Assembly (NCBI GenBank): GCA_019057865.1
Contig: JAHLWP010000009.1
Coordinates: forward strand, 1-64,000
From: Promethearchaeota archaeon
GTDB lineage: Archaea > Asgardarchaeota > Lokiarchaeia > Sigyniarchaeales > SOKP01
Reading direction: 5' to 3'
DNA: 64,000 nt
The position numbers and the translations under genes were made by a program. Position 1 is the stretch's first letter. The number at the start of each line of letters is the position of its first letter. The notes under the pieces are model-generated. The model ran no database searches. It saw only the letters and a program-made list of their open reading frames with translations, and had not been told where the DNA came from. This document shows, piece by piece, positions 1 through 64,000 of the stretch.

Positions 1-2
1 CA

Positions 3-998
3 AAATGGAGAATAGATGCGAGATATGATATTTCTAAAGCAGGGGATGCGAATCTGCACTTTACAAGTCCGAATCCTGATTTACTGAGCGAAGTGGACCC
101 TGAATTAATTTCCCAGTTCCAAACATTCTATTATAAGCAAATGAAACATGTTTATGATCTACTTACGAGTAATGCATTTAACTGGTTAGTAGCTTCAGTC
201 CCAAATGATGATTGGGCGGATAAATTATTCCCGGATATTCCTCAAGATAGGCGAGAGAGCAAACTTTGGGATATAATCTTTGAGATTTGCCGTATAAATC
301 AAGAAGATCCGATTGCTGCTTGGGAAAAACACAATGATAACCTCGTTAAACGCAGTAATTATTTAAATCAAAAGCAGTATACTGCGTTAAAATTGACTGC
401 TCCTGGGACAAATTTAATGATTGGTTTGCCTAAAGACCACTATTGGGAAGGTGGGAGGGGTATTGCTCAGAATGGTATAACTTTTACAGCTAATATACCT
501 ACTGAAGAAGTCTTTACAATGCCACATAAAGATAAAGTTGAGGGGGTTGTTAGTACTACTAAGCCAGTATATTATGGAGGGTGCACAATCGAAAATTGTC
601 GTTTAAAGTTCTCTAAAGGTCGAATAGTTGAAGCTCAAGCAGAAAAGGGGGAAGAATCCATACTTAAAACACTTGAAACAGATGAGGGGGCGCGCCAATT
701 AGGAGAAATAGCCTTAGTACCACATAGTTCGCCGATCTCCCAGTCTGGGGTACTTTTTTACAGTATGTTAATCGATGAGAATGCTTCTAATCATATCGCA
801 CTAGGTCAAGCTTACAGAGATTCATTGAAAAATGGTAAAGCATTAACTGATGAAGAATTCATGGCTGCTGGAGGCAATAATAGCCTTATCCATCTTGATT
901 TTATGATCGGTTCGGGAGAAATGGATGTAGATGGAATTTTGGAAGATGAAACCGCAGAACCAATAATGCGAAATGGAGAATGGGCTTTTGATGTATGA
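3..998 (+). CDS. Aminopeptidase, M29 family (AmpS/aminopeptidase T-like); 5' end lies outside the window
   Basis: Frame is open from position 3 (KWRIDARYD...). Motifs NIPTEEVFT, LGEIAL, DENASNHIALG and HLDFMIG. Confidence 0.9.
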   Translation, partial: KWRIDARYDISKAGDANLHFTSPNPDLLSEVDPELISQFQTFYYKQMKHVYDLLTSNAFNWLVASVPNDDWADKLFPDIPQDRRESKLWDIIFEICRINQEDPIAAWEKHNDNLVKRSNYLNQKQYTALKLTAPGTNLMIGLPKDHYWEGGRGIAQNGITFTANIPTEEVFTMPHKDKVEGVVSTTKPVYYGGCTIENCRLKFSKGRIVEAQAEKGEESILKTLETDEGARQLGEIALVPHSSPISQSGVLFYSMLIDENASNHIALGQAYRDSLKNGKALTDEEFMAAGGNNSLIHLDFMIGSGEMDVDGILEDETAEPIMRNGEWAFDV

Positions 999-1107
999 TT
1001 TGATATTTATTTTTAATTCGATAATCCATTTATTAGATTGCATATTTTTTCCGGGTTTTTTGTAGATCAAACAAATGGTCTGCCAGAATGAAATGTTAAT
1101 TTTACAG
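803..1107. repeat. Junction repeat copy 1: aminopeptidase 3' end plus a fragment of the 3' end of gene 3963-4475
   Basis: Near-identical to 1922-2221 and 3864-4057. Confidence 0.9.
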
Positions 1108-1177
1108 ATGGCATATTATGATAAAGAAAAGGTGTAGCTCATTTTTCTTTGATTTGTGAAGTATCTGAGGGTATAAT

Positions 1178-1609
1178 TCAGGTAATCTTATATGACTCTA
1201 TATTTATTCCAAATTCTTGAAAATGGCGCGTGTTTCTGGTAATGATTTTATCTGCATTCAATAATTTTGCAGTCAAACCAATTATACAATCTGCTATATC
1301 AAGTAAAATTCCTTTCGCTCTTAGACTCCCTTTAAAAGCTCCAGATTCTTGGAGAATTAGAATGTTGATGGGAATTATATGAAAACCAGATAAGACTTTT
1401 TCAATTTGCTCTTTAATTTTATTATGAACGACGTTTCCCTTCTTTTCTTTAGTATATCCTAATCCATCATATAATTCAGCAATAGTAATAGCAGAAATGA
1501 ATAATGATTCTTCTTTATATTGTTTTAATAAGGTTTTTACTTGTGGTTTACCTCGCCATATGTCAATAATTACTGTAGTATCAACTAATATCATGATTAA
1601 TCTTCCCAT
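1178..1609 (-). CDS. vapC: PIN-domain toxin (VapC)
   Basis: ILVDTTVIID, ITIAEL, IADCIIG and TRNTRHF motifs. True start is probably MILVD. Confidence 0.9.
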   Translation of the reverse strand: MGRLIMILVDTTVIIDIWRGKPQVKTLLKQYKEESLFISAITIAELYDGLGYTKEKKGNVVHNKIKEQIEKVLSGFHIIPINILILQESGAFKGSLRAKGILLDIADCIIGLTAKLLNADKIITRNTRHFQEFGINIESYKIT

Positions 1610-1851
1610 AATTCAGTAAATTTTGAAGTGGATTGAAGTGCATCGTTCTTTTTTCCCTCAATGATAGCTTTTTCAAATTCACTTAAGATTTCTTCCGAAA
1701 GATTTTTGGCAATACCAAAATGTTTCAGAGGATCTTTCTGTTGATTTAATATCAACCTTTCTATTAATTCAGAGAAACTCTCGTTCAGACCTTTTAATTT
1801 CTTCAGACTTTTGTATACATCATCCCGAATTGAAATCATTTTTGAAGTCAT
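1597..1851 (-). CDS. vapB: Archaeal VapB-type antitoxin (DUF217-like)
   Basis: MTSKMISIRDDVYKSLKKLK...ESFSELIERL; abuts the PIN gene. Start re-assigned from 1944 to 1851. Confidence 0.8.
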   Translation of the reverse strand: MTSKMISIRDDVYKSLKKLKGLNESFSELIERLILNQQKDPLKHFGIAKNLSEEILSEFEKAIIEGKKNDALQSTSKFTELWED

Positions 1852-1869
1852 ATCATCAACCATAGAATA

Positions 1870-1893
1870 ATAAATATTTATATAAATATTTAT
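1870..1893. promoter_or_regulatory. Two tandem 12-bp palindromes ATAAATATTTAT, candidate TA operator
   Basis: Immediately upstream of vapB. AT-rich, so chance occurrence is not excluded. Confidence 0.4.
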
Positions 1894-1921
1894 ATCAATA
1901 GACTTATAAAATTTTTTGTTA

Positions 1922-2221
1922 AGGTCAAGCTTACAGAGATACATTGAAAAATGGTGAAGCTTTAACTGATGAAGAATTCATGCTGCTGGAGGCAATATCA
2001 GCCTTATCCATCTTGATTTTATGATTGGTTCGGGAGAAATGGATGTAGATGGAATCTTGGAAGATGATACCACAGAACCAATAATTCAAAATGGAGAATG
2101 GGCTTTTGATGTATGATTTGATCTTTATCTTTAATTCGATAATCCAATAATTAGATTGCATATTTTTTCCGGATTTTTTGTAGAGAAAACAAATGGTCTG
2201 CCAGAATGAAATGTTAATTTT
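1922..2221. repeat. Junction repeat copy 2 (degenerate, with indels)
   Basis: About 300-bp direct repeat of 803-1103. Confidence 0.9.
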
Positions 2222-2501
2222 TCATTTAATAAATATAAAAATTAGTGAAAATAAAATGAACATTAAATTTTTAATTGTTTATTAAAATTAAATTTATATG
2301 AATAAAGGAAATGAAGATTTCCAAATCTAAGAAAAGCAATCCTCAAGTGAATTAATAATTTATAAATTTTTTTTTTATAATCCCTTATTGAAATTTTCGA
2401 TTCTCACTGTTTCTACTTAGAATATAGTATGGACATTTAATAGATGTAATAAGGTTGGAATAATTGTATAAATTAAAATTAAAATTAAAGATGATGTAAA
2501 G

Positions 2502-3041
2502 ATGAGTTTAGTATGTAGCAATTGTGGAATAAAAATAGAGACTGTACCTCTACAATGCGGACAAAGTGTTACTATTAACAATGAAACCAACAAATGGGAA
2601 TGTGACATGGGAAGATGTGGAGTAATTTCGTTTGATAATTTTCTCTGTGAAAATTGTTGTATCAACAGTAGTATAATGGAAATCTTTCATGGATTTGAGC
2701 GCTTATCGGAAGAAAATCTAGAATTTCGTCAAGAATTAGATAATTTAAAAACGATTATTGTTCAGACTAAATTAGAAAATCCGGATTTTGCCTATTGGGT
2801 AGAATTTGGGAACGGCAAATTTAAATTTGGAAAAGGTGAAATAAGCGGTGCAACTATTGATATTATTTGCTCTCAAAAAGTCATGAGTGATATCCTTGCT
2901 GGAAAAAAAGTTAGTTTTCGTGAATTTTTCAAGGGTACTCTTAAAATGGAAGGAGATCTTCAATATGCTGTTGTATACTTTGATTTACTTGGGTTAGCTT
3001 CAGAAATTAATAGAGAAATTGAGGTGTTGAATAATGAATAA
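2502..3041 (+). CDS. Cys-rich N-terminus fused to an SCP2 sterol/lipid-binding domain
   Basis: CSNC...C...CDMGRC...CENCC, then SCP2-like FFKGTLKMEGDL. Confidence 0.75.
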   Translation: MSLVCSNCGIKIETVPLQCGQSVTINNETNKWECDMGRCGVISFDNFLCENCCINSSIMEIFHGFERLSEENLEFRQELDNLKTIIVQTKLENPDFAYWVEFGNGKFKFGKGEISGATIDIICSQKVMSDILAGKKVSFREFFKGTLKMEGDLQYAVVYFDLLGLASEINREIEVLNNE

Positions 3042-3786
3042 AACTTTTGTTTGGGGCCATAGGGGCTCTGGATTCATAGATATCCAAAATACTGTTGATT
3101 CATTTCACAAATCAATTGAAGTGGGAGTTGATGGCATTAAAACTGAGGCAAAATTATCTAAAGATGGCGAAATATTTTTGTGTTTTCAGCAAAGTCTAAA
3201 AAAAAATGGAGAGTATGTACCAATTAAGGATTTAGATAGTAATGAGATTAGACCCTTAAGATTAGATAATAATGAATCAATTCTAACTCTACCTGAATTT
3301 TTCAGTGAATTTCATAATTATAATATCCGCTATAATTTTGATATACGAGACCCTGAGGTTGGTATAAGAATAGTTGAAATTGCGAGAAAATTTAATTTAA
3401 TTGATAAAATTGAGATAGCGAAAACATCAATGGATTCTTTTCCACTACCTAATATCTTTTCTAAAATTAGAGAATTCGATAAAAACGTAACATTGATTAA
3501 TACTATTTTTCTAAAGCATTCTATCATTGAGAAAAAGCATCTCGAAATAGAAAGTATGAAAAAACTAAATATCCAAGGGATTAATGTGAACTATAATTTT
3601 GCTAATTTTGAATTATTTAAATTGGTAAAAGAAAATGGATTTAGATTTTATGTTTGGGGCTTACTCTTTAATAGATCAATGCAAAAATTCCTAAAGATGA
3701 ATTATAAAGGACAATCGGTAGATGCTATGATGTCAAATTTTCCTCACAGATTAGTCAAACTAAGAAACGAAATTCAAAACTACTGA
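3034..3786 (+). CDS. Glycerophosphodiester phosphodiesterase-like protein, atypical active site
   Basis: WGHRG, QNT, SKDG and MSNFP motifs; paralog of 54488-55237. Confidence 0.8.
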   Translation: MNKTFVWGHRGSGFIDIQNTVDSFHKSIEVGVDGIKTEAKLSKDGEIFLCFQQSLKKNGEYVPIKDLDSNEIRPLRLDNNESILTLPEFFSEFHNYNIRYNFDIRDPEVGIRIVEIARKFNLIDKIEIAKTSMDSFPLPNIFSKIREFDKNVTLINTIFLKHSIIEKKHLEIESMKKLNIQGINVNYNFANFELFKLVKENGFRFYVWGLLFNRSMQKFLKMNYKGQSVDAMMSNFPHRLVKLRNEIQNY

Positions 3787-3863
3787 GAAATTCTCTAACT
3801 AAAAAAATTTTTATTTATTTCCTATTTTTATTTATAAAATAATTTCTTGATAGGGATACCATG

Positions 3864-4057
3864 GGGAGAAATGGATGTAGATGGAATATTGGATGAGAAA
3901 AAAACAGAACCAATAATGCGAAATGGAGAATGGGCTTTTGATGTATGATTTGATATTTATTTTTAATTCGATAATCCATTTATTAGATTGCATATTTGTT
4001 CCGAATTTTTTGTAGAGAAAACAAATGGTCTGCCAGATTGAAAGGTTAATTTTACAG
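3864..4057. repeat. Junction repeat copy 3: aminopeptidase tail fragment running into the intact gene 3963-4475
   Basis: GGGAGAAATGGATGTAGATGG...GATGTATGA matches 914-998. Confidence 0.9.
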
Positions 4058-4475
4058 CCTCTCCGAAATCTGTGTTATAGGCCCATGAACCATCTACTCC
4101 AAATCGAATTCCTACTCCACCGTAAGTTCTAAAATTTGCTTTAGTTTTATCACAACTGGTTATTTTTTTTATGGGAATTCTTTTATGGTTAAAAATACCA
4201 TATGCTACTTCGATTTGATTACTGGTTAAGGTAATTTTTAACCCTCGGTAATTCCAATACATAAGAAAAATAAGCAAACTCACAGCACCGCATATAATCC
4301 CTATAAATGCCAATTCTATGGGTAAGAAAGCAGTAACTATAATCCCGAGAGAAGCAATTAATATACATGCAAATAACACTACAACTTTTATAAATCTTCC
4401 AGCTGGAACCCATTCTGTATATAATATTCCATTATTTTTTTGTGTATTATTTTCCTTAATTATCTCTATCACCAA
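3963..4475 (-). CDS. Two-TM membrane protein with bacterial PH-like C-terminal domain
   Basis: Two hydrophobic helices; YGGVGIR and FVFSTKN motifs. Confidence 0.65.
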   Translation of the reverse strand: MVIEIIKENNTQKNNGILYTEWVPAGRFIKVVVLFACILIASLGIIVTAFLPIELAFIGIICGAVSLLIFLMYWNYRGLKITLTSNQIEVAYGIFNHKRIPIKKITSCDKTKANFRTYGGVGIRFGVDGSWAYNTDFGEAVKLTFQSGRPFVFSTKNSEQICNLINGLSN

Positions 4476-4608
4476 ATTAATTTTGCGTTTTCAATTATTA
4501 TTCAATATAGTCATTTTCACCATTTTTAACTAGCTTTCACATTAAAAAATGTGAATAATCTTTTTTTTTTGCTCATTCTGTTCCCTCCTTCCTCTCTATA
4601 AAATTATC

Positions 4609-4896
4609 TCATAAGATTTTTTCAAAGTCATCCATAGTTAAATTAGAGGGAATACCAAGTTGAGACATCTTTAGAATGAGATCGTGCAAAGAAATTCTTG
4701 CAATTTCTGCCGCACGTTCAATGGAGATTTCCTTTATCATATATTTTTGGAGAGCAAAATTTAAACGCTCTTGCTGTAATCCTTCAATTAAGATTTTCTT
4801 TACTAATGCTGAGCGATCTAAATTTTCTTGTTCAGCAAGCTCCTCAAATTCCTTGATTAAATCTTCATCTAATCTCAAATTCATTTGTTTGGTCAT
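4609..4896 (-). CDS. RHH/UPF0175-family antitoxin
   Basis: QMNLRL...DRSALVK and ISIERAAEIA; overlaps the PIN gene stop. Confidence 0.8.
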   Translation of the reverse strand: MTKQMNLRLDEDLIKEFEELAEQENLDRSALVKKILIEGLQQERLNFALQKYMIKEISIERAAEIARISLHDLILKMSQLGIPSNLTMDDFEKIL

Positions 4897-5420
4897 TTAA
4901 TTTCCTCCGTTGAGTTATTTATATTATTTTTAATAATTTCTTTTGCTTTTTTATAGAAGAATTTTACAACTTCTGGTTTTAATGCTTTAATAAGAGCAAG
5001 CTCCTCGAATGATTTTGTAAAGTTCTCATAATCAATAACAGATTTTTTAAGAAGATCTAATAAAATTACTTCAGAAGTTTTAGGTTTTAAACCTATACTT
5101 AAAGCTAGATTTAAAGCTTTATGATCATCAGTTACAGGAACACCATCATCTTTTAGGCATATTTCTATGGTATCTTTTTCGCCTTTTCCTAAATTTTTAG
5201 TTGTAAAAAAATTCTTTAATTTATAACTACTTTCCCTGATTTTCTTTTTTTCAATATTTCTATTCAATATCTTAGCATCTTCAAATTGGTCAATTTCTTC
5301 TACTAATTCATTTTTTATAGTTTGACTAACAATAACTTCTCCTAATTTAGTAAGTTTTTCCTTTAAGTTAATTTTAGTCAAATATATTAGTGAACAAGCA
5401 TCAAAAACAAATTTTGTCAT
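4893..5420 (-). CDS. PIN-domain protein (DUF3368-like)
   Basis: VFDACSLI, LGKGEKDTI and TDDHKA motifs. Confidence 0.8.
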   Translation of the reverse strand: MTKFVFDACSLIYLTKINLKEKLTKLGEVIVSQTIKNELVEEIDQFEDAKILNRNIEKKKIRESSYKLKNFFTTKNLGKGEKDTIEICLKDDGVPVTDDHKALNLALSIGLKPKTSEVILLDLLKKSVIDYENFTKSFEELALIKALKPEVVKFFYKKAKEIIKNNINNSTEEIK

Positions 5421-5633
5421 TAATTTAAATGTAGCATCGCTAGCATTTATATCTTTTTGTTATCATTTCATAGTATTCCTTTTCTTTTTTCTGATTGAAA
5501 GATCGTCAAGAACTCTTGGAAAAAATGTAACTAATAATAATATAACTGTTGAAATTAGCGGAAAGAAAGTAAGAATTATCTTATCGAACTAACTGGTAAA
5601 TTTTTTTTACTGTATACTGTATAAAAAGAAACA

Positions 5634-6230
5634 TTAAAATTTTATCTTTTTTAACCTCTTTAATGTAGTATTTAGCCCTAATTCTTTAATTTTTCTTTCT
5701 AAAAAAGTTAAATCTATTTTTTCTTTATTTACATGAAATAATGTTAAGAAATCAATAGCATCTTGATATTCAAGTAATTCAGAATCTGGGACATCTTCTA
5801 TATTTCCTAAATATAAGATTTTACCTATCAAGACGTATTCTAAAGGTGCAATTAATAGATCTTTACTAAGAATTTTTACGTGCACTGCGTTAGTTAAAAC
5901 CTCAATTTCTCTCTGTTCTTCGGCAAATTTAATATCTAATCTTAAATAGCTTTTTTTGTCAAATACACTAATATGTGTTTTTTCTCGGTATCCTTTATAA
6001 AATTGGTCTTTCATTACATCAAATTCAAATGCTTTTAATAAATCAATTAGCTGCGGGATTTTAGAGGCATCATTCTCAATAATTAGATCAATATCTTGGG
6101 TAGTTCTAACATGACCATAATGGATTAAAGCAATTCCACCAACAATAACATATTTGATACGAATTTTTTCAAATATTTTTTCTAATCGAGATAAAATATC
6201 ATCTAATTCTGCTATGAAAATACACTCCAC
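5634..6230 (-). CDS. Nucleotidyltransferase (AbiEii/DUF6036-like)
   Basis: YVIVGGIA...RTTQDIDL motif. Confidence 0.75.
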   Translation of the reverse strand: MECIFIAELDDILSRLEKIFEKIRIKYVIVGGIALIHYGHVRTTQDIDLIIENDASKIPQLIDLLKAFEFDVMKDQFYKGYREKTHISVFDKKSYLRLDIKFAEEQREIEVLTNAVHVKILSKDLLIAPLEYVLIGKILYLGNIEDVPDSELLEYQDAIDFLTLFHVNKEKIDLTFLERKIKELGLNTTLKRLKKIKF

Positions 6231-6508
6231 TTTTTGGCTTTTTTTAGCTTAGTAGATATTATTAAACTTGCTTTGACTTTATCCTTTACTTCTTCTATAT
6301 TCATAAGTGGAAATCTATTAAGGATTCCATCCTCTAGTAAATTAAAAGTATTATGAATAAATAAATCCGCGATTTCAAGCGGCTCTTTTTTCGTATTTAA
6401 CAATCTAAGCGCGGCTTCAATATTTTTCCGTAATTTTTCTTTTCTTATTAATAAAAGACTTTTTTGAGATATAGATGTTAATTTGCTTTTGATTGTCTTC
6501 GAGTCCAT
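6212..6508 (-). CDS. Hypothetical partner of the nucleotidyltransferase (putative antitoxin)
   Basis: 98 aa; overlaps the downstream gene; AGGTGA..AGATAAT precedes the start on the minus strand only weakly, so the call rests on position. Confidence 0.55.
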   Translation of the reverse strand: MDSKTIKSKLTSISQKSLLLIRKEKLRKNIEAALRLLNTKKEPLEIADLFIHNTFNLLEDGILNRFPLMNIEEVKDKVKASLIISTKLKKAKKWSVFS

Positions 6509-6868
6509 TGTATTATCTACTTAGGTGAAAATTTAATTAATATCTAATTATTATTATAATTCTTATTCTAAATATTTGATTGGTCACAGATAATTTTCAA
6601 GTAATTAATTTCAAATAATAATCTCTATATGGCCTTCATGATGAATGATGGTATTACTGTGGTCTTTATATTGCTTTAAATTTTTTGATTTTCAAATAAT
6701 GATTTTCGTGATTGGGATGAAATTCGCAGTTTCGCGGAAAGATTTGCTGAAAAACTCTAATATTATGGGTAATGGATAAAATGACGATAGATAAAGATAA
6801 GTTAAAACTAAATAATAATAGGTTAAATTCAATAATACTTTAAATTAGATTTTAGTCTAAAAGTCATT

Positions 6869-6978
6869 TTAAAATTGATAATTCATGTATTAGATTGCAT
6901 ATTTTTTGTGGATTTCTTGTAGAGAAAACAAATGGTCTGCCATGTTGAAAGGTTAACTTTACAGCCTCTCCGAAATCT
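6869..6978. repeat. Junction repeat copy 4: 3' fragment of gene 3963-4475
   Basis: TATTAGATTGCAT...GTAGAGAAAACAAATGGTCTGCC...ACAGCCTCTCCGAAATCT matches 3963-4071. Confidence 0.85.
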
Positions 6979-7243
6979 AGTATCACATCCTAACACAACA
7001 GAGCATCATATAAGATGGATTGATGTTTACTTCTTACCTGAAGGAGAAAAATTTCCTTATCAGATTGGTAAATCAGAATTCTCCGCTCATGGAGCATCTT
7101 TTGATGGAGCAAATTCAAGTACTATTTATTCAGATCCAATAACCAGCCTTACATTCAAAACAGAAAAATCTGGAACAATTATTGCATTTTCTTTCTGTAA
7201 TATTCATGGATTATGGCAAAATACATTAGAACTTAAATTTTAA
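6979..7243 (+). pseudogene. 5'-truncated superoxide reductase (neelaredoxin/class II SORL)
   Basis: HPNTTEHHIRWI and CNIHGLW present; the N-terminal EKH ligand motif is replaced by repeat copy 4. Confidence 0.8.
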
Positions 7244-7469
7244 CATGTTTAAATAATATTTGATTTTAATTTTTTTTATTTAAAACTAACTTTAAAAGAC
7301 TTTAGAATATTTCAATGTAAAATATTATAAAATTTATACTTTAAAGACACAATCCCAATAATGCTTTCTTTTTATTTGTAAGAAATCAGGTTTTCTTAGT
7401 CTTAATCACGGAAATAATTATTATGATAAATTTTCATATTGTAATAATAGAAATTAAATAGTTTTTGAG

Positions 7470-7826
7470 GTGAAATTTTTGTCTAAAACAAAAGAAACTG
7501 AAACAGAGATTGAAGAAAAAAAAGATAAATCGTCAAAATTAAGAGCATTTCCGCAGATTTGCGCTTTCACCAATAAAGAAGGTACTGGTTATGACATAGA
7601 AATTTATTTACCTGGAGTTGAAAAAGATACTATTGAATTGAAAATGAATAAAGACTATATCACTGTAAATGGTGAAACAGAGAGTGTTAGGTATACTGGA
7701 TCTTATAAATTATGCTGCCCAGTTGAACCTGATAAAGCAAAATCAACTTATAAAGAAGGCTTACTGAAAATCAATGTACCTTTTAAAGAGGTCGAATTGC
7801 ACACTGTTAATGTCCAAATTGAGTAA
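7470..7826 (+). CDS. Hsp20/alpha-crystallin small heat-shock protein
   Basis: LPGVEKDTI and YKEGLLKINVP motifs. Confidence 0.85.
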   Translation: MKFLSKTKETETEIEEKKDKSSKLRAFPQICAFTNKEGTGYDIEIYLPGVEKDTIELKMNKDYITVNGETESVRYTGSYKLCCPVEPDKAKSTYKEGLLKINVPFKEVELHTVNVQIE

Positions 7827-7913
7827 ATCTTTTCTTTTTTTTCTTTATTTTTTTAGTAAATGTTAATCTACTCTTTATTAATTTAAAAATATATTGTTAA
7901 TTGAGGTGTAAAT

Positions 7914-8066
7914 ATTATAAAAGAATTTCAAGATTGTATTGAAAATATTCAGAACAATAAAATAATTCCTCATATGACGCAAAATAAATTAAAAGACATT
8001 GAATTCGATGAGGAACTTTTTATTCAAGATGTATGTAAAAGTTTAAGAAAAAAATCTACTTCTTAA
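7914..8066 (+). CDS. Possible 50-aa small protein with ATT start
   Basis: GAGGTG at 7903-7908, then an open frame IIKEFQDC...KSTS*. Confidence 0.25.
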   Translation: MIKEFQDCIENIQNNKIIPHMTQNKLKDIEFDEELFIQDVCKSLRKKSTS

Positions 8067-8454
8067 ACAATGTCTTTTTAATATTTATTTGAAAAAATAA
8101 GTAACTTCGAAAAACACAATATAGTATTTTTATTGACCTTTCATGATATCCTCATATATTATATTAAAGCCCCTACAAGTAGACTTCCTTAGTATTAAGA
8201 TAGAATTTTCTATCTAATTTTTACATTTTCATCAAATTCTCTCCAAGAATTAGCAGCATTTAAGTCTAAAGGCTCTAGTTTTTGTAAATAGAATTTTTGT
8301 TAAGATAATTTATTTTATTAAAAATTAAATAAAGTTCTTAATAGAATTTATATAACCAAGGATTCTAGAATTTATAAAAGAAATCCTAAAATATATAAGA
8401 ATATAAAATGATATTTAGGAAATTAATATTAATTAAATTCAATATTAGATCAAA

Positions 8455-9963
8455 ATGATAAATAATTTAGATTTTTCAATAATGAAAGATGGCAAGGATT
8501 ATAAATATTATTCAAATGGTAAATGGAGGAAATCAACTTCAGGAGATTTAATACAAGTCTATAATCCATATAATAATGAATTGATAGCAAATGTTCAAGC
8601 TTGTACAATGGAGGAAGCAGATAAGATTATCAAAGTAGCTCATGAAAATATTGATTGTTGGGAAGAATTTCCATTAAATAAACGGGCTGAAATTTTAAAT
8701 GAATCGGCAAATCTAATGATTAAATCGTCAGAGAAATTAGGACATTTATTAATGAGAGAAATAGGTAAACCACTTAATAGTGCAATTTCGGAAATTATTA
8801 GAACCGCAGAAATATTTAAAGCAACAGCAGAATCAAGTTTGCAAATTTCGGGTGAAACAATTATAGGTGATGCTTTTGAAGGTTATTCTAAAGAAAAGTT
8901 GTCAATAACTTATAGGGTACCTTTAGGAGTAGTTTTATGTATAGGCCCATTCAATTATCCATTTAATTTGACTGGATCGAAAATTGCCCCTGCTCTTATG
9001 GCCGGAAATTCTGTAGTCATGAAGCCTCCAAGTCAAGGTCCTTTAACTGCTCTTCATTTTGGAATAATTTTAGAAAAAGCTGGAGTACCACCTGGAGTAT
9101 TCAACATTATAACGGGGCGTGGCTCTGAAATTGGAGATTATTTAGTAAGTCATCCATTAATTGACATGATAAATTTTACAGGATCTTCAGAAACAGGAAA
9201 ATTTCTAGCAAAAATTGCTGGTATGAAGCCTCTATTACTTGAATTAGGAGGTAAAGATGCTGCAATTATCTTAGATGATGCAGATTTGGATATTACTGTA
9301 AAAGCAATCGTTTCAGGAGCTTTCTCTTTTAGCGGTCAACGTTGTACAGCCGTCAAGAGGGTTTTACCCATGCCGGGAATCGCAGATAAATTGATCGAAA
9401 AGGTAACAAAAGAAACCTTAAAATTAACAATTGGAGACCCTGCAAAAAACAATATTATTGGACCATTAATTAGTTCAAAACAATGTGATTATGTTCAAGG
9501 TTTAATAGATGATGCTCTTGAGAAGGGAGCAGTATTAAAGTGTGGAAATAAACGTGAAGGTAATATTATATGGCCAACAATCTTAGATAATGTTAATGTA
9601 GATATGAGAATTGCCTGGGAAGAACCCTTTGGTCCTGTTCTTCCGTTTATAAGAATAAATAGTGCAGAACAAGCAATTAAAATTTCAAATAAATCTGAAT
9701 ATGGTCTTCAGGGGATGATCTTTACAGAAAATATTGATTTAGCTTTCAATATCGCACAAGAATTAGAAGTAGGAACAATTCAGGTTAATGGGAAAAGTTC
9801 TCGAGGACCCGATCACTTTCCTTTCCTAGGAACAAAATCTTCAGGATTAGGAACTCAAGGGATAAAGTATGCTCTTGAATCCATGAGTAGACCTAAAGTA
9901 GTTGTTATGAATTTATCCGAAAAAGGAAAGCTTATAAAAGAATGCTTTGTACCTGAAAAGTAA
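8455..9963 (+). CDS. gapN: Non-phosphorylating NADP-dependent glyceraldehyde-3-phosphate dehydrogenase (ALDH family)
   Basis: PFNYP, FTGS, LELGGKD, SGQRCTAVKR, EEPFGP and the GapN-type RGPDHFPFLG motif. Confidence 0.85.
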   Translation: MINNLDFSIMKDGKDYKYYSNGKWRKSTSGDLIQVYNPYNNELIANVQACTMEEADKIIKVAHENIDCWEEFPLNKRAEILNESANLMIKSSEKLGHLLMREIGKPLNSAISEIIRTAEIFKATAESSLQISGETIIGDAFEGYSKEKLSITYRVPLGVVLCIGPFNYPFNLTGSKIAPALMAGNSVVMKPPSQGPLTALHFGIILEKAGVPPGVFNIITGRGSEIGDYLVSHPLIDMINFTGSSETGKFLAKIAGMKPLLLELGGKDAAIILDDADLDITVKAIVSGAFSFSGQRCTAVKRVLPMPGIADKLIEKVTKETLKLTIGDPAKNNIIGPLISSKQCDYVQGLIDDALEKGAVLKCGNKREGNIIWPTILDNVNVDMRIAWEEPFGPVLPFIRINSAEQAIKISNKSEYGLQGMIFTENIDLAFNIAQELEVGTIQVNGKSSRGPDHFPFLGTKSSGLGTQGIKYALESMSRPKVVVMNLSEKGKLIKECFVPEK

Positions 9964-10022
9964 TTTAGTCTCTCTAATCTCCAATTATTCATTTCATAAA
10001 GTTAATAAAAACATGTAAATAA

Positions 10023-10361
10023 TTATTCATTATATATTTCATTGATTTTTGCTCCCATTATAAAATCATTAAGATGGAGTCCTTTGATTGCGTGTGTATG
10101 GAGTTCTAACACGACTTTATCATAATATATGTAGAAATCTGGATGATGGCCCTCTTCTTCAGCAAGATCCGCGACTTTATTCACAAATTTCATAGCTTCC
10201 TTGAAATCTTTGAAGTAGAACTCCTTTTTAATTCGATGAATTCCTTCACTCATAAGTGACCATCCCTCTATTTCTTTAATATATTTATTTTCTTTTTTTT
10301 CAGTTAGAGGGGGTATCCCACCTTCACACGGCACACATTTATTTTTTAGTAAATCGGGAAT
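10023..10361 (-). CDS. Pterin-4-alpha-carbinolamine dehydratase
   Basis: CVPCEGG, EGHHPD, THAIKGL and NDFI motifs. Probable ATT start at 10361 after GGTGA. Confidence 0.9.
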   Translation of the reverse strand: MPDLLKNKCVPCEGGIPPLTEKKENKYIKEIEGWSLMSEGIHRIKKEFYFKDFKEAMKFVNKVADLAEEEGHHPDFYIYYDKVVLELHTHAIKGLHLNDFIMGAKINEIYNE

Positions 10362-10640
10362 AGTATTTCACCAAATCAAAATATCTTATAAGGTCAAAAC
10401 AATTTCAAACTTATAAATGCTCTTATAATGGAATAAAAACATTAATAAGGAATTAACTTATTGAACATAAAGAAATTAAAGAAATTTTGAAATCTTTCAA
10501 ATCTCCTTAAAATTAGCAAAGATAATCAATTTCAACAAATTAATTAACTTTATTTTTATAGATATTAGATTTTTAAACCCAAAGCGATTAATAATTACTG
10601 AAGGAATTATTTATCATAACTTTTAAAGTTTAATTCATGA

Positions 10641-11333
10641 ATGATTATGGAAAAAGTGAACGATATGAATGATCTTGAGAAAATTGTAAGGGATAGATTA
10701 ACTTGGGATGAGAGGATAGACGAATCTCAAATTGAAGTTTCTGTAAATGATGGTATTGCTATATTAAAGGGATGTGTTTCAACTTATCCTGAAAAAGTAT
10801 TAGCTGAAATTGAAACACAAATGGTGACTGAAATAAAATCGGTAGTTAATGATATTGAAGTAAAATTTCCTGGTTCCTATGAGATGCCATCGGATCAAGA
10901 TGTAAAGGAGGCTATGTTTTGTCTATTAGATGCAAATTCAGAGATAGATTCCAATGATGTTCAAGTATCCATTAATGATGGCAATGTTATTTTAGAGGGA
11001 ACTGTGAATTCATATTGGAAAAGCGAAAAGATCCGAAAAATGGCTTCTCAAATCTCTGGTGTTGTTTCAGTTAAGAATAAAATTTCAATCATACCTGAAG
11101 TAAAGATCTCTGATGAAGATATTACTAATCTTATAATTACATCAATGCAAAACTCTGTTCATATTGATGCTCAAAAGGTTAATGTGAAAGTTAAGGATGG
11201 CATTGTCACTTTATCCGGAACACTATCTTCAATGAATGAATATGACGCAGTTAAAAAAATCGTCGAATTCACTAAAGGAGTTATTGACATTAAAAATAAT
11301 TTGAAATGGGTCCTTAGGTATCAAACAACTTAA
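10641..11333 (+). CDS. Triple BON-domain protein (OsmY-like)
   Basis: Three V.V.DG.V.L.G.V repeats ending in V.N.I. Confidence 0.85.
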   Translation: MIMEKVNDMNDLEKIVRDRLTWDERIDESQIEVSVNDGIAILKGCVSTYPEKVLAEIETQMVTEIKSVVNDIEVKFPGSYEMPSDQDVKEAMFCLLDANSEIDSNDVQVSINDGNVILEGTVNSYWKSEKIRKMASQISGVVSVKNKISIIPEVKISDEDITNLIITSMQNSVHIDAQKVNVKVKDGIVTLSGTLSSMNEYDAVKKIVEFTKGVIDIKNNLKWVLRYQTT

Positions 11334-11634
11334 TTACCACTATAATTAACTTCTGACTTCAGTAATTTTGATAGAATAACTAAACTAATCTGGAAAGAAC
11401 TTTTAAAACTTTTTAATAAAAGTTAAAGAAGATCAATTGATGTATAATCAGCTTGGATAGATTTTGATATACCAAAAAAACCAGGTTTATGGATAAGTTA
11501 TATTATTAGTGGATTAGTAAGTAATTAAATGACATATTAAATTTATTTGAGATTACTCACAAAGGAGATTATTCGAGCTATTAATGAATCACATTCTGAA
11601 GATGTTTACCATATTGCAATTGCTATAATCAATT

Positions 11635-11973
11635 CTAATTATTTTCTGATATTTTTTCAATAACAGATTTTAATTCAGGTAATCTTTGTTTAATAGTCAT
11701 CCAGACTAATTTTAAATCAACTTCAGAATAAGCATGAATTAACTTATCTCTCATTCCCGCAATTTCTTTCCAGGGTATTTGCGAATGTTGATTTTTCATA
11801 TCTTCAGGAAGATTCTTAGTTGCTTCTCCAATTATTTCAAATTTTCGAATAACTGCACTCGAAGTTTTATCATCATTTTTAAATTCTTCAAAGGTCATTC
11901 CTTCTACAAAAATTTCTATGCTATTTATTGCTTCTCTAATATCATTTAAGTAAATTGTAAAATTTTTAGACAT
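11635..11973 (-). CDS. hepT: HEPN (DUF86) RNase toxin, HepT-like
   Basis: EIIGEA, IPWKEI and RDKLIHAY (RX4HXY). Confidence 0.9.
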   Translation of the reverse strand: MSKNFTIYLNDIREAINSIEIFVEGMTFEEFKNDDKTSSAVIRKFEIIGEATKNLPEDMKNQHSQIPWKEIAGMRDKLIHAYSEVDLKLVWMTIKQRLPELKSVIEKISENN

Positions 11974-12262
11974 ATATTACCTCTTGAAGAATTTGTTCCC
12001 TTAATTCTTTTTTCAATGTAGGTTTTGATATCACATCAACCTTTCTATTAAAATGATCTTCTAAAAAGAGGGATAACCCAATATAATGGAATAAATCAGC
12101 ATCATCTTCAAATTCAATTAAAAAATCGATATCACTTGTCTCTTTTTGCTTATTATTTACATATGACCCGAATAATCCAATTTTTTTCACTTTATAATTT
12201 TTCTTAATTTCTGCTTTTAGTTTTTTAAGCATTTTGAGAATTTCTTCTTTGTCGTGTACCAT
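11966..12262 (-). CDS. mntA: Minimal nucleotidyltransferase antitoxin
   Basis: FGSYV...SDIDFL and KVDV. Confidence 0.9.
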   Translation of the reverse strand: MVHDKEEILKMLKKLKAEIKKNYKVKKIGLFGSYVNNKQKETSDIDFLIEFEDDADLFHYIGLSLFLEDHFNRKVDVISKPTLKKELREQILQEVIYV

Positions 12263-12324
12263 TTTTATAACCTTTTTTAAAAACTCCTTTTCTCAAGAAA
12301 AGAATTCAAGAGCATAAATTAATA

Positions 12325-12410
12325 CTCTTTATAGAAATATTATCAATTAGAATTAATAAATAAAATGGAGATAATATTTATTGTTTTATTTGTTTGTGAG
12401 TCCTTAAAAA
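12325..12410. repeat. About 85-bp non-coding direct repeat upstream of a TA operon (partner at 13381-13465)
   Basis: CTCTTTAT.GAA.TATTATC...AGAATTAATAAATAAAATGGAGATAA...GTTTTATTTGTTTGTGAGT.CTTAAAA. Confidence 0.8.
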
Positions 12411-12447
12411 TAGAGGTTTGAAAATTAATTGTTTGATTTGAGTTTTC

Positions 12448-12481
12448 AAAAAATGGACTCCTAATATCTTATATTATCTCA
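12448..12481. repeat. About 33-bp non-coding repeat (partner at 21027-21059)
   Basis: AAAAATGGACTCCTAAT(A/G)TCTTATATTATCTCA. Confidence 0.8.
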
Positions 12482-12518
12482 GTTAAACATATTACATAAT
12501 TTTTTAAGTGCTCCAAAT

Positions 12519-12944
12519 TTATGATTGGAGATATTTTTTTCTTTGTTCTAATAATTCTATCTTCTCTTGAATACTCTTAAAACGATTGGATTCAATTCTG
12601 TGAATCATATCTTTCCAAATTGAACGGTAATGATAAAAATATTCTGATATTTCAAGAGGATTTCCAAAAACAACTTGATAGTTCTCAATGACCTCAATTT
12701 TTAAGCTTAATGATAGTAATTCAAAGATTTTTATGTCATAAGTCTCAGGGAATTCCCCCCAAAAATTTTTCCAAATTGATATATTTGATTCTTTATTTCT
12801 TTTTTGGGTAATAATTGCAATATCGATATCAGATTTATGAGGAATATAATAATCAGAAAGATAACTCCCATAAATTACTACCCAGTATTTATCCAGCTTT
12901 TTTAAATCTTTTTTAACTTTATTTAGATCATTAGAGTTTTTCAT
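12519..12944 (-). CDS. Minimal nucleotidyltransferase (long form)
   Basis: YGSYL...SDIDIAI and YDIKIF. Confidence 0.85.
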   Translation of the reverse strand: MKNSNDLNKVKKDLKKLDKYWVVIYGSYLSDYYIPHKSDIDIAIITQKRNKESNISIWKNFWGEFPETYDIKIFELLSLSLKIEVIENYQVVFGNPLEISEYFYHYRSIWKDMIHRIESNRFKSIQEKIELLEQRKKYLQS

Positions 12945-13332
12945 TAATTACTTTCTCCACTTCCTTTACAAATTTTTTAAGAATATCCGCAAAATTATTT
13001 TTTTCTTGAATAATTCTTTCTTCTTCAATTTTATTATATCTATGTACCAGTACATTTCTTAAACCATTCAAACGGCGTAAATCTTTTAATAAATCCATCT
13101 GGAATATATTAAGGCTCTCTAACTCATCAATATTCGAATAATCGTCCCGAACTGTTATACCCAAATCTTTGCACAACATTGCAACTATATCCATTGCAGC
13201 ATCAATAGAAATTTGTAGGCGGTAGAATAATGCATCAATGTAAAAAATATTTTCTTCAATATTATCAGGTAATAAAGAAATCTTATCAATTATAAATTCT
13301 AGTTTTCGGCTATATTGATCCTTTCGTTTCAT
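12931..13332 (-). CDS. HEPN (DUF86) toxin
   Basis: GLRNVLVHRY (RX4HXY). Confidence 0.9.
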   Translation of the reverse strand: MKRKDQYSRKLEFIIDKISLLPDNIEENIFYIDALFYRLQISIDAAMDIVAMLCKDLGITVRDDYSNIDELESLNIFQMDLLKDLRRLNGLRNVLVHRYNKIEEERIIQEKNNFADILKKFVKEVEKVINEKL

Positions 13333-13380
13333 ATTAAATCATATAATCTGGAGATAAATTATGAATCATATAAATTCTAG

Positions 13381-13465
13381 CTCTTTATTGAATTATTATC
13401 TACAAGAATTAATAAATAAAATGGAGATAAGATTTATGGTTTTATTTGTTTGTGAGTACTTAAAA
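13381..13465. repeat. Second copy of the 85-bp TA-upstream repeat
   Basis: Matches 12325-12410. Confidence 0.8.
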
Positions 13466-13588
13466 GTATACTTTTGATAATTGAGATTTATTGTTATTTA
13501 AATTTTTACATTTAAGTATTTTACTTTAAAAAAAAGGGTCTAAAAGAGGTCCCAAAGATAAAAAAAAAAAGAGATGATAAAATAATTA

Positions 13589-15658
13589 TTATCTTGTTAT
13601 TTCGTATGTGTAATCTGCAGGACCTACAGTAGGACTGACTATCACTATCAAATAACCATCCTCATGTATATAGCCACTCAAATCTAATGAACCAAACTCA
13701 TTAACATCATCAAGTGATAATTCAAATACATCATTGTAAGATGGAATTTCGTTAATGACAGTAACATCAACTATAGATACAACAAAGTCGGTTTCAGGTA
13801 GAGGAGGAGTGGTGAATACAACCATATCATCAGCGTTATCAATTAATACGTCATTAATTTTGATGTTATCCACCCACCAGCCTGGATTTTCTGTTCCCCA
13901 ATCTGTCATATATCTAAAGCTTAAACGAACTGTTTGTCCTGCATAACGGGTAAGATTAAAATGCATAGTATCCCAGCCAAATGACCCCGTTAATCCTGGT
14001 AAGTTCTCTACAATCGCAGGATATGCGTCAGGATCATGATCCATTGTTGTATACTCATTTTCTAATGATGTCCAGGTTTCTCCATTGTCATCAGATATTT
14101 GAACAAATCCATAATCCCAAAGTTCTTCAATGTCGTAATATGTTTCAAATGATAAAGTGGCAGTACCAGTAGGTACATTAATAACTGTGTTCATTGAAAG
14201 ATCCTTTTCTGGTCCGGCACTTGTAGAGTACCACTCAAGATCTCCGTCACCATCTTGATCTACTCTTGTCCATATAGGAGGATTTGCAACGTCATTGCCA
14301 TCAAAAATAAATTCTTGGCTCATTGATTCACTTAATCCACTTAACATAAAGTAATCTGTACCATAAGATCCTACTAAATAAACTTCGGTATTTTTATGTA
14401 ATATGGTTTTTGTTTGACCAAAATCGGCTCCTGTTTTTGGAGGAATCCATGGTCTCTTAACATCATAAACTCTAATTGGGTCTGCATCTTCACATCCTAA
14501 ATCAATCGTAAGATAGTTGTATTTTCCATTTCCAATTTCATTTGTATGTAGAAGATTTGCAAGTGTCCAATCATAAAAAACTTCTTCAAAGGATTCAGTG
14601 GCTCCAAAATTTTCAAGAGCATTGTTAATCCCTTCTATCCCTGGAATTCCTGTTTGAACAAAATACGAGATAAAGTCAACACCACCGTAATGATCACTTA
14701 AATATTTTGACCAAAGTAATCCTTGTCCATAATCAGCTAAGATATTAATATTCCCTTGATCTCCCCATACTGTTAATGAATTATCTGGAGTAGCTAGAAA
14801 ACTATTAATAGATCCCCAATCAATAGGGTATCCACATAATGGTTCTGCATACATTGAGCATCCTTCATTCATGAAAGTATCATCTTCTGGATTATAATCA
14901 TCATGAATGAGATGTTGATATTCGTGAGCCACAGTAGCTTCATAAAGGTTTGGTCTAGCAGCATCATCACCTACTCGGTTTTCCCAATCAGCACTATCAA
15001 TCGAAATGATATTCCTGTCAAATTGCCTTTCAAAATAGGACCAGTAGAATCCTACAATGTAATAAGGATAACTTCTAACATAATACGCCGTATCTCTAAT
15101 ATTGGAAACCAGGATTACTGTTCTTCCACTTTCATCTTCATATGTTCCTTCTGGAACCACTCCGTCTATTACTAGTTGAGAGTTGCTTCCATCATGAAAA
15201 TCAGGGACTCCAAAGTAATCATTACAAATTGGAGCTATATCATTCTCGAATTCTTCCAACATATAATTCACTTGTTCATCTGTTATTACTGGGACATCTC
15301 TACCATCTGGATAAGCCATATCGACTTGAACCCAAAGTTCTGCAACCATACCGATTGCTCTTAATTCAAAAGTATCAAAAAAAGACTCTCCATTATAATC
15401 GTCAAGTATCAACCAGTCCAATGGGTCACCAACTACATAGTAGTCAGATTGAGCCGTTTTTAATCTTGGTGTCATTTCTTTTTGAGAAAATGACCCTGTT
15501 ATGGGTAATTCTTTTGTTCTTAATTCAGGACCAATATCAATAGGGATTAAATCTATGGATTCTGTATTAGAAGCTAAGGTAAATCCAAATATGAGGCCTA
15601 TTGATATAGGGAGAATTAAAAGTATTAATATTGTTGAAATTTTAGTAGATTTTTTCAT
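13589..15658 (-). CDS. Secreted or anchored zinc metalloprotease (M30/immune inhibitor A-like)
   Basis: N-terminal hydrophobic segment; AHEYQH plus NEG; C-terminal WDYGFVQIS...FRYMTD...GWWVDNI beta domain. Confidence 0.8.
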   Translation of the reverse strand: MKKSTKISTILILLILPISIGLIFGFTLASNTESIDLIPIDIGPELRTKELPITGSFSQKEMTPRLKTAQSDYYVVGDPLDWLILDDYNGESFFDTFELRAIGMVAELWVQVDMAYPDGRDVPVITDEQVNYMLEEFENDIAPICNDYFGVPDFHDGSNSQLVIDGVVPEGTYEDESGRTVILVSNIRDTAYYVRSYPYYIVGFYWSYFERQFDRNIISIDSADWENRVGDDAARPNLYEATVAHEYQHLIHDDYNPEDDTFMNEGCSMYAEPLCGYPIDWGSINSFLATPDNSLTVWGDQGNINILADYGQGLLWSKYLSDHYGGVDFISYFVQTGIPGIEGINNALENFGATESFEEVFYDWTLANLLHTNEIGNGKYNYLTIDLGCEDADPIRVYDVKRPWIPPKTGADFGQTKTILHKNTEVYLVGSYGTDYFMLSGLSESMSQEFIFDGNDVANPPIWTRVDQDGDGDLEWYSTSAGPEKDLSMNTVINVPTGTATLSFETYYDIEELWDYGFVQISDDNGETWTSLENEYTTMDHDPDAYPAIVENLPGLTGSFGWDTMHFNLTRYAGQTVRLSFRYMTDWGTENPGWWVDNIKINDVLIDNADDMVVFTTPPLPETDFVVSIVDVTVINEIPSYNDVFELSLDDVNEFGSLDLSGYIHEDGYLIVIVSPTVGPADYTYEITR

Positions 15659-15943
15659 TTTTTTAACCTTTCAAAAATGTGTGGTTAAAAGAAATTCGAT
15701 TGAGATAAAAAGAAATGAGGTATATTTCTTCCCAATTGACAAAAGATTAAAAAATTAAAACCATATTTTTAATAGTCCTTTTTTCACTCCTATGATATTT
15801 AATTCGTTTTCCAAATATATGTATGGTTTCATGGGCTTTGAGGAGTCAAAAGCTGCAATTATTGGATCTATTACAAACGTTAATAATTAATTTAAAGAAA
15901 AAATCCTTGAAGTTTTTCGATTTCCGAATCAAAGTGATATTTT

Positions 15944-16204
15944 TTAAATTAAAAACCATTTTTTTTTATTGAATGAACCTAGCCGCGATATTGTTATATT
16001 TGGTTTTATTTGCGAATGTTGATTTTTCATATCTTCAGGAAGATTCTTAGTTGCTTCTCCAATTATTTCAAATTTTCGAATAACTGCACTCGAAGTTTTA
16101 TCATCATTTTTAAATTCTTCAAAGGTCATTCCTTCTACAAAAATTTCTATGCTATTTATTGCTTCTCTAATATCATTTAAGTAAATTGTAAAATTTTTAG
16201 ACAT
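15944..16204 (-). pseudogene. Truncated duplicate of the HEPN toxin 11635-11973
   Basis: Identical up to HSQI, then unrelated sequence; RX4H motif lost. Confidence 0.85.
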
Positions 16205-16530
16205 ATATTACCTCTTGAAGAATTTGTTCCCTTAATTCTTTTTTCAATGTAGGTTTTGATATCACATCAACCTTTCTATTAAAATGATCTTCTAAAAAGA
16301 GGGATAACCCAATATAATGGAATAAATCAGCATCATCTTCAAATTCAATTAAAAAATCGATATCACTTGTCTCTTTTTGCTTATTATTTACATATGAGCC
16401 GAATAATCCAATACTATTTACTTTATATTTTTTCTTGATTTCAGCCTTTAGTTTTTTAAGCATTTTGAGAATTTCTTCTTTACCCTTTACCATTTTTAAG
16501 ACCTTTTTTAAACAATCCTTTTCTCAAGAA
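16007..16530. repeat. Near-identical duplication of 11776-12299 (MNT plus 5' part of HEPN)
   Basis: Direct comparison; differences cluster in the MNT 5' part. Confidence 0.9.
16197..16493 (-). CDS. mntA: Minimal nucleotidyltransferase antitoxin (duplicate)
   Basis: Nearly identical to 11966-12262. Confidence 0.9.
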   Translation of the reverse strand: MVKGKEEILKMLKKLKAEIKKKYKVNSIGLFGSYVNNKQKETSDIDFLIEFEDDADLFHYIGLSLFLEDHFNRKVDVISKPTLKKELREQILQEVIYV

Positions 16531-16607
16531 ATTCTTTTCTTTCATGGGAAAATTAAAAGAGCCAAAGGTTTTATTAGGATATTTGCTATTGATTGGGTCA
16601 ACTCAAA

Positions 16608-16775
16608 TTATTTTTTAGTTTTAAGTTTTTTTAAATATTGTACTGCTCGATATAAATGTAGTTCAAATAGCATTTCATCCTGCGGAAATTCTTCTTTTAA
16701 TTCTTTAATTAAATCTTCCTTTTGCTCCTTTGATAATTCCAAATCTTTTAAGAGCATTTCTATATCATATAACAT
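16608..16775 (-). CDS. 55-aa putative antitoxin, absent from the ORF track
   Basis: MLYDIEMLLKDLELSKEQKEDLIKELKEEFPQDEMLFELHLYRAVQYLKKLKTKK; GAGGTGG RBS at the PIN stop codon. Confidence 0.65.
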   Translation of the reverse strand: MLYDIEMLLKDLELSKEQKEDLIKELKEEFPQDEMLFELHLYRAVQYLKKLKTKK

Positions 16776-16786
16776 ATTATCCACCT

Positions 16787-17239
16787 CTATAATTCTGGGG
16801 GTGCAAGTATTTCAATAGATTTATAGCCTTCCTTTAAATTAATCAAATTGACTCCTATTCGAGTCTTTCTTTTAACAAGATGTTTAAAATTCCAACTAAT
16901 TAGAATATCAAGTGAATAGACAGTTGTTAAAGCAAGTAGAAGAGCGTCATTTTCAAATTTTTCTGGAATAAGTCCCTCTTTTACGTAAATAGATTTCATC
17001 TTATCAACTTCATTTGTAATCTTAATTTTATTTCCTTTTTTTAAGAATTTCTTTAATTTCTTTTTTATTTCTTCATTTTTTACTGCTTCTATTTCTTCGA
17101 CATTTATATTTGAAAAATAAAGCTCAAAATTATCAATACTTTTCCAAAAATCTTCTGTTTGTTTTTGACGTATGGGATCTCTATCATATAACATAGCACT
17201 ATAAACAGAAGTGTCCAAAAGAATTTTTAGTTTTTTCAT
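16787..17239 (-). CDS. PIN-domain protein
   Basis: LLDTSVY, NDALLLA and SWNFKHL motifs. Confidence 0.85.
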   Translation of the reverse strand: MKKLKILLDTSVYSAMLYDRDPIRQKQTEDFWKSIDNFELYFSNINVEEIEAVKNEEIKKKLKKFLKKGNKIKITNEVDKMKSIYVKEGLIPEKFENDALLLALTTVYSLDILISWNFKHLVKRKTRIGVNLINLKEGYKSIEILAPPEL

Positions 17240-17757
17240 TTAAAATCCCCACTTTTCTTATTTTCTAAGTATAAATTAAGATGATTCTAAAATATATATG
17301 TTTAAAGTCTCATTTATTTTTTACATAAATTCTCAATTAAATTATTTAGTATTTTCTTGTATTTTTTCATGGAATCTCAAAAAAAGTATATTTTTATTGT
17401 CTCAGATCTTATATAGAGTTCTTTTATCCATATCTCAGTTAAATTCACGATATCTTTAATAAAACTCTTTTCTTTAATGTTAGAGCGATACATTGTATTC
17501 AAATTTTCACAGAAATTAACTTTTGATTTCATATAATTTGATAACTTTTTATTGTTTTAAGATGGTAACCGTTTCATGATGATCTATATTTTGTAGGTTT
17601 ATTGGAGAATAGTATTAATCTTTTATAGAGGAAATTTTCTATTAAAACGTGATGGTTTTGAATATAGAAGCTAATTTAATAAATAAGTTTTTTAAGCTTA
17701 GTTAAGATAATACTAAGTAATGATAAAATAAACATTAGAATAGTCTGGTAAATAAAC

Positions 17758-18045
17758 ATGGTTTCTCAAATTGAAAAGCTTAAAGAAAAAATTTTGGAGA
17801 CATTAAGAGAGCATGAGGTTAAAAGAGCCTCCTTATTTGGATCTATAGTAAGAGAAGAAATGACTGATGAGAGCGATATAGATATATTAATAGAATTTAG
17901 AGGGACTAAAAGCTTATTAGATTTAGCAAGATTAAAAATAGAACTTGAGGAAGTATTAAAACGTAAAGTAGATGTACTGACGTATAATTCTCTCCATCCC
18001 TTATTAAAAGATCAAATTTTAGCTGAACAAGTTGAGATTTTATGA
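17758..18045 (+). CDS. mntA: Minimal nucleotidyltransferase antitoxin
   Basis: FGSIVR...SDIDIL and KVDV. Confidence 0.9.
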   Translation: MVSQIEKLKEKILETLREHEVKRASLFGSIVREEMTDESDIDILIEFRGTKSLLDLARLKIELEEVLKRKVDVLTYNSLHPLLKDQILAEQVEIL

Positions 18046-18380
18046 AAAAAAATGTAAAAATTTTTTTAGAGCACATTCTAGAAGCGATTAATTTAATTGA
18101 AGAGTATATTAAGGACAAGGAGAAATAAGATTTCCTTGAATCTAAGCAATTACAAGATTCTGTAATTAGAAGGATAGAAATTATAGGGGAAGTTATTAAA
18201 AACATCCCTAGTGATTTTAAGGACAGTCATGAAAATATCCCTTGGAAAGAAATAGCGGGAATGAGAGATATTTTAATCCATCAATACTTCGGGGTGGATT
18301 TAGAACTTACGTGGGAAGCTATTAAAGTAGATTTACCAAAATTGAAAAAATCAATTATTTCTATAATAAATGAATCGTAA
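18042..18380 (+). pseudogene. HEPN (DUF86) toxin with in-frame TAA at 18126-18128
   Basis: MKKNVKIFLEHILEAI...KEK*DFLES...EIIGE...IPWKEIAGMRDILIHQY; ATGA overlap with the MNT gene. Confidence 0.85.
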
Positions 18381-18633
18381 AAATTTAGAGGATTTCTAAT
18401 TCTGGACAATGGCAGGTTTATAATCTATAATGGGCGCTATTTTAGAGAGAATTTCTTTGCAAATTGTATAAGTATCAAAATGCAATTTATTTTTCAATTA
18501 AATTCTTGAAAGTTTTATTAATATTAAATAAACGATTTGTATTATTTATCTTAAATATAAAATTCGAAATCTTTAAAGAAAAATAAATGATCTAATTATT
18601 TTTAGTAAAAATTGAGAAAAAAGGTGGTTTAAA

Positions 18634-19479
18634 ATTCCAATATTTAGGAAAGATAATATCGAACTAAATTATATAAAAGAAGGAGAAGGCGAGCCTCTTG
18701 TATTAATTAATGGATATTGTTGTAAATTAGAGAGTTGGAATTTTCAAATATCATTTTTTAAACAAAAAATGACGGTTGTTGCATTTGATAATCGAGGAGA
18801 AGGAAAAAGTTCGAGACCAAATGATCCTTATACCATCGACACCTTCGTGGAGGATATCAAGGATTTATTGGAGTATTTAGACATACAAGAACAAATCCAT
18901 CTATGCGGTTTTAGCAATGGAAGTGCTATTGCTCAGGCATTCGTATTAAAATATCCTGCTTTAGTTAAGACCCTAATCTTATTAGGAACTGCTTCTTATT
19001 TATCTGATATAGAATTTGAACAACAACTTAAAGTTCTAGAAGGGACTTTTAAAAATGCTACTCCAGAAGATATAATCCAACTTACACTTTCTTCTATGTT
19101 CTCATTGTCTTTTAGAAAAAAATTGAAACGAGACAAGGAATTATTTGAATTATACAAAAATGATATGGGTTTAATTACTCAGTTAAAAGATCCTCCCCGA
19201 TATCAAGATTACGTCAATCAATGGAAAGCATTTAAGGGCTTTGATACTCGAGAGTTATTACATACAATTACACAGCCAACTTTGATAATGGTAGGCTCTA
19301 AAGATCAAGGTAATCTGAGAGACTCAAAAGCTATGCATGAAAAAATTCCAAACTCAATTATCGAAGTACTTGAGGATATAGGGCATGGTATCATTATTGA
19401 AGCCGCAGAAAAAACTAATAACATCATGTGGAATTTTTTAAAGGAGCGTTTAAATTTAAAAACTTCAATGCAAATTTAA
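18634..19479 (+). CDS. Alpha/beta hydrolase
   Basis: DNRGEG, GFSNGS, GSKD and GHG motifs. Frame extends up to ATT at 18634 (IPIFRKDNIELNYIKEGEGEP). Confidence 0.85.
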   Translation: MPIFRKDNIELNYIKEGEGEPLVLINGYCCKLESWNFQISFFKQKMTVVAFDNRGEGKSSRPNDPYTIDTFVEDIKDLLEYLDIQEQIHLCGFSNGSAIAQAFVLKYPALVKTLILLGTASYLSDIEFEQQLKVLEGTFKNATPEDIIQLTLSSMFSLSFRKKLKRDKELFELYKNDMGLITQLKDPPRYQDYVNQWKAFKGFDTRELLHTITQPTLIMVGSKDQGNLRDSKAMHEKIPNSIIEVLEDIGHGIIIEAAEKTNNIMWNFLKERLNLKTSMQI

Positions 19480-19576
19480 TAAATATTTGTAAATGTTCAA
19501 CACAATTTCGCGAACTTTTTTTATATATTACATTCTGCTCATTTTCTTTAAAAAAAATAATATTTTTTTATAAAAA

Positions 19577-20845
19577 TTAGTAATATGTATCAGGAATAGA
19601 TGGTTTTTTTGGAAATAGAATTTTGATCAATTTTTCTGATCCTGGTTTCAAAATTGAATCTTTGAGAATATATTTAATTTCTTCAAAAGTTTTATCTGAA
19701 AGAAGTAATTTTATTAAAGTTGAGTTAGGTATTTTAACATCGCAACTTCCTGGGATAGGATATCCTTTTTTTACCTCAATATCTTCAACTTTCCCATTTT
19801 TGAATCTTAAAGTAAAGATCTCTCTATAATCACTAATTACAATATCTTGAGATAATCCTTTATATGAAGATCTTTCTATTCTTTGTTCTAATACCGGACT
19901 AATAGCATGCAAAAATTCTTTGATATTTGGGATTCTGATTTGCCAGCCGTAACCTAAATCTCTCTTTCCTCCTATTGAGCAAATATATTGTGCAAATTTT
20001 GTATCAGAATTTACGTGAAAGACAATTTGATCCTTTTCCTCATTAAGGGTTTTAACGCATTGTAAAATCTTAATCATACTTTCTTCATTGACTTCCGGAA
20101 CTATAAGTGAAAAAGCAACATTATCATAAGACATGCCAATAGAAAAATAAGAAATTGGCTTTCCTTTTATCTTGATAAGAAATGTACTTAAAAAATTATC
20201 GTCAAAATCATCATTCATGAACTTATACATAAAATTATCTGAATTAAATCTGTTGGTTACAAAAAATCTTTCTTGTTCTTTATTATAAATCGATTTAATG
20301 AAAGCTAAGTCTTGTTTTGCAGCTTTTTGAAAAGAAATCATTTCAAGTTTTCTTGAAGGGACTTGACTTTTATTTAATAATATGCGTTCATCAAGATTTA
20401 AAGCAAATTCATATCCAAATCTTCGATAATAATAGGGAATCCCTCTAATTACAGAAAGGAGGTATCCTTCTTGTCTCATGATGTTCTCATATAATTTATT
20501 CATAATTCCCATAAGCCCTCTATTTCTATATTCAGGTAGAGTACCTACAAGCCCCATTTCACATATAGGGATTGGTATTCCATTAAAATTCCATTCTAAT
20601 GGCATTAGTGTAATAGAAGAAACTATTTTATTGGAATCCTTTTTTTCTATATAAATCCAATAGATTTCGTCTCTCTTGGGATGTTGCAAATATAAGCGAC
20701 TTATATATTTTTTTAAGGATTCTTCTTGATGCACAGTTACATTAAATGAAAGAAGCCTTTCTAATTCATCTGTATCATCAATAGCTACTCGTAAGGTCAA
20801 ATTATTTCCAATTATTTTAGAATATCCTTTTTGTATCATCATCAA
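19577..20845 (-). CDS. GNAT acetyltransferase (Eis-like architecture)
   Basis: VGTLPEYRNRGL and YYRRFGYE; SCP2-like tail. Confidence 0.8.
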   Translation of the reverse strand: MMMIQKGYSKIIGNNLTLRVAIDDTDELERLLSFNVTVHQEESLKKYISRLYLQHPKRDEIYWIYIEKKDSNKIVSSITLMPLEWNFNGIPIPICEMGLVGTLPEYRNRGLMGIMNKLYENIMRQEGYLLSVIRGIPYYYRRFGYEFALNLDERILLNKSQVPSRKLEMISFQKAAKQDLAFIKSIYNKEQERFFVTNRFNSDNFMYKFMNDDFDDNFLSTFLIKIKGKPISYFSIGMSYDNVAFSLIVPEVNEESMIKILQCVKTLNEEKDQIVFHVNSDTKFAQYICSIGGKRDLGYGWQIRIPNIKEFLHAISPVLEQRIERSSYKGLSQDIVISDYREIFTLRFKNGKVEDIEVKKGYPIPGSCDVKIPNSTLIKLLLSDKTFEEIKYILKDSILKPGSEKLIKILFPKKPSIPDTYY

Positions 20846-21026
20846 CTTTTAAATAATAAAAATTTTCATTGAATAAGCAAATTTAAACCATATTAAAAAA
20901 TTTGTTTGATAACTATGAAAGAAAATTCTACAATTAAGCCATCTATAACCTGTCCATTAAAACCAAAATTTCATTTTTTAGCGCTCTTAAATTGGAATAT
21001 TTAAAAACTGAATAATTTAAGGTTTT

Positions 21027-21059
21027 AAAAATGGACTCCTAATGTCTTATATTATCTCA
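21027..21059. repeat. Second copy of the 33-bp repeat
   Basis: Matches 12449-12481 with one mismatch. Confidence 0.8.
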
Positions 21060-21095
21060 AACCAACTTTAAATATAAAATCAATGTCATTGAAAA

Positions 21096-21920
21096 ATGCT
21101 AGCTGACAAACCCATTAAATCAATCATTATTTTAATAGTTACAAATTTAGCTATAGTTGTTGCTGCAGCTTTTATATCTTTATTAATTCCATCTATCGAT
21201 CAAAATGTTGACCAGATCATACAAATCATTGTTACTTTTATGTTTTGGTGCTCATTAGTGTTTTTAATTGTCCCATTTGTTTATAAACTCCCAAAAAAAT
21301 GCGATACTTTTCGAGTTTATTTAGATGGGATTCATTTAACTAATTATCGCCCTTTTTCAAGGATACTATTGTATACTGTTAGCTGTTATTTTATTTTTGT
21401 TATCTTTCAACTTATTGGATCTTTAATATATGGTCAATACAGTTTCGATACTTCTCGAATATTGCCTCCTGAATCATATTGGCTACTAAATATTAACGCT
21501 GGACTATTTGAGGAAATAATGTTTCGAGGGATCATATTAACTCTATTATTGGCAGCCATTTCTGAAAAAAAATCCTTAATTATTTCCGCAGTTCTTTTTG
21601 GAGTAGTACATTATGCAAATCTGCTTCATGAGTTTAATTATGAACATCTTATTTTTACAACGGCTCAAGTTATTTGGGCAATCGGTATGGGACTACTCTG
21701 GGGATATTTAGTCATAAAAACAAATTCCCTCATACCAGGTATAATTTTACATTATTTAAGTAATGCTCTTGATTCCTTATGGCTTTTTGTACCAAACTCA
21801 TCAATCGAAATAAAACTCTTATATATGTTATTATTTGGAAAATTTATCCCTATCATCTTGTCAATGTTTTGGATAAAATTCATTTCTAATTCTGGAAAAA
21901 GAACTTCTAAAGTGTATTAA
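21096..21920 (+). CDS. CPBP/Abi (CAAX) intramembrane metalloprotease
   Basis: EEIMFRG, FGVVH and HYLSN motifs. Confidence 0.9.
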   Translation: MLADKPIKSIIILIVTNLAIVVAAAFISLLIPSIDQNVDQIIQIIVTFMFWCSLVFLIVPFVYKLPKKCDTFRVYLDGIHLTNYRPFSRILLYTVSCYFIFVIFQLIGSLIYGQYSFDTSRILPPESYWLLNINAGLFEEIMFRGIILTLLLAAISEKKSLIISAVLFGVVHYANLLHEFNYEHLIFTTAQVIWAIGMGLLWGYLVIKTNSLIPGIILHYLSNALDSLWLFVPNSSIEIKLLYMLLFGKFIPIILSMFWIKFISNSGKRTSKVY

Positions 21921-21923
21921 ACA

Positions 21924-24155
21924 TTAAATCCTAAAATAGATTGTTTTTGGAGTAGTTCTTACACAAATTGATTTACTTAAGTCAATTGCAGTTGTCCATA
22001 TATCTTCATCCCAGGTTTTTTCACTTTCTGCAATTTTTAATAACTTTTTTATAGCTTTTATTGTATTTGCGCAGGTTATCTGTTTATTTGTTTTAGATTT
22101 TTCACTTATATAATTCTGAACGCTATTTTTTACTTGTTCTAGCCCAATTTCAATGGGGGATCGTTGTGTAATTGGAGTTATCTTGAATAATTGTGCTTCC
22201 GAGCTATATTCATGCACTGGGGGTTGAATAAATTCAGTTATTTTTGTTTCTGGTGAAGGAATCGTAATTTCAGTGAGTTTAGATAGCTCTTTTAATTTAC
22301 TTCTAATTGTAATAGGGGATAAATTGAGTTTATTTAGAATAAATTCAACATCTTGAAGGGGAGGTTCGATTCTAAAAATATTTTCATAATGTACCATTAA
22401 TGAGATATAAGCTAATTCAAGATCATTTAATTTACTTATTCTACCTAAATGTGGATATAGTTCATTTGGAAGACTGTATCTATGCCGTATGTCTAATTCA
22501 ACATTAGTTATCCAAATGACATAATCTAAGGCTTTCTCTCTTAACAAATCAAATGTTTTATTAATATCTCCTTTTGAAACTTCTTTTCCTTTCCGATACA
22601 TCTTAACTTCTATTCCGACCTTCTTTATATATTCAGAACCTTCATTTCCAAAAAATTCTAAAAAAACATCAGGCTTTTTCTTTGATTCTCCTAAGGGAGG
22701 CTCATGTTTCACATCTGTTAAGTAATTGTAATCAGGTTGAGTGCTTAAAATTTCAAAGAATTTGCATAAAACATTCTCAACCATTGTGGATCGCTGTTTA
22801 TCTTGAATATGACTATCTAAAAGCTTATTCCTAAGTTCTTTTTGTTCGATATAAGAAAGAGTTAAATCATCCCTAGTTCTAAAAGCCCTGAAAGCTTTAA
22901 AGAAAGTATCAACAAGTTCTAGTTCTTTAGTTTTCCTATAACTCTCTATTAATTCATATAGATTTTTTAATGTCTTTCTTAAATCTTGCCCATTATTTTC
23001 ATAAAGATATTTAATACTGTTTTCTCCAAATGGGAATAAGATCTTATCATGTGGAGGACTAAAATTGAATTTATTCCAGAAGTTCAGGATGTATTGAGTT
23101 ATTACCATAATAACAGTATCAGGATCTAAATTAGTAAGGGCGAGAGTTTTTGACCAATAATCTAATTGTTGACGTTGGTCGCCTTGTAGTACATCATCAA
23201 AGTCACTATAAGCGTCTAAAGTGCCTGAAAGAATAATGGTCATAAATTTCTTTTGTCGCAAATTTAAAAGTAATGAAAACAAATTGGAAAATACTTTGTC
23301 TTTTAATCCTGACCCTCCTGCTTCTAAATGGTCAAAAATTACAACAAAACAAGTCTTATTATCAAATGTCCATCTAAACATCTCAATTAATTCGTCAATG
23401 TATTTTGATGCATCATTATCAGTGCTCACATTGAAACCTTTGTATGCATCATTTCCTCTAAAGGCGTTGAGACTTTCCATATATTCTGGATTCTGAACAT
23501 AAGACTTCCAAAAAGTTAATAAGAAGTTTAAATCAACAGGTATAAATCGGTTTAATATCGCTGCGTTTTCGTTGACTAAATCGAAAATTTTCTGATTAAA
23601 ACGAGCATTCTGAGTTTTTTCTTTAATATAATCAAGATTAGAAGTTAATTTTAAAACATCCTCTCCAGAAAACTTATGTAATAATTGCTCTTCAAGTTTA
23701 CCTCCTTTTTCAGTAATGAGTTTTATAACTTTACTAATCGTGCTCATGAGTAGCAAATCTAAAAATTCTACCTTTTCCAATCTTGAAACAATTTGACGGT
23801 AAAATGATTTCATCTTAAAATCTTCAGGTTGCCCACTCGTTTCGAGATATACAATAGGGAGGAGAAATTCTTTACTCAACTCATCTACAGAGTAGCAAAT
23901 TAAGGTAGATTTTCCAATCCCTTGCTTTCCAATTACTCGAAGTAATTTTGGCTCAAAATATTTAATACTATCTTTTATTTCTTCAGATATCTCTTTTATA
24001 TAATCATCTCGGCCAAAACAAAAGAGAGGAGGATTATTATAAAAGTTTATGGCAATTGGAGGTTTTGGAAAGGGATTTAGATTTTCTCTATTAATAATTT
24101 CAGTTTTACACTTCTTTAACCAATCTTTTTGAGTTTTATATCCATCCAATTGCAT
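21924..24155 (-). CDS. AAA+-type P-loop ATPase fused to a putative PD-(D/E)XK nuclease domain
   Basis: GKQGIGKS (Walker A), VVIFDHLE (Walker B), DLRKTL (sensor-2-like) and KKPDVF...GIEVK. Confidence 0.7.
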   Translation of the reverse strand: MQLDGYKTQKDWLKKCKTEIINRENLNPFPKPPIAINFYNNPPLFCFGRDDYIKEISEEIKDSIKYFEPKLLRVIGKQGIGKSTLICYSVDELSKEFLLPIVYLETSGQPEDFKMKSFYRQIVSRLEKVEFLDLLLMSTISKVIKLITEKGGKLEEQLLHKFSGEDVLKLTSNLDYIKEKTQNARFNQKIFDLVNENAAILNRFIPVDLNFLLTFWKSYVQNPEYMESLNAFRGNDAYKGFNVSTDNDASKYIDELIEMFRWTFDNKTCFVVIFDHLEAGGSGLKDKVFSNLFSLLLNLRQKKFMTIILSGTLDAYSDFDDVLQGDQRQQLDYWSKTLALTNLDPDTVIMVITQYILNFWNKFNFSPPHDKILFPFGENSIKYLYENNGQDLRKTLKNLYELIESYRKTKELELVDTFFKAFRAFRTRDDLTLSYIEQKELRNKLLDSHIQDKQRSTMVENVLCKFFEILSTQPDYNYLTDVKHEPPLGESKKKPDVFLEFFGNEGSEYIKKVGIEVKMYRKGKEVSKGDINKTFDLLREKALDYVIWITNVELDIRHRYSLPNELYPHLGRISKLNDLELAYISLMVHYENIFRIEPPLQDVEFILNKLNLSPITIRSKLKELSKLTEITIPSPETKITEFIQPPVHEYSSEAQLFKITPITQRSPIEIGLEQVKNSVQNYISEKSKTNKQITCANTIKAIKKLLKIAESEKTWDEDIWTTAIDLSKSICVRTTPKTIYFRI

Positions 24156-24162
24156 AATTTCT

Positions 24163-24705
24163 TTAAATTTTCTTTAATTTAAACCATACATAAGTTTGAC
24201 CATCTTTAACCAAAGGTTCACCTTGAACTATTTTACCAGGCTGTAAATCAACCTTATACTCCATAAACAACTTATACAGCTCATTATGTATTCTTTCTCT
24301 AGACCATGGGATAAAATCTTTGATTTTTTGAGTAAGAGCTGAAATAGAAACAAAATCACCAAATCTTTTTTCAAGAGAGTTATAGGCAGTATTAATTGTT
24401 CTAATAAATTGCTGTTTAGTTATATCTTGAAATTTTTCTTCAGGTTCTGTCTTAAAAACTACATTTTCTAGTTTTGATAGCCTTATTTCAAAATCTTGAA
24501 ATTTATTTAATATTAATTCTAAATCCGAAATTGCACTACTAGATGTAGTAGTTTGGGTTATACTAGTTTTTTTAATTCCTTTTCCTTTTTTTCTCCGTTG
24601 AATTTCCCATTTTCTGAAGTTTGCAGTGATTTTATCTCTCCATATAGCATTCTTTCCAGTTTCTGCTTCAAATTGTAGCATTAATTCTGTCTTTTTAATA
24701 GTCAT
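24163..24705 (-). CDS. Hypothetical protein: NAIW motif, coiled coil, possible winged-helix C-terminus
   Basis: FEAETGKNAIWRDKITANFRKW; ends 7 bp before the ATPase start. Confidence 0.7.
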   Translation of the reverse strand: MTIKKTELMLQFEAETGKNAIWRDKITANFRKWEIQRRKKGKGIKKTSITQTTTSSSAISDLELILNKFQDFEIRLSKLENVVFKTEPEEKFQDITKQQFIRTINTAYNSLEKRFGDFVSISALTQKIKDFIPWSRERIHNELYKLFMEYKVDLQPGKIVQGEPLVKDGQTYVWFKLKKI

Positions 24706-25154
24706 AAGTGGGACAATTTTTTGTTTTATCTAACGATTTCTAAATAAAATACCTATTAAAAAATATTTAAATTTACTTCTTTTTTGATTTGCCTTGAAAT
24801 CGTGGATTGTTACGATTTAATTGATTTGCCCGATTATCTCTCCCTGCTTTATAAGCAGGATTATTTTTATTTTTAACTATTGACCTATTATCATTAGGAG
24901 CTCAATCTCATAGATTTAAACAAGAACCTAAAAATATTAAAAGTAATTTTATAATATCTGAAGAAAATATTTTAAAAGATTATCAATTGAATGGAAATCG
25001 TTTGAAAACATTATTTTAAAGTTTAAAATTGAAGATAGATGAGATAAAAGTTTTTTGAAACTTAAACTAAAGAGTTTATCGCGTAAAGAAAAGGTAAAAA
25101 CAAAAGTTGAAGAAGAAAAAGAATATTGGAAATTAATAAAGAATATTTAAAAAT

Positions 25155-26879
25155 TTATATTTTAAAATTAACTCTTATAAATTCATCAGGATAATTAAGC
25201 GCATTGAAAAATAAGGGCGTTCCAGAAAAAAATAACGGTGAGAGTGGACCAATAGTCATAAAAGGATACTCTCGTTTTCCTAAACCACTTTGCGGATCTT
25301 TAAAGTTTTGATATAACCTTATTGCTTCTCTATTACCTCCTATAATTTCCTGGAGGGCGCGCAATTCATTACCCCAACCAAGACCAAACCCAAATGTAAA
25401 GACTCTTATTTGATTGATAATTTCATGATGGATACTTGAAAGCGTCTGACTAATAAACATCCATCCAAGGCCGTATTTTCGAGTGGTTCTAATAGCATCA
25501 ATAAAGGTTGTTCTTATTCTTTTGATATTTTCATTTTCTATTCTTCCTCTCGGTGCTAACCTATGCGCCTCGTCAACTACTACTAAAGAGTTTATGTTGC
25601 CTCCTTGTTTAAATTTATTTTCTGTCTGTATCGTAATTTTACTAAGAAATTGTTGTATTGCAATTAATTGAATATCTTCATTCCACAAGATATTCGTAGG
25701 TTTTTCTCTTGATGATAAATCTATTATAACTAAAGGATTTCCTTCTGATGCTTTTTCAAATAAAGTTGTTAATCTCACACTGTCTTTAGCTCTTTTATAG
25801 CTAAATAAATTTGTAATTCCTGCCCATAAATCATACATACTGTCTTCATTTAATGAAAGCCATACACTCTTGACTCTTTCTCTCGGCTCTTTAGTAAAAA
25901 TTACCCTCTGTAAAAACTGTTCATCAGGGATTAAACTCCATACTATTTTAAATGCATCTCTTCTGTAATATTCCCAAGGTTTAAATCCATTAAATATTTG
26001 GGTTTTAGTATTAAGAATTCTAATAATTTCATCTACAAAACGAGGCCAATGTTCTTCATAATAGATTTTTAATCTATTAAAGAATCCTGAGGCAATTAAT
26101 AGATCTTTGAATAAACTGTCGGAATAATCAAGCACTAAATTTTGTATTGTATAGATTTTAATTTTTCTACCTATTTCTTTCTCAATTATTTGTTTTAATT
26201 TTTCATTAGAAGAAAACTCAAGAGAGAATTCACCTTGAGGATCCAAAATAAAAATCGACATATTTTTATGTTTTGCATAACCACTCACCATCATTTTAGC
26301 TAGAACAGATTTACCAGAACCTGTTTTACCAAAAATACCAATGTGATAAGCTTCACCAATACCATCCTTTCCAATGTCGAAATGTTTAAACCACATTGGA
26401 AGTTTTATGTTTGAACCATAAGCTTTCCCTAAGTAAAATAACTCTTCTTGGTAATCATCTAATAAATCCTCCATTATTTCTTCATCAAATAATTTAATGG
26501 AAGTTCCTGTTGGTGGTACTGTACCTAGTATGCTAGGAACAAGATGTTGATCGTTGTTAGCAAAAACAGAACTCACCATCATTTTAGCAATATGAAGATC
26601 TTGCCTTTCTGTGATTGGGTCAACTCGGCCTTTTTGTCTAATAATACCTCTCATAGTTGGGTCTTTAGCTCAAATATTTCGCATCACGATTTCAGATATT
26701 TGTCCTAAAGCATAATGGGCCATTCCATCTTGCATAAAATTAAAAATGCTTAACTTACCTACTAATTTTTTATTAACCGCAGTTCCAATTATATCAATCG
26801 TTAATTCTCCTGTCGAAGAGGGAGAACCAATTACTCCTATTCTTTCTGCCTTGTCAATTTTCTCATTAACATTACTAAT
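25155..26879 (-). pseudogene. herA: HerA-family ATPase with one in-frame TGA at 26670-26672
   Basis: GKTGSGKS, DPQGEF, VVVDEAH and RKYG motifs. N-terminal IGVIGSPSS...LGQISEI...NI*AKDPTM is in the same frame. Confidence 0.8.
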
Positions 26880-26890
26880 TTTTAATCACC

Positions 26891-28027
26891 TCATTTCCCC
26901 CAATCAGTACGATATCCATGTAAGGTAAAATAAATATTCCCTTCTTCTCCTTTCCAATTTAAAGTCATATCTTGAGTTGCTGTTCTTCTAATCGCTGGTA
27001 AGGCTTTTCTTAGATGTTTAACCATTCTATCTGCGAAATATAATGGATAAGGTTCTATAATCCCTGGAACACCACATTGTAATTTTATAGATTCAAATAA
27101 CATTGCTAACCTATAATTATTCGTTGCTATTGAAGGAGCAATTTCCACTCTTAATACTGGAAAAAATTCAGATGGTCTATAGTAAACCATATTAATCTCA
27201 TTTAATGCATTTATGATCCTTTTGAATTGTTCTATTGTATCAGATGGCAAGTAATCTAGGCTCCATTTTGATATTGGTTTTTCAATTTTCATCGGCCCTA
27301 CAAATTCACCTGCTTTTAATATGAATGAAAGTAACCCACGATCTTCAAATCCATCCAAATTCAAAATATTTTGTGATATTTGATTTATAGTAGTATATTT
27401 AGGTACACCAGTGAATATTTGGTCAGATTTTTTAGAAATAAGTATTTTTTCATACGATTTCAATGCCGGATTTAATAATTCAAATAGTACATTGATTAGT
27501 TCCTTTACAGGGGTGATATTAGGATTTAAAGCTTTAATAATATTAATAAAATGTGACATTAACGAACCATCGATAAATACTACATCGTGAGGTGCATTTC
27601 CCGCCAGAATCAATTCCATACACATCATTATTGCTCTTGAAATCATAGTAGTAGTATCATTATGGGGTAGAGTTAGAACGTTAGAGTTATGATATGGTGC
27701 TGACCAATATCTAACTTCAGTTGGAGGTGCTAATCCTTCAACCGCTACACCAGCAATACCAACTATATCTGTAGAGAGTAATTTCTCTACAGCAAAAGCT
27801 CCATCTACACCACAAGTTGTTGGATGAGATGGCGTTAATGTAATTTCAGAATCTTTTCTTAGTAAATTTTTATCTTTTAATGTATTTCTCGCTTGTTTTT
27901 TAAGATTTAATAATTTTTGAAAGGTAATTGACAATTTTCTACTTATTCCATCACATTGAATTAACATATCCTCAACTAAAGCCTCAGGTAATTCTTTAAA
28001 AGGAGTTTTTAAAATACTTCTCGACAT
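26891..28027 (-). CDS. nurA: NurA-family nuclease
   Basis: GVDGA, FIDGS, GVPK and EPYPLYFAD motifs; directly upstream of herA. Confidence 0.8.
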   Translation of the reverse strand: MSRSILKTPFKELPEALVEDMLIQCDGISRKLSITFQKLLNLKKQARNTLKDKNLLRKDSEITLTPSHPTTCGVDGAFAVEKLLSTDIVGIAGVAVEGLAPPTEVRYWSAPYHNSNVLTLPHNDTTTMISRAIMMCMELILAGNAPHDVVFIDGSLMSHFINIIKALNPNITPVKELINVLFELLNPALKSYEKILISKKSDQIFTGVPKYTTINQISQNILNLDGFEDRGLLSFILKAGEFVGPMKIEKPISKWSLDYLPSDTIEQFKRIINALNEINMVYYRPSEFFPVLRVEIAPSIATNNYRLAMLFESIKLQCGVPGIIEPYPLYFADRMVKHLRKALPAIRRTATQDMTLNWKGEEGNIYFTLHGYRTDWGK

Positions 28028-28280
28028 TAAATAAATCTCAACTCATTGAATTTTATCTTAAAATTTCTTAAATATATTGTACATTTAGGTAAAAATAAAT
28101 GTTATTAAATTTAGACTGAAACAGATGAAAATAATTATTTTCAAAAGATTAATAATTAGAATTTAATCAAAAAGGGGTATATTATATGAATATTAAATTC
28201 AAGCTGTTTTTCATCAATAATAAGCTATCTAATATTTGTTATTGAATCTCTTAAAGTAAGATTATTAATTTGCTCATTCG

Positions 28281-28336
28281 TTTATAAGATTGCAAATTTT
28301 TTGCGGATTTCTTGTAGAGAAGACGAAAGGTCTGCC
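28281..28336. repeat. Junction repeat copy 5 (diverged 3' fragment of gene 3963-4475)
   Basis: Minus strand reads GRPFVFSTRNPQKICNLIN versus GRPFVFSTKNSEQICNLIN. Confidence 0.75.
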
Positions 28337-28390
28337 CTACAATTAATCACAATTAAAAAATATGAATAATTTCTTTGAAAAAGGAATTCC

Positions 28391-28513
28391 CTATAAAACC
28401 TTCTTTCCACATACTTGACAAATTGATTGTCCTTCTGGAAGTTTAGCGCCGCAATGCTTGCAATATAATTCATTTAACAAAAGAAAAAGGTTAAAAGGCA
28501 GTAAATAGGGCAT
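28391..28513 (-). CDS. 40-aa zinc-ribbon microprotein or deletion remnant
   Basis: MPYLLPFNLFLLLNELYCKHCGAKLPEGQSICQVCGKKVL; matches both ends of 30186-30701. Confidence 0.55.
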   Translation of the reverse strand: MPYLLPFNLFLLLNELYCKHCGAKLPEGQSICQVCGKKVL

Positions 28514-28530
28514 AATTAAAAATTTTTATC

Positions 28531-29124
28531 CTAAGTTATATTTTCATATCCTATATTGCAGCTTTTACAATAATAAATTAATTTCCCGCGGGGAACAGTA
28601 ATTGAGCGTAACATATTATCACATCGAGGGCAATATATTATAGTCCCCTTCTGAATAATAGTTTCTTTATCAATAGTTATGGTTTCTTTATCAATGTTTG
28701 ATTTCAGAATCATTTTTTTCTCTTTAATTCTCAAATCAAATGTAATTTTACAGTCAGGATAACCACTACAACCATAAAATAAGCCATATTTTCCTTTTCG
28801 TTCTCTCATAATTCTACCACACTTAGGACAAGAGATATTAGTAGGATCCTCGAAGTTATATGAAAAATTACATTTAGGATAGCCATTACAACCGAGGAAA
28901 ATGCCGAATTTTCCCTTATAAATTGCTAAGTTTTTTCCACATTTAGGGCAAACAGAAGGTATACTTGCTCGAGTAGTAGTTATTTTTCCTGATATATCTT
29001 GAGTATATTTACATTTAGGATATCCAGTACAGTCCAAGTAAGTCCCATAATCTCCATGACGGATTTTTAATGGTTTTCCACATTTTGGACATTTTTTTGG
29101 TGCTTTAAAATCAGAATTTTTCAT
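28531..29124 (-). CDS. Stand-alone topoisomerase-type C4 zinc-finger repeat protein
   Basis: Three CPKCG...C.GYP.C repeats plus a fourth, different CxxC...CxxC ribbon. Confidence 0.85.
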   Translation of the reverse strand: MKNSDFKAPKKCPKCGKPLKIRHGDYGTYLDCTGYPKCKYTQDISGKITTTRASIPSVCPKCGKNLAIYKGKFGIFLGCNGYPKCNFSYNFEDPTNISCPKCGRIMRERKGKYGLFYGCSGYPDCKITFDLRIKEKKMILKSNIDKETITIDKETIIQKGTIIYCPRCDNMLRSITVPRGKLIYYCKSCNIGYENIT

Positions 29125-29240
29125 AGTAAATGGTTTATCTAAGAAGTATATAATTATATAAGTTATTTTTATTCTTATCTTTCTAATTTTGACTAAATAA
29201 TGTATTAATGAATAATATTTCTGAGCTTGAAAAAATTATT

Positions 29241-29633
29241 TTATTCAACGTATGCAGCATCTTTTACTCCTGGAGGGCCTCGCCTATTATTAAAAGTGCG
29301 AAATGTGAGAGTTGAACTAGCTTCACTTCTTACCAATTTGCATAAAATAAATTCCTCTCCTACTTTTGACAAAATAATTATCCCTTCATTACCTTCTATG
29401 AGAATTTGTTTCAAATCTCCACGAATAAACTCTTTTACAGCATGCTCGGACATAGTTAATATCGCTGCAATCATTGCACTTACTAATTCCTCATTTGTAT
29501 TATGTGCAAGCATAAAACATATAGGTAAACCTTGAACTGAAATGATTGCTGCACCTTGGATATCGGGATTGACTTCCAATAACTTTTCCAACATAATACG
29601 AAGATTTTCATCAGTATATTCCATAGAAGCCAC
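29241..29633 (-). CDS. Roadblock/LC7 (MglB-like) protein with deviant C-terminus
   Basis: GAAIISVQGLPI, VSAMIAAIL and GDLKQILIEG motifs. Confidence 0.85.
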   Translation of the reverse strand: MASMEYTDENLRIMLEKLLEVNPDIQGAAIISVQGLPICFMLAHNTNEELVSAMIAAILTMSEHAVKEFIRGDLKQILIEGNEGIIILSKVGEEFILCKLVRSEASSTLTFRTFNNRRGPPGVKDAAYVE

Positions 29634-29675
29634 GTTTCTTGTTATTTAAATTTAATTTTTCTATCTGCAAATCGT

Positions 29676-30071
29676 TTACCGATGAAACTCATCCTCATCA
29701 TTATCATAGTCAAAATCTCCTAACTTAGCAATTTTCTCGCAAGTGCGTTTACAATCCAAAAGTATTAATCCTAATCTAACATCTCTAGTAGAAACTGTTA
29801 ATATAGCATTGTGGCCAGCTTGCATGACTAATAGATAACCATCTGATCCTTTTATGTATAAATGGTCAAAATCACCTTGGTTCATCTCGTTAACGGATTC
29901 CTTGGCTAAGGAGTGCATCGAAGTAGTCATGGCAGCAATTCTTGTCTCATCGACTCCTTGAGGTAGAGCTGATGCAATGAGTAAACCCTCTGTAGACACA
30001 ACTCTTGTTTCTAATGTATGCTTATCTTTCTCGAGTTCAATTAAGACTTTTAAGATATCATCCCATTTCAT
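29676..30071 (-). CDS. Roadblock/LC7 (MglB-like) protein
   Basis: VVSTEGLLIAS, IAAMT and VRLGLILLD motifs. Confidence 0.9.
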   Translation of the reverse strand: MKWDDILKVLIELEKDKHTLETRVVSTEGLLIASALPQGVDETRIAAMTTSMHSLAKESVNEMNQGDFDHLYIKGSDGYLLVMQAGHNAILTVSTRDVRLGLILLDCKRTCEKIAKLGDFDYDNDEDEFHR

Positions 30072-30185
30072 AATTCTCCAATCAACACGAAAACTAAAAG
30101 TTAGAATCGCTTAATTACTAATTAAAAAATATTACAATTTATTTCTTTAGAATTTTTTCTCAAATTCGTATTTGTTAGATCTTCT

Positions 30186-30701
30186 CTAAATAATCATCTT
30201 TCCACATAAACTACAAAACTTTTGCTTTTTTGCGAGTTTACTGCCACAAAACTTACAATATAATTCATACTCTGGTTCTTCTTCTATAATAACTTCTTGT
30301 ACTTTTTGTTTGGCACTACTTGCGGTACCTGGAGAGCTAGGTGAAATAGTGGGAAATGGAGTTAGAAATCCATTGTCGTTTTGATCTTTACTACCAAAAA
30401 GCTTACACGAAATAGCATTTTCTCCTGCTTTTGACAAAATAATACTTCCCTCATTACCTTCTATGAGAATTCGCTTTAAATCTCCACGAGCAAGTTCTTT
30501 TAAAGCTGCTCTTTTTGCTAATGAAAAAAGCGTGGCAGTCATAGCAGCAACTCTTTTCTCATAGACTCCTTGGGGAAGAGTAGAAGTGATAGGTAACCCC
30601 TCCATGGACACAATTGCCACAGCTTCCACCTCTGAAATAGAACCAAATTTTTTTTTTTTTCTTTTTGCTTTATCAGCAGCATAAGGGTCCATATAAGGCA
30701 C
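30186..30701 (-). CDS. Chimeric Roadblock domain plus C-terminal zinc ribbon
   Basis: IVSMEGLPI...VAAMT...GDLKRILIEG, then CKFCG...CSLCG. Confidence 0.8.
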   Translation of the reverse strand: MPYMDPYAADKAKRKKKKFGSISEVEAVAIVSMEGLPITSTLPQGVYEKRVAAMTATLFSLAKRAALKELARGDLKRILIEGNEGSIILSKAGENAISCKLFGSKDQNDNGFLTPFPTISPSSPGTASSAKQKVQEVIIEEEPEYELYCKFCGSKLAKKQKFCSLCGKMII

Positions 30702-30958
30702 GATTCTTACTAATTAGTTTTTTTTAGTATGGGTTATAAAAAAATGCTTGTCATTTGATAACATTGGTAGTGTTATTTAATAATCAAGTAAAGAACTTAT
30801 TTATACGTTTTTGTAAATGTTAAAAAAATAAAAAATAGAATCATTGAACATGAATATAAGATATTCTCCATCCTTTCCTCCTTTTTTAATAAGAACACCA
30901 TTTAATTTTTTAATTTACATATAAGTAAAATTTAAACCTCAAGAGATTATATAAACAT

Positions 30959-31612
30959 TCACATAAATCCAAAATTGTCATAATTTTGCGTTCGTCTCGC
31001 ACATTCGGAAAAGCTGCGATATACATCTTTTCTTTTATCGTATAATGCACATGTTTTATAAATAATGGGATTCCGAATATATAATTCATGATCTGGTTCA
31101 AACCATAGTTTTTCATCTTTTAAGACATGTTTGAAATCTTCCTTTCCAATTACATCCTTTAAATCTTGCTTATTTAGCATTACTATGAGAGGAATTTCTT
31201 TGATTAATTTTCCTCTTGCTGTATCTTTTAGTTCCTTTAATGACTCAATATTATCTTCAAATAGATATGTTTGGGAATCAACTGTAAAAATTACACCATC
31301 TGTTCCCTCAAATATCTTCTTTCTTAATGGAGAAAATCTTTTTTGACCTGCAACGGTGTACACATGGAAGGTTATATTTCTTTTACCTTTTTGGTTGGTT
31401 GATTGAAAGGTTCCTCGATCAAAATATAAAGTAGCACCGCTTGCCATAGAAATTTTAGTTAAATCACCTATAGGCACTATATCTTTTTCGCTTTCTTTTG
31501 TTAGTCTATAAAGTGTGTCAACTATTGTCGTCTTTCCCGATGCTGCCATACCCCAATAGAGAATCTTTATATAAGCTTTATTATTTGCTGTAAGTCGAAC
31601 TATTGAAGACAC
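30959..31612 (-). CDS. Small GTPase, MglA-like
   Basis: GMAASGKT, TLYFD, YTVAGQ, NKQD and CAL motifs. Confidence 0.9.
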   Translation of the reverse strand: MSSIVRLTANNKAYIKILYWGMAASGKTTIVDTLYRLTKESEKDIVPIGDLTKISMASGATLYFDRGTFQSTNQKGKRNITFHVYTVAGQKRFSPLRKKIFEGTDGVIFTVDSQTYLFEDNIESLKELKDTARGKLIKEIPLIVMLNKQDLKDVIGKEDFKHVLKDEKLWFEPDHELYIRNPIIYKTCALYDKRKDVYRSFSECARRTQNYDNFGFM

Positions 31613-31730
31613 CCTTTAAAAGGTCGGTTTTGTAAGATTTTATTCTGGATAATATAATAATAATTACTTCTTGAAATTTTAAGTTTTTGGCAAATTTTCT
31701 TATTATTTAGATTTCTATTTTTTTGAGCAA

Positions 31731-32513
31731 TCATGATTCTTTTTGACAGCTTGGACAATAAAATCCATGTCTTCCAGAAAGTTCAAAACGTTCGATTTCA
31801 GTATTACAGATTGGACATTGTTCCTCTTTCTTGCGGTGGGGTATTAGAAAGCTGTTCGGATAGATACTTAAATCACCTTGTTTTTCTATTCCAAACTTTA
31901 AAACTCCTTTAATATTATCATATAACTCTTTTATTTTACTTTCATTTAAAGAATCAATTTTAGTTTTGGGATGTAATTTTGTTCTGAATAAAATTTCATC
32001 AGAATAAATATTGCCAATACCAGCAACCAAGCTTTGATTTAATAAAGCATTTTTAAGGATAGCAGTTCTTCGGTTAGTGGCTTCTTTAAATTCTTCAAGG
32101 CTCATTTTAAATGCATCTGGTCCTAATTTTTTCTTTGCGATAAATTCCTGAATTGAATCAACGATATCTAATTTTCCAAACATTCTACGAGATATATAAG
32201 CTAAATTAAAGCCATTCTTGAATTGAAATATGACTTTACAGAATTTAGGATCATCCTCTTTTTTATTATAATATTCTAATTCTCCAGTCATGCCAAAATG
32301 CAACACAAGATATTTTGGCTTGAGATGAACAAGAACATATTTACCATGTCTCGTGGATGATTCGAATTGTTTATCTTTTACTGATTTTATTAGATAAGAA
32401 TCATCGACATTTAAAACTCTAGTATCAATTATTTTAACTTCTTTAATCACTTGCTTTAAAGATGTTTTATCTAAATACCGTTTATAAGTTTCCACTTCTG
32501 GAAGTTCTGGCAT
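31731..32513 (-). CDS. mutM: Fpg/Nei family DNA glycosylase
   Basis: MPELPEVE, RHGK, HFGMTG, GIGNIYSDE and a C-terminal zinc finger. Confidence 0.9.
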   Translation of the reverse strand: MPELPEVETYKRYLDKTSLKQVIKEVKIIDTRVLNVDDSYLIKSVKDKQFESSTRHGKYVLVHLKPKYLVLHFGMTGELEYYNKKEDDPKFCKVIFQFKNGFNLAYISRRMFGKLDIVDSIQEFIAKKKLGPDAFKMSLEEFKEATNRRTAILKNALLNQSLVAGIGNIYSDEILFRTKLHPKTKIDSLNESKIKELYDNIKGVLKFGIEKQGDLSIYPNSFLIPHRKKEEQCPICNTEIERFELSGRHGFYCPSCQKES

Positions 32514-32606
32514 GATTACACAAATTAATAATCAATTGATTTTAAATTTAAGGCTCTATATTTTTATGCTATAGTGGTAATATTAGAAGGTATAATCTTT
32601 GGATTT

Positions 32607-33047
32607 TTAAATATAATCATCAATGAACATCATTTTTACTTCAGATGATAATTTCTCTATGTTATTTAGAATTTCTTTTTCCTTCTTCATGCATAATGGA
32701 ATATTAAGAACTATTGCAACTGCTAATGAATAAGAATCTGCAAGAGAAATTGGAAAATTGCATTTTAACCGAAAGGCATCATCTCTTAAGATACTTTCGG
32801 AACAGATAATGAAATCTTTTAAAAAATCAGATACAATCTTTTTTGCTTCTTGATACCCATTTCGCCTGCAAAAGATGTATTTGAGTTCAGTATCAGTTAT
32901 TGGACTGATATAATATCTTTCGAATTGTGGATTTTCTAAGAAATGTTTAGAAAATATTTTTCCCAATTCTGAATTTTCAAGTAATTCAACTAAAACTCCA
33001 GTATCAATAATAATTGATGTTTCAGGTAAATCTTTTTTCGCGCTCAT
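32607..33047 (-). CDS. PIN-domain toxin
   Basis: IIDTGVLV and ISLADSY motifs. Confidence 0.85.
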   Translation of the reverse strand: MSAKKDLPETSIIIDTGVLVELLENSELGKIFSKHFLENPQFERYYISPITDTELKYIFCRRNGYQEAKKIVSDFLKDFIICSESILRDDAFRLKCNFPISLADSYSLAVAIVLNIPLCMKKEKEILNNIEKLSSEVKMMFIDDYI

Positions 33048-33285
33048 AGTTTTTCTCTCTTAATTCTTTAAGTAAATCTTTTCCTTCATTAGGTTTAAGG
33101 ATACCTTGATATTTTTTAAGATTTTTCAAGAATTCTTCTCTATTAAATTCTATTTTTTCTTCTTTTAATAAGAACTTAATAGCCTCATCGTAAGTCACTC
33201 TTCGCCCCCAATCCTTTTCAAGTTGATTCATAATCATAAATAATTTCTTCTTTGTTTCTTCAGAAATTTGAATTGTTGTAGGCAT
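33022..33285 (-). CDS. VapB-type antitoxin
   Basis: MPTTIQISEETKKKL...VTYDEAI; overlaps the PIN gene. Confidence 0.8.
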   Translation of the reverse strand: MPTTIQISEETKKKLFMIMNQLEKDWGRRVTYDEAIKFLLKEEKIEFNREEFLKNLKKYQGILKPNEGKDLLKELREKNYEREKRFT

Positions 33286-33386
33286 ATTTAATTTTTCTAT
33301 AATTATTATAATTATTATAGTAATTATAATTTATATATTATACTATTTTACTTTTGAAAAAAAGGAGTTTAATCACACTAAGAAAG

Positions 33387-33995
33387 TTAATTATTCAGAA
33401 ATACCATCAGACTAAGAACGAAGTAGTATAGTTGAAAGGGAGTGACCATTATTCTTTCAATTATCCCCCTATCCTTACCTGCGGCAAATATACCCGAGAT
33501 AATTACGCCAATTAATGAAGCAATAGCTGAAATAAGTGAAAATGTAGCAAAACCACTCCATATGGATACGAACTGTAATCGAATCCAAAGTGCCACCATC
33601 CCAGCAATAGTTAATAATCCCATTACGACTACAAGGATTATATGCATTTTTCCTCTAAGAGTTGTGAATTCACCTCCTTCATCAAGAGGAAAGAAAAGAG
33701 CAACCATTATTCCCAAAATGGAACTAATCAGAAGAACAATTGGTCCAACAATGGAACCTCCCCCATCATTGATACCTTCATGTAATCCAATGAAAAATAC
33801 AAACAATAAAAAGCTTTCTGTAATCACGAATGATTGTGCTAAGCGTTTATTAGGAGCACCAACTGCAAACAGTGAACTTATATCATCTCGAATATGATTA
33901 TAATCCGAATCTAAGTTTCCACAAATAATCCACATCGCAGTATATATGATGGGACTAAGCATTCCACAAACTGCTAAAATCTGAAGTATTGTCAT
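33387..33995 (-). CDS. DUF998-like membrane protein
   Basis: YNHIRDDISSL, FFPLD and GIIER motifs; multiple TM segments. Confidence 0.75.
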   Translation of the reverse strand: MTILQILAVCGMLSPIIYTAMWIICGNLDSDYNHIRDDISSLFAVGAPNKRLAQSFVITESFLLFVFFIGLHEGINDGGGSIVGPIVLLISSILGIMVALFFPLDEGGEFTTLRGKMHIILVVVMGLLTIAGMVALWIRLQFVSIWSGFATFSLISAIASLIGVIISGIFAAGKDRGIIERIMVTPFQLYYFVLSLMVFLNN

Positions 33996-34083
33996 AATTA
34001 TTAATAATAGTTATTAATAATACTAAAATATTATATAATTTTGATGAGAAAAATCGTACATATGAATAATTGAGGAGACTAAA

Positions 34084-34746
34084 ATGGAAAAGAAGAAAAT
34101 TATAGGGATTGTTAGTTTAGGAATTGGAATAGGTTTGTTTATATTTTCTATTATTTCTGCTTGGATACTTACACCAGAATTTATGAAGTTAGGCGAAGAT
34201 TATTGGCCAACTGTTGGAACACCTGGTAAAATTTTCGGTTATTTCTGGGCACTATCATTTCCAATAGGTAGTATTTTAATTTTTCTGGGGATTTTAACAA
34301 GAATAAATGTTGAATCAAAGCGAATTATGATTTACTTGGTGAGTCTATTAGTATTAATTTTCATTATAATCAATATAGATATATACAGATCTTCTCTATT
34401 TTTTGGAATTGGGGGGATTCTGATTGAAATATTTTTGATTATGATTTTATGGTATTGGGGGAAGAATAGAGTGTTTCTTGAGAAGGAAGAAAAAATTATT
34501 GGGGATCTGCGAATAATTGGATATTTATTTTTGGCTCTAGCAACATGGTTCATGTGTGGTCTTGGAGCCATGGTCATGTTTGCTACGAATGCGGACAATA
34601 TAGCCCTTTTTGTTGCCAGTACAGAAACTCAAAAAAACATGATTAGTATTCAATATAAAATAATGATATGCCTAATTATTGGGTGGTTTTTTATCTCCTT
34701 TAGTTATTTGAAATCAAACCTTATAACTAAAAAGAGAAAAGAATAA
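34084..34746 (+). CDS. Hypothetical multi-pass membrane protein
   Basis: About 6 hydrophobic segments; GAGGAG RBS. Confidence 0.7.
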   Translation: MEKKKIIGIVSLGIGIGLFIFSIISAWILTPEFMKLGEDYWPTVGTPGKIFGYFWALSFPIGSILIFLGILTRINVESKRIMIYLVSLLVLIFIIINIDIYRSSLFFGIGGILIEIFLIMILWYWGKNRVFLEKEEKIIGDLRIIGYLFLALATWFMCGLGAMVMFATNADNIALFVASTETQKNMISIQYKIMICLIIGWFFISFSYLKSNLITKKRKE

Positions 34747-34844
34747 ACTAAAATTCAACATATTTACTTACTCGTTTATTTTTTATATCTTTATTTTTTC
34801 AATCTTATGCATATTACAAATGGTAGCATATTAATCTTGTAAAG

Positions 34845-35645
34845 TTACTTATCTAATTTCTTAAGTTTTTTAATAATTTTTTTTTTGATTTTTTCATATG
34901 AGGGTGGAGGGCCTGTTCTTATTTGTTGGTCATCAATGTATAAAGCGTCTAAAATCCCCCATTCTAACAGCTTTTCTCGTTCAAATGTATCAATTTCTCG
35001 ATAAATAACTTTATCTCCTAATTCACTTGCGGCCCTTTTAGCTCTCTCTCTTATTAAATTTTGTGCGGGACACCATCCGTTTAGAAAAGAAGTTATTAAA
35101 ACTTTACCAGGTATTGGTTGAGGTTGCTTTTTTTCTTTTATCCACTTAGGAGGAATCGCATCATCGGTAAACGGTTTCCATAGCAATGTTGCAATCCCAT
35201 CTTTATCTATTCTTGAATAACCATTCTTTTTAAACCACGAAGCTTTCATCCAAAATGGAAGAGAAACGCCCCACGCAACCATTCCCTTAGCACCTCTCTT
35301 TTTAACATCATCTTCAGCAGCTTGAAGTAAAGCCTTACCAAAACCCATTTTTTGAAAATTCCCTCGTCCTTCCTGATATCCATGAACCCAGATACAATTT
35401 ATGAAATAGAGATCAACTCCTTCAGCATTAGAATATTCTATTGGGATATACTGAATCATTCCACCAGCCACTCCTTTATCATCAACGGCAAGTTTAACTC
35501 CAAGCCCTTTATCCTTCATCTTATTAAACCATACCTGTTTATGATTTCCTGCTTCTTGTATCTCATCTGACCATTCTTCAAGACACATAAAATACTCTTG
35601 TAGATATTTATCCTCAAGATCTATAATCTTCATATCTATTACCAT
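34845..35645 (-). CDS. GNAT acetyltransferase (YoaP-like)
   Basis: INCIWV and QKMGFGKALL; thioredoxin-like WCP tail. Confidence 0.75.
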   Translation of the reverse strand: MVIDMKIIDLEDKYLQEYFMCLEEWSDEIQEAGNHKQVWFNKMKDKGLGVKLAVDDKGVAGGMIQYIPIEYSNAEGVDLYFINCIWVHGYQEGRGNFQKMGFGKALLQAAEDDVKKRGAKGMVAWGVSLPFWMKASWFKKNGYSRIDKDGIATLLWKPFTDDAIPPKWIKEKKQPQPIPGKVLITSFLNGWCPAQNLIRERAKRAASELGDKVIYREIDTFEREKLLEWGILDALYIDDQQIRTGPPPSYEKIKKKIIKKLKKLDK

Positions 35646-35704
35646 TCGATACTTTTACACTAAATTTATGGGAATTAAATTAAATTGTCTTAATAAAAAA
35701 GTGG

Positions 35705-36658
35705 TTACTCTTTTAGAGTTATTACTACTTTTCCTTTAGGATGACCTTCTTCATAGTATCTATGAGCCTCGGCAATCTGACTCAATGGATAAACTTTATC
35801 AATAGTTGATTTAATCTTTCCAGCTTCAATGAGATCTCTGAGATAATCAAGTTTTTCAGCAACAACATTACCCATGTACCCTCTTACTTTTTTGTTCAAC
35901 ATATATTTAAAAAACACCGACTCTGGATCAACTGTAACAAAAATCCCATTCTTAGTTAACGAGTTTTTACATTTTGAGTATGAAGTTACTTTTCGACCCA
36001 CCGCATCAAATATAATATCGTAATTTTGTCCATTTTTAGTGAAATCATCTTTAGTATAATCAATCACAGCATTTGCTCCGAGAGATTTTACCATACTTAC
36101 AGCACTTGTACTACATACGCCTGTTACTTCAGTTGTAAATGTCCTCGCAATTTGTACAGCATAAGTGCCTATTCCTCCAGATGCGCCAAAGATAAGCACT
36201 CTTTGCCCCTCTTTAATAGTAACTGCATCTCTAAGCCCAGTCAAAGCTGTGCCACATGTATCAGGTACCGCCGCAGCTTCTATATGGCTCATATTAGCGG
36301 GTTTTATTGCGGCCAACTTTTCAGGAACGCAAACATATTCGGCATTTGCACCAGGGCTTCTAAGACATACATAAATAAGATCACCTTTTTTAAATTTTGT
36401 TATCTTTTTTCCTACGGATTCAACCTCTCCAGATACATCAAACCCTAAAATTTTATGTTTTGGTTTTTTAAATCCCGCCATTAATTTTGTCATTCCAAAT
36501 AACAGCGTAGCACCACTCCGAAAAATTATATCAAGGGCGTTTACTGAAGTTGCCAACACCTTAACAAGCATTTCATCATCCTTAGGTGTAGGTTTTTCTA
36601 CTTCTTTTAATTCAAGAACGTCCGGTGAACCGAATTCTTCATATACAATCGCTTTCAT
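35705..36658 (-). CDS. MDR-superfamily NAD(P)-dependent oxidoreductase (quinone reductase-like)
   Basis: SVNALD, GASGGIG and GKVVI motifs. Confidence 0.9.
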   Translation of the reverse strand: MKAIVYEEFGSPDVLELKEVEKPTPKDDEMLVKVLATSVNALDIIFRSGATLLFGMTKLMAGFKKPKHKILGFDVSGEVESVGKKITKFKKGDLIYVCLRSPGANAEYVCVPEKLAAIKPANMSHIEAAAVPDTCGTALTGLRDAVTIKEGQRVLIFGASGGIGTYAVQIARTFTTEVTGVCSTSAVSMVKSLGANAVIDYTKDDFTKNGQNYDIIFDAVGRKVTSYSKCKNSLTKNGIFVTVDPESVFFKYMLNKKVRGYMGNVVAEKLDYLRDLIEAGKIKSTIDKVYPLSQIAEAHRYYEEGHPKGKVVITLKE

Positions 36659-36794
36659 AATATTTTACTTATAAGTTAGCATTTTATATATATTAATCAG
36701 AATTTCCAATCATTAAACTTGAAGTCTTTTTTTAAAGAAAGAGAGTTGATTCTCCTGATGATTTTAAAAAGATAATTAATAGTTAAAGTTAAAT

Positions 36795-36830
36795 ATTCTA
36801 TAGAATTATTTTTATTATAACTCTATAGAA
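36795..36830. promoter_or_regulatory. Paired palindromes ATTCTATAGAAT and TCTATAGA, candidate TA operator
   Basis: Located 11-46 bp upstream of the antitoxin ATG. Confidence 0.55.
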
Positions 36831-36840
36831 ATAAAATGAT

Positions 36841-37113
36841 ATGACTACAACAATCCAAATTGATGATGAAACCAAGAAAAAATTATTCAGGATCAAACTA
36901 AGATTAGAAGAACAAAAGGGGCAAGCTATAACATATAACGATCTCATTGCATATCTAATAGAAAGCCAACCATCGAACCTGATTAGAAAATCAAATTTAC
37001 GGGAATTCAGAAGCTTGAAAGGAATATTACCAAAATCCGCAAAGAAGACTTATTTAGACGAAAAAAGAAAAGATTTGAACGAAGAAGAAAAACTTGCCCC
37101 CATTAAAGAATAA
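36841..37113 (+). CDS. VapB-type antitoxin (paralog of 33022-33285)
   Basis: MTTTIQIDDETKKKL...ITYNDLI. Confidence 0.8.
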   Translation: MTTTIQIDDETKKKLFRIKLRLEEQKGQAITYNDLIAYLIESQPSNLIRKSNLREFRSLKGILPKSAKKTYLDEKRKDLNEEEKLAPIKE

Positions 37114-37127
37114 ACAGAAGTGATTCA

Positions 37128-37574
37128 ATGAGTACTAAACAAATCTTAATTGATACCCCTAATCTTGTTTTAGACACAAGTGTTTTGCTTGGTTATTTCA
37201 TGAGTGAGGCACGAAATATTAATTCTTTATTAGAGGCGTATGTTTTTACCCAAGAATCAAAGATTATACTATATGGACATAATTTAATTAAATTAGAAAT
37301 TTTCTATATAACTTGTCGCGAAAAAGGTATAACTGAAGCTGAGATGGTTTTAAAAAAGACAGAAGGTATAATGAACACTATAAGTGACACATGGTTGTTC
37401 AAAAAGGCAGCTAATATTAAATGTAGATATCCCATCGCCATCTCGGATTGCTACTCAATTTCCTTAGCAATCCTACAAGAGTGTCCTGTGTTTTTCCTTC
37501 CAGAAGTAGAACTTTCAAGAGAAATCGTAGACGAAATAAACAGAGAATATAATGCGAAAATTCAAATAGTGTGA
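37128..37574 (+). CDS. PIN-domain toxin (paralog of 32607-33047)
   Basis: VLDTSVL and IAISDCY motifs. Confidence 0.8.
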   Translation: MSTKQILIDTPNLVLDTSVLLGYFMSEARNINSLLEAYVFTQESKIILYGHNLIKLEIFYITCREKGITEAEMVLKKTEGIMNTISDTWLFKKAANIKCRYPIAISDCYSISLAILQECPVFFLPEVELSREIVDEINREYNAKIQIV

Positions 37575-37629
37575 ATGCAACAAAACCAAAATCTCCTTTT
37601 AATACCCTCTGAATAAGTAATTATTAAAT

Positions 37630-39354
37630 TTAAACTTCTAATGGGGTTATTTCCTTCAATTTTTTTATTTTTTTGACTTTAGGGTGTTTAATTAAATGAC
37701 CTCTGATTATAACCTTAGAGACTTCTCCTAAATAATCAATCCTTTCGAGAGGATTCCCCGGAACTACTATTAGATCTGCAGATTTTCCGACTTCAATACT
37801 TCCAGTAGCATCATCTATACCAATGTTTTCAGCGTTTCCTTTAGTAGCAATAAATATTGCTTCTTGTGGAGTCATTTCGGTATACTTTAGGTAATATTTT
37901 AATTCTTTCCAGACTTCGTATTGAGTGGAATATGGGACAGATGCATCAGTACCACATGATATTCTCAATCTTTCTTTATATGCTTTTTGTAAAGCCAGGA
38001 TCATACCTTTCATTATAATCTGTGCGTTTTCAAAACTTTCTGTAGTAATTTTCGTTTCTTCCTTGGGTAAAACAGCCATTCCCATACCAGCAGAAAGAGT
38101 GGGAACAATCACGGTGTATCCTCTTAAAGCTTTGGGATTATTTCTAATTAAAGGCACCAAATCATCAGGAATTTCAGCAACATGTTCTATGCTGTCAATT
38201 CCTCCCTCTAAAGCTTCTCTTATCCCTTCTGTGGACTCACAATGTGTTGCAACTAATAAACCACCTCTATGGGCTTCAAAACAAGCAGTTTCTATCTCTT
38301 CAATAGTCATTTGGGGTCGTCCAGCTTCTCCAACTTTCCTTGCATCCATAACTCCTCCAGTAGAAAGTATTTTTATATGATCAACTCTCATCCGTAAATT
38401 CTGTCTTATTGCTTTTCTAATCTCAGGGATAGAATCTGCGATAAAACCGGATACCCATCCATGTCCTCCTGTAATACAAATTCCTTTACCTGCACACAAT
38501 AATCTAGGGCAAATAATTTTACCATCAATAATTTTATCTCTCACTTTTAAATCAATATATAAAGGATCTGACATAGAGCGTAATGTTGTGACACCAGCGT
38601 TTAATGCATTTAAAGCATTTTTTTTCATAAGTTTGAATAAAATTATTTTTCCGAGTGGTGTAGCAAGGAATTTGAATAACCTTACCATATTTTTATCGCT
38701 TAATTTCATCAATCTGGTAGGTTTTCCACTACCTGTTAAGTGACAATGGGCGTTAATTAATCCAGGAAGTACATAAGTTCCTTCTAAATCAATTTTTTTG
38801 AAATCATTTGGTATCTCAATTTCACTTTCAGTTCCAACTCCGGTAATTAATCCTGGAGTTTCGTCCTTTTCAGTGATATTCTTAATTAAGATGACACCAT
38901 TCGGAATGATTTTACTATCTCTATTTCCGTCAATAATATTACAGTTTACTAGAGCTATATTGGTTTTTGGTTCCTTTTTCTTGTATTTTAACCCTAATAA
39001 CCACGTTATTATGAGATACATTAGAAAAATATCAATTAAACTTCCGATAATTGAAATAATCCAATACCACGCAATGGGCAACCAACTGGAATTCAAACGG
39101 GCGATATCTAATGTTAAATTGTACATTTTAAAACCATAGATGCCTAACACATCCAAAATTCCCAATGGAATTCCCACAAACGGAATAATCCAAGGAAAAA
39201 AGTTTAAAATTCCAACGATTAAATAGGCTAAGCTTCCAATAATACCTTCATATGTGCCATAGGTAATCCATGCTAATAAGGATATGAATATTATAAAGAT
39301 TAAAATTGATAATAAGAATTTGGTTCCAAATTTTGAACTTTTATTATTTTCCAT
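37630..39354 (-). CDS. Amidohydrolase with N-terminal membrane domain
   Basis: PGLINAHCH, ITGGHG, ATH, SIEH and GTDA motifs; about 120 hydrophobic N-terminal residues. Confidence 0.85.
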   Translation of the reverse strand: MENNKSSKFGTKFLLSILIFIIFISLLAWITYGTYEGIIGSLAYLIVGILNFFPWIIPFVGIPLGILDVLGIYGFKMYNLTLDIARLNSSWLPIAWYWIISIIGSLIDIFLMYLIITWLLGLKYKKKEPKTNIALVNCNIIDGNRDSKIIPNGVILIKNITEKDETPGLITGVGTESEIEIPNDFKKIDLEGTYVLPGLINAHCHLTGSGKPTRLMKLSDKNMVRLFKFLATPLGKIILFKLMKKNALNALNAGVTTLRSMSDPLYIDLKVRDKIIDGKIICPRLLCAGKGICITGGHGWVSGFIADSIPEIRKAIRQNLRMRVDHIKILSTGGVMDARKVGEAGRPQMTIEEIETACFEAHRGGLLVATHCESTEGIREALEGGIDSIEHVAEIPDDLVPLIRNNPKALRGYTVIVPTLSAGMGMAVLPKEETKITTESFENAQIIMKGMILALQKAYKERLRISCGTDASVPYSTQYEVWKELKYYLKYTEMTPQEAIFIATKGNAENIGIDDATGSIEVGKSADLIVVPGNPLERIDYLGEVSKVIIRGHLIKHPKVKKIKKLKEITPLEV

Positions 39355-39460
39355 TATAATATATCACGATAAATAAAGATAGAAATTATTTATGAATAAT
39401 TTTAAATTCTTATTTAATTTATTTGATAGTTAGAATAATCTTCCAAGTGTAAAATCAGAT

Positions 39461-40000
39461 ATGGAAAAATCTAAAAATGATGATCCAGCTCAAGAGGATA
39501 TAGTTATATTACGAAAGAAAAAGAAAAGAAATCCATTCAGCCAATTTTTTCTAGACTTGAAAAAGGGCTTTAAAGGGTTTTCTGAAAAATCAGGGGAATT
39601 CTTCGTAGAAGTTGATAAAAATTTTCAAAATAATTTGAAAAAAATAAAAGCTTCGTGGAAAAAGATGATGAAGAATATAAAGGAGAGTGATCCTAAGTAT
39701 AAGCGTTATAAAAAACTAAGTATCAAATTAGAAAAGATGGAATATAAACTATCTAATATAAAAGATGATACTACAGAGATCAAACTGGAACTCTCTCTTG
39801 TTATATCTATGATTGAAACAATTATGGAGACTATGAGCGATATTGAGGACTATATGAAAGAAAATCTAGGTTCCGATTGGAAAATATTAAAGAATGCTTG
39901 GCAAAGATGCAAGGACGGAGAAATTTCAAAAGCAGAATTCATTAAGACTGGATTAACAAAAATAGGCAAAAAATTCGCAAGTATCTTTATTAGATTATAA
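39461..40000 (+). CDS. Hypothetical helical/coiled-coil protein
   Basis: 179-aa ORF with heptad-like middle region. Confidence 0.65.
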   Translation: MEKSKNDDPAQEDIVILRKKKKRNPFSQFFLDLKKGFKGFSEKSGEFFVEVDKNFQNNLKKIKASWKKMMKNIKESDPKYKRYKKLSIKLEKMEYKLSNIKDDTTEIKLELSLVISMIETIMETMSDIEDYMKENLGSDWKILKNAWQRCKDGEISKAEFIKTGLTKIGKKFASIFIRL

Positions 40001-40212
40001 AATATTTTTTTATTAATTAAAAATCCTGATTTATTTATCATTTAAAATCTTTATTTTGAAATGAAATGAATTTCTTTGAGTAATTATATTTTTAATCACT
40101 TGGTCATATTTATTGTAAAATTTGATATTTAGTTAAATAATTCTTTATAAAATTGTAAAGAATGTTCTTTACGCTTAAAGTTTAAATAAAATACTATTTT
40201 TAATAACAAGCT

Positions 40213-41232
40213 ATGGTTTTATTATCAGTTCTTTTTCTAATATTAGGGTTTATTGTGTTATATTTTGGTGCTAAATGTGTGATAATTGGACTTGAAAATA
40301 TTGCAGATCGCTTACATATTAGTCATATAATGGTAGGACTGACGATATTATCGATAGGGACTAGTTTACCAGAGATTTCTGTAAGCATAATGGGTGGTCT
40401 TGATAAGATTTTGGGCATTGATCCTAACATTGATGGAATAGTAATTGGAAATAAAGTTGGTTCTTTTTTGACTCAAATTACTTTAATCATTGGAATTTTA
40501 GCAGTAAGCCAACCGATTTTCGTTAGTAAGTGGGAATTGAGAAGAGAAGGTCCTATGCTCTTTATTTCCTTATTGATTTTTCTTTTTTTCGCCTTAGATA
40601 GAGTTTTTACTCAATTTGAAGCACTTTTAATGATAATAATATATTTCATTTATCTATCATTAGTAATTTGGAGTGAGAGGCGTCTAACAAAATCTAAACT
40701 AGAACTTACTTATATTGAAAAAGAACGCTTAGATACTGTAAGTTTTGAACCAATTGAGAGCCCTCATAAAATCTCATCAACATCTAAAGATATTGGTATT
40801 TTTTTGATAGGGCTTTTAATCCTATTATTCGCAGCAGAAATCACATTACTATCAGCACATGATTTATCAAAAGAATTTCATATTCCTGAAAATGTAGTTG
40901 GAATCATAATAGTGGGGTTTGGTACAAGTTTACCAGAACTAGTTGCTGATTTAACTGCTATAAGGAGAGGATCCTACGGAATCGCTGTAGGAGATATATT
41001 AGGTTCCAATATATGTGATATTTTATTAGCCACAGGATCAGGAGCAATAATCATAAATTTTAATGTTCCAAGGATAATTCTGGTTTTTGATATACCGGTT
41101 CTTTTTTTGGCGTTATTTATCGCGTTATATTTCTTATGGAGTGAAAAAACCTTAAAAAGATGGGAAGGAATACTATTAATTAGTTTTTATGGCGTTTATA
41201 CAATTTTGAAATTATCAATATTTCAAATCTAA
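40213..41232 (+). CDS. Ca2+/cation (Na+) antiporter, CaCA family
   Basis: Two GTSLPE repeats; GSNI motif. Confidence 0.9.
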   Translation: MVLLSVLFLILGFIVLYFGAKCVIIGLENIADRLHISHIMVGLTILSIGTSLPEISVSIMGGLDKILGIDPNIDGIVIGNKVGSFLTQITLIIGILAVSQPIFVSKWELRREGPMLFISLLIFLFFALDRVFTQFEALLMIIIYFIYLSLVIWSERRLTKSKLELTYIEKERLDTVSFEPIESPHKISSTSKDIGIFLIGLLILLFAAEITLLSAHDLSKEFHIPENVVGIIIVGFGTSLPELVADLTAIRRGSYGIAVGDILGSNICDILLATGSGAIIINFNVPRIILVFDIPVLFLALFIALYFLWSEKTLKRWEGILLISFYGVYTILKLSIFQI

Positions 41233-41408
41233 AGAATTAATTTTTTAGTAATAAATATTCTATTATTTTCTATTGGAAAGAAAACAGTTATATACTCTAA
41301 AAGCTAATACTTATTTCAAACGAAATCTAATAAAAAATCATTTAATGAGATATAAGTAACAACTTAAACATATCTTAAAAGTAAAAAAAATAAAGGTGTA
41401 AATATAAT

Positions 41409-41708
41409 ATGGCATATATAGTAATTACTGGAAAATTCCCAGGGCATATGGCTTCTGAAATTGGAAAAAGATTTCTTGATCTCCCCAAATTACCTGATTT
41501 TGTCAAAACTGAGCATGTTTTTAACTCTGCTGATGGGAAATACAGATTTTTTTCAATTTATGAAATCACAGAGGAAGATAAATATTTTAAAGCATTAAAA
41601 GCAATTTACACGAGATATGCTGGATATAAAGATATTGAAGGATATGAATATACTGTGCACCCTGTTTTAGAAGCTAAAGATGCTCTTAGAATAATAGGAC
41701 TAGGTTAA
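41409..41708 (+). CDS. Hypothetical protein
   Basis: 99 aa; AGGTG RBS; followed by T-tracts. Confidence 0.7.
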   Translation: MAYIVITGKFPGHMASEIGKRFLDLPKLPDFVKTEHVFNSADGKYRFFSIYEITEEDKYFKALKAIYTRYAGYKDIEGYEYTVHPVLEAKDALRIIGLG

Positions 41709-41742
41709 TCTTAAATTAATTTTTTTTAAAAAACTTTTTTTT

Positions 41743-42189
41743 TTAAATTAGGTTTTTTTCAATGAAATTATACAATCCATCAGGATATAGAGGGCGATTT
41801 TCTTGTTTAATTTCATTTAAACTTTTCCAGTAAGCATTAAATTTAGTTTGGTTTTCATCATCCTCTTGAACTATGAGATTTTTTTCATATAAAGAAGTAT
41901 CAACTAAAGTTCCATCAAAGACCAATACAATCTCATGACCAATCTTTCCCTCATACGTAAAAATGTTCTCAAATATTGTTAAAAACTTTAAATCTTTTAC
42001 TTCGGCTTGTATTTCCTCTCTAATTTCTCTTTTTACTGCTTGTTCTCCATATTCACCAAATTCTATTGCTCCTCCTAAAGGTCTATAAAAGATTTCATCC
42101 TTTCCTTTATCATATCCTTCAAAAACAAGAATCTTTTCATTATAGTAGAATAAGCATATAACAATTGGTCTTATCTCCCTCCAACTCAT
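41743..42189 (-). CDS. NUDIX hydrolase
   Basis: GGAIEFGE...AVKREIREE. Confidence 0.9.
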   Translation of the reverse strand: MSWREIRPIVICLFYYNEKILVFEGYDKGKDEIFYRPLGGAIEFGEYGEQAVKREIREEIQAEVKDLKFLTIFENIFTYEGKIGHEIVLVFDGTLVDTSLYEKNLIVQEDDENQTKFNAYWKSLNEIKQENRPLYPDGLYNFIEKNLI

Positions 42190-42262
42190 TGTTGTATCAC
42201 TATATACTTTGAATAATTAAAAGTTAAAAAAACCTGTGTTTTTTCAGACCTAAGAAAAAAAA

Positions 42263-43792
42263 TCAATAAGGACAACTTAAATCACCGCCTAACCAATCTC
42301 CCGTTAGACCATAAGCAGTTAAGCGACAACCTCCACATAATCTATTCATATTGCATCTTGAGCATTTTCCACTAACACTTTTACGATTTCTTATTCGTTT
42401 TAAGATAGGGTGCTTAGTCCAAATATTATATAAACCTTCTTTCAAAATGTTTCCTAATTTAATATGACCTGCAGGAGCACAAGGAATTATATAACCATCA
42501 CAATCTAATCCACAGTAGAATAATCCTGTAGCGCATCCACTAAAAAACCTATTAAGTCGATGAAGTAATTCTGCTGTATTGCTTTTAAATAAATTCTGGT
42601 ATTTTGCTTCATTACCAGTTAAAATTTCACAAAGGGGATAATAGTTTCCTTGACTTAAGTCATAGCAAGTTTTACTAAAGTATGGCATACCTCTTCCTAA
42701 CACTTCTAATGCAAAATTATTATGAATATTTTCTATAAATTTTTGTGCCATAAACCTCATAACTTTCCGTTTAATATCTTTACTAACATCATGCTCCAAA
42801 TAATATTGCCCTCTGCCTACTGGTAAAATGCGAGAAATATAGTACCTTGAAATACCTAAATCCTTGACAAAATCATAAATTAATGGAATTTCCTTATAAT
42901 TAAAATCTGCTAAGGTGGTATTAATGATCAATTCATCAAATTTTCCAAATTCAACAGCATTATTTATCCCATTAATAGCCATATTAAATGCTCCTGAAAC
43001 ATTTCGTAATGAATCATGTTTCTTGGCAGAGATACTATCTAAACTTATTGAAACACTATGTACTCCTACATCATATAACTTTTGACATAAAACTTTAGTT
43101 AATAATGTAGCATTAGTAGATATTGAGGGTTAAATACCATTTTTTTGAGTATAGTTAATGACTTCGAGTAAATCATCCCGAGTTAATGGTTCACCACCAC
43201 AAAAGTTCACAGTAACAACATCATTGGCTGCTAAAATATCAATAACTTTTTTAGCATCCTCAGTCGTAAGCTCGTTTTTTGATTGTTGATTAAAAAGTGA
43301 ATCTGAAAAGCAATGAGAACATTTTAAATTGCATTTTTTAGTGTAGTTCCAGACGACACTTAATGGTGCTCCAGTTACAAATGGTATTCTAAAACCAAAT
43401 AAAGCAAATCCTTTAAAGATATTCTTTAATACCCTGCGAAATGTTGTATTTGCTGTGAAACTATAAAGAGTCTGAGAATCAATTTTATTAAGGGATAGCC
43501 ATCTAAGCATGACAAATTTAAAGATTTTTGCTTGAGTTCGACAGTTAAAGCAAAGCTCGTTATCTTTTTTGGAAATATAATCCAAAATTGAATCAAATCG
43601 ACTAGAACCACACTTATTACAATCTTTAGTGAGATTTCTCCCAAAACCTTGCATTGATTGTTTGAGTAATGGAAAAGAAAGTGGATTTACCATGTTATTG
43701 ATATTTATTGATTTATACTTATTATTTTTTGTTATTCTCTTGACAAAGTAGTATATACTATTATCCAATCTCCATTGAGAATTCTTTCTCAT
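42263..43792 (-). pseudogene. Radical SAM/SPASM enzyme with N-terminal Cys motif, split by in-frame TAA at 43130-43132
   Basis: CNLKCSHC and GGEP, then NGI*PSISTNAT continues in frame to SPASM CxxC...CGGCR...CP. Confidence 0.85.
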
Positions 43793-43914
43793 TAAAACCT
43801 AATAATAAGTCTTATAATTGAAATAGCATACCTGACGAATTAAATAATACTCGGAACGAAAAAAAAAAGATTTTTATAAAAAGGGGATGAATTCTTATTT
43901 AATCAGTTTCCTTC

Positions 43915-44298
43915 TCATTCTCTTGCCAAAGCAGCGCGAGCCTTGTCTAAGTCATCGACTCCGAGAACTATTCTGTTATTCTCAGCAAGGTAGATTAGGT
44001 CAATGTTAACGCCAGCATTACCTATTTTACGAGCCATTTTCCCTCCTGTGCCCGGTTTCCCTGCAATATTACCAATATCCAAAACGAGTACTTCACGCAC
44101 AGCACGTACTTCAAAACCAGCGTCTTCGAGTACCCAGCGGGCGGTGGTTTCATCTTCTACCAAAAGATGAATAATGCCTTCATTTTTTTGGGGAAATCCA
44201 CATAGTCCTTCCATATTGATGCCATTTTTGCCTAGAGTCTCCCCCATATCAGCTAGCATACCCGGTTGATTTTTTAAAATAACAGTTAAATCTTTCAA
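43915..44298 (-). CDS. ACT-domain protein
   Basis: NQPGMLA and AGVNIDLIY motifs. Confidence 0.85.
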   Translation of the reverse strand: MKDLTVILKNQPGMLADMGETLGKNGINMEGLCGFPQKNEGIIHLLVEDETTARWVLEDAGFEVRAVREVLVLDIGNIAGKPGTGGKMARKIGNAGVNIDLIYLAENNRIVLGVDDLDKARAALARE

Positions 44299-44397
44299 TA
44301 TTTTTGTCCTCCTATTTTTACTTTTTTTATTTATTAAATCTTATCTTGTTTTTTTAGAAACTAAAAATATCCTTAAAATAATAGGATTTGATTAAGA

Positions 44398-44622
44398 TTA
44401 TTCTTCACGAAATTTTATTAATAATATCACTCCTACACAAACAAGAATAACACTAGCTACTATACTAACTACTAGTATATTAGTCATAACAACTTTAATA
44501 AGCTTTTTTGGCATGTCCATCTGTTCATATAAACGAGGAAATACGACGAGAGATATAAACATTGATACAAGTTCACCACCTGCTACTCCAAACAAAATAA
44601 ATCCTATATTCTTCTTTTTCAT
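44398..44622 (-). CDS. Small two-TM membrane protein
   Basis: Two hydrophobic segments. Confidence 0.55.
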   Translation of the reverse strand: MKKKNIGFILFGVAGGELVSMFISLVVFPRLYEQMDMPKKLIKVVMTNILVVSIVASVILVCVGVILLIKFREE

Positions 44623-44740
44623 TCTACATTACCAATTATTATTATTCTAAATTTTTCTCGTTAAACGTAAATAGATTTTTATGTAAAAAGATTATGAATA
44701 GACATATAATATTTTTTGTTAAATTGGAAAGAAAATAAAG

Positions 44741-45388
44741 TCAGGTTTCTTTATACCATTTACTAATTAAATTATGCTTTTTAATATATCTAAGAAGATA
44801 AACGGCGATAACAGCCGTAATTAAGGTTTCAATAAACCATATAAGTTGATATACTGTTAAATCAGCGTCTATTTGGTTTTGCCCAATATTAATGGTACCA
44901 AAATCTTTTATAGAGTAAAGTAATATCTCAGGAGATTGCATAATTATCGGAAAAAAGATCTCTATAGTTTCATGTGCGGGGAGATCGAGTAAAAGATGTG
45001 TTAATCCTCCTATCAATGCAGAATAAGATGCAACAATAAAAAATTTTCTATTATATTTTTTTTTCTTTAAGTTATCCCAGTCATCTATGCCAAAATATTT
45101 TAAAGGTTTAGCTAAAATTCCATTTCTCTTTGTCAGGTTAGCGTAAATTGGTCCAATATATGTACAAAATAGCATTGTTAAAATAAGTGTTAAAGGTAAA
45201 GTAATTAATAATAACCCCAATAGACTATGAGTAATATTTCTAAATGTGAACGGTAAAAACGGGTCAAAAATTACATTGACGTCAGGAACTAATGTACTAA
45301 TACATAAAGCTGTTCCATCAAATTTTTTTGGATATTTTACTTTTAATATCAATCCCGGTGCTTGGTGAGATAATATTCCGCTTGGCAT
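44741..45388 (-). CDS. DUF4184-like membrane metal-dependent hydrolase
   Basis: SH, VPD, THS and THLLLD motifs. Confidence 0.7.
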   Translation of the reverse strand: MPSGILSHQAPGLILKVKYPKKFDGTALCISTLVPDVNVIFDPFLPFTFRNITHSLLGLLLITLPLTLILTMLFCTYIGPIYANLTKRNGILAKPLKYFGIDDWDNLKKKKYNRKFFIVASYSALIGGLTHLLLDLPAHETIEIFFPIIMQSPEILLYSIKDFGTINIGQNQIDADLTVYQLIWFIETLITAVIAVYLLRYIKKHNLISKWYKET

Positions 45389-45418
45389 CTGATTATTATA
45401 CTCTTTCTATTGTTATTT

Positions 45419-46231
45419 TTACTTAATTAAGACTTTCACTTTTTTACGAGAGCGTGGAGGGGAGCGTAGATATTTTATATCTGGATAACCTATTGCCATT
45501 ACTCCCCAACTTTTACCTCTGATCCCTGCGAGTTTAGTTAATCTAGGATTAATTTCAAAAGCTATTTGTGTCCAACCATTCCAACACGTGCCTAAACCAA
45601 GTGCTTGAGCAGCTAATCGTCCATAGGTAATTATATTCCCAATATTAAAATGTTCAAAAGTAGTTTTACCTAAAGAGTATACAATTATTATATGTGGTGC
45701 ATCATAATAAAGAGGATACTCATAAATCTTTTTTCTAATTTCATATGATTCCGCAAAATGTGATTTAGTTGATGGATTTTTAAGAAGTTCTTCTATAATT
45801 GCATCAGATAAAGCTTTTAGCTGTTCTGGGTCAGACAAAATTACAAATTTCTCCCCTCTTAGATTTGCAGCAGTAGGAGCACATTCCATTGCTTTAATAA
45901 CTTTTTGTAAGGTCTCTTCAGGTACTTTTTTGTGTTTATAAAATCTAATTGAACGATTTGCTCGTAGAAAGTTATACATTTTTTCATATGGTATATAATT
46001 TGGTAAATTTACTATTCCATCAAATGTATAAGGTTCATCTCCTAAATTTTCATATAGGATTGCTTCTTGAGGGCATATTGCAATACAATGACCACATAAC
46101 GAACAAGATCCAAAAGAATCATTAAAGATAATTTTCTCTTGTTCTTTATCTTGGCTGTATCTTCTCGGACATACCCTTACACATAATCCACAATTTGTAC
46201 ATTTAACATTATCAATTCCTACTATTGGCAT
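45419..46231 (-). CDS. Nitroreductase with N-terminal 2x[4Fe-4S] domain
   Basis: Two CxxCxxCxxxCP motifs; RSIR, APTA and GLGTCW. Confidence 0.9.
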   Translation of the reverse strand: MPIVGIDNVKCTNCGLCVRVCPRRYSQDKEQEKIIFNDSFGSCSLCGHCIAICPQEAILYENLGDEPYTFDGIVNLPNYIPYEKMYNFLRANRSIRFYKHKKVPEETLQKVIKAMECAPTAANLRGEKFVILSDPEQLKALSDAIIEELLKNPSTKSHFAESYEIRKKIYEYPLYYDAPHIIIVYSLGKTTFEHFNIGNIITYGRLAAQALGLGTCWNGWTQIAFEINPRLTKLAGIRGKSWGVMAIGYPDIKYLRSPPRSRKKVKVLIK

Positions 46232-46470
46232 CTTAATTTTCCTCCTACTTTTAAACTATAAAAGAAGCTTTGTTCTAATAATTTCCTAAAATATAATGTA
46301 TGTCTTAAAAAATTATTAATTTTATGATATGGAAGGTCTAGTAATACAGAATATAATTCCAATATAAAAAACAACTAACATTGCAAGGATTTTTTCAGTA
46401 AACCTAAAATATAAGGCTTAATTATTTTGTTACTTGATTTTTTATTAAAAAAAAAACATAACGAAATAAT

Positions 46471-47394
46471 ATGACACAAAAGAGAGAAAAAGTTAAATGT
46501 CCAGTATGTGGTTCTAAATTTATTCCTGAATCTTTTCATTTTGAAAAAACAAGTTTTGATCAAGTAGAATCTAAAGGAGAGCTTGTAGAATTTCCAAAAG
46601 GCTCTCATCAGCTTGAAGTTAAACCATTCACATCAATCCGGGGTTCATTTGTAACTTATTGTCCTCAATGTGGATATCTGATAAAATTTGCATCAGAAAT
46701 TGGTAGAAAAGAAATAGTAGAAGAACCATCTCGCATAAAAAAGCGGGGTTCATTTAAGGAATTTGGGCAATCATATAAATATAAGTTTAACCCACGTGAA
46801 AAACCCTATATGGATTATTCAGATTATTTTATAGAAAAAGTTGATAATATTAAAAAAAAAATTAAAAATGCATTAGATGAAATAAATTTTGCTCAATGGG
46901 GAAGTTCATATAGCAAATGGAAAGAAGATAAATCTATAGATTCGTTCAAATTCTTAATACACTTTTATTCAACTTTAGTAGACTATTTGGATTCCCAAAT
47001 TGAGAATCATAGTAATAAATCAATGGTACAAAAAATAGAGGAATTAAATGTATCTAAAAGTCTTGAACTATTGATTAAAAAAGTAGGAGAATTAAGGAAT
47101 AAAATAGCTCATGAAGTCTATGAACTAAATGAAGAGGAAGAAGATTTAGTTGAGAGAACCTTTACTCAATTTATGAATTATCTAGTAATGAAGCAATTAA
47201 ACCCTCTAAATTTGGATAAGATTAAGATTGAACCTGAATATTTCTTTATTGATATTAATAAAATTAAATATGAAATTCAGGAGTTTTTAAATTTGTATTT
47301 AGGGAATTTGTTGCCTTTAAAGGAGTTTTATAATAATTTCTTAATTCCATTATTAGAGGAACTTGGAGTTAGAATCCCTAATTATAATCCTTAA
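46471..47394 (+). CDS. Zinc-ribbon plus putative HEPN-like domain protein
   Basis: CPVCG...CPQCG and LRNKIAH. Confidence 0.6.
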   Translation: MTQKREKVKCPVCGSKFIPESFHFEKTSFDQVESKGELVEFPKGSHQLEVKPFTSIRGSFVTYCPQCGYLIKFASEIGRKEIVEEPSRIKKRGSFKEFGQSYKYKFNPREKPYMDYSDYFIEKVDNIKKKIKNALDEINFAQWGSSYSKWKEDKSIDSFKFLIHFYSTLVDYLDSQIENHSNKSMVQKIEELNVSKSLELLIKKVGELRNKIAHEVYELNEEEEDLVERTFTQFMNYLVMKQLNPLNLDKIKIEPEYFFIDINKIKYEIQEFLNLYLGNLLPLKEFYNNFLIPLLEELGVRIPNYNP

Positions 47395-47522
47395 AGATTT
47401 TTTTTATTGAAATTTGTTAACATTTCTGAATGTTTGCAAACTCATGACAATTAGAGAAACCAATGAAGGAAAACCAAAACTCAATTTTGAATTTAAAGTT
47501 TAATTTGTTTAAATAAATAATT

Positions 47523-47948
47523 TTACTCAAATGCCTGAGGGATCCATGTAGAATGGCCCTTAACAATCTTATACTTATTTACTATATCTTGATGAATCTT
47601 TTTTAAATTATTAAAGAAATCTTCGCCATATAATGGAATTCCTTCCTTCATAGCAAATAAACTAGTGCAGTGTCTACTTTTAATCATTGAAATGAATTCA
47701 GATGGGGTAAATCCTAGAGGTTCAATGGGGTCATATGTTTCTATTAGTTCAAATAATAAAGTAGCTCTTTGATAATAATCTTTTGGAAGGTTTGAACTAA
47801 TAACAATTATATCAATGTCGCTTCTTTGATTAAAATCTCCTCTTGCGAGAGATCCATATAAGATAATGCACTTCGGATTTAAGGTACTAATCACGTTGTT
47901 ACAGAATTTTTTTATTCCTTTTCTGAAAATTTTTTTAGGTTCTTTCAT
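47523..47948 (-). CDS. Nucleotidyltransferase (MNT)
   Basis: YGSLARG...SDIDII. Confidence 0.9.
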   Translation of the reverse strand: MKEPKKIFRKGIKKFCNNVISTLNPKCIILYGSLARGDFNQRSDIDIIVISSNLPKDYYQRATLLFELIETYDPIEPLGFTPSEFISMIKSRHCTSLFAMKEGIPLYGEDFFNNLKKIHQDIVNKYKIVKGHSTWIPQAFE

Positions 47949-48340
47949 TTCTTTAGTCCTTTAATGAAATTCATTATTATTTGAGCATTTTCTAATGCTT
48001 CTTTTGCAATATTTTCATCGTGGTATTCATACGGGGATCCAGATGAGTGAGCATTCGGATATCGTGAAGGGATGTAATGTAAATCCAATTTTTTACTAGG
48101 AGTTAATATTTCAGAAATATCATATTTCTGGTCTTTAAGGTCTTTAATCAGTTTAGTTAAAGAATGACCAAAAGGAGTAAGTCCCAATCCATATAGAAAC
48201 CCTTTAAGTGCAAACTCTGCTGCTTGTTGGCATTTAAAGCAACACCAGTTATAAAATTTATTTTCTTTGTCAATTAAAGCGGATTTGTAAGTATTTTCAG
48301 CTTCTTTCATCCATCTATTATATTCATCATCATCAAACAT
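47945..48340 (-). CDS. HEPN-domain protein
   Basis: QQAAEFALK, HSL and YIPSRYP motifs. Confidence 0.9.
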   Translation of the reverse strand: MFDDDEYNRWMKEAENTYKSALIDKENKFYNWCCFKCQQAAEFALKGFLYGLGLTPFGHSLTKLIKDLKDQKYDISEILTPSKKLDLHYIPSRYPNAHSSGSPYEYHDENIAKEALENAQIIMNFIKGLKK

Positions 48341-48485
48341 TATTATTCACTAGATATAAAATAATTGTAATAAATTTGTTTATCAACACACAAATTTTAG
48401 TTTTTAAATAGATTAATTTTTATTTTCTTGATTATAAAAGTTATAATTAGTTTTAAATAACTATGAAAAAAATATTAATTAGATT

Positions 48486-50051
48486 ATGAATGAAATTCAA
48501 GAAAATTTCCAGTCTGTTACAGAATTTCGTCTGACCAAGAAGAAATTCCTTCTTAATTTGATAAAGTTACTCCCGAAAATGAGAAAAATTAGGAAGAGAG
48601 CCGAAAAAATTTTATCTGAAATTAAAATCCCAAAGTTAGAAGTAAAAGCACCTGCTAAAGATATTATTCAGAAGGATTTAGAAGATATTTGTAAGGTTCC
48701 ACACCGGAGGATAGGAACCAAGGAAGCTCATGAAATTGAAGATTTTTTGGTGAGTAAACTTCAAGAATTAGGATTGGAATCTGTTAAGAAGGAATCACTT
48801 GATATTATAAATTGGAGTGCTACTAACTGGCTATTAATGGTATCAACGAAAGATGAAAAAATTGAAGTCCCATGCTTTTATGTACTTAATACAGGATTTA
48901 CTAAAGATAATGGTATAACGGCTCCATTGGTCTATGTTGGAACTGGACAAGATAAAGACTTTAAAGAAAAAGATGTCCAAGATAAGATTGTAGTTGCAGA
49001 TATTGAATGTCCAACTTTACCTTTAGGCAAATTAATAAACATAGCAAAGCCATATTATGTTTCTGATCCCTCAAATTCAATTGATAAAACTACTGAAATG
49101 ACTTTAACTTTTGCTTTAATAAATTTTCCTCCTCAAGCTTTAGGTGGAAAAAGAAGAGAGGATTCTGTCTATTGGAAAGCATTCGATAGAGGAGCATTGG
49201 GATTAATCTTAATTCTAAGGGATTATTCTTCAAATATTAATAGTCATTGGGGCCCCTATGATGGAGTTATGAAACCTCTTCCTGCATTATACGTAGGGAA
49301 ATATGACGGAATAAAAATTCGAGAATTAGCACAAGAGGAACATTCTCAAGGTACAATAATCCTTGAAGGATTTAAAGAACCAAGTGTAGCTCATAATATT
49401 TGGGGCATTTTACCTGGAAATTCAGAAAAAATGATAATGATTTCCAGTCATCATGATTCAGCTTTTAAAGGAGCATCAGAAGATGGAACTGGAGTAGCTA
49501 TGGTATTAGCTCAATTAAGAGCTTGGTCAAAAATTCCTAAGAAAGAAAGACCGAGATCTTTATTGTTTTGTTTATCAGCAGGACATCTATATGCAGGGAT
49601 AGGAGCTGAAACTTTTGCACGCAAATATAAAAACACAATATTAAAAAACGTATTGGTTGATGTAAATTTAGAGCATTTATGCGCGAAAGAAGTTATAGAA
49701 GACCAAGAGACTCATAATTTCAAACTAACAGATAATTTAGCCTTGGGGGCTGTTTTTTTATCACAAAATGAAAACTTAGTTGCACAAACTATTAAGGCAT
49801 TTAAAGAATACAAGATTGAAAGAATGATATTAATTCCAGATAATTTTTTCGCAACACCTCCAATAGGAGAGGCAGGACATTTTGCAACTCAAGGAGATTT
49901 AAAAGTGATTCAGTGGATTCGATCTCCATATTACTTACTTACAGCCGAAGATACATTAGATAAAATTGATATAAATAAATTACATCCTACTGCTCAATGT
50001 ATAACTGATTTGATCAATTCCTTGATGTTAATGCCACAAGAGAAATTTTAG
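48486..50051 (+). CDS. M28-like peptidase with PA domain, atypical metal ligands
   Basis: PHRRIGT, SSHHDS, EDGTG and NLEH motifs. Confidence 0.75.
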   Translation: MNEIQENFQSVTEFRLTKKKFLLNLIKLLPKMRKIRKRAEKILSEIKIPKLEVKAPAKDIIQKDLEDICKVPHRRIGTKEAHEIEDFLVSKLQELGLESVKKESLDIINWSATNWLLMVSTKDEKIEVPCFYVLNTGFTKDNGITAPLVYVGTGQDKDFKEKDVQDKIVVADIECPTLPLGKLINIAKPYYVSDPSNSIDKTTEMTLTFALINFPPQALGGKRREDSVYWKAFDRGALGLILILRDYSSNINSHWGPYDGVMKPLPALYVGKYDGIKIRELAQEEHSQGTIILEGFKEPSVAHNIWGILPGNSEKMIMISSHHDSAFKGASEDGTGVAMVLAQLRAWSKIPKKERPRSLLFCLSAGHLYAGIGAETFARKYKNTILKNVLVDVNLEHLCAKEVIEDQETHNFKLTDNLALGAVFLSQNENLVAQTIKAFKEYKIERMILIPDNFFATPPIGEAGHFATQGDLKVIQWIRSPYYLLTAEDTLDKIDINKLHPTAQCITDLINSLMLMPQEKF

Positions 50052-50135
50052 AACTAAAGTAAAATGACCCCCTATGATTATGAATTATATATATATCAAA
50101 TTAATTATAAAACCAAGTTTGGAGGTAAATAAGAA

Positions 50136-50927
50136 ATGCCAAAAGCTAAAGTTAATGGTTTTAATTTATATTACGAGATTCACGGTGAAGGTTTTCCGCT
50201 TTTAATGATTCTAGGTTTATCTGAAAATGTTTATTGGTGGGATCCTCCTCTTATAGAAGAACTTTCAAAGAGCTTCAAAGTAATTGTATTTGATAATAGA
50301 GACGTTGGACGGAGTGATAAAACTGAAGGTGAATTGACATGTAAAATGATGGCTGATGATATAGTTGGATTAATGGACGCTTTAGATATCAATAGGGCAC
50401 ATATTTTAGGTCATTCTATGGGTGGTTATATCTCTCAAGAGTTAGTTCTTAATTACCCTGAGCGAGTTGAAAGACTTATTCTTTGTTCTTCAGGTTGTGG
50501 TGGTTCAAAAGCACCTCTAATAAATCCTAAAACGCTGCGTTTTTTAATGAAATTATCTCGACGAGAGCATACAAGAAAATTGGTTGAAGAAGGGGTGCCG
50601 CATATGTTCTCAGATGATATTATAAAGAATAATCCTGAGTATATAGACAAAAAAATTGACGATATACTCATAATTCCAACGGGTCCAGATGTTTTTAAGC
50701 GGCAAATAGCTAGTTTTAATTCATATAGGCGATTGAAAAACATAAAAGTACCTACTTTAATACTACATGGTAAGAAAGATATTATTTTACCCCCTGGAAA
50801 TGCTGAAATCTTTGCAGAAAAAATATCTGGGGCAAAACTCATATATTTTGAGAATAGTGCACATATGATATTTATGGAGGAACCAGTAAAATTTGCAGAG
50901 ATAGTACTTGAATTTCTTAAAGGATAA
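50136..50927 (+). CDS. Alpha/beta hydrolase
   Basis: DNRDVG, GHSMGG, HGKKD and SAH motifs. Confidence 0.9.
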   Translation: MPKAKVNGFNLYYEIHGEGFPLLMILGLSENVYWWDPPLIEELSKSFKVIVFDNRDVGRSDKTEGELTCKMMADDIVGLMDALDINRAHILGHSMGGYISQELVLNYPERVERLILCSSGCGGSKAPLINPKTLRFLMKLSRREHTRKLVEEGVPHMFSDDIIKNNPEYIDKKIDDILIIPTGPDVFKRQIASFNSYRRLKNIKVPTLILHGKKDIILPPGNAEIFAEKISGAKLIYFENSAHMIFMEEPVKFAEIVLEFLKG

Positions 50928-50975
50928 TTAATTTGTCTTTTTCCAATAGTTAAACGAAACCGTAATGAATCTGAA

Positions 50976-51410
50976 TTAAAATTCAAACCTACATTTAGTA
51001 CAAACTCTCTTTTTTGCATAGATGCGTCTTGGAATATAGCTAATAATCTTAGATTTATCATCCTCTTCTCTAATAGCAAAACCCATCGCACCACAGTTAG
51101 GGCATAGCCTTTTTAGCGTGCTAGTAACTACACCGGAAGGAGTTGTAGGGGGTGCTTGTTGTGTTGGTACTGTTGGGGTAGGTACTGTTGGTGTATACGA
51201 TTGCTGGCTTGGGTAAGATGGTGGAGTTGGCTGGAGTGATACGTTTTGAATTTGAGCTTTTAATTGGCTGTTCTCATTTAGTAATTTGGTTATTTGATTT
51301 TCCTGTTGAGTGACAAGTACTTGATAATATTGAACTTGATTCCATAATTTTGTGATTTGATTCGACAATTTATTAATTATTGTTTCATAATCGGATTCGG
51401 GATCATCCAT
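50976..51410 (-). CDS. Coiled coil plus Pro/Thr-rich linker plus zinc ribbon protein
   Basis: Heptad N-terminus; PTVPTPTVP; CPNCG...CTKC. Confidence 0.75.
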   Translation of the reverse strand: MDDPESDYETIINKLSNQITKLWNQVQYYQVLVTQQENQITKLLNENSQLKAQIQNVSLQPTPPSYPSQQSYTPTVPTPTVPTQQAPPTTPSGVVTSTLKRLCPNCGAMGFAIREEDDKSKIISYIPRRIYAKKRVCTKCRFEF

Positions 51411-51619
51411 ATTGCTATATATTCTTTCCTCACATTCGACAATATTGTCGCATGTTCCTATTGTACTTAGTTTGTACTAAAATATAAATATTATTAGATT
51501 GAATTTTTTGCATAATTTAACAATTGACAGTTAAATATAAAAATCTTTATCTAAAGATATTATAGAATGAGTACATTCTAAGTAAATAAATTTAAAAACA
51601 TAAATAATTTGAGTGAAAT

Positions 51620-52075
51620 ATGCCTAATGTTAATATTAATGATACCGAGTTGTATTATATTGAACATGGTTCGGGAACTCCCTTTTTAGTTATGCATGGG
51701 GGCTTAGGAGTTGATCATACCTATTTTCGTCCAGCACTTGATCCTTTGGGTGATATTTTCAAACTGATTTTTTATGATCATAGAGGTCATGGTCGTTCTG
51801 GGCGACCACCAATCAATACAATTACGTATGAGCAACTTGCTGATGATGCTAATGCATTGAGAGAGACCTTAGGTTATGATAAAATTGGAGTTATAGGGGA
51901 TTCTGCTGGCGGATATATTGCATTGCACTATGCAATTCGCCATCAAAAAAACATCAGCTATCTGACGCATTTAAAATGCTCCAAAAAGAAGTCGCACGAG
52001 ATTCTGCAATTGCGCAAAAATATGATGATTAATATTAATCTGAAAAAAAGATATTTTTATAAATTTAGAATTTAA
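51620..52075 (+). pseudogene. 3'-truncated alpha/beta hydrolase (proline iminopeptidase-like)
   Basis: HGGLG, DHRGHG and GDSAGG; similarity ends near 51962, catalytic Asp/His region missing. Confidence 0.7.
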
Positions 52076-52084
52076 AATTTATAA

Positions 52085-53134
52085 TTACATTTTAAATGGT
52101 AATTTTGTATTAGAAGGAATTGTATCGATGTATTTCTTTCTAAATTCTTCATTTAACATAGGGCATTCTTTTTTCACCCATTCTTCCCAAAACATTGGAT
52201 TGTCCCACATTCTATCTAAAATTGTTTTCAGAGGTTCTTCCCTGACGTTTCCGAAAGTAAGCGGCATAAAGCAACAAGGCTGGACATCGCCATAAGGTGA
52301 AATATAAAAATACAATTGATCTGCTACTCCCCTGCATTGGCTTGAAGTTTGGGTTTGAAAATAGAAATCACGACAAACATAGGGAAAATCTACAATTTTT
52401 CTAACTGTTCGCTCTTCTTCCTGTGTTAGTGCTACTTCAGGATGATATAGCCATCTTCCCGCGGGAGTAGGTAATAAATATCTTACTCCATTAGCTCCAA
52501 GATCTTTTGCCAATTGGATGACCTTTTCAAACTCCCCATTAGCTAAATTTTCCTTCGTTATATAAGTAGATAAAGTACATTTTAGTCTCGCATCAAGTGC
52601 ATTTTTTATACCTTGTACAGCTTTCTCAAAAGTCCCTTTCACACCTCGTAATTCATCGTGCATTTCTGGAATAGGACTATCGATACTTACATAGAGCATT
52701 TCTAAGCCGTGTTCTTTTAATTGTTTTGCGTAATCTCTCGTAATTTTTAATCCATTTGTATCACAGAAGACGTATACAGATCTCTCTGAAGCATACTTTA
52801 TTAATTCCATGATATCTGGTCTCATGGTTGGCTCACCACCAAAAAAGTTAACTACAAACGCTTTAGCTGATTGATCTAGCACATCCTTAATTTCATCCGT
52901 TGATAGCTCTCTATTTGGCTCATTTTCGTAACTACCGACACAACAATGTGGACATGTAAGTTGACAGTTATACGTTATACCAAACATGAGATAAAAGACA
53001 TCAGCTCCTCCTCTTACGCCTCCTCTTTCTTCATTAAACCACTTAGATATAAGTTCCTGGTTATAAGTTAATGGAATTTTATATTCTTCCCATAGATTAT
53101 CTTCTTCCGAAAATCTTTCATCTTCTATTTCCAT
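52085..53134 (-). CDS. Radical SAM protein with Twitch/SPASM-like domain
   Basis: CQLTCPHC, GGEP and C...GDVQPC. Confidence 0.9.
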   Translation of the reverse strand: MEIEDERFSEEDNLWEEYKIPLTYNQELISKWFNEERGGVRGGADVFYLMFGITYNCQLTCPHCCVGSYENEPNRELSTDEIKDVLDQSAKAFVVNFFGGEPTMRPDIMELIKYASERSVYVFCDTNGLKITRDYAKQLKEHGLEMLYVSIDSPIPEMHDELRGVKGTFEKAVQGIKNALDARLKCTLSTYITKENLANGEFEKVIQLAKDLGANGVRYLLPTPAGRWLYHPEVALTQEEERTVRKIVDFPYVCRDFYFQTQTSSQCRGVADQLYFYISPYGDVQPCCFMPLTFGNVREEPLKTILDRMWDNPMFWEEWVKKECPMLNEEFRKKYIDTIPSNTKLPFKM

Positions 53135-53363
53135 TTATAATCCCACTATTTTTCTTTGGAATAAAGATTGATAGGTGAATAGATGATATTAGACTTTATA
53201 AGGATGATTATTGATTTTATTAATTTATTAAATAAATCCAAAAAAAAGATTTTTAACTAGTTAATTACCTTAATTAAGATATATTTACTAATGATGTTAA
53301 GAAATGATGGATAGAGATAACCTCGAAGAATAACAATGCAAAAAATTAGAAAAAAAAAATTTC

Positions 53364-54245
53364 TTATAAACCTTTATAGATTTTGAAACCTTGGCTAAGC
53401 CAGTATGTAACTCCTTTAACTAGCATTTCAGGAAATTGCTCAAGAGTGGATTTAGGAATTAATTTTTCAAAAACATTTTCAATTAAATAGGGAACATCGT
53501 CCAAATGGTCTGTATTCTCTTCAAATGCTTTCCAATATAGCTCATAATTTGCTATAGATTCGTCAAGAATACTTTTAGCCTCCTCGTCATAAATATAACC
53601 AAAATGATCTAAACTCATAGTCTCATAATCAATTTTTTTAAGTTTATCGATTGCTTTAAGATAAGCCTCAAGATTCCATTTAGGGGGCAAAAATGGAGGG
53701 ACGAATACATTATCTTCAACTTTCATCCCAATTATATCTCCTACGAATAAATTTTTATTTTTTTCATCAAGGATGGAAATATCATCATTCATATGACCTG
53801 GTGTCTCAAAAATTTTCAATGTTATTCCATCTAAATCAACAGTATCACCTTCTTTAAGTGGTATAATATCATCTTCAATATTGTTGAAGGGACCAGACTC
53901 AAAAACGTCGTTAAAAGATTGATCCCTTAAGTTGGGAATTGCAGCTTCAGATGCATATATTTCAATTTCTTTTCCTAATTTCTTAGCTCTCTGGCTTAGA
54001 AAAGGTATTGCTTGAACATGATCCCAATGAGAATGGGTAATAATAATTATATCAGGGGGGAAAAAATTCAATCCTTTTAGCTTTTTAAGGGTTTTACGTG
54101 CTTCAATATGAGTTCCTGAATCTATTAAACATTTTTTTCCTGCTTCTATAAGATATATAGACATTATTCTTGGAATTCCCATCATCTCAGCGTCGATTAG
54201 TGTTGTATCCTCATTAACTTTTCCTGGTGTTCTATTAGCAGTCAT
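53364..54245 (-). CDS. MBL-fold metallo-hydrolase
   Basis: THSHWDH, TPGH and VGD motifs. Confidence 0.9.
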   Translation of the reverse strand: MTANRTPGKVNEDTTLIDAEMMGIPRIMSIYLIEAGKKCLIDSGTHIEARKTLKKLKGLNFFPPDIIIITHSHWDHVQAIPFLSQRAKKLGKEIEIYASEAAIPNLRDQSFNDVFESGPFNNIEDDIIPLKEGDTVDLDGITLKIFETPGHMNDDISILDEKNKNLFVGDIIGMKVEDNVFVPPFLPPKWNLEAYLKAIDKLKKIDYETMSLDHFGYIYDEEAKSILDESIANYELYWKAFEENTDHLDDVPYLIENVFEKLIPKSTLEQFPEMLVKGVTYWLSQGFKIYKGL

Positions 54246-54487
54246 TAAATCATTTCACCTCTTTTCTTAAATAAAGATGCATAGTTGAAAAGATTATATC
54301 AGAATTTATAAGGCTAATTGTTATGAGAGAATATTAATAATTTTATGAGCTAATAAACTATTAAGATTTTTCTCTTAATGATGATTAATTATAACTTATC
54401 TGAAAGGCTCTTTTTTAATATTTAAGCGTTTTATTTAAATACTACCTTAATCTCAATTTAAATAGTTAATATTCTAGGTGGATACAA

Positions 54488-55237
54488 ATGAAAAATATGA
54501 TAGTTTGGGGTCATAGGGGTGCAGGATTAAGAGAAGTTGAAAATACATTAATATCGTTCAGAAAAGCTGTTGAAATGGGGGTTGATGGTATTAAAACAGA
54601 AGCTCAATTATCAAAAGATGGAGAAATAATCCTTCAATTCTTACCATTTCTAATAATCAATAACAATAAAATTTCGATTAAAGATTTAAATCTTGAAGAG
54701 ATTAAACAAGTTAAGCTGGAGAATGGTGATGAGATTCCTACCCTTCGTGAAATGTTTGAAGAATTTAAAAATACAATCGTGTATTGCTTTGACATAAAAG
54801 AGGTTGAAACAGGGATAAAAATAATAGATTTAGCAAAAGAATATGATCTTCTTGAAAAAATTGAAATTACTAAGCCAGCTACTCATACAGGCTCAATTGA
54901 TTCATTTTTTAAGCCATTGAGGGAGAAAAGCAGAGAAGTTACTTTAGTGATTTCTTTTTTTAATGATAAACAAATAATGGAAAACAATTATTCAGTGTTA
55001 AAAAAGTTAAAAGAACTAAATGTTCAAGTTGTAAATTTACTTCACCATCGATTTAATTTAGAAGTCTTCGAACAAGTAAAGAAAGCTGGCTTTAAATTTT
55101 ATCTCTGGGCCGTTCTTTTTAAATATTTTATGAAGAAGTACATTAATTTGAGTTACGATGGATATAAAATTGATGGAATCTTCACAAACTTTCCTGATAA
55201 ATTAGTAAACTTAAGAACAGAAGTTCAATACTTATAA
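54488..55237 (+). CDS. Glycerophosphodiester phosphodiesterase-like protein, atypical active site
   Basis: WGHRG, ENT, SKDG and FTNFP motifs. Confidence 0.8.
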   Translation: MKNMIVWGHRGAGLREVENTLISFRKAVEMGVDGIKTEAQLSKDGEIILQFLPFLIINNNKISIKDLNLEEIKQVKLENGDEIPTLREMFEEFKNTIVYCFDIKEVETGIKIIDLAKEYDLLEKIEITKPATHTGSIDSFFKPLREKSREVTLVISFFNDKQIMENNYSVLKKLKELNVQVVNLLHHRFNLEVFEQVKKAGFKFYLWAVLFKYFMKKYINLSYDGYKIDGIFTNFPDKLVNLRTEVQYL

Positions 55238-55245
55238 GAAAAAAA

Positions 55246-56199
55246 TTATTCCTCTTTAATAGATTTTTGAATATATTCCTTCATTCCCTTTATGCTATTT
55301 GATATAAACTTTTTTTCTCTTTTTTTAATTTCTTCATCAAATAGGATTACATTAGCAAAATTCTTATCTTTTTTCATTAATTCTTTAATTACGTGATCCT
55401 CAAAATCCAATTGTTCTCTCTTGATTAACGTATTCTCTATAACTTGTTTCCATATTGTTAATTGTTCTTTTGCAATCTTAAGCATTTGCTCTGCATTATC
55501 TCTAATTCCGTAATGGGCATAACAAATCTTAACATCTGCCAAATTTAAGGAAAGTAGTTTGTCAAGTGAGGCTATAGCAATATCATAATTAAAGATGGGT
55601 GGAGTTGCTGGTCGAATGTAGAATTTATTTTGTATGGGAAAGTGAACGCCTGCTGCATCTCCAATAAATAAATATCTCTGAAAGAGGTAAGAAAGATGAT
55701 GTGATGCATGTCCTATGGTTTCGATTGCTTTTATTTCTTGTCTCCCAATATTTTCCTGAAATGTTATTTTATTTTCTGGTACTGGTATAATTTCACCATA
55801 CATATCTGCTACTTCACCTAGCACCTTCTTACTGGCATTCCATAAATTCTCGGGGTTAATAAGATGTTTCATGCCTCGTGGATGACATATAACATGAGCT
55901 CTTGGGAAAAAGGAAAGAAGTTTTCCTGTTCCTCCTGCATGATCAATGTGAATATGAGTTAAAAGAATGTAATTGAGATTCTTTTTAGTAATTCCAATGG
56001 ATGCTAACTTTTCCTTTAGAAAATATATTGTTGACGCTGGACCTGGATCTACTATAAAGCACAAATCTTTATCTTTATAGACCCAAGTACTTATAAAATT
56101 GCTAAAACCTGCTCTTGGTTGTTCTAGATCGATATGATAAAGAGAATCATCAACTTTTTTAACAGCCATAAATATCAAATTAAAATTTTCTAAACTCAA
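55246..56199 (-). CDS. MBL-fold metallo-hydrolase
   Basis: THIHIDHAGG, GHASHH and GDAAG motifs. Confidence 0.9.
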   Translation of the reverse strand: MSLENFNLIFMAVKKVDDSLYHIDLEQPRAGFSNFISTWVYKDKDLCFIVDPGPASTIYFLKEKLASIGITKKNLNYILLTHIHIDHAGGTGKLLSFFPRAHVICHPRGMKHLINPENLWNASKKVLGEVADMYGEIIPVPENKITFQENIGRQEIKAIETIGHASHHLSYLFQRYLFIGDAAGVHFPIQNKFYIRPATPPIFNYDIAIASLDKLLSLNLADVKICYAHYGIRDNAEQMLKIAKEQLTIWKQVIENTLIKREQLDFEDHVIKELMKKDKNFANVILFDEEIKKREKKFISNSIKGMKEYIQKSIKEE

Positions 56200-56287
56200 A
56201 AATATGAGGAGGATAATTTAAGGAAAGATAAAAATCCAATGATAAGTAAATAAAGAACGATTAGAAAAAGATAAATGTCTGAGAGTT

Positions 56288-57559
56288 TTATTTAGAAATT
56301 TCTGCAGTCCGATAATCTACATTAGGAAGTTTTGCGATCGAGTAAGGAAGTGTTGCATCATCAGGAATCGGATCGATATAAAAATGACGGAATTTATGAT
56401 GCTGCATCCTGCAGAACGTACTTCGATGATTAAAGGCAGGATGCCTCGCCATCCTTATCCAGATCTTTTTTAGAGGCTCTTTGCGGATATTTCCAAAAGA
56501 AATGGGACAAAAATCACAAGGTGCAATATCTCCGTAAGCAGAAGCATAATACTGTATATTTGCTGCCAGACACCCAATACCTGCAAGATTTGCTTCTATA
56601 GAGTTTTGCCATGACTGAGAAGACAGAGGAGGAACAATCTTATTTTTGAATATATTAGCTGAAAATTCATATATTTCATCACGCAGCTTCCAAGTCAGCA
56701 ACTCGTCTATATTATGCAACATATTTCCTGTAGGGACACCATCAAAAAGAATTATGTTATGAACACCGAGTTTCTGACCAAGTTTATGTAGTTTTTTATA
56801 CATTCCCTGTTCTGTATTAGAACGAATGGCATAAGAAGAGAGACCAACAAATACTCCTTTTTCTTTCAATCTCTTAAGGCCCTTTATAGCCGCCTCATAA
56901 AGCCCTGGCACACCTCTCACACTATCATGTTCTTCAGGAATGGGACTATCAATACTTACAAAGATTGAATATAGACCTGCATCGACCAATTTTTGCACAT
57001 TTTCATCTGTGAGAAATTGTCCATTTGTAAACATAATAGGCATAGTCTTTCGCTTATCTACATATGAAATAAGTTCGAAAATATCATCTCTTAGCAAAGG
57101 TTCTCCTCCAGTGAAGGCCAAAATTGTCACACCAAGTTTTTGACTATCATCTATGAGTTTTTTTGCTTCTTCGGTAGTGAGTTCTTGTACATCTTTTCTT
57201 AAATGCTTTCCCGCACTACAATGAACGCACTTACACTGGCACCTATAAGTCACTGCGAAAGTCATTGCAATGGGAACGCGCCATGGTAATAAATGAGATT
57301 TTATTAACCCTCTAAATGCACGCAATTGTGGACGACTTCCAATAGGAGGCGCAAAGGTATTTGGAACTATTTTCCCTTTCCATCTTCCAAGATTATAATT
57401 TTTGTAAAATCCTGCTTGTAAAATAAGCATTACAAGTAGACGTAGTTTTTTAATGAGAGGATTTAAAATACCTGTACCAATAATCTCGCCATCGTCGAGC
57501 ATTTTGAAGCTTATGAGGTTTCTCCCAAATATTTTCAAAAATACTTGTTCTTTTTCCAT
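56288..57559 (-). CDS. Radical SAM protein with N-terminal extension
   Basis: CQCKCVHC, GGEP and GCLA...PCDF. Confidence 0.9.
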   Translation of the reverse strand: MEKEQVFLKIFGRNLISFKMLDDGEIIGTGILNPLIKKLRLLVMLILQAGFYKNYNLGRWKGKIVPNTFAPPIGSRPQLRAFRGLIKSHLLPWRVPIAMTFAVTYRCQCKCVHCSAGKHLRKDVQELTTEEAKKLIDDSQKLGVTILAFTGGEPLLRDDIFELISYVDKRKTMPIMFTNGQFLTDENVQKLVDAGLYSIFVSIDSPIPEEHDSVRGVPGLYEAAIKGLKRLKEKGVFVGLSSYAIRSNTEQGMYKKLHKLGQKLGVHNIILFDGVPTGNMLHNIDELLTWKLRDEIYEFSANIFKNKIVPPLSSQSWQNSIEANLAGIGCLAANIQYYASAYGDIAPCDFCPISFGNIRKEPLKKIWIRMARHPAFNHRSTFCRMQHHKFRHFYIDPIPDDATLPYSIAKLPNVDYRTAEISK

Positions 57560-57849
57560 GGAAACACCAAATTTCTTTTAAGTATTTTACTATTCTAGCT
57601 AATTTATTAATCTTATTAAAACTTGTAAAAAAAATTAATAATTATTCAATAAATCTTTATTTGCCTAATATTAGCCCTAAAATATATTAAATGGCTTCTT
57701 AGAATATCAAATGGTATTATTTCAATGGAAATTTATTCATGATCTTTTTTAGTATTCCTTCTTAGTAAAAAAATTAAAATGTATCGGTCAATTTTTTCTT
57801 ATATTAATTCTTTTTTATTTTTTGATTTAAAATTAATCGTGTAAATACC

Positions 57850-58653
57850 ATGTCAATATTAGGAATAGATTATGATAAATGTAGTAATTGTGGAATCTGC
57901 TTAACTACATGTTTTATGTTTAGATGGGATAAAGAGCAAGAAAAAGTTATCTTTAGTGATTCTTATAACTTATGTAATTTATGTGCTCATTGTATTGCTA
58001 GGTGTCCTGAAGATGCTATTCAACATGAGGGTATAGGGGAGGCATTTGAATATGAAGGTGTTGCTAAACCTGAAACAATTGCCTCATACGATACTATTTA
58101 CAAATTTCTCAGAGCGAATAGGTCAGTTCGACTTTATAAAAAGAAAAAAGTACCACCTGAAATACTGAGGAAGGTTTTTCAAGCAATGGAGAATGCGCCT
58201 ACTGGAGATAATAGAAGAACAGAGAACTTTTCGATTATATCAAATACTGAGCAAATAAAAAAACTTTCTGATGCTATTCAAGAGGAATTATTAAATCATC
58301 CTTTAACAAAGGAAAGATACACACGAGTTTTTCGAATTCTTGGAAAAGTTTTCCGTAGTCCTATATTTTTTGATGCTCCGCATGTAATTTTCATAGATTC
58401 TCCCGAACATCATGAAGTAGAGGCAAATAACATAGGAATTATTATTACCTATGGAAGATTAGCTGCTCAAGCACTTGGCTTAGGTACATGTTGGAATGGT
58501 TGGTCACAAATTGCAATGAATTCTAACCCTGAAATTAAAAAGTTAGCTAATATTGATGGAAAAGGAATCGGGGCGTTCATTATAGGATATCCTGCTGTTA
58601 AATTTGTTCGTTCTCCACCACGTGCTCCAAAAGAAATTAAAGGTTTAGAGTAA
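57850..58653 (+). CDS. Nitroreductase with N-terminal Fe-S domain (paralog of 45419-46231)
   Basis: Ferredoxin Cys motifs; RSVR and GLGTCW. Confidence 0.9.
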   Translation: MSILGIDYDKCSNCGICLTTCFMFRWDKEQEKVIFSDSYNLCNLCAHCIARCPEDAIQHEGIGEAFEYEGVAKPETIASYDTIYKFLRANRSVRLYKKKKVPPEILRKVFQAMENAPTGDNRRTENFSIISNTEQIKKLSDAIQEELLNHPLTKERYTRVFRILGKVFRSPIFFDAPHVIFIDSPEHHEVEANNIGIIITYGRLAAQALGLGTCWNGWSQIAMNSNPEIKKLANIDGKGIGAFIIGYPAVKFVRSPPRAPKEIKGLE

Positions 58654-58964
58654 AATTATCCCTCTATAAAAGCTAAGTAGATTGTAAGAGTTTTTCTCTT
58701 TTAGATCGAAATATTTATATATGAAAATATCATATAGTTCTATATAGAACAGTTCGATATGGAACAATATAAATAGATCAAAAAAATGGATAAGACCAGA
58801 TATTCTTGTGAAAATATTTATTTTGAGTTTCTCAATAATGGAAGAACTCAGAAAGATGATGATGATGAAATAAGGAGAAAAAGAGTTTCTGAACTGTTTA
58901 AAAAAATTAGATACAATGTTAATGATAGAATAAGGTGTGAAAAATAGAAAAGATAAAAACAGGA

Positions 58965-59510
58965 ATGAAATTGCCCCTTTTACCATTGCCGGTATGTATA
59001 ATAGGGGCTCATGTTGATGGTAAACCAAATTTTAACACTATAGTTTGGTTTAACCTATTGAATTCTCCACCTTCTCAGATAGGAGTTGCAATGTCCAAAA
59101 GGCATTACACTAATAAGGGTATTAAGGAAAATGAAGCTTTTAGCATTAATATACCTTCTGCTGAAATGGTTACGGTAACCGACTATGTTGGTTTACATTC
59201 AGGTTCTAAGGTTGATAAGTCAGAAGTATTTGAAGTGTTTTATGGAGATCTTGAAAGGGCACCAATGATAAAAGATTGTCCTTTAAATATAGAGTGCAAA
59301 TTGGCAAGAGTAATAGAATTTGAAAGAACAGAATTATTTGTAGGGGAAATTGTTGAAGTTTACACAGAAGAGAAATACTTAACTGAAAATAAACCAGATT
59401 TTAACAAAATGAATTTATTTATATTTTTAATGCCTGAAGGTCCATATTTGAGAGTTGGAGAATATCTCGCAAAAGCGTATGATATAGGAAATAGCTATAA
59501 AAAAAAATAA
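58965..59510 (+). CDS. Flavin reductase family protein (flavoredoxin-like)
   Basis: FSINIP, SGSKVDK, APMI..CP..IEC motifs; may start at ATA 58944. Confidence 0.85.
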   Translation: MKLPLLPLPVCIIGAHVDGKPNFNTIVWFNLLNSPPSQIGVAMSKRHYTNKGIKENEAFSINIPSAEMVTVTDYVGLHSGSKVDKSEVFEVFYGDLERAPMIKDCPLNIECKLARVIEFERTELFVGEIVEVYTEEKYLTENKPDFNKMNLFIFLMPEGPYLRVGEYLAKAYDIGNSYKKK

Positions 59511-59548
59511 TAAAAAATAGAAAAAAAAATAAAAAAGGGGATAGAATT

Positions 59549-59887
59549 ATGGATAAAATAATCGTATATTGTGGTCTTAATTGTGCCAAATGTCCTGCTT
59601 ATATAGCTACTCAAAAAGGAGATGAAGAAGAAATTAAAAGAATTGCTAAAGAATGGTCTGGTGAGACGATGTCTTTTAAACCGGAGGATATCTATTGTGA
59701 TGGTTGTAATATGGAAGGAAGAATTTTTAGTTGGAGTAATGAGTGTGATATAAGAAATTGTTGTATGGAGAAACAATATGAAAATTGTGCTTATTGCGAA
59801 GAGTACATCTGTGATAATTTAAAAAAGTGCTTTGAAAGAAGTCCTTCAGCTAAGCAAAATCTAGAGGAAATTAGGAAAAATATATAA
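59549..59887 (+). CDS. DUF3795-like Cys-rich protein
   Basis: CGLNC..C, CDGC and CC...C..C...C motifs. Confidence 0.8.
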   Translation: MDKIIVYCGLNCAKCPAYIATQKGDEEEIKRIAKEWSGETMSFKPEDIYCDGCNMEGRIFSWSNECDIRNCCMEKQYENCAYCEEYICDNLKKCFERSPSAKQNLEEIRKNI

Positions 59888-59909
59888 GACCTATTGAGAG
59901 GTAATACAA

Positions 59910-60371
59910 ATGGAATTAGAAGAAGCAAAAAAGCAGAGTTTAGAATTAATAGAAATGTCCAAATCAGCATATCTTACAACAATTGATCCTGATGGTTTTC
60001 CTATAACGAGGGCAATGTTTAACCTTAGAAATAAGGAGCAATTCCCCGAATTTTCTGAATTTTTTCAAAAGCAAGAAAATAAATTTGCAATATATATTGG
60101 AACTAATACATCATCCTCCAAGGTTGCTCATATAAAGAACAATCCGAAAATTAGCGTTTACTATTGTGATCCAGAAGATTTTAAAGGAGTTATGTTTGGA
60201 GGATTAGTGGAAATCGTTGAGGACCAAAATCTTAAAAAGGCCATATGGCTTGATTGGTGGACAAGATATTATGTAAAAGGACCAAATGATCCAGATTACA
60301 CACTACTCGTATTAAATCCAAAACATGCCAGATTTTATTACAAATTAAATCTAGTTAATTTTAAATTATGA
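59910..60371 (+). CDS. Pyridoxamine 5'-phosphate oxidase-like FMN-binding protein
   Basis: GFPITRAM, TNTSSSK and DPDY motifs. Confidence 0.85.
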   Translation: MELEEAKKQSLELIEMSKSAYLTTIDPDGFPITRAMFNLRNKEQFPEFSEFFQKQENKFAIYIGTNTSSSKVAHIKNNPKISVYYCDPEDFKGVMFGGLVEIVEDQNLKKAIWLDWWTRYYVKGPNDPDYTLLVLNPKHARFYYKLNLVNFKL

Positions 60372-60829
60372 AGGAAACAATGAAACAACAAAGACAGGGC
60401 GGCTTTCTGATATCTAAAATTCATCAAATATCTCAGAGAATTTTTGCCAGGGTTCTAAAGAATCATAAACTCGATGAATTTAACCCTGCTCAAGGGAGAA
60501 TTATGTTTGTACTTTGGCAGAAAGATAATATACCAATTCATGAACTTGTCGAAAGAACTCAATATAGTAAATCTACTTTAACTTCGATGTTGGATAACCT
60601 AGAAAAAGCTGGATTTATAAAACGTGTTTCATCAAAAGAAGATAGGCGAGAAATTCTAATTGCCTTAACAGAAAAGGATAGATTATTACAAGATAAATAT
60701 ATAGATATTTCTCGTGAAATGGGAAAATTTTACTACAATAGATTTAGTGATAAGGAAATAGATGACTTCGAAAATTACTTAGAAAGAATATTAGAAAATC
60801 TAATAGATTACGATACAAAACACAAATAA
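60368..60829 (+). CDS. MarR-family transcriptional regulator
   Basis: LEKAGFIKR...DRR motif. Confidence 0.9.
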   Translation: MKETMKQQRQGGFLISKIHQISQRIFARVLKNHKLDEFNPAQGRIMFVLWQKDNIPIHELVERTQYSKSTLTSMLDNLEKAGFIKRVSSKEDRREILIALTEKDRLLQDKYIDISREMGKFYYNRFSDKEIDDFENYLERILENLIDYDTKHK

Positions 60830-60919
60830 ACGAAGTTAATCAATTAAAATCTAATAAATAAAAATATTAAAAATTCAAAATTTACTATTTTTTTTTCAAA
60901 GAGTTATAGAAATACAACA

Positions 60920-62185
60920 TTAGTTGGTTTTCTTTTTTACAAGTTTTTCTAAATAATTCTGAAAACTTTGAGTTAATTTTCCCCTATAATAAGTATTCTT
61001 TCCTGTTTCTTTTTGATATTTTTTAGCTATTTTTCGCTTCCATTCTTGAAAATTTTTTGTCTCCATTCCATTCCATACAGCATTCTTACCGGTTAATGAT
61101 TCAAATGCAAAAGATTCAGAAATGGCTCTTTCTTCTTTTTTAGGTATTGTATTGGAAGTCTTCTTCTTAATAGGGATTTTTTTTTTATTGGATTTAGTTT
61201 TCGGAAGATTTCTCAAGTATTGAGTAAAATTATTCGTAGGTTTTCCTTTATAATAGGCAGTTTTTCCAGTTTCTTTACGATACTTATTGGCAACTTTTAC
61301 TTTCCATTCTTGAAAATTCTTTGTTTCTACTCCATTCCATATAGCATTCTTACCAGTTAAAGTTTCAAATACTCCTACTTCAGAATTTTCTTTATCTTCT
61401 TTTTTAGGAATACTCTTTTTAGATTTTGGTTTAATAGGTGTTTTTTTCTTTTTATCAGTTTTACTTTCTAAAAGATTCTTTAAATATTGGGAAAAATATT
61501 TTGTAGGTTTTCCCTTATAATAAGTAATTTTTCCAGATTCTATTCGATATTTATTTATATTCTTAGCTTTCCAATTTTTAAAAGCTTTAGTTTCAGTTTC
61601 ATTCCAAAAAGCATTTTTATTAGTAAGTTTTTCAAATACAAATACCTCTACATCTTGAAGTATTTTTTCCTCTTTTAATTGCTTTAGGTTATTCTTTATT
61701 TTTCTCTGGTGAGATTTGATTTCTGGTTGTTTTTTATGATTTATAGTTCTTAAAAACTCTGAACAACTTAGTTTTTTTCCTGTACCATTTGTAAAAAAAG
61801 GATCCTCTAAAACATCCATATGAACAGAAAAATCGAAAATTTGGTGATCATTTAAGCTTGGCCCCATATATTTAGCTAAAACAACAATAGTACCATTATT
61901 TTGAGAAATATCAATAAGGTTATTAGAGGTTTGGGTGGATTGATATAAAGATAGATGATTGAAATCATTAATTCTGTCAATACTTTTAATATTTTCTCTA
62001 TTTTTAATTATTGAATTATAATTAGGCTGCTTTTTCCCATTAATTGAAACATCAAGAGCAGTTAATCTATATTCCATATTTTTTTTCAGTGTTTTTTGAA
62101 TCACAAACTTAATGAATTTCTTCACTTGATTCCATTTTGATGTTTCAACTAAACCTATAATTTCTCTTAAGCTTTCCTCAGACAT
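60920..62185 (-). CDS. Hypothetical basic protein with three ~88-aa repeats carrying the NAIW motif
   Basis: Repeat units start at 61636, 61369 and 61105. Confidence 0.8.
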   Translation of the reverse strand: MSEESLREIIGLVETSKWNQVKKFIKFVIQKTLKKNMEYRLTALDVSINGKKQPNYNSIIKNRENIKSIDRINDFNHLSLYQSTQTSNNLIDISQNNGTIVVLAKYMGPSLNDHQIFDFSVHMDVLEDPFFTNGTGKKLSCSEFLRTINHKKQPEIKSHQRKIKNNLKQLKEEKILQDVEVFVFEKLTNKNAFWNETETKAFKNWKAKNINKYRIESGKITYYKGKPTKYFSQYLKNLLESKTDKKKKTPIKPKSKKSIPKKEDKENSEVGVFETLTGKNAIWNGVETKNFQEWKVKVANKYRKETGKTAYYKGKPTNNFTQYLRNLPKTKSNKKKIPIKKKTSNTIPKKEERAISESFAFESLTGKNAVWNGMETKNFQEWKRKIAKKYQKETGKNTYYRGKLTQSFQNYLEKLVKKKTN

Positions 62186-62290
62186 TTAGAACACTTGATA
62201 TTAAAACGCCTAAAATACCTCAAGTTATGGAAAAAAAAAGAATATACACTTTTTCCCAAAATATAGATAAAAAAAGATCTTAATATATTT

Positions 62291-63115
62291 TTATTTTTGA
62301 GCAGAAAAATTTCCTTTTTCAAGATAAAATTTATTATATAATAAAATTATCAAAACTGCTGCTACTCCTGTTGAGAAAAGAACATCTGATGCAAAGTGAG
62401 CGCCAATTATAATAGTACTAATTCCTACTAATGAGCCCCACGTTATTGTAAGTATTGTAACGATAATTCTAATAGGATCTTTCCATTCTCGATCTTTTAT
62501 TAAGATTAAGAAAGGTAAAAATAACCAACCTTGAGCAGTATGACCACTTGGAAAACTAAAATTTCCAAAACTTGGTCCAGGAGGAATAAACCAAGGAGTA
62601 TAATCGGTATAACCAGCTGCTAAATAATTAAAACGAATTCTCCCACATAATAGTTTAGTAACTTGCACAAATAATAATGAATTGATGATGGAAAGTGCTA
62701 CAAATATTGTAGCAATTTTTTTATATTCTCTCCAGTCCTTTTTTAAAAATGCAATTAAAAGGATTAAATTAACGAAAGCCATTCCTGCACTCAAATTAAG
62801 TAACCATGGATTCCAAAGAATTAAAGAAATAATGAATATGATTAATCCAATAAAAATTAATACAACTGCCGGGATTTTTTGCTTTTTTACGTCTTCAATA
62901 TAACTTCCTATCAATAATGCTCCAGTAGCAAATGATAAGCCCCAACCTGGAGCTTCAAAAAAATATAAAAATTTAGCTAATAAGAAATCTCTGTCTACAA
63001 CTGCTTTAGATATTTCTAAATCTGTAAATCCGAAGATAATTGCTAAAACAATCCAGGAAAGTATTATTATCAATAATAATTTTGCTAAAAATGTTTCTTT
63101 TAATTTTTCTAACAT
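62291..63115 (-). CDS. PAP2-family membrane phosphatase
   Basis: K...GRIR, SFPSGH and HFASD motifs. Confidence 0.85.
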   Translation of the reverse strand: MLEKLKETFLAKLLLIIILSWIVLAIIFGFTDLEISKAVVDRDFLLAKFLYFFEAPGWGLSFATGALLIGSYIEDVKKQKIPAVVLIFIGLIIFIISLILWNPWLLNLSAGMAFVNLILLIAFLKKDWREYKKIATIFVALSIINSLLFVQVTKLLCGRIRFNYLAAGYTDYTPWFIPPGPSFGNFSFPSGHTAQGWLFLPFLILIKDREWKDPIRIIVTILTITWGSLVGISTIIIGAHFASDVLFSTGVAAVLIILLYNKFYLEKGNFSAQK

Positions 63116-63187
63116 AACTCTTTCTCGTTTTCCCTTTAATAAAAGTTTATTTATTATCTCATGTATAAAGTATTTTTATTTCTATTT

Positions 63188-63532
63188 TTAAAGTATTTGA
63201 ACGCATTTCAAAGGAACCCATCCATGTTTCCCTTCTTTATTAGTAGCCCATACCCATTCACTTTCTATTTTTTCAATTTCTAATTTTTCACCTACTTTTA
63301 CTGTAAGTTCTGTAGCTTCATAATCTTGTAAAACTTTAGAAGAATCTTCATAAATTTCGAGATAATTTTCTGGTATCCAACGCCCTTTTCCCAATTCATT
63401 TATGCACCATACCCAACCACTCCACTTACTCTCTTTCTTTTCAAATCTTAAAATCTCTCCTTTAGTAAATCTTATTGGATCCGGGTAAGCTGCTTTATAT
63501 TCTTTAATGACTCGGCAATACTGTTTCTTCAT
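63188..63532 (-). CDS. Tandem SH3-domain protein (prokaryotic type)
   Basis: GWVWC...WIPENYL and EWVW...GWVP motifs. Confidence 0.8.
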   Translation of the reverse strand: MKKQYCRVIKEYKAAYPDPIRFTKGEILRFEKKESKWSGWVWCINELGKGRWIPENYLEIYEDSSKVLQDYEATELTVKVGEKLEIEKIESEWVWATNKEGKHGWVPLKCVQIL

Positions 63533-63592
63533 AATTATTTTATATCATTAAATGATTTATATTTTAGAGAAAAAGTTAAAGTGATAAAAACT

Positions 63593-64000
63593 ATGGTTGT
63601 ATGTCGTTTTTTAGGGAATGCCTGCATAGAATTAATTAGCGAAAAAGATCATATAATTATTGATCCTGTGTTTTTGGCATATCCAAAAAAAGGAATTGAA
63701 TCAATATTTTTAACACATCATCATCCAGATCACACTAATCTTGAAAAAATTAATGAAATTAAGAAAGGGTTTTCAAAAGAAGGTAAGGAACTCGAGATTT
63801 TTGGTCCAGAATGTATTCATGAAGAATTCAATCTCGATTTTACTCTAATTTTACCAGGCTCAAAAGTTGATCTTAACAATGGCTATATAGAAGTCTTTGA
63901 AAATAATTGTTGGAAAGCTGAAGGATGTGTAGCTTATTTAATAGAAATAGATGGTAAAAAAATACTCCATACAGCAGACTCAGCAGATTATTCAGAACAA
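63593..64000 (+). CDS. MBL-fold hydrolase, runs off the window edge
   Basis: IIIDP, THHHPDH and LHTAD; no stop before 64000. Confidence 0.8.
   Translation, partial: MVVCRFLGNACIELISEKDHIIIDPVFLAYPKKGIESIFLTHHHPDHTNLEKINEIKKGFSKEGKELEIFGPECIHEEFNLDFTLILPGSKVDLNNGYIEVFENNCWKAEGCVAYLIEIDGKKILHTADSADYSEQ

Follow-up and report, generated by a model that had tools for sequence, protein, structure and literature searches.

The start of a 132-kb contig (C5) from a metagenome-assembled Promethearchaeota genome (G000) raises the question of how small gene blocks came to lie between an aminopeptidase gene and its neighbor, where pieces of the junction between the two genes recur and no integrase is in view. 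The original prediction for this DNA described an integron-like array, in which five copies of one junction bracketed four discrete cargo blocks that had been added by repeated integration or homology-anchored capture. The window analyzed here, that is, the whole stretch of 64,000 nt, was compared with related genomes and metagenome loci. Most likely, the small gene blocks were added between the aminopeptidase gene and its neighbor by ordinary homologous recombination. The junction is probably one site of gene gain by insertion with long target duplication, a kind of insertion that is known in bacteria and hardly described in archaea.

Gene X and the copies of its 3' end

The first gene of the window, pepS (3–998, plus strand), encodes an M29 aminopeptidase (Pfam PF02073, E 2.5e-130) with 93% identity to its ortholog in the closest relative, G012, which shows 93–96% nucleotide identity. 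The contig start truncates pepS at its 5' end, but the gene has an intact 3' end. The neighboring gene, X (3963–4475, minus strand), is intact and encodes a protein of 170 aa with two transmembrane helices and a PH-like domain, for which Pfam returned only weak matches to bPH_4 and DUF6560. At least 241 homologs of approximately 169 aa were found, under the source names Promethearchaeota or "YdbT-like", and X was present in half of the genomes of the genus (18/36). The 3' end is the most conserved part of the gene. A constant partner gene was considered for X and rejected, as its 59 immediate neighbors were heterogeneous, with Roc/Ras GTPases being the commonest (6/59). X is a multi-copy gene that recurs in variable toxin–antitoxin and defense regions.

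A 25-nt core, TTGTAGAGAAAACAAATGGTCTGCC, was found at 1060, 2178, 4010, 6917, and 28312 with 2, 0, 0, 0, and 3 mismatches, respectively. All five occurrences were on the plus strand, while none was expected by chance (100 shuffles); thus, the five predicted copies of the X 3' end in one orientation were recovered. The three mismatches of copy 5 are all synonymous, and its peptide GRPFVFST is kept despite the base changes, as had been stated. The core, however, is no more than the coding motif that is best conserved across the X family. The repeats around the cores form three families, namely, 803–1106 and 1922–2224 (93% identity), 914–1107 and 3864–4057 (194 nt, 93% identity), and 6866–6978 and 28261–28373 (113 nt), and the inner repeat pairs measure 304 nt and 193 nt. 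The pepS part of the repeat is restricted to the array at the junction. X 3' relics are additionally found at 6866 and 28261 and on two further contigs of the same genome, C85 and C81; they occur at several places outside the array because X itself is multi-copy.

Copies 1 to 3 also bear a pepS end or relic, in agreement with the prediction. Junction copy 1 (803–1107) runs from the 3' end of pepS across a 14-nt spacer into X relic 1 (1013–1107, minus strand), which has 31 codons with an in-frame stop. It is followed by cassette A (1108–1921, minus strand), in which VapC (1178–1609) and VapB (1597 to approximately 1863) were assigned by the Pfam families PIN and VAPB_antitox. Copy 2 (1922–2224), which is the inner and older one, consists of a pepS relic of 195 nt (1922–2116) and an X relic (2131–2224), and corresponds to positions 264–567 of the empty junction. 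Cassette B (2225–3863, plus strand) encodes a Zn-ribbon–SCP2 protein (2502–3041) and a GDPD protein (3034–3786), both assigned by Pfam. Copy 3 (3864–4057) starts with a pepS relic of 85 nt (3864–3948), which the spacer separates from the 3' end of intact X. Upstream of X, two toxin–antitoxin-like pairs occupy 4609–6508 on the minus strand: an RHH/UPF0175 gene (4609–4896) with a PIN-like PDC-S70 protein (4893–5420), and a DUF6036/AbiEii-like nucleotidyltransferase (5634–6230) with a partner ORF (6212–6508). The DNA of the PIN-like/RHH pair is 96% identical to a metagenome locus (L103).

Copies 4 and 5 are decayed 3' ends of other X alleles. Copy 4 (6812–6978, minus strand) is a free-standing relic with the last 37 codons of another X allele and approximately 54 nt of its own 3' flank, a flank common to the full-length X genes of approximately ten other genomes. 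Copy 5 (28261–28336, minus strand), a relic upstream of a NurA–HerA block, retains the final 20 codons from a consensus-type X allele, and in metagenome locus L125 a full-length X takes this position beside a 90%-identical NurA. By synteny, the region 11607–21888 consists of backbone segments shared with G012, namely, HepT/MNT (11607–12378), 17675–18375, and GNAT with a CAAX protease (19567–21888), interleaved with extra insertions. The sequence that separates copies 4 and 5 is therefore mosaic, and a single 21-kb cargo block was ruled out. One of its insertions, an MNT/HepT pair at 12314–13482, is itself flanked by a local duplication of 113 nt (12314–12426 and 13370–13482, 85% identity). Consequently, the claim that five copies bracket four discrete blocks was not supported, as copies 4 and 5 stand free within backbone genes and separate insertions or substitutions. 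They probably represent a separate layer, in which X relics were co-inherited with neighboring blocks.

The empty site and the reciprocal copies

In G012, the site is empty, and pepS and X are convergent and 14 nt apart. Both flanks of the window insert overlap there on one 194-nt segment of contig C77, which is present as a single copy without an insert. In the window, 2.76 kb (1108–3863) carrying VapBC, the inner junction copy, and SCP2–GDPD lie between two copies of this segment. Across the genus, the pepS/X junction was empty in G012 and G013 and held differing cargo in two genomes (G002 and G068) and two metagenome loci (L115 and L137); the variable cargo anticipated at the aminopeptidase junction of relatives was thereby found. 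The cargo itself is also present elsewhere. The order VapB, VapC, and full-length X was present in three metagenome loci (L106, L111, and L104), and the cassette A block was 79% identical to copies in G064, G005, and G027. The SCP2–GDPD pair was not found in G012 or G030, but at least 27 further genomes of the genus have it, at loci that shift between genomes, with the best match in G019 (87%). In five other genomes, no relevant direct repeats flanked this pair.

The two outer copies of the segment are complementary. Copy 1 combines a whole pepS with a truncated X, and copy 3 a truncated pepS with a whole X. Between them, 14 mismatches were counted, all of them within the initial 41 nt or the final 60 nt (P ~0.007 and ~0.025 for the two relic parts), while the central 93 nt (955–1047, identical to 3905–3997) had none. 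The mismatches of copy 2 were evenly spread. Copy 1 is resident-like, that is, G012-like, up to approximately 1047 and follows a different X allele past that point, whereas copy 3 is divergent in its first 41 nt and G012-like in the remainder. By this pattern, copies 1 and 3 are reciprocal chimeras on either side of the 93 identical nucleotides. Such chimerism is what marks a single-crossover (Campbell-type) insertion, and the identical stretch would be the crossover zone.

The alleles were also compared. Over 136 nt (3955–4090), the 3' end of the resident X shows 100% identity to G012. The X relics of copies 1 and 2 share four states other than the resident ones and differ from the resident allele at 7 positions in approximately 100 nt. 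The genus-consensus STRNPQKICNLINELSN is found in copies 4 and 5 and in the C85 relic, while the resident X has STKNSEQICNLINGLSN. The relic alleles are thus unlike the resident allele, as the prediction of different alleles required. All three pepS pieces carry GEMD and not GEMN, a state that only G006 has among the other alleles of the comparison, and the pepS relic of copy 2 is nearest to copy 1 (94%), on a tree that did not resolve its position. Because GEMD is common to all three pieces and copy 2 is nearest to copy 1, the foreign origin of the pepS parts is not proven.

The following course of events would account for the array. Incoming DNA, probably circular, would have carried cargo together with its own copy of the junction, comprising the 3' ends of both convergent genes. 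One homologous recombination event between the incoming and the chromosomal junction, in the form of a single crossover, would leave the shared segment on both sides of the cargo, as direct repeats. On the left, a whole pepS would then be followed by a truncated X, and on the right, a truncated pepS by a whole X, so that neither gene would be damaged. The 2.76-kb insert would have arrived already holding copy 2 between VapBC and SCP2–GDPD, and as this older copy lies inside the insert, at least two rounds would be recorded. Recombination between the flanking repeats could release the cargo as a circle that might insert into the corresponding junction of a related cell. In this scheme, we infer that the intermediate was circular and that the host's own recombination machinery acted on it, as well as how the DNA was transferred. 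The additive, homology-anchored insertion at a convergent junction that had been proposed was supported by the empty sister site, direct repeats in Campbell topology, chimeric copies, relics of other alleles, and the lack of a nearby integrase.

The single-crossover model does not account for how a circle with a junction copy would first have formed.

The same signature was found at unrelated loci of this genome. On contig C75, a 145-nt duplication surrounds a 1.4-kb insert at a site that is empty in G012 and G030, and on contig C3, an 85-nt duplication surrounds a 0.74-kb insert at a site that is empty in G030. At both loci, the two repeat copies carry lineage-specific states, are 95–99% alike, and look resident. 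No clean empty site was found for three other repeat-flanked loci (C42, C20, and C27). At a further locus, C60, the same duplication is present in G012, and the event is therefore older. Because unrelated loci show the same signature, the insertion process is not specific to the pepS/X junction.

Recombinases, attachment sites, and rival explanations

Pfam searches of all ORFs in 1–30 kb revealed no integrase or transposase in or beside the insert, and no tyrosine recombinase (PF00589) was found on C5, C81, or C85, which confirmed that no integrase was in view. Elsewhere in the genome, where a search for a tyrosine or serine recombinase had been suggested, three intact tyrosine recombinases were found on other contigs, and no serine recombinase (PF00239) was found in the whole genome. 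No recombinase was found on the X-array contigs of five other genomes, in approximately 160 fetched loci searched around X by tblastn (a weak test), or among the families shown for the 59 immediate neighbors of X. The repeat had no significant fold (DNA folding z-scores from +0.3 to −1.9), and no inverted repeat, hairpin, or palindrome was present in 900–1125, the imperfect palindrome of approximately 28 bp that marks dif-like sites (Xer/dif modules, IMEX, and pdif) included. The duplicated segments of C75, C3, and the window had no motif in common beyond chance. Three other candidates were rejected. A tRNA or other RNA as the target was dismissed since the window has no tRNA and 1–30 kb has no Rfam family; a virus or plasmid using X or the core as its attachment site was dismissed since a viral contig collection gave no match to either; and retro-insertion was dismissed since no A/T tract was visible at the VapC-side boundary of cassette A.

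The X relics are approximately 42, 64, 76, 76, 100–103, and 117 nt long. Those in copies 1 and 2 stop at the same codon (KLTF). Only a few nucleotides from this codon lie the breaks of relics in three other genomes (G005, G027, and G064) and of an internal X piece in G074. This shared breakpoint could point to a specific cutting site. The blocks would then be satellites without an integrase, moved by a site-specific recombinase encoded elsewhere, with a core in the X 3' end (around KLTF/GRPFVFST) and with each element bringing a replacement gene end, as at tRNA genes. The common right boundary of copies 1 and 2, together with the three intact tyrosine recombinases, would suit such elements, and there are known islands in which successive integrations have scattered partial tRNAs (10.1101/2020.12.28.424599). 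We nevertheless consider this explanation unlikely. The relic lengths vary, no recombinase was found near the X arrays searched, the viral contigs lack both X and the core, and no common motif links the unrelated loci that bear this signature. Moreover, the distribution of mismatches puts the exchange within the 93-nt zone and not at KLTF, and a common KLTF boundary can descend from one older relic.

The repeats could also have arisen in place, with no homologous incoming copy, if foreign DNA had been pasted between resident copies during the repair of a widely staggered break or during template switching in replication. The lineage-specific and closely similar copies at C75 and C3 and the GEMD state of all three pepS pieces are compatible with this, as are the variable duplication lengths (85–525 nt). 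Against it stand the mismatches between copies 1 and 3, which are reciprocal and clustered at the ends, and the X relic of copies 1 and 2, which differs at 7 of approximately 100 nt from a resident allele that is itself identical to that of G012. In addition, VapBC beside an X 3' end mirrors the gene order with full-length X in other populations, which implies that the relic travelled with its cargo. Accordingly, duplication in place was judged to be quite improbable at this junction.

It is very improbable that the contig is an assembly chimera, in which several coexisting strains with different junction cargo were threaded together: despite a contamination of 5.15%, a 55-mer shared between the start of C5 and C85, an overlap of the C85 end with C81, the absence of the first 90 codons of pepS from the bin with a graph branch inside pepS at the contig start, and an exact 93-nt repeat of copies 1 and 3 that exceeds k = 55, the joints between relics and cargo link non-homologous sequences, which k-mer threading cannot create, exact matches within the other copy pairs do not exceed 35 nt, and similar relic arrays occur in other assemblies (G068, G005, G064, and G027). 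Even under a mixture of strains, duplicated pieces of the junction would flank every cargo unit.

Significance and comparison with known systems

Asgard archaea have large, poorly syntenic genomes with few recognized mobile elements. Single-crossover insertion at the pepS/X junction would offer a concrete and testable route by which their accessory genes are gained without an enzyme of a mobile element. The spare gene ends would serve as a readable scar, usable to date and count acquisitions, and gene-end relics in such genomes should be checked for this signature before they are called attachment sites or assembly errors. A broader proposal is offered as possible but doubtful: cassettes addressed by homology and free of recombinases, as circles of cargo plus a gene-end copy, may be routine in gene gain and shuffling in Loki-type Asgard archaea. 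The conserved 3' third of X might then act as a portable landing pad that punctuates toxin–antitoxin and defense islands, a functional analogue of attC operating on host homologous recombination alone.

The array resembles an integron in being a linear series of small cassettes parted by a recurring sequence. Integron cassettes are mostly promoterless, point the same way, and are transcribed from one common promoter. However, IntI, attI, and folded attC sites are missing here, the recurring sequence is coding DNA, and the cassettes have their own spacing and lie on both strands, with VapBC on the minus and SCP2–GDPD on the plus strand. The integron-like character that had been proposed was thus not supported.

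Arrays formed by C-terminal displacement in Rhs, CDI, and T6SS effector–immunity systems arise through homology-facilitated illegitimate recombination (PMC5361080). They likewise contain orphaned 3' gene fragments beside small cassettes and homology-anchored insertions without an integrase. However, those systems combine a constant 5' part with a variable toxic 3' part and immunity genes, whereas X is most strongly conserved at its 3' end, and an effector–immunity logic was not seen. Tycheposon islands grow by tandem accretion at integration hotspots and contain partial tRNAs (10.1101/2020.12.28.424599). In such hotspots, as in decayed integrative elements at gene 3' ends, later insertions push older ones inward and partial ends of the target gene are scattered, which is similar to the present array. 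Those elements use tyrosine recombinases and a fixed attachment core; here, no recombinase was found, a fixed core is improbable, and the targets are ends of protein-coding genes.

The Campbell integration of a non-replicating circle, as in insertion–duplication mutagenesis, has the same topology, the same reciprocal chimerism, and the same reversibility through its repeats. It is a laboratory concept, and no natural source is known here for circles that share 190–300 nt with the junction.

The closest known process is insertion with long target duplication, and not the integron. This kind of insertion was reportedly described by Nobusato et al. in 2000. It has been documented for bacterial restriction–modification genes in a survey without an archaeal case (Furuta, Abe and Kobayashi 2010, PMC2853133). 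In both settings, the insert lacks a mobility gene and lies between long direct repeats that vary in length (tens to ~400 bp in the bacterial cases), the repeats align to a single copy in an insert-free relative and often overlap gene 3' ends, and the cargo is selfish or defensive. At the pepS/X junction, the repeats are longer than ~30 bp (194 nt) and single-copy in G012, with no integrase or transposase in or beside the insert. The present case differs in its Asgard host, in its cargo of toxin–antitoxin and lipid-related pairs, in the duplication of two convergent gene ends with nested events, and in a crossover mosaic that points to homologous recombination. It would thus extend insertion with long target duplication beyond bacterial restriction–modification genes to archaea and to other cargo, and its crossover mosaic supports homologous recombination as the mechanism.

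Organization of the repeated pepS/X junction

The repeated unit was the junction between two convergent genes, namely, pepS (3-998, + strand), which encodes an M29 aminopeptidase, and X (3963-4475, - strand), which encodes a 170-aa protein with two transmembrane helices and a PH-like domain. As originally predicted, a 25-nt core near the 3' end of X occurred five times in the window, always on the + strand, while chance would give none. The extents of the copies were placed on the scale of the empty pepS/X junction of G012, the closest relative. Copy 1 entered from the left and ended at scale position 568, copy 2 covered 264-567, copy 3 ran from 375 into the intact X, and copies 4 and 5 covered 470-582 and 470-545, respectively. 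Therefore, copies 1-3 included the pepS end, as had been proposed, and copies 4 and 5 consisted solely of X 3' ends. Copy 5 had three mismatches in its core, all synonymous, which agreed with the claim that it keeps the peptide GRPFVFST despite base changes. This core-encoded motif was the most conserved across the whole X family, and its coding would be enough to explain the conservation of the core without any DNA-level function.

The genome, G000, is a metagenome-assembled genome of 4.26 Mb in 87 contigs, with a completeness of 99.7%, a contamination of 5.15% and a GC content of ~29%; the window makes up the first 64 kb of contig C5, which is 132 kb long. The locus and the relatives' loci carried genes for Roadblock/LC7 proteins, for Ras-family GTPases and for a BAR-like FAM92 protein, and X homologs were labeled Promethearchaeota in their source records. 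These features place the organism among the Loki-type Asgard archaea. At 29100-30953, three Roadblock/LC7-type genes were absent from G012, in which the homolog of the sequence from 30953 on directly follows the zinc-ribbon gene.

Insertion between pepS and X

G012 and the window shared 93-96% nucleotide identity, and in G012 the convergent pepS and X were separated by 14 nt. The window flanks 3-1107 and 3864-4485 mapped to G012 with a 194-nt overlap, so the window carries a 2,756-nt insert (1108-3863) flanked on each side by one copy of a 194-nt target, both in the same orientation. Moreover, pepS adjoined X in G013. The original prediction had proposed looking for variable cargo at the same junction in related genomes, and this was found: none was present in G012, and different cargo separated the genes in G002 (2.2 kb, holding a Ras GTPase and a hydrolase, with no detectable duplication), in G068 (9.4 kb) and in the metagenome loci L115 and L137 (1.7 and 3.5 kb, respectively). 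These empty or differing intervals indicate that the junction is a genuine hotspot of variation.

The insert held two cassettes. Cassette A (1108-1921) was a VapBC pair. In the metagenome loci L106, L111 and L104, the order was VapB-VapC-full-length X, and in the window X relic 1 comes after VapB-VapC, which implies that this truncated gene end travelled with the cargo. Cassette B (2225-3863) consisted of a Zn-ribbon-SCP2 gene and a GDPD gene that overlap. This pair was not found in G012 or G030; at least 27 further genomes of the genus had it, at shifting positions, and the best match reached 87%. In locus L050 (G077:C18), from a different species, a ~90-nt segment right after GDPD (2974-3061) was repeated 1.19 kb on (4160-4245; 30 nt exact), which may represent another small duplication-flanked insertion.

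Copy 1 comprised whole pepS followed by truncated X, and copy 3 truncated pepS followed by whole X. Judging from the sequence, this topology is what one crossover between the chromosome and a putative circle would produce: a circle bearing a homologous junction segment would recombine once with the chromosome and leave the insert between two copies. Copies 1 and 3 differed by 14 mismatches, all within 41 nt of the start or 60 nt of the end, and the intervening 93 nt were identical. Copy 1 was G012-like in its left part and different in its right part; copy 3 was different in its left part and G012-like in its right part (3955-4090, 100% identical to G012). The opposite G012-like halves and the identical 93 nt indicate that the two copies are reciprocal chimeras, with the exchange point in the 93-nt zone. 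In-place decay of the relic parts, taken as the null model, would spread the mismatches evenly, and for the observed clustering P was ~0.007 in one relic part and ~0.025 in the other (copies 1 and 3).

In the case of copy 2, which lies inside the insert, the differences from copies 1 and 3 were evenly spread. It is a junction copy of greater age, and an earlier round was thus already on record in the DNA that came in. All three pepS pieces shared the GEMD state, which among the compared alleles occurred elsewhere only in G006, and copy 2 was nearest to copy 1 on a poorly resolved tree. These observations indicate that the pepS parts came from a closely related donor or from within the lineage.

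Both copy 1 and copy 2 had an X relic that ended at the same codon (KLTF), and the X relics in G005, G027 and G064 stopped only a few nt away. In L091 (G074:C241), an internal X piece (5397-5477, residues 119-145) ended at this KLTF codon, at which relics 1 and 2 of the window begin; it lay just upstream of SCP2-GDPD, in the opposite orientation, and the sequence at its end, AAAATTAACCTTT, was nearly palindromic around TTAA. This common boundary may go back to a single ancestral relic, or mark a site that is fragile or prone to recombination.

X copies beyond the junction

The ~21 kb between copies 4 and 5 had been described as a discrete block of toxin-antitoxin and defence cargo. A single unit was rejected, because backbone segments shared with G012 ran through the stretch in the same order, namely, HepT/MNT (11607-12378), 17675-18375, and GNAT with a CAAX protease (19567-21888); between them lay insertions or substitutions absent from G012. 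At 21924-28027, an AAA ATPase (743 aa), a 180-aa ORF, a HerA-like ATPase and a NurA-like nuclease, with a PADLOC model match for HerA only, replaced two different G012 genes.

Copy 4 retained ~54 nt of the 3' flank found at full-length X genes in about ten other genomes. At the position of copy 5, the metagenome locus L125 had a full X, with a NurA-HerA block of 90% identity beside it (an 88%-identical NurA-HerA stretch follows the full X). Copies 4 and 5, as well as a relic on contig C85, ended in the genus-consensus STRNPQKICNLINELSN, versus STKNSEQICNLINGLSN in the resident gene, in line with the earlier view that the copies are fragments of different alleles. Copies 4 and 5 are decayed remains of other X genes. 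Beside copy 5 lay a zinc-ribbon ORF 3' relic (28390-28480, - strand, ending ...CGKKVL*), and in G012, 36 nt of this relic lay between X and HepT.

Some genomes have more than one copy of X, and variable regions of several populations are punctuated by it. Contig C84 of G068 (13134-79404, L078-L081) had two full and two partial X copies in one orientation over 66 kb around pepS, and the metagenome contig L122 had two full copies 4.4 kb apart. In several genomes (L122:5497-8868, L136, L083, L091, L042), X adjoined, usually convergently, a ~1,125-aa Roc/Ras-domain protein, and Ras-family genes were its commonest immediate neighbors (6 of 59).

In the assembly graph, a branch led from the first 55 nt of C5 towards C85 and C81. 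C5 and C85 (L046) began with the same 55 nt, after which C85 departed from pepS at about codon 109, and the end of C85 overlapped that of C81 (L047). C85 carried an X 3' relic (862-925), an X 5' fragment (4253-4450, residues 5-70), a lipocalin gene and two inverted toxin-antitoxin-like pairs, and C81 carried a further X relic (5261-5342). Codons 1-90 of pepS were absent from the bin. The branched start represents either strain variants or one more duplication of the 5' part of pepS that has been collapsed.

Recombination machinery, similar insertions and known systems

The absence of an integrase in view was corroborated, as no tyrosine recombinase was found on C5, nor on C81 or C85. As for recombinases elsewhere in the genome, tyrosine recombinases were located on C87, C82, C79 and C27, and no serine recombinase was found in G000. 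The X-array contigs of G068, G005, G064, G027 and G074 had no recombinase, and neither X nor the core was found in the viral contig collection. The repeat showed no significant single-strand fold, inverted repeat or Rfam match.

G000 was compared with itself for local direct repeats of 60-330 nt with an identity of 84% or more and a spacing of 0.4-8 kb, and 32 pairs were obtained, with C75 and C3 giving a clean empty-site comparison. On C75 (40247-41949), a 145-nt duplication of a sugar-kinase-like gene 5' end surrounded 1.4 kb, and the site was empty and single-copy in G012 and G030. On C3 (79921-80828), an 85-nt duplication of a dehydrogenase-like gene 3' end, at a convergent junction, surrounded 0.74 kb; this site was empty in G030 and held a different 1.5-kb insert in G012. 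The duplicated segments of C75, C3 and the pepS/X junction had no common motif beyond chance, which argues against one site-specific enzyme. The window also contained 113-nt repeats around an MNT/HepT pair and a 525-nt HepT/MNT duplication (11776-12300 and 16007-16531, with a 300-nt exact stretch). The latter surrounded 3.7 kb with a second MNT/HepT pair and an InhA-like MAM-domain protein, and its right copy truncated HepT.

The signature at pepS/X is that of 'insertion with long target duplication', which is known from bacterial restriction-modification genes and for which no archaeal cases were recovered in the survey (PMC2853133). Homology-facilitated illegitimate recombination with C-terminal displacement arrays (PMC5361080) and accretion islands that contain partial tRNAs (10.1101/2020.12.28.424599) are related ideas. 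In the Asgard mobile-element literature searched, integrase-borne elements are described at tRNA genes or short AT-rich sites, and the pepS/X type of insertion is unlike these.
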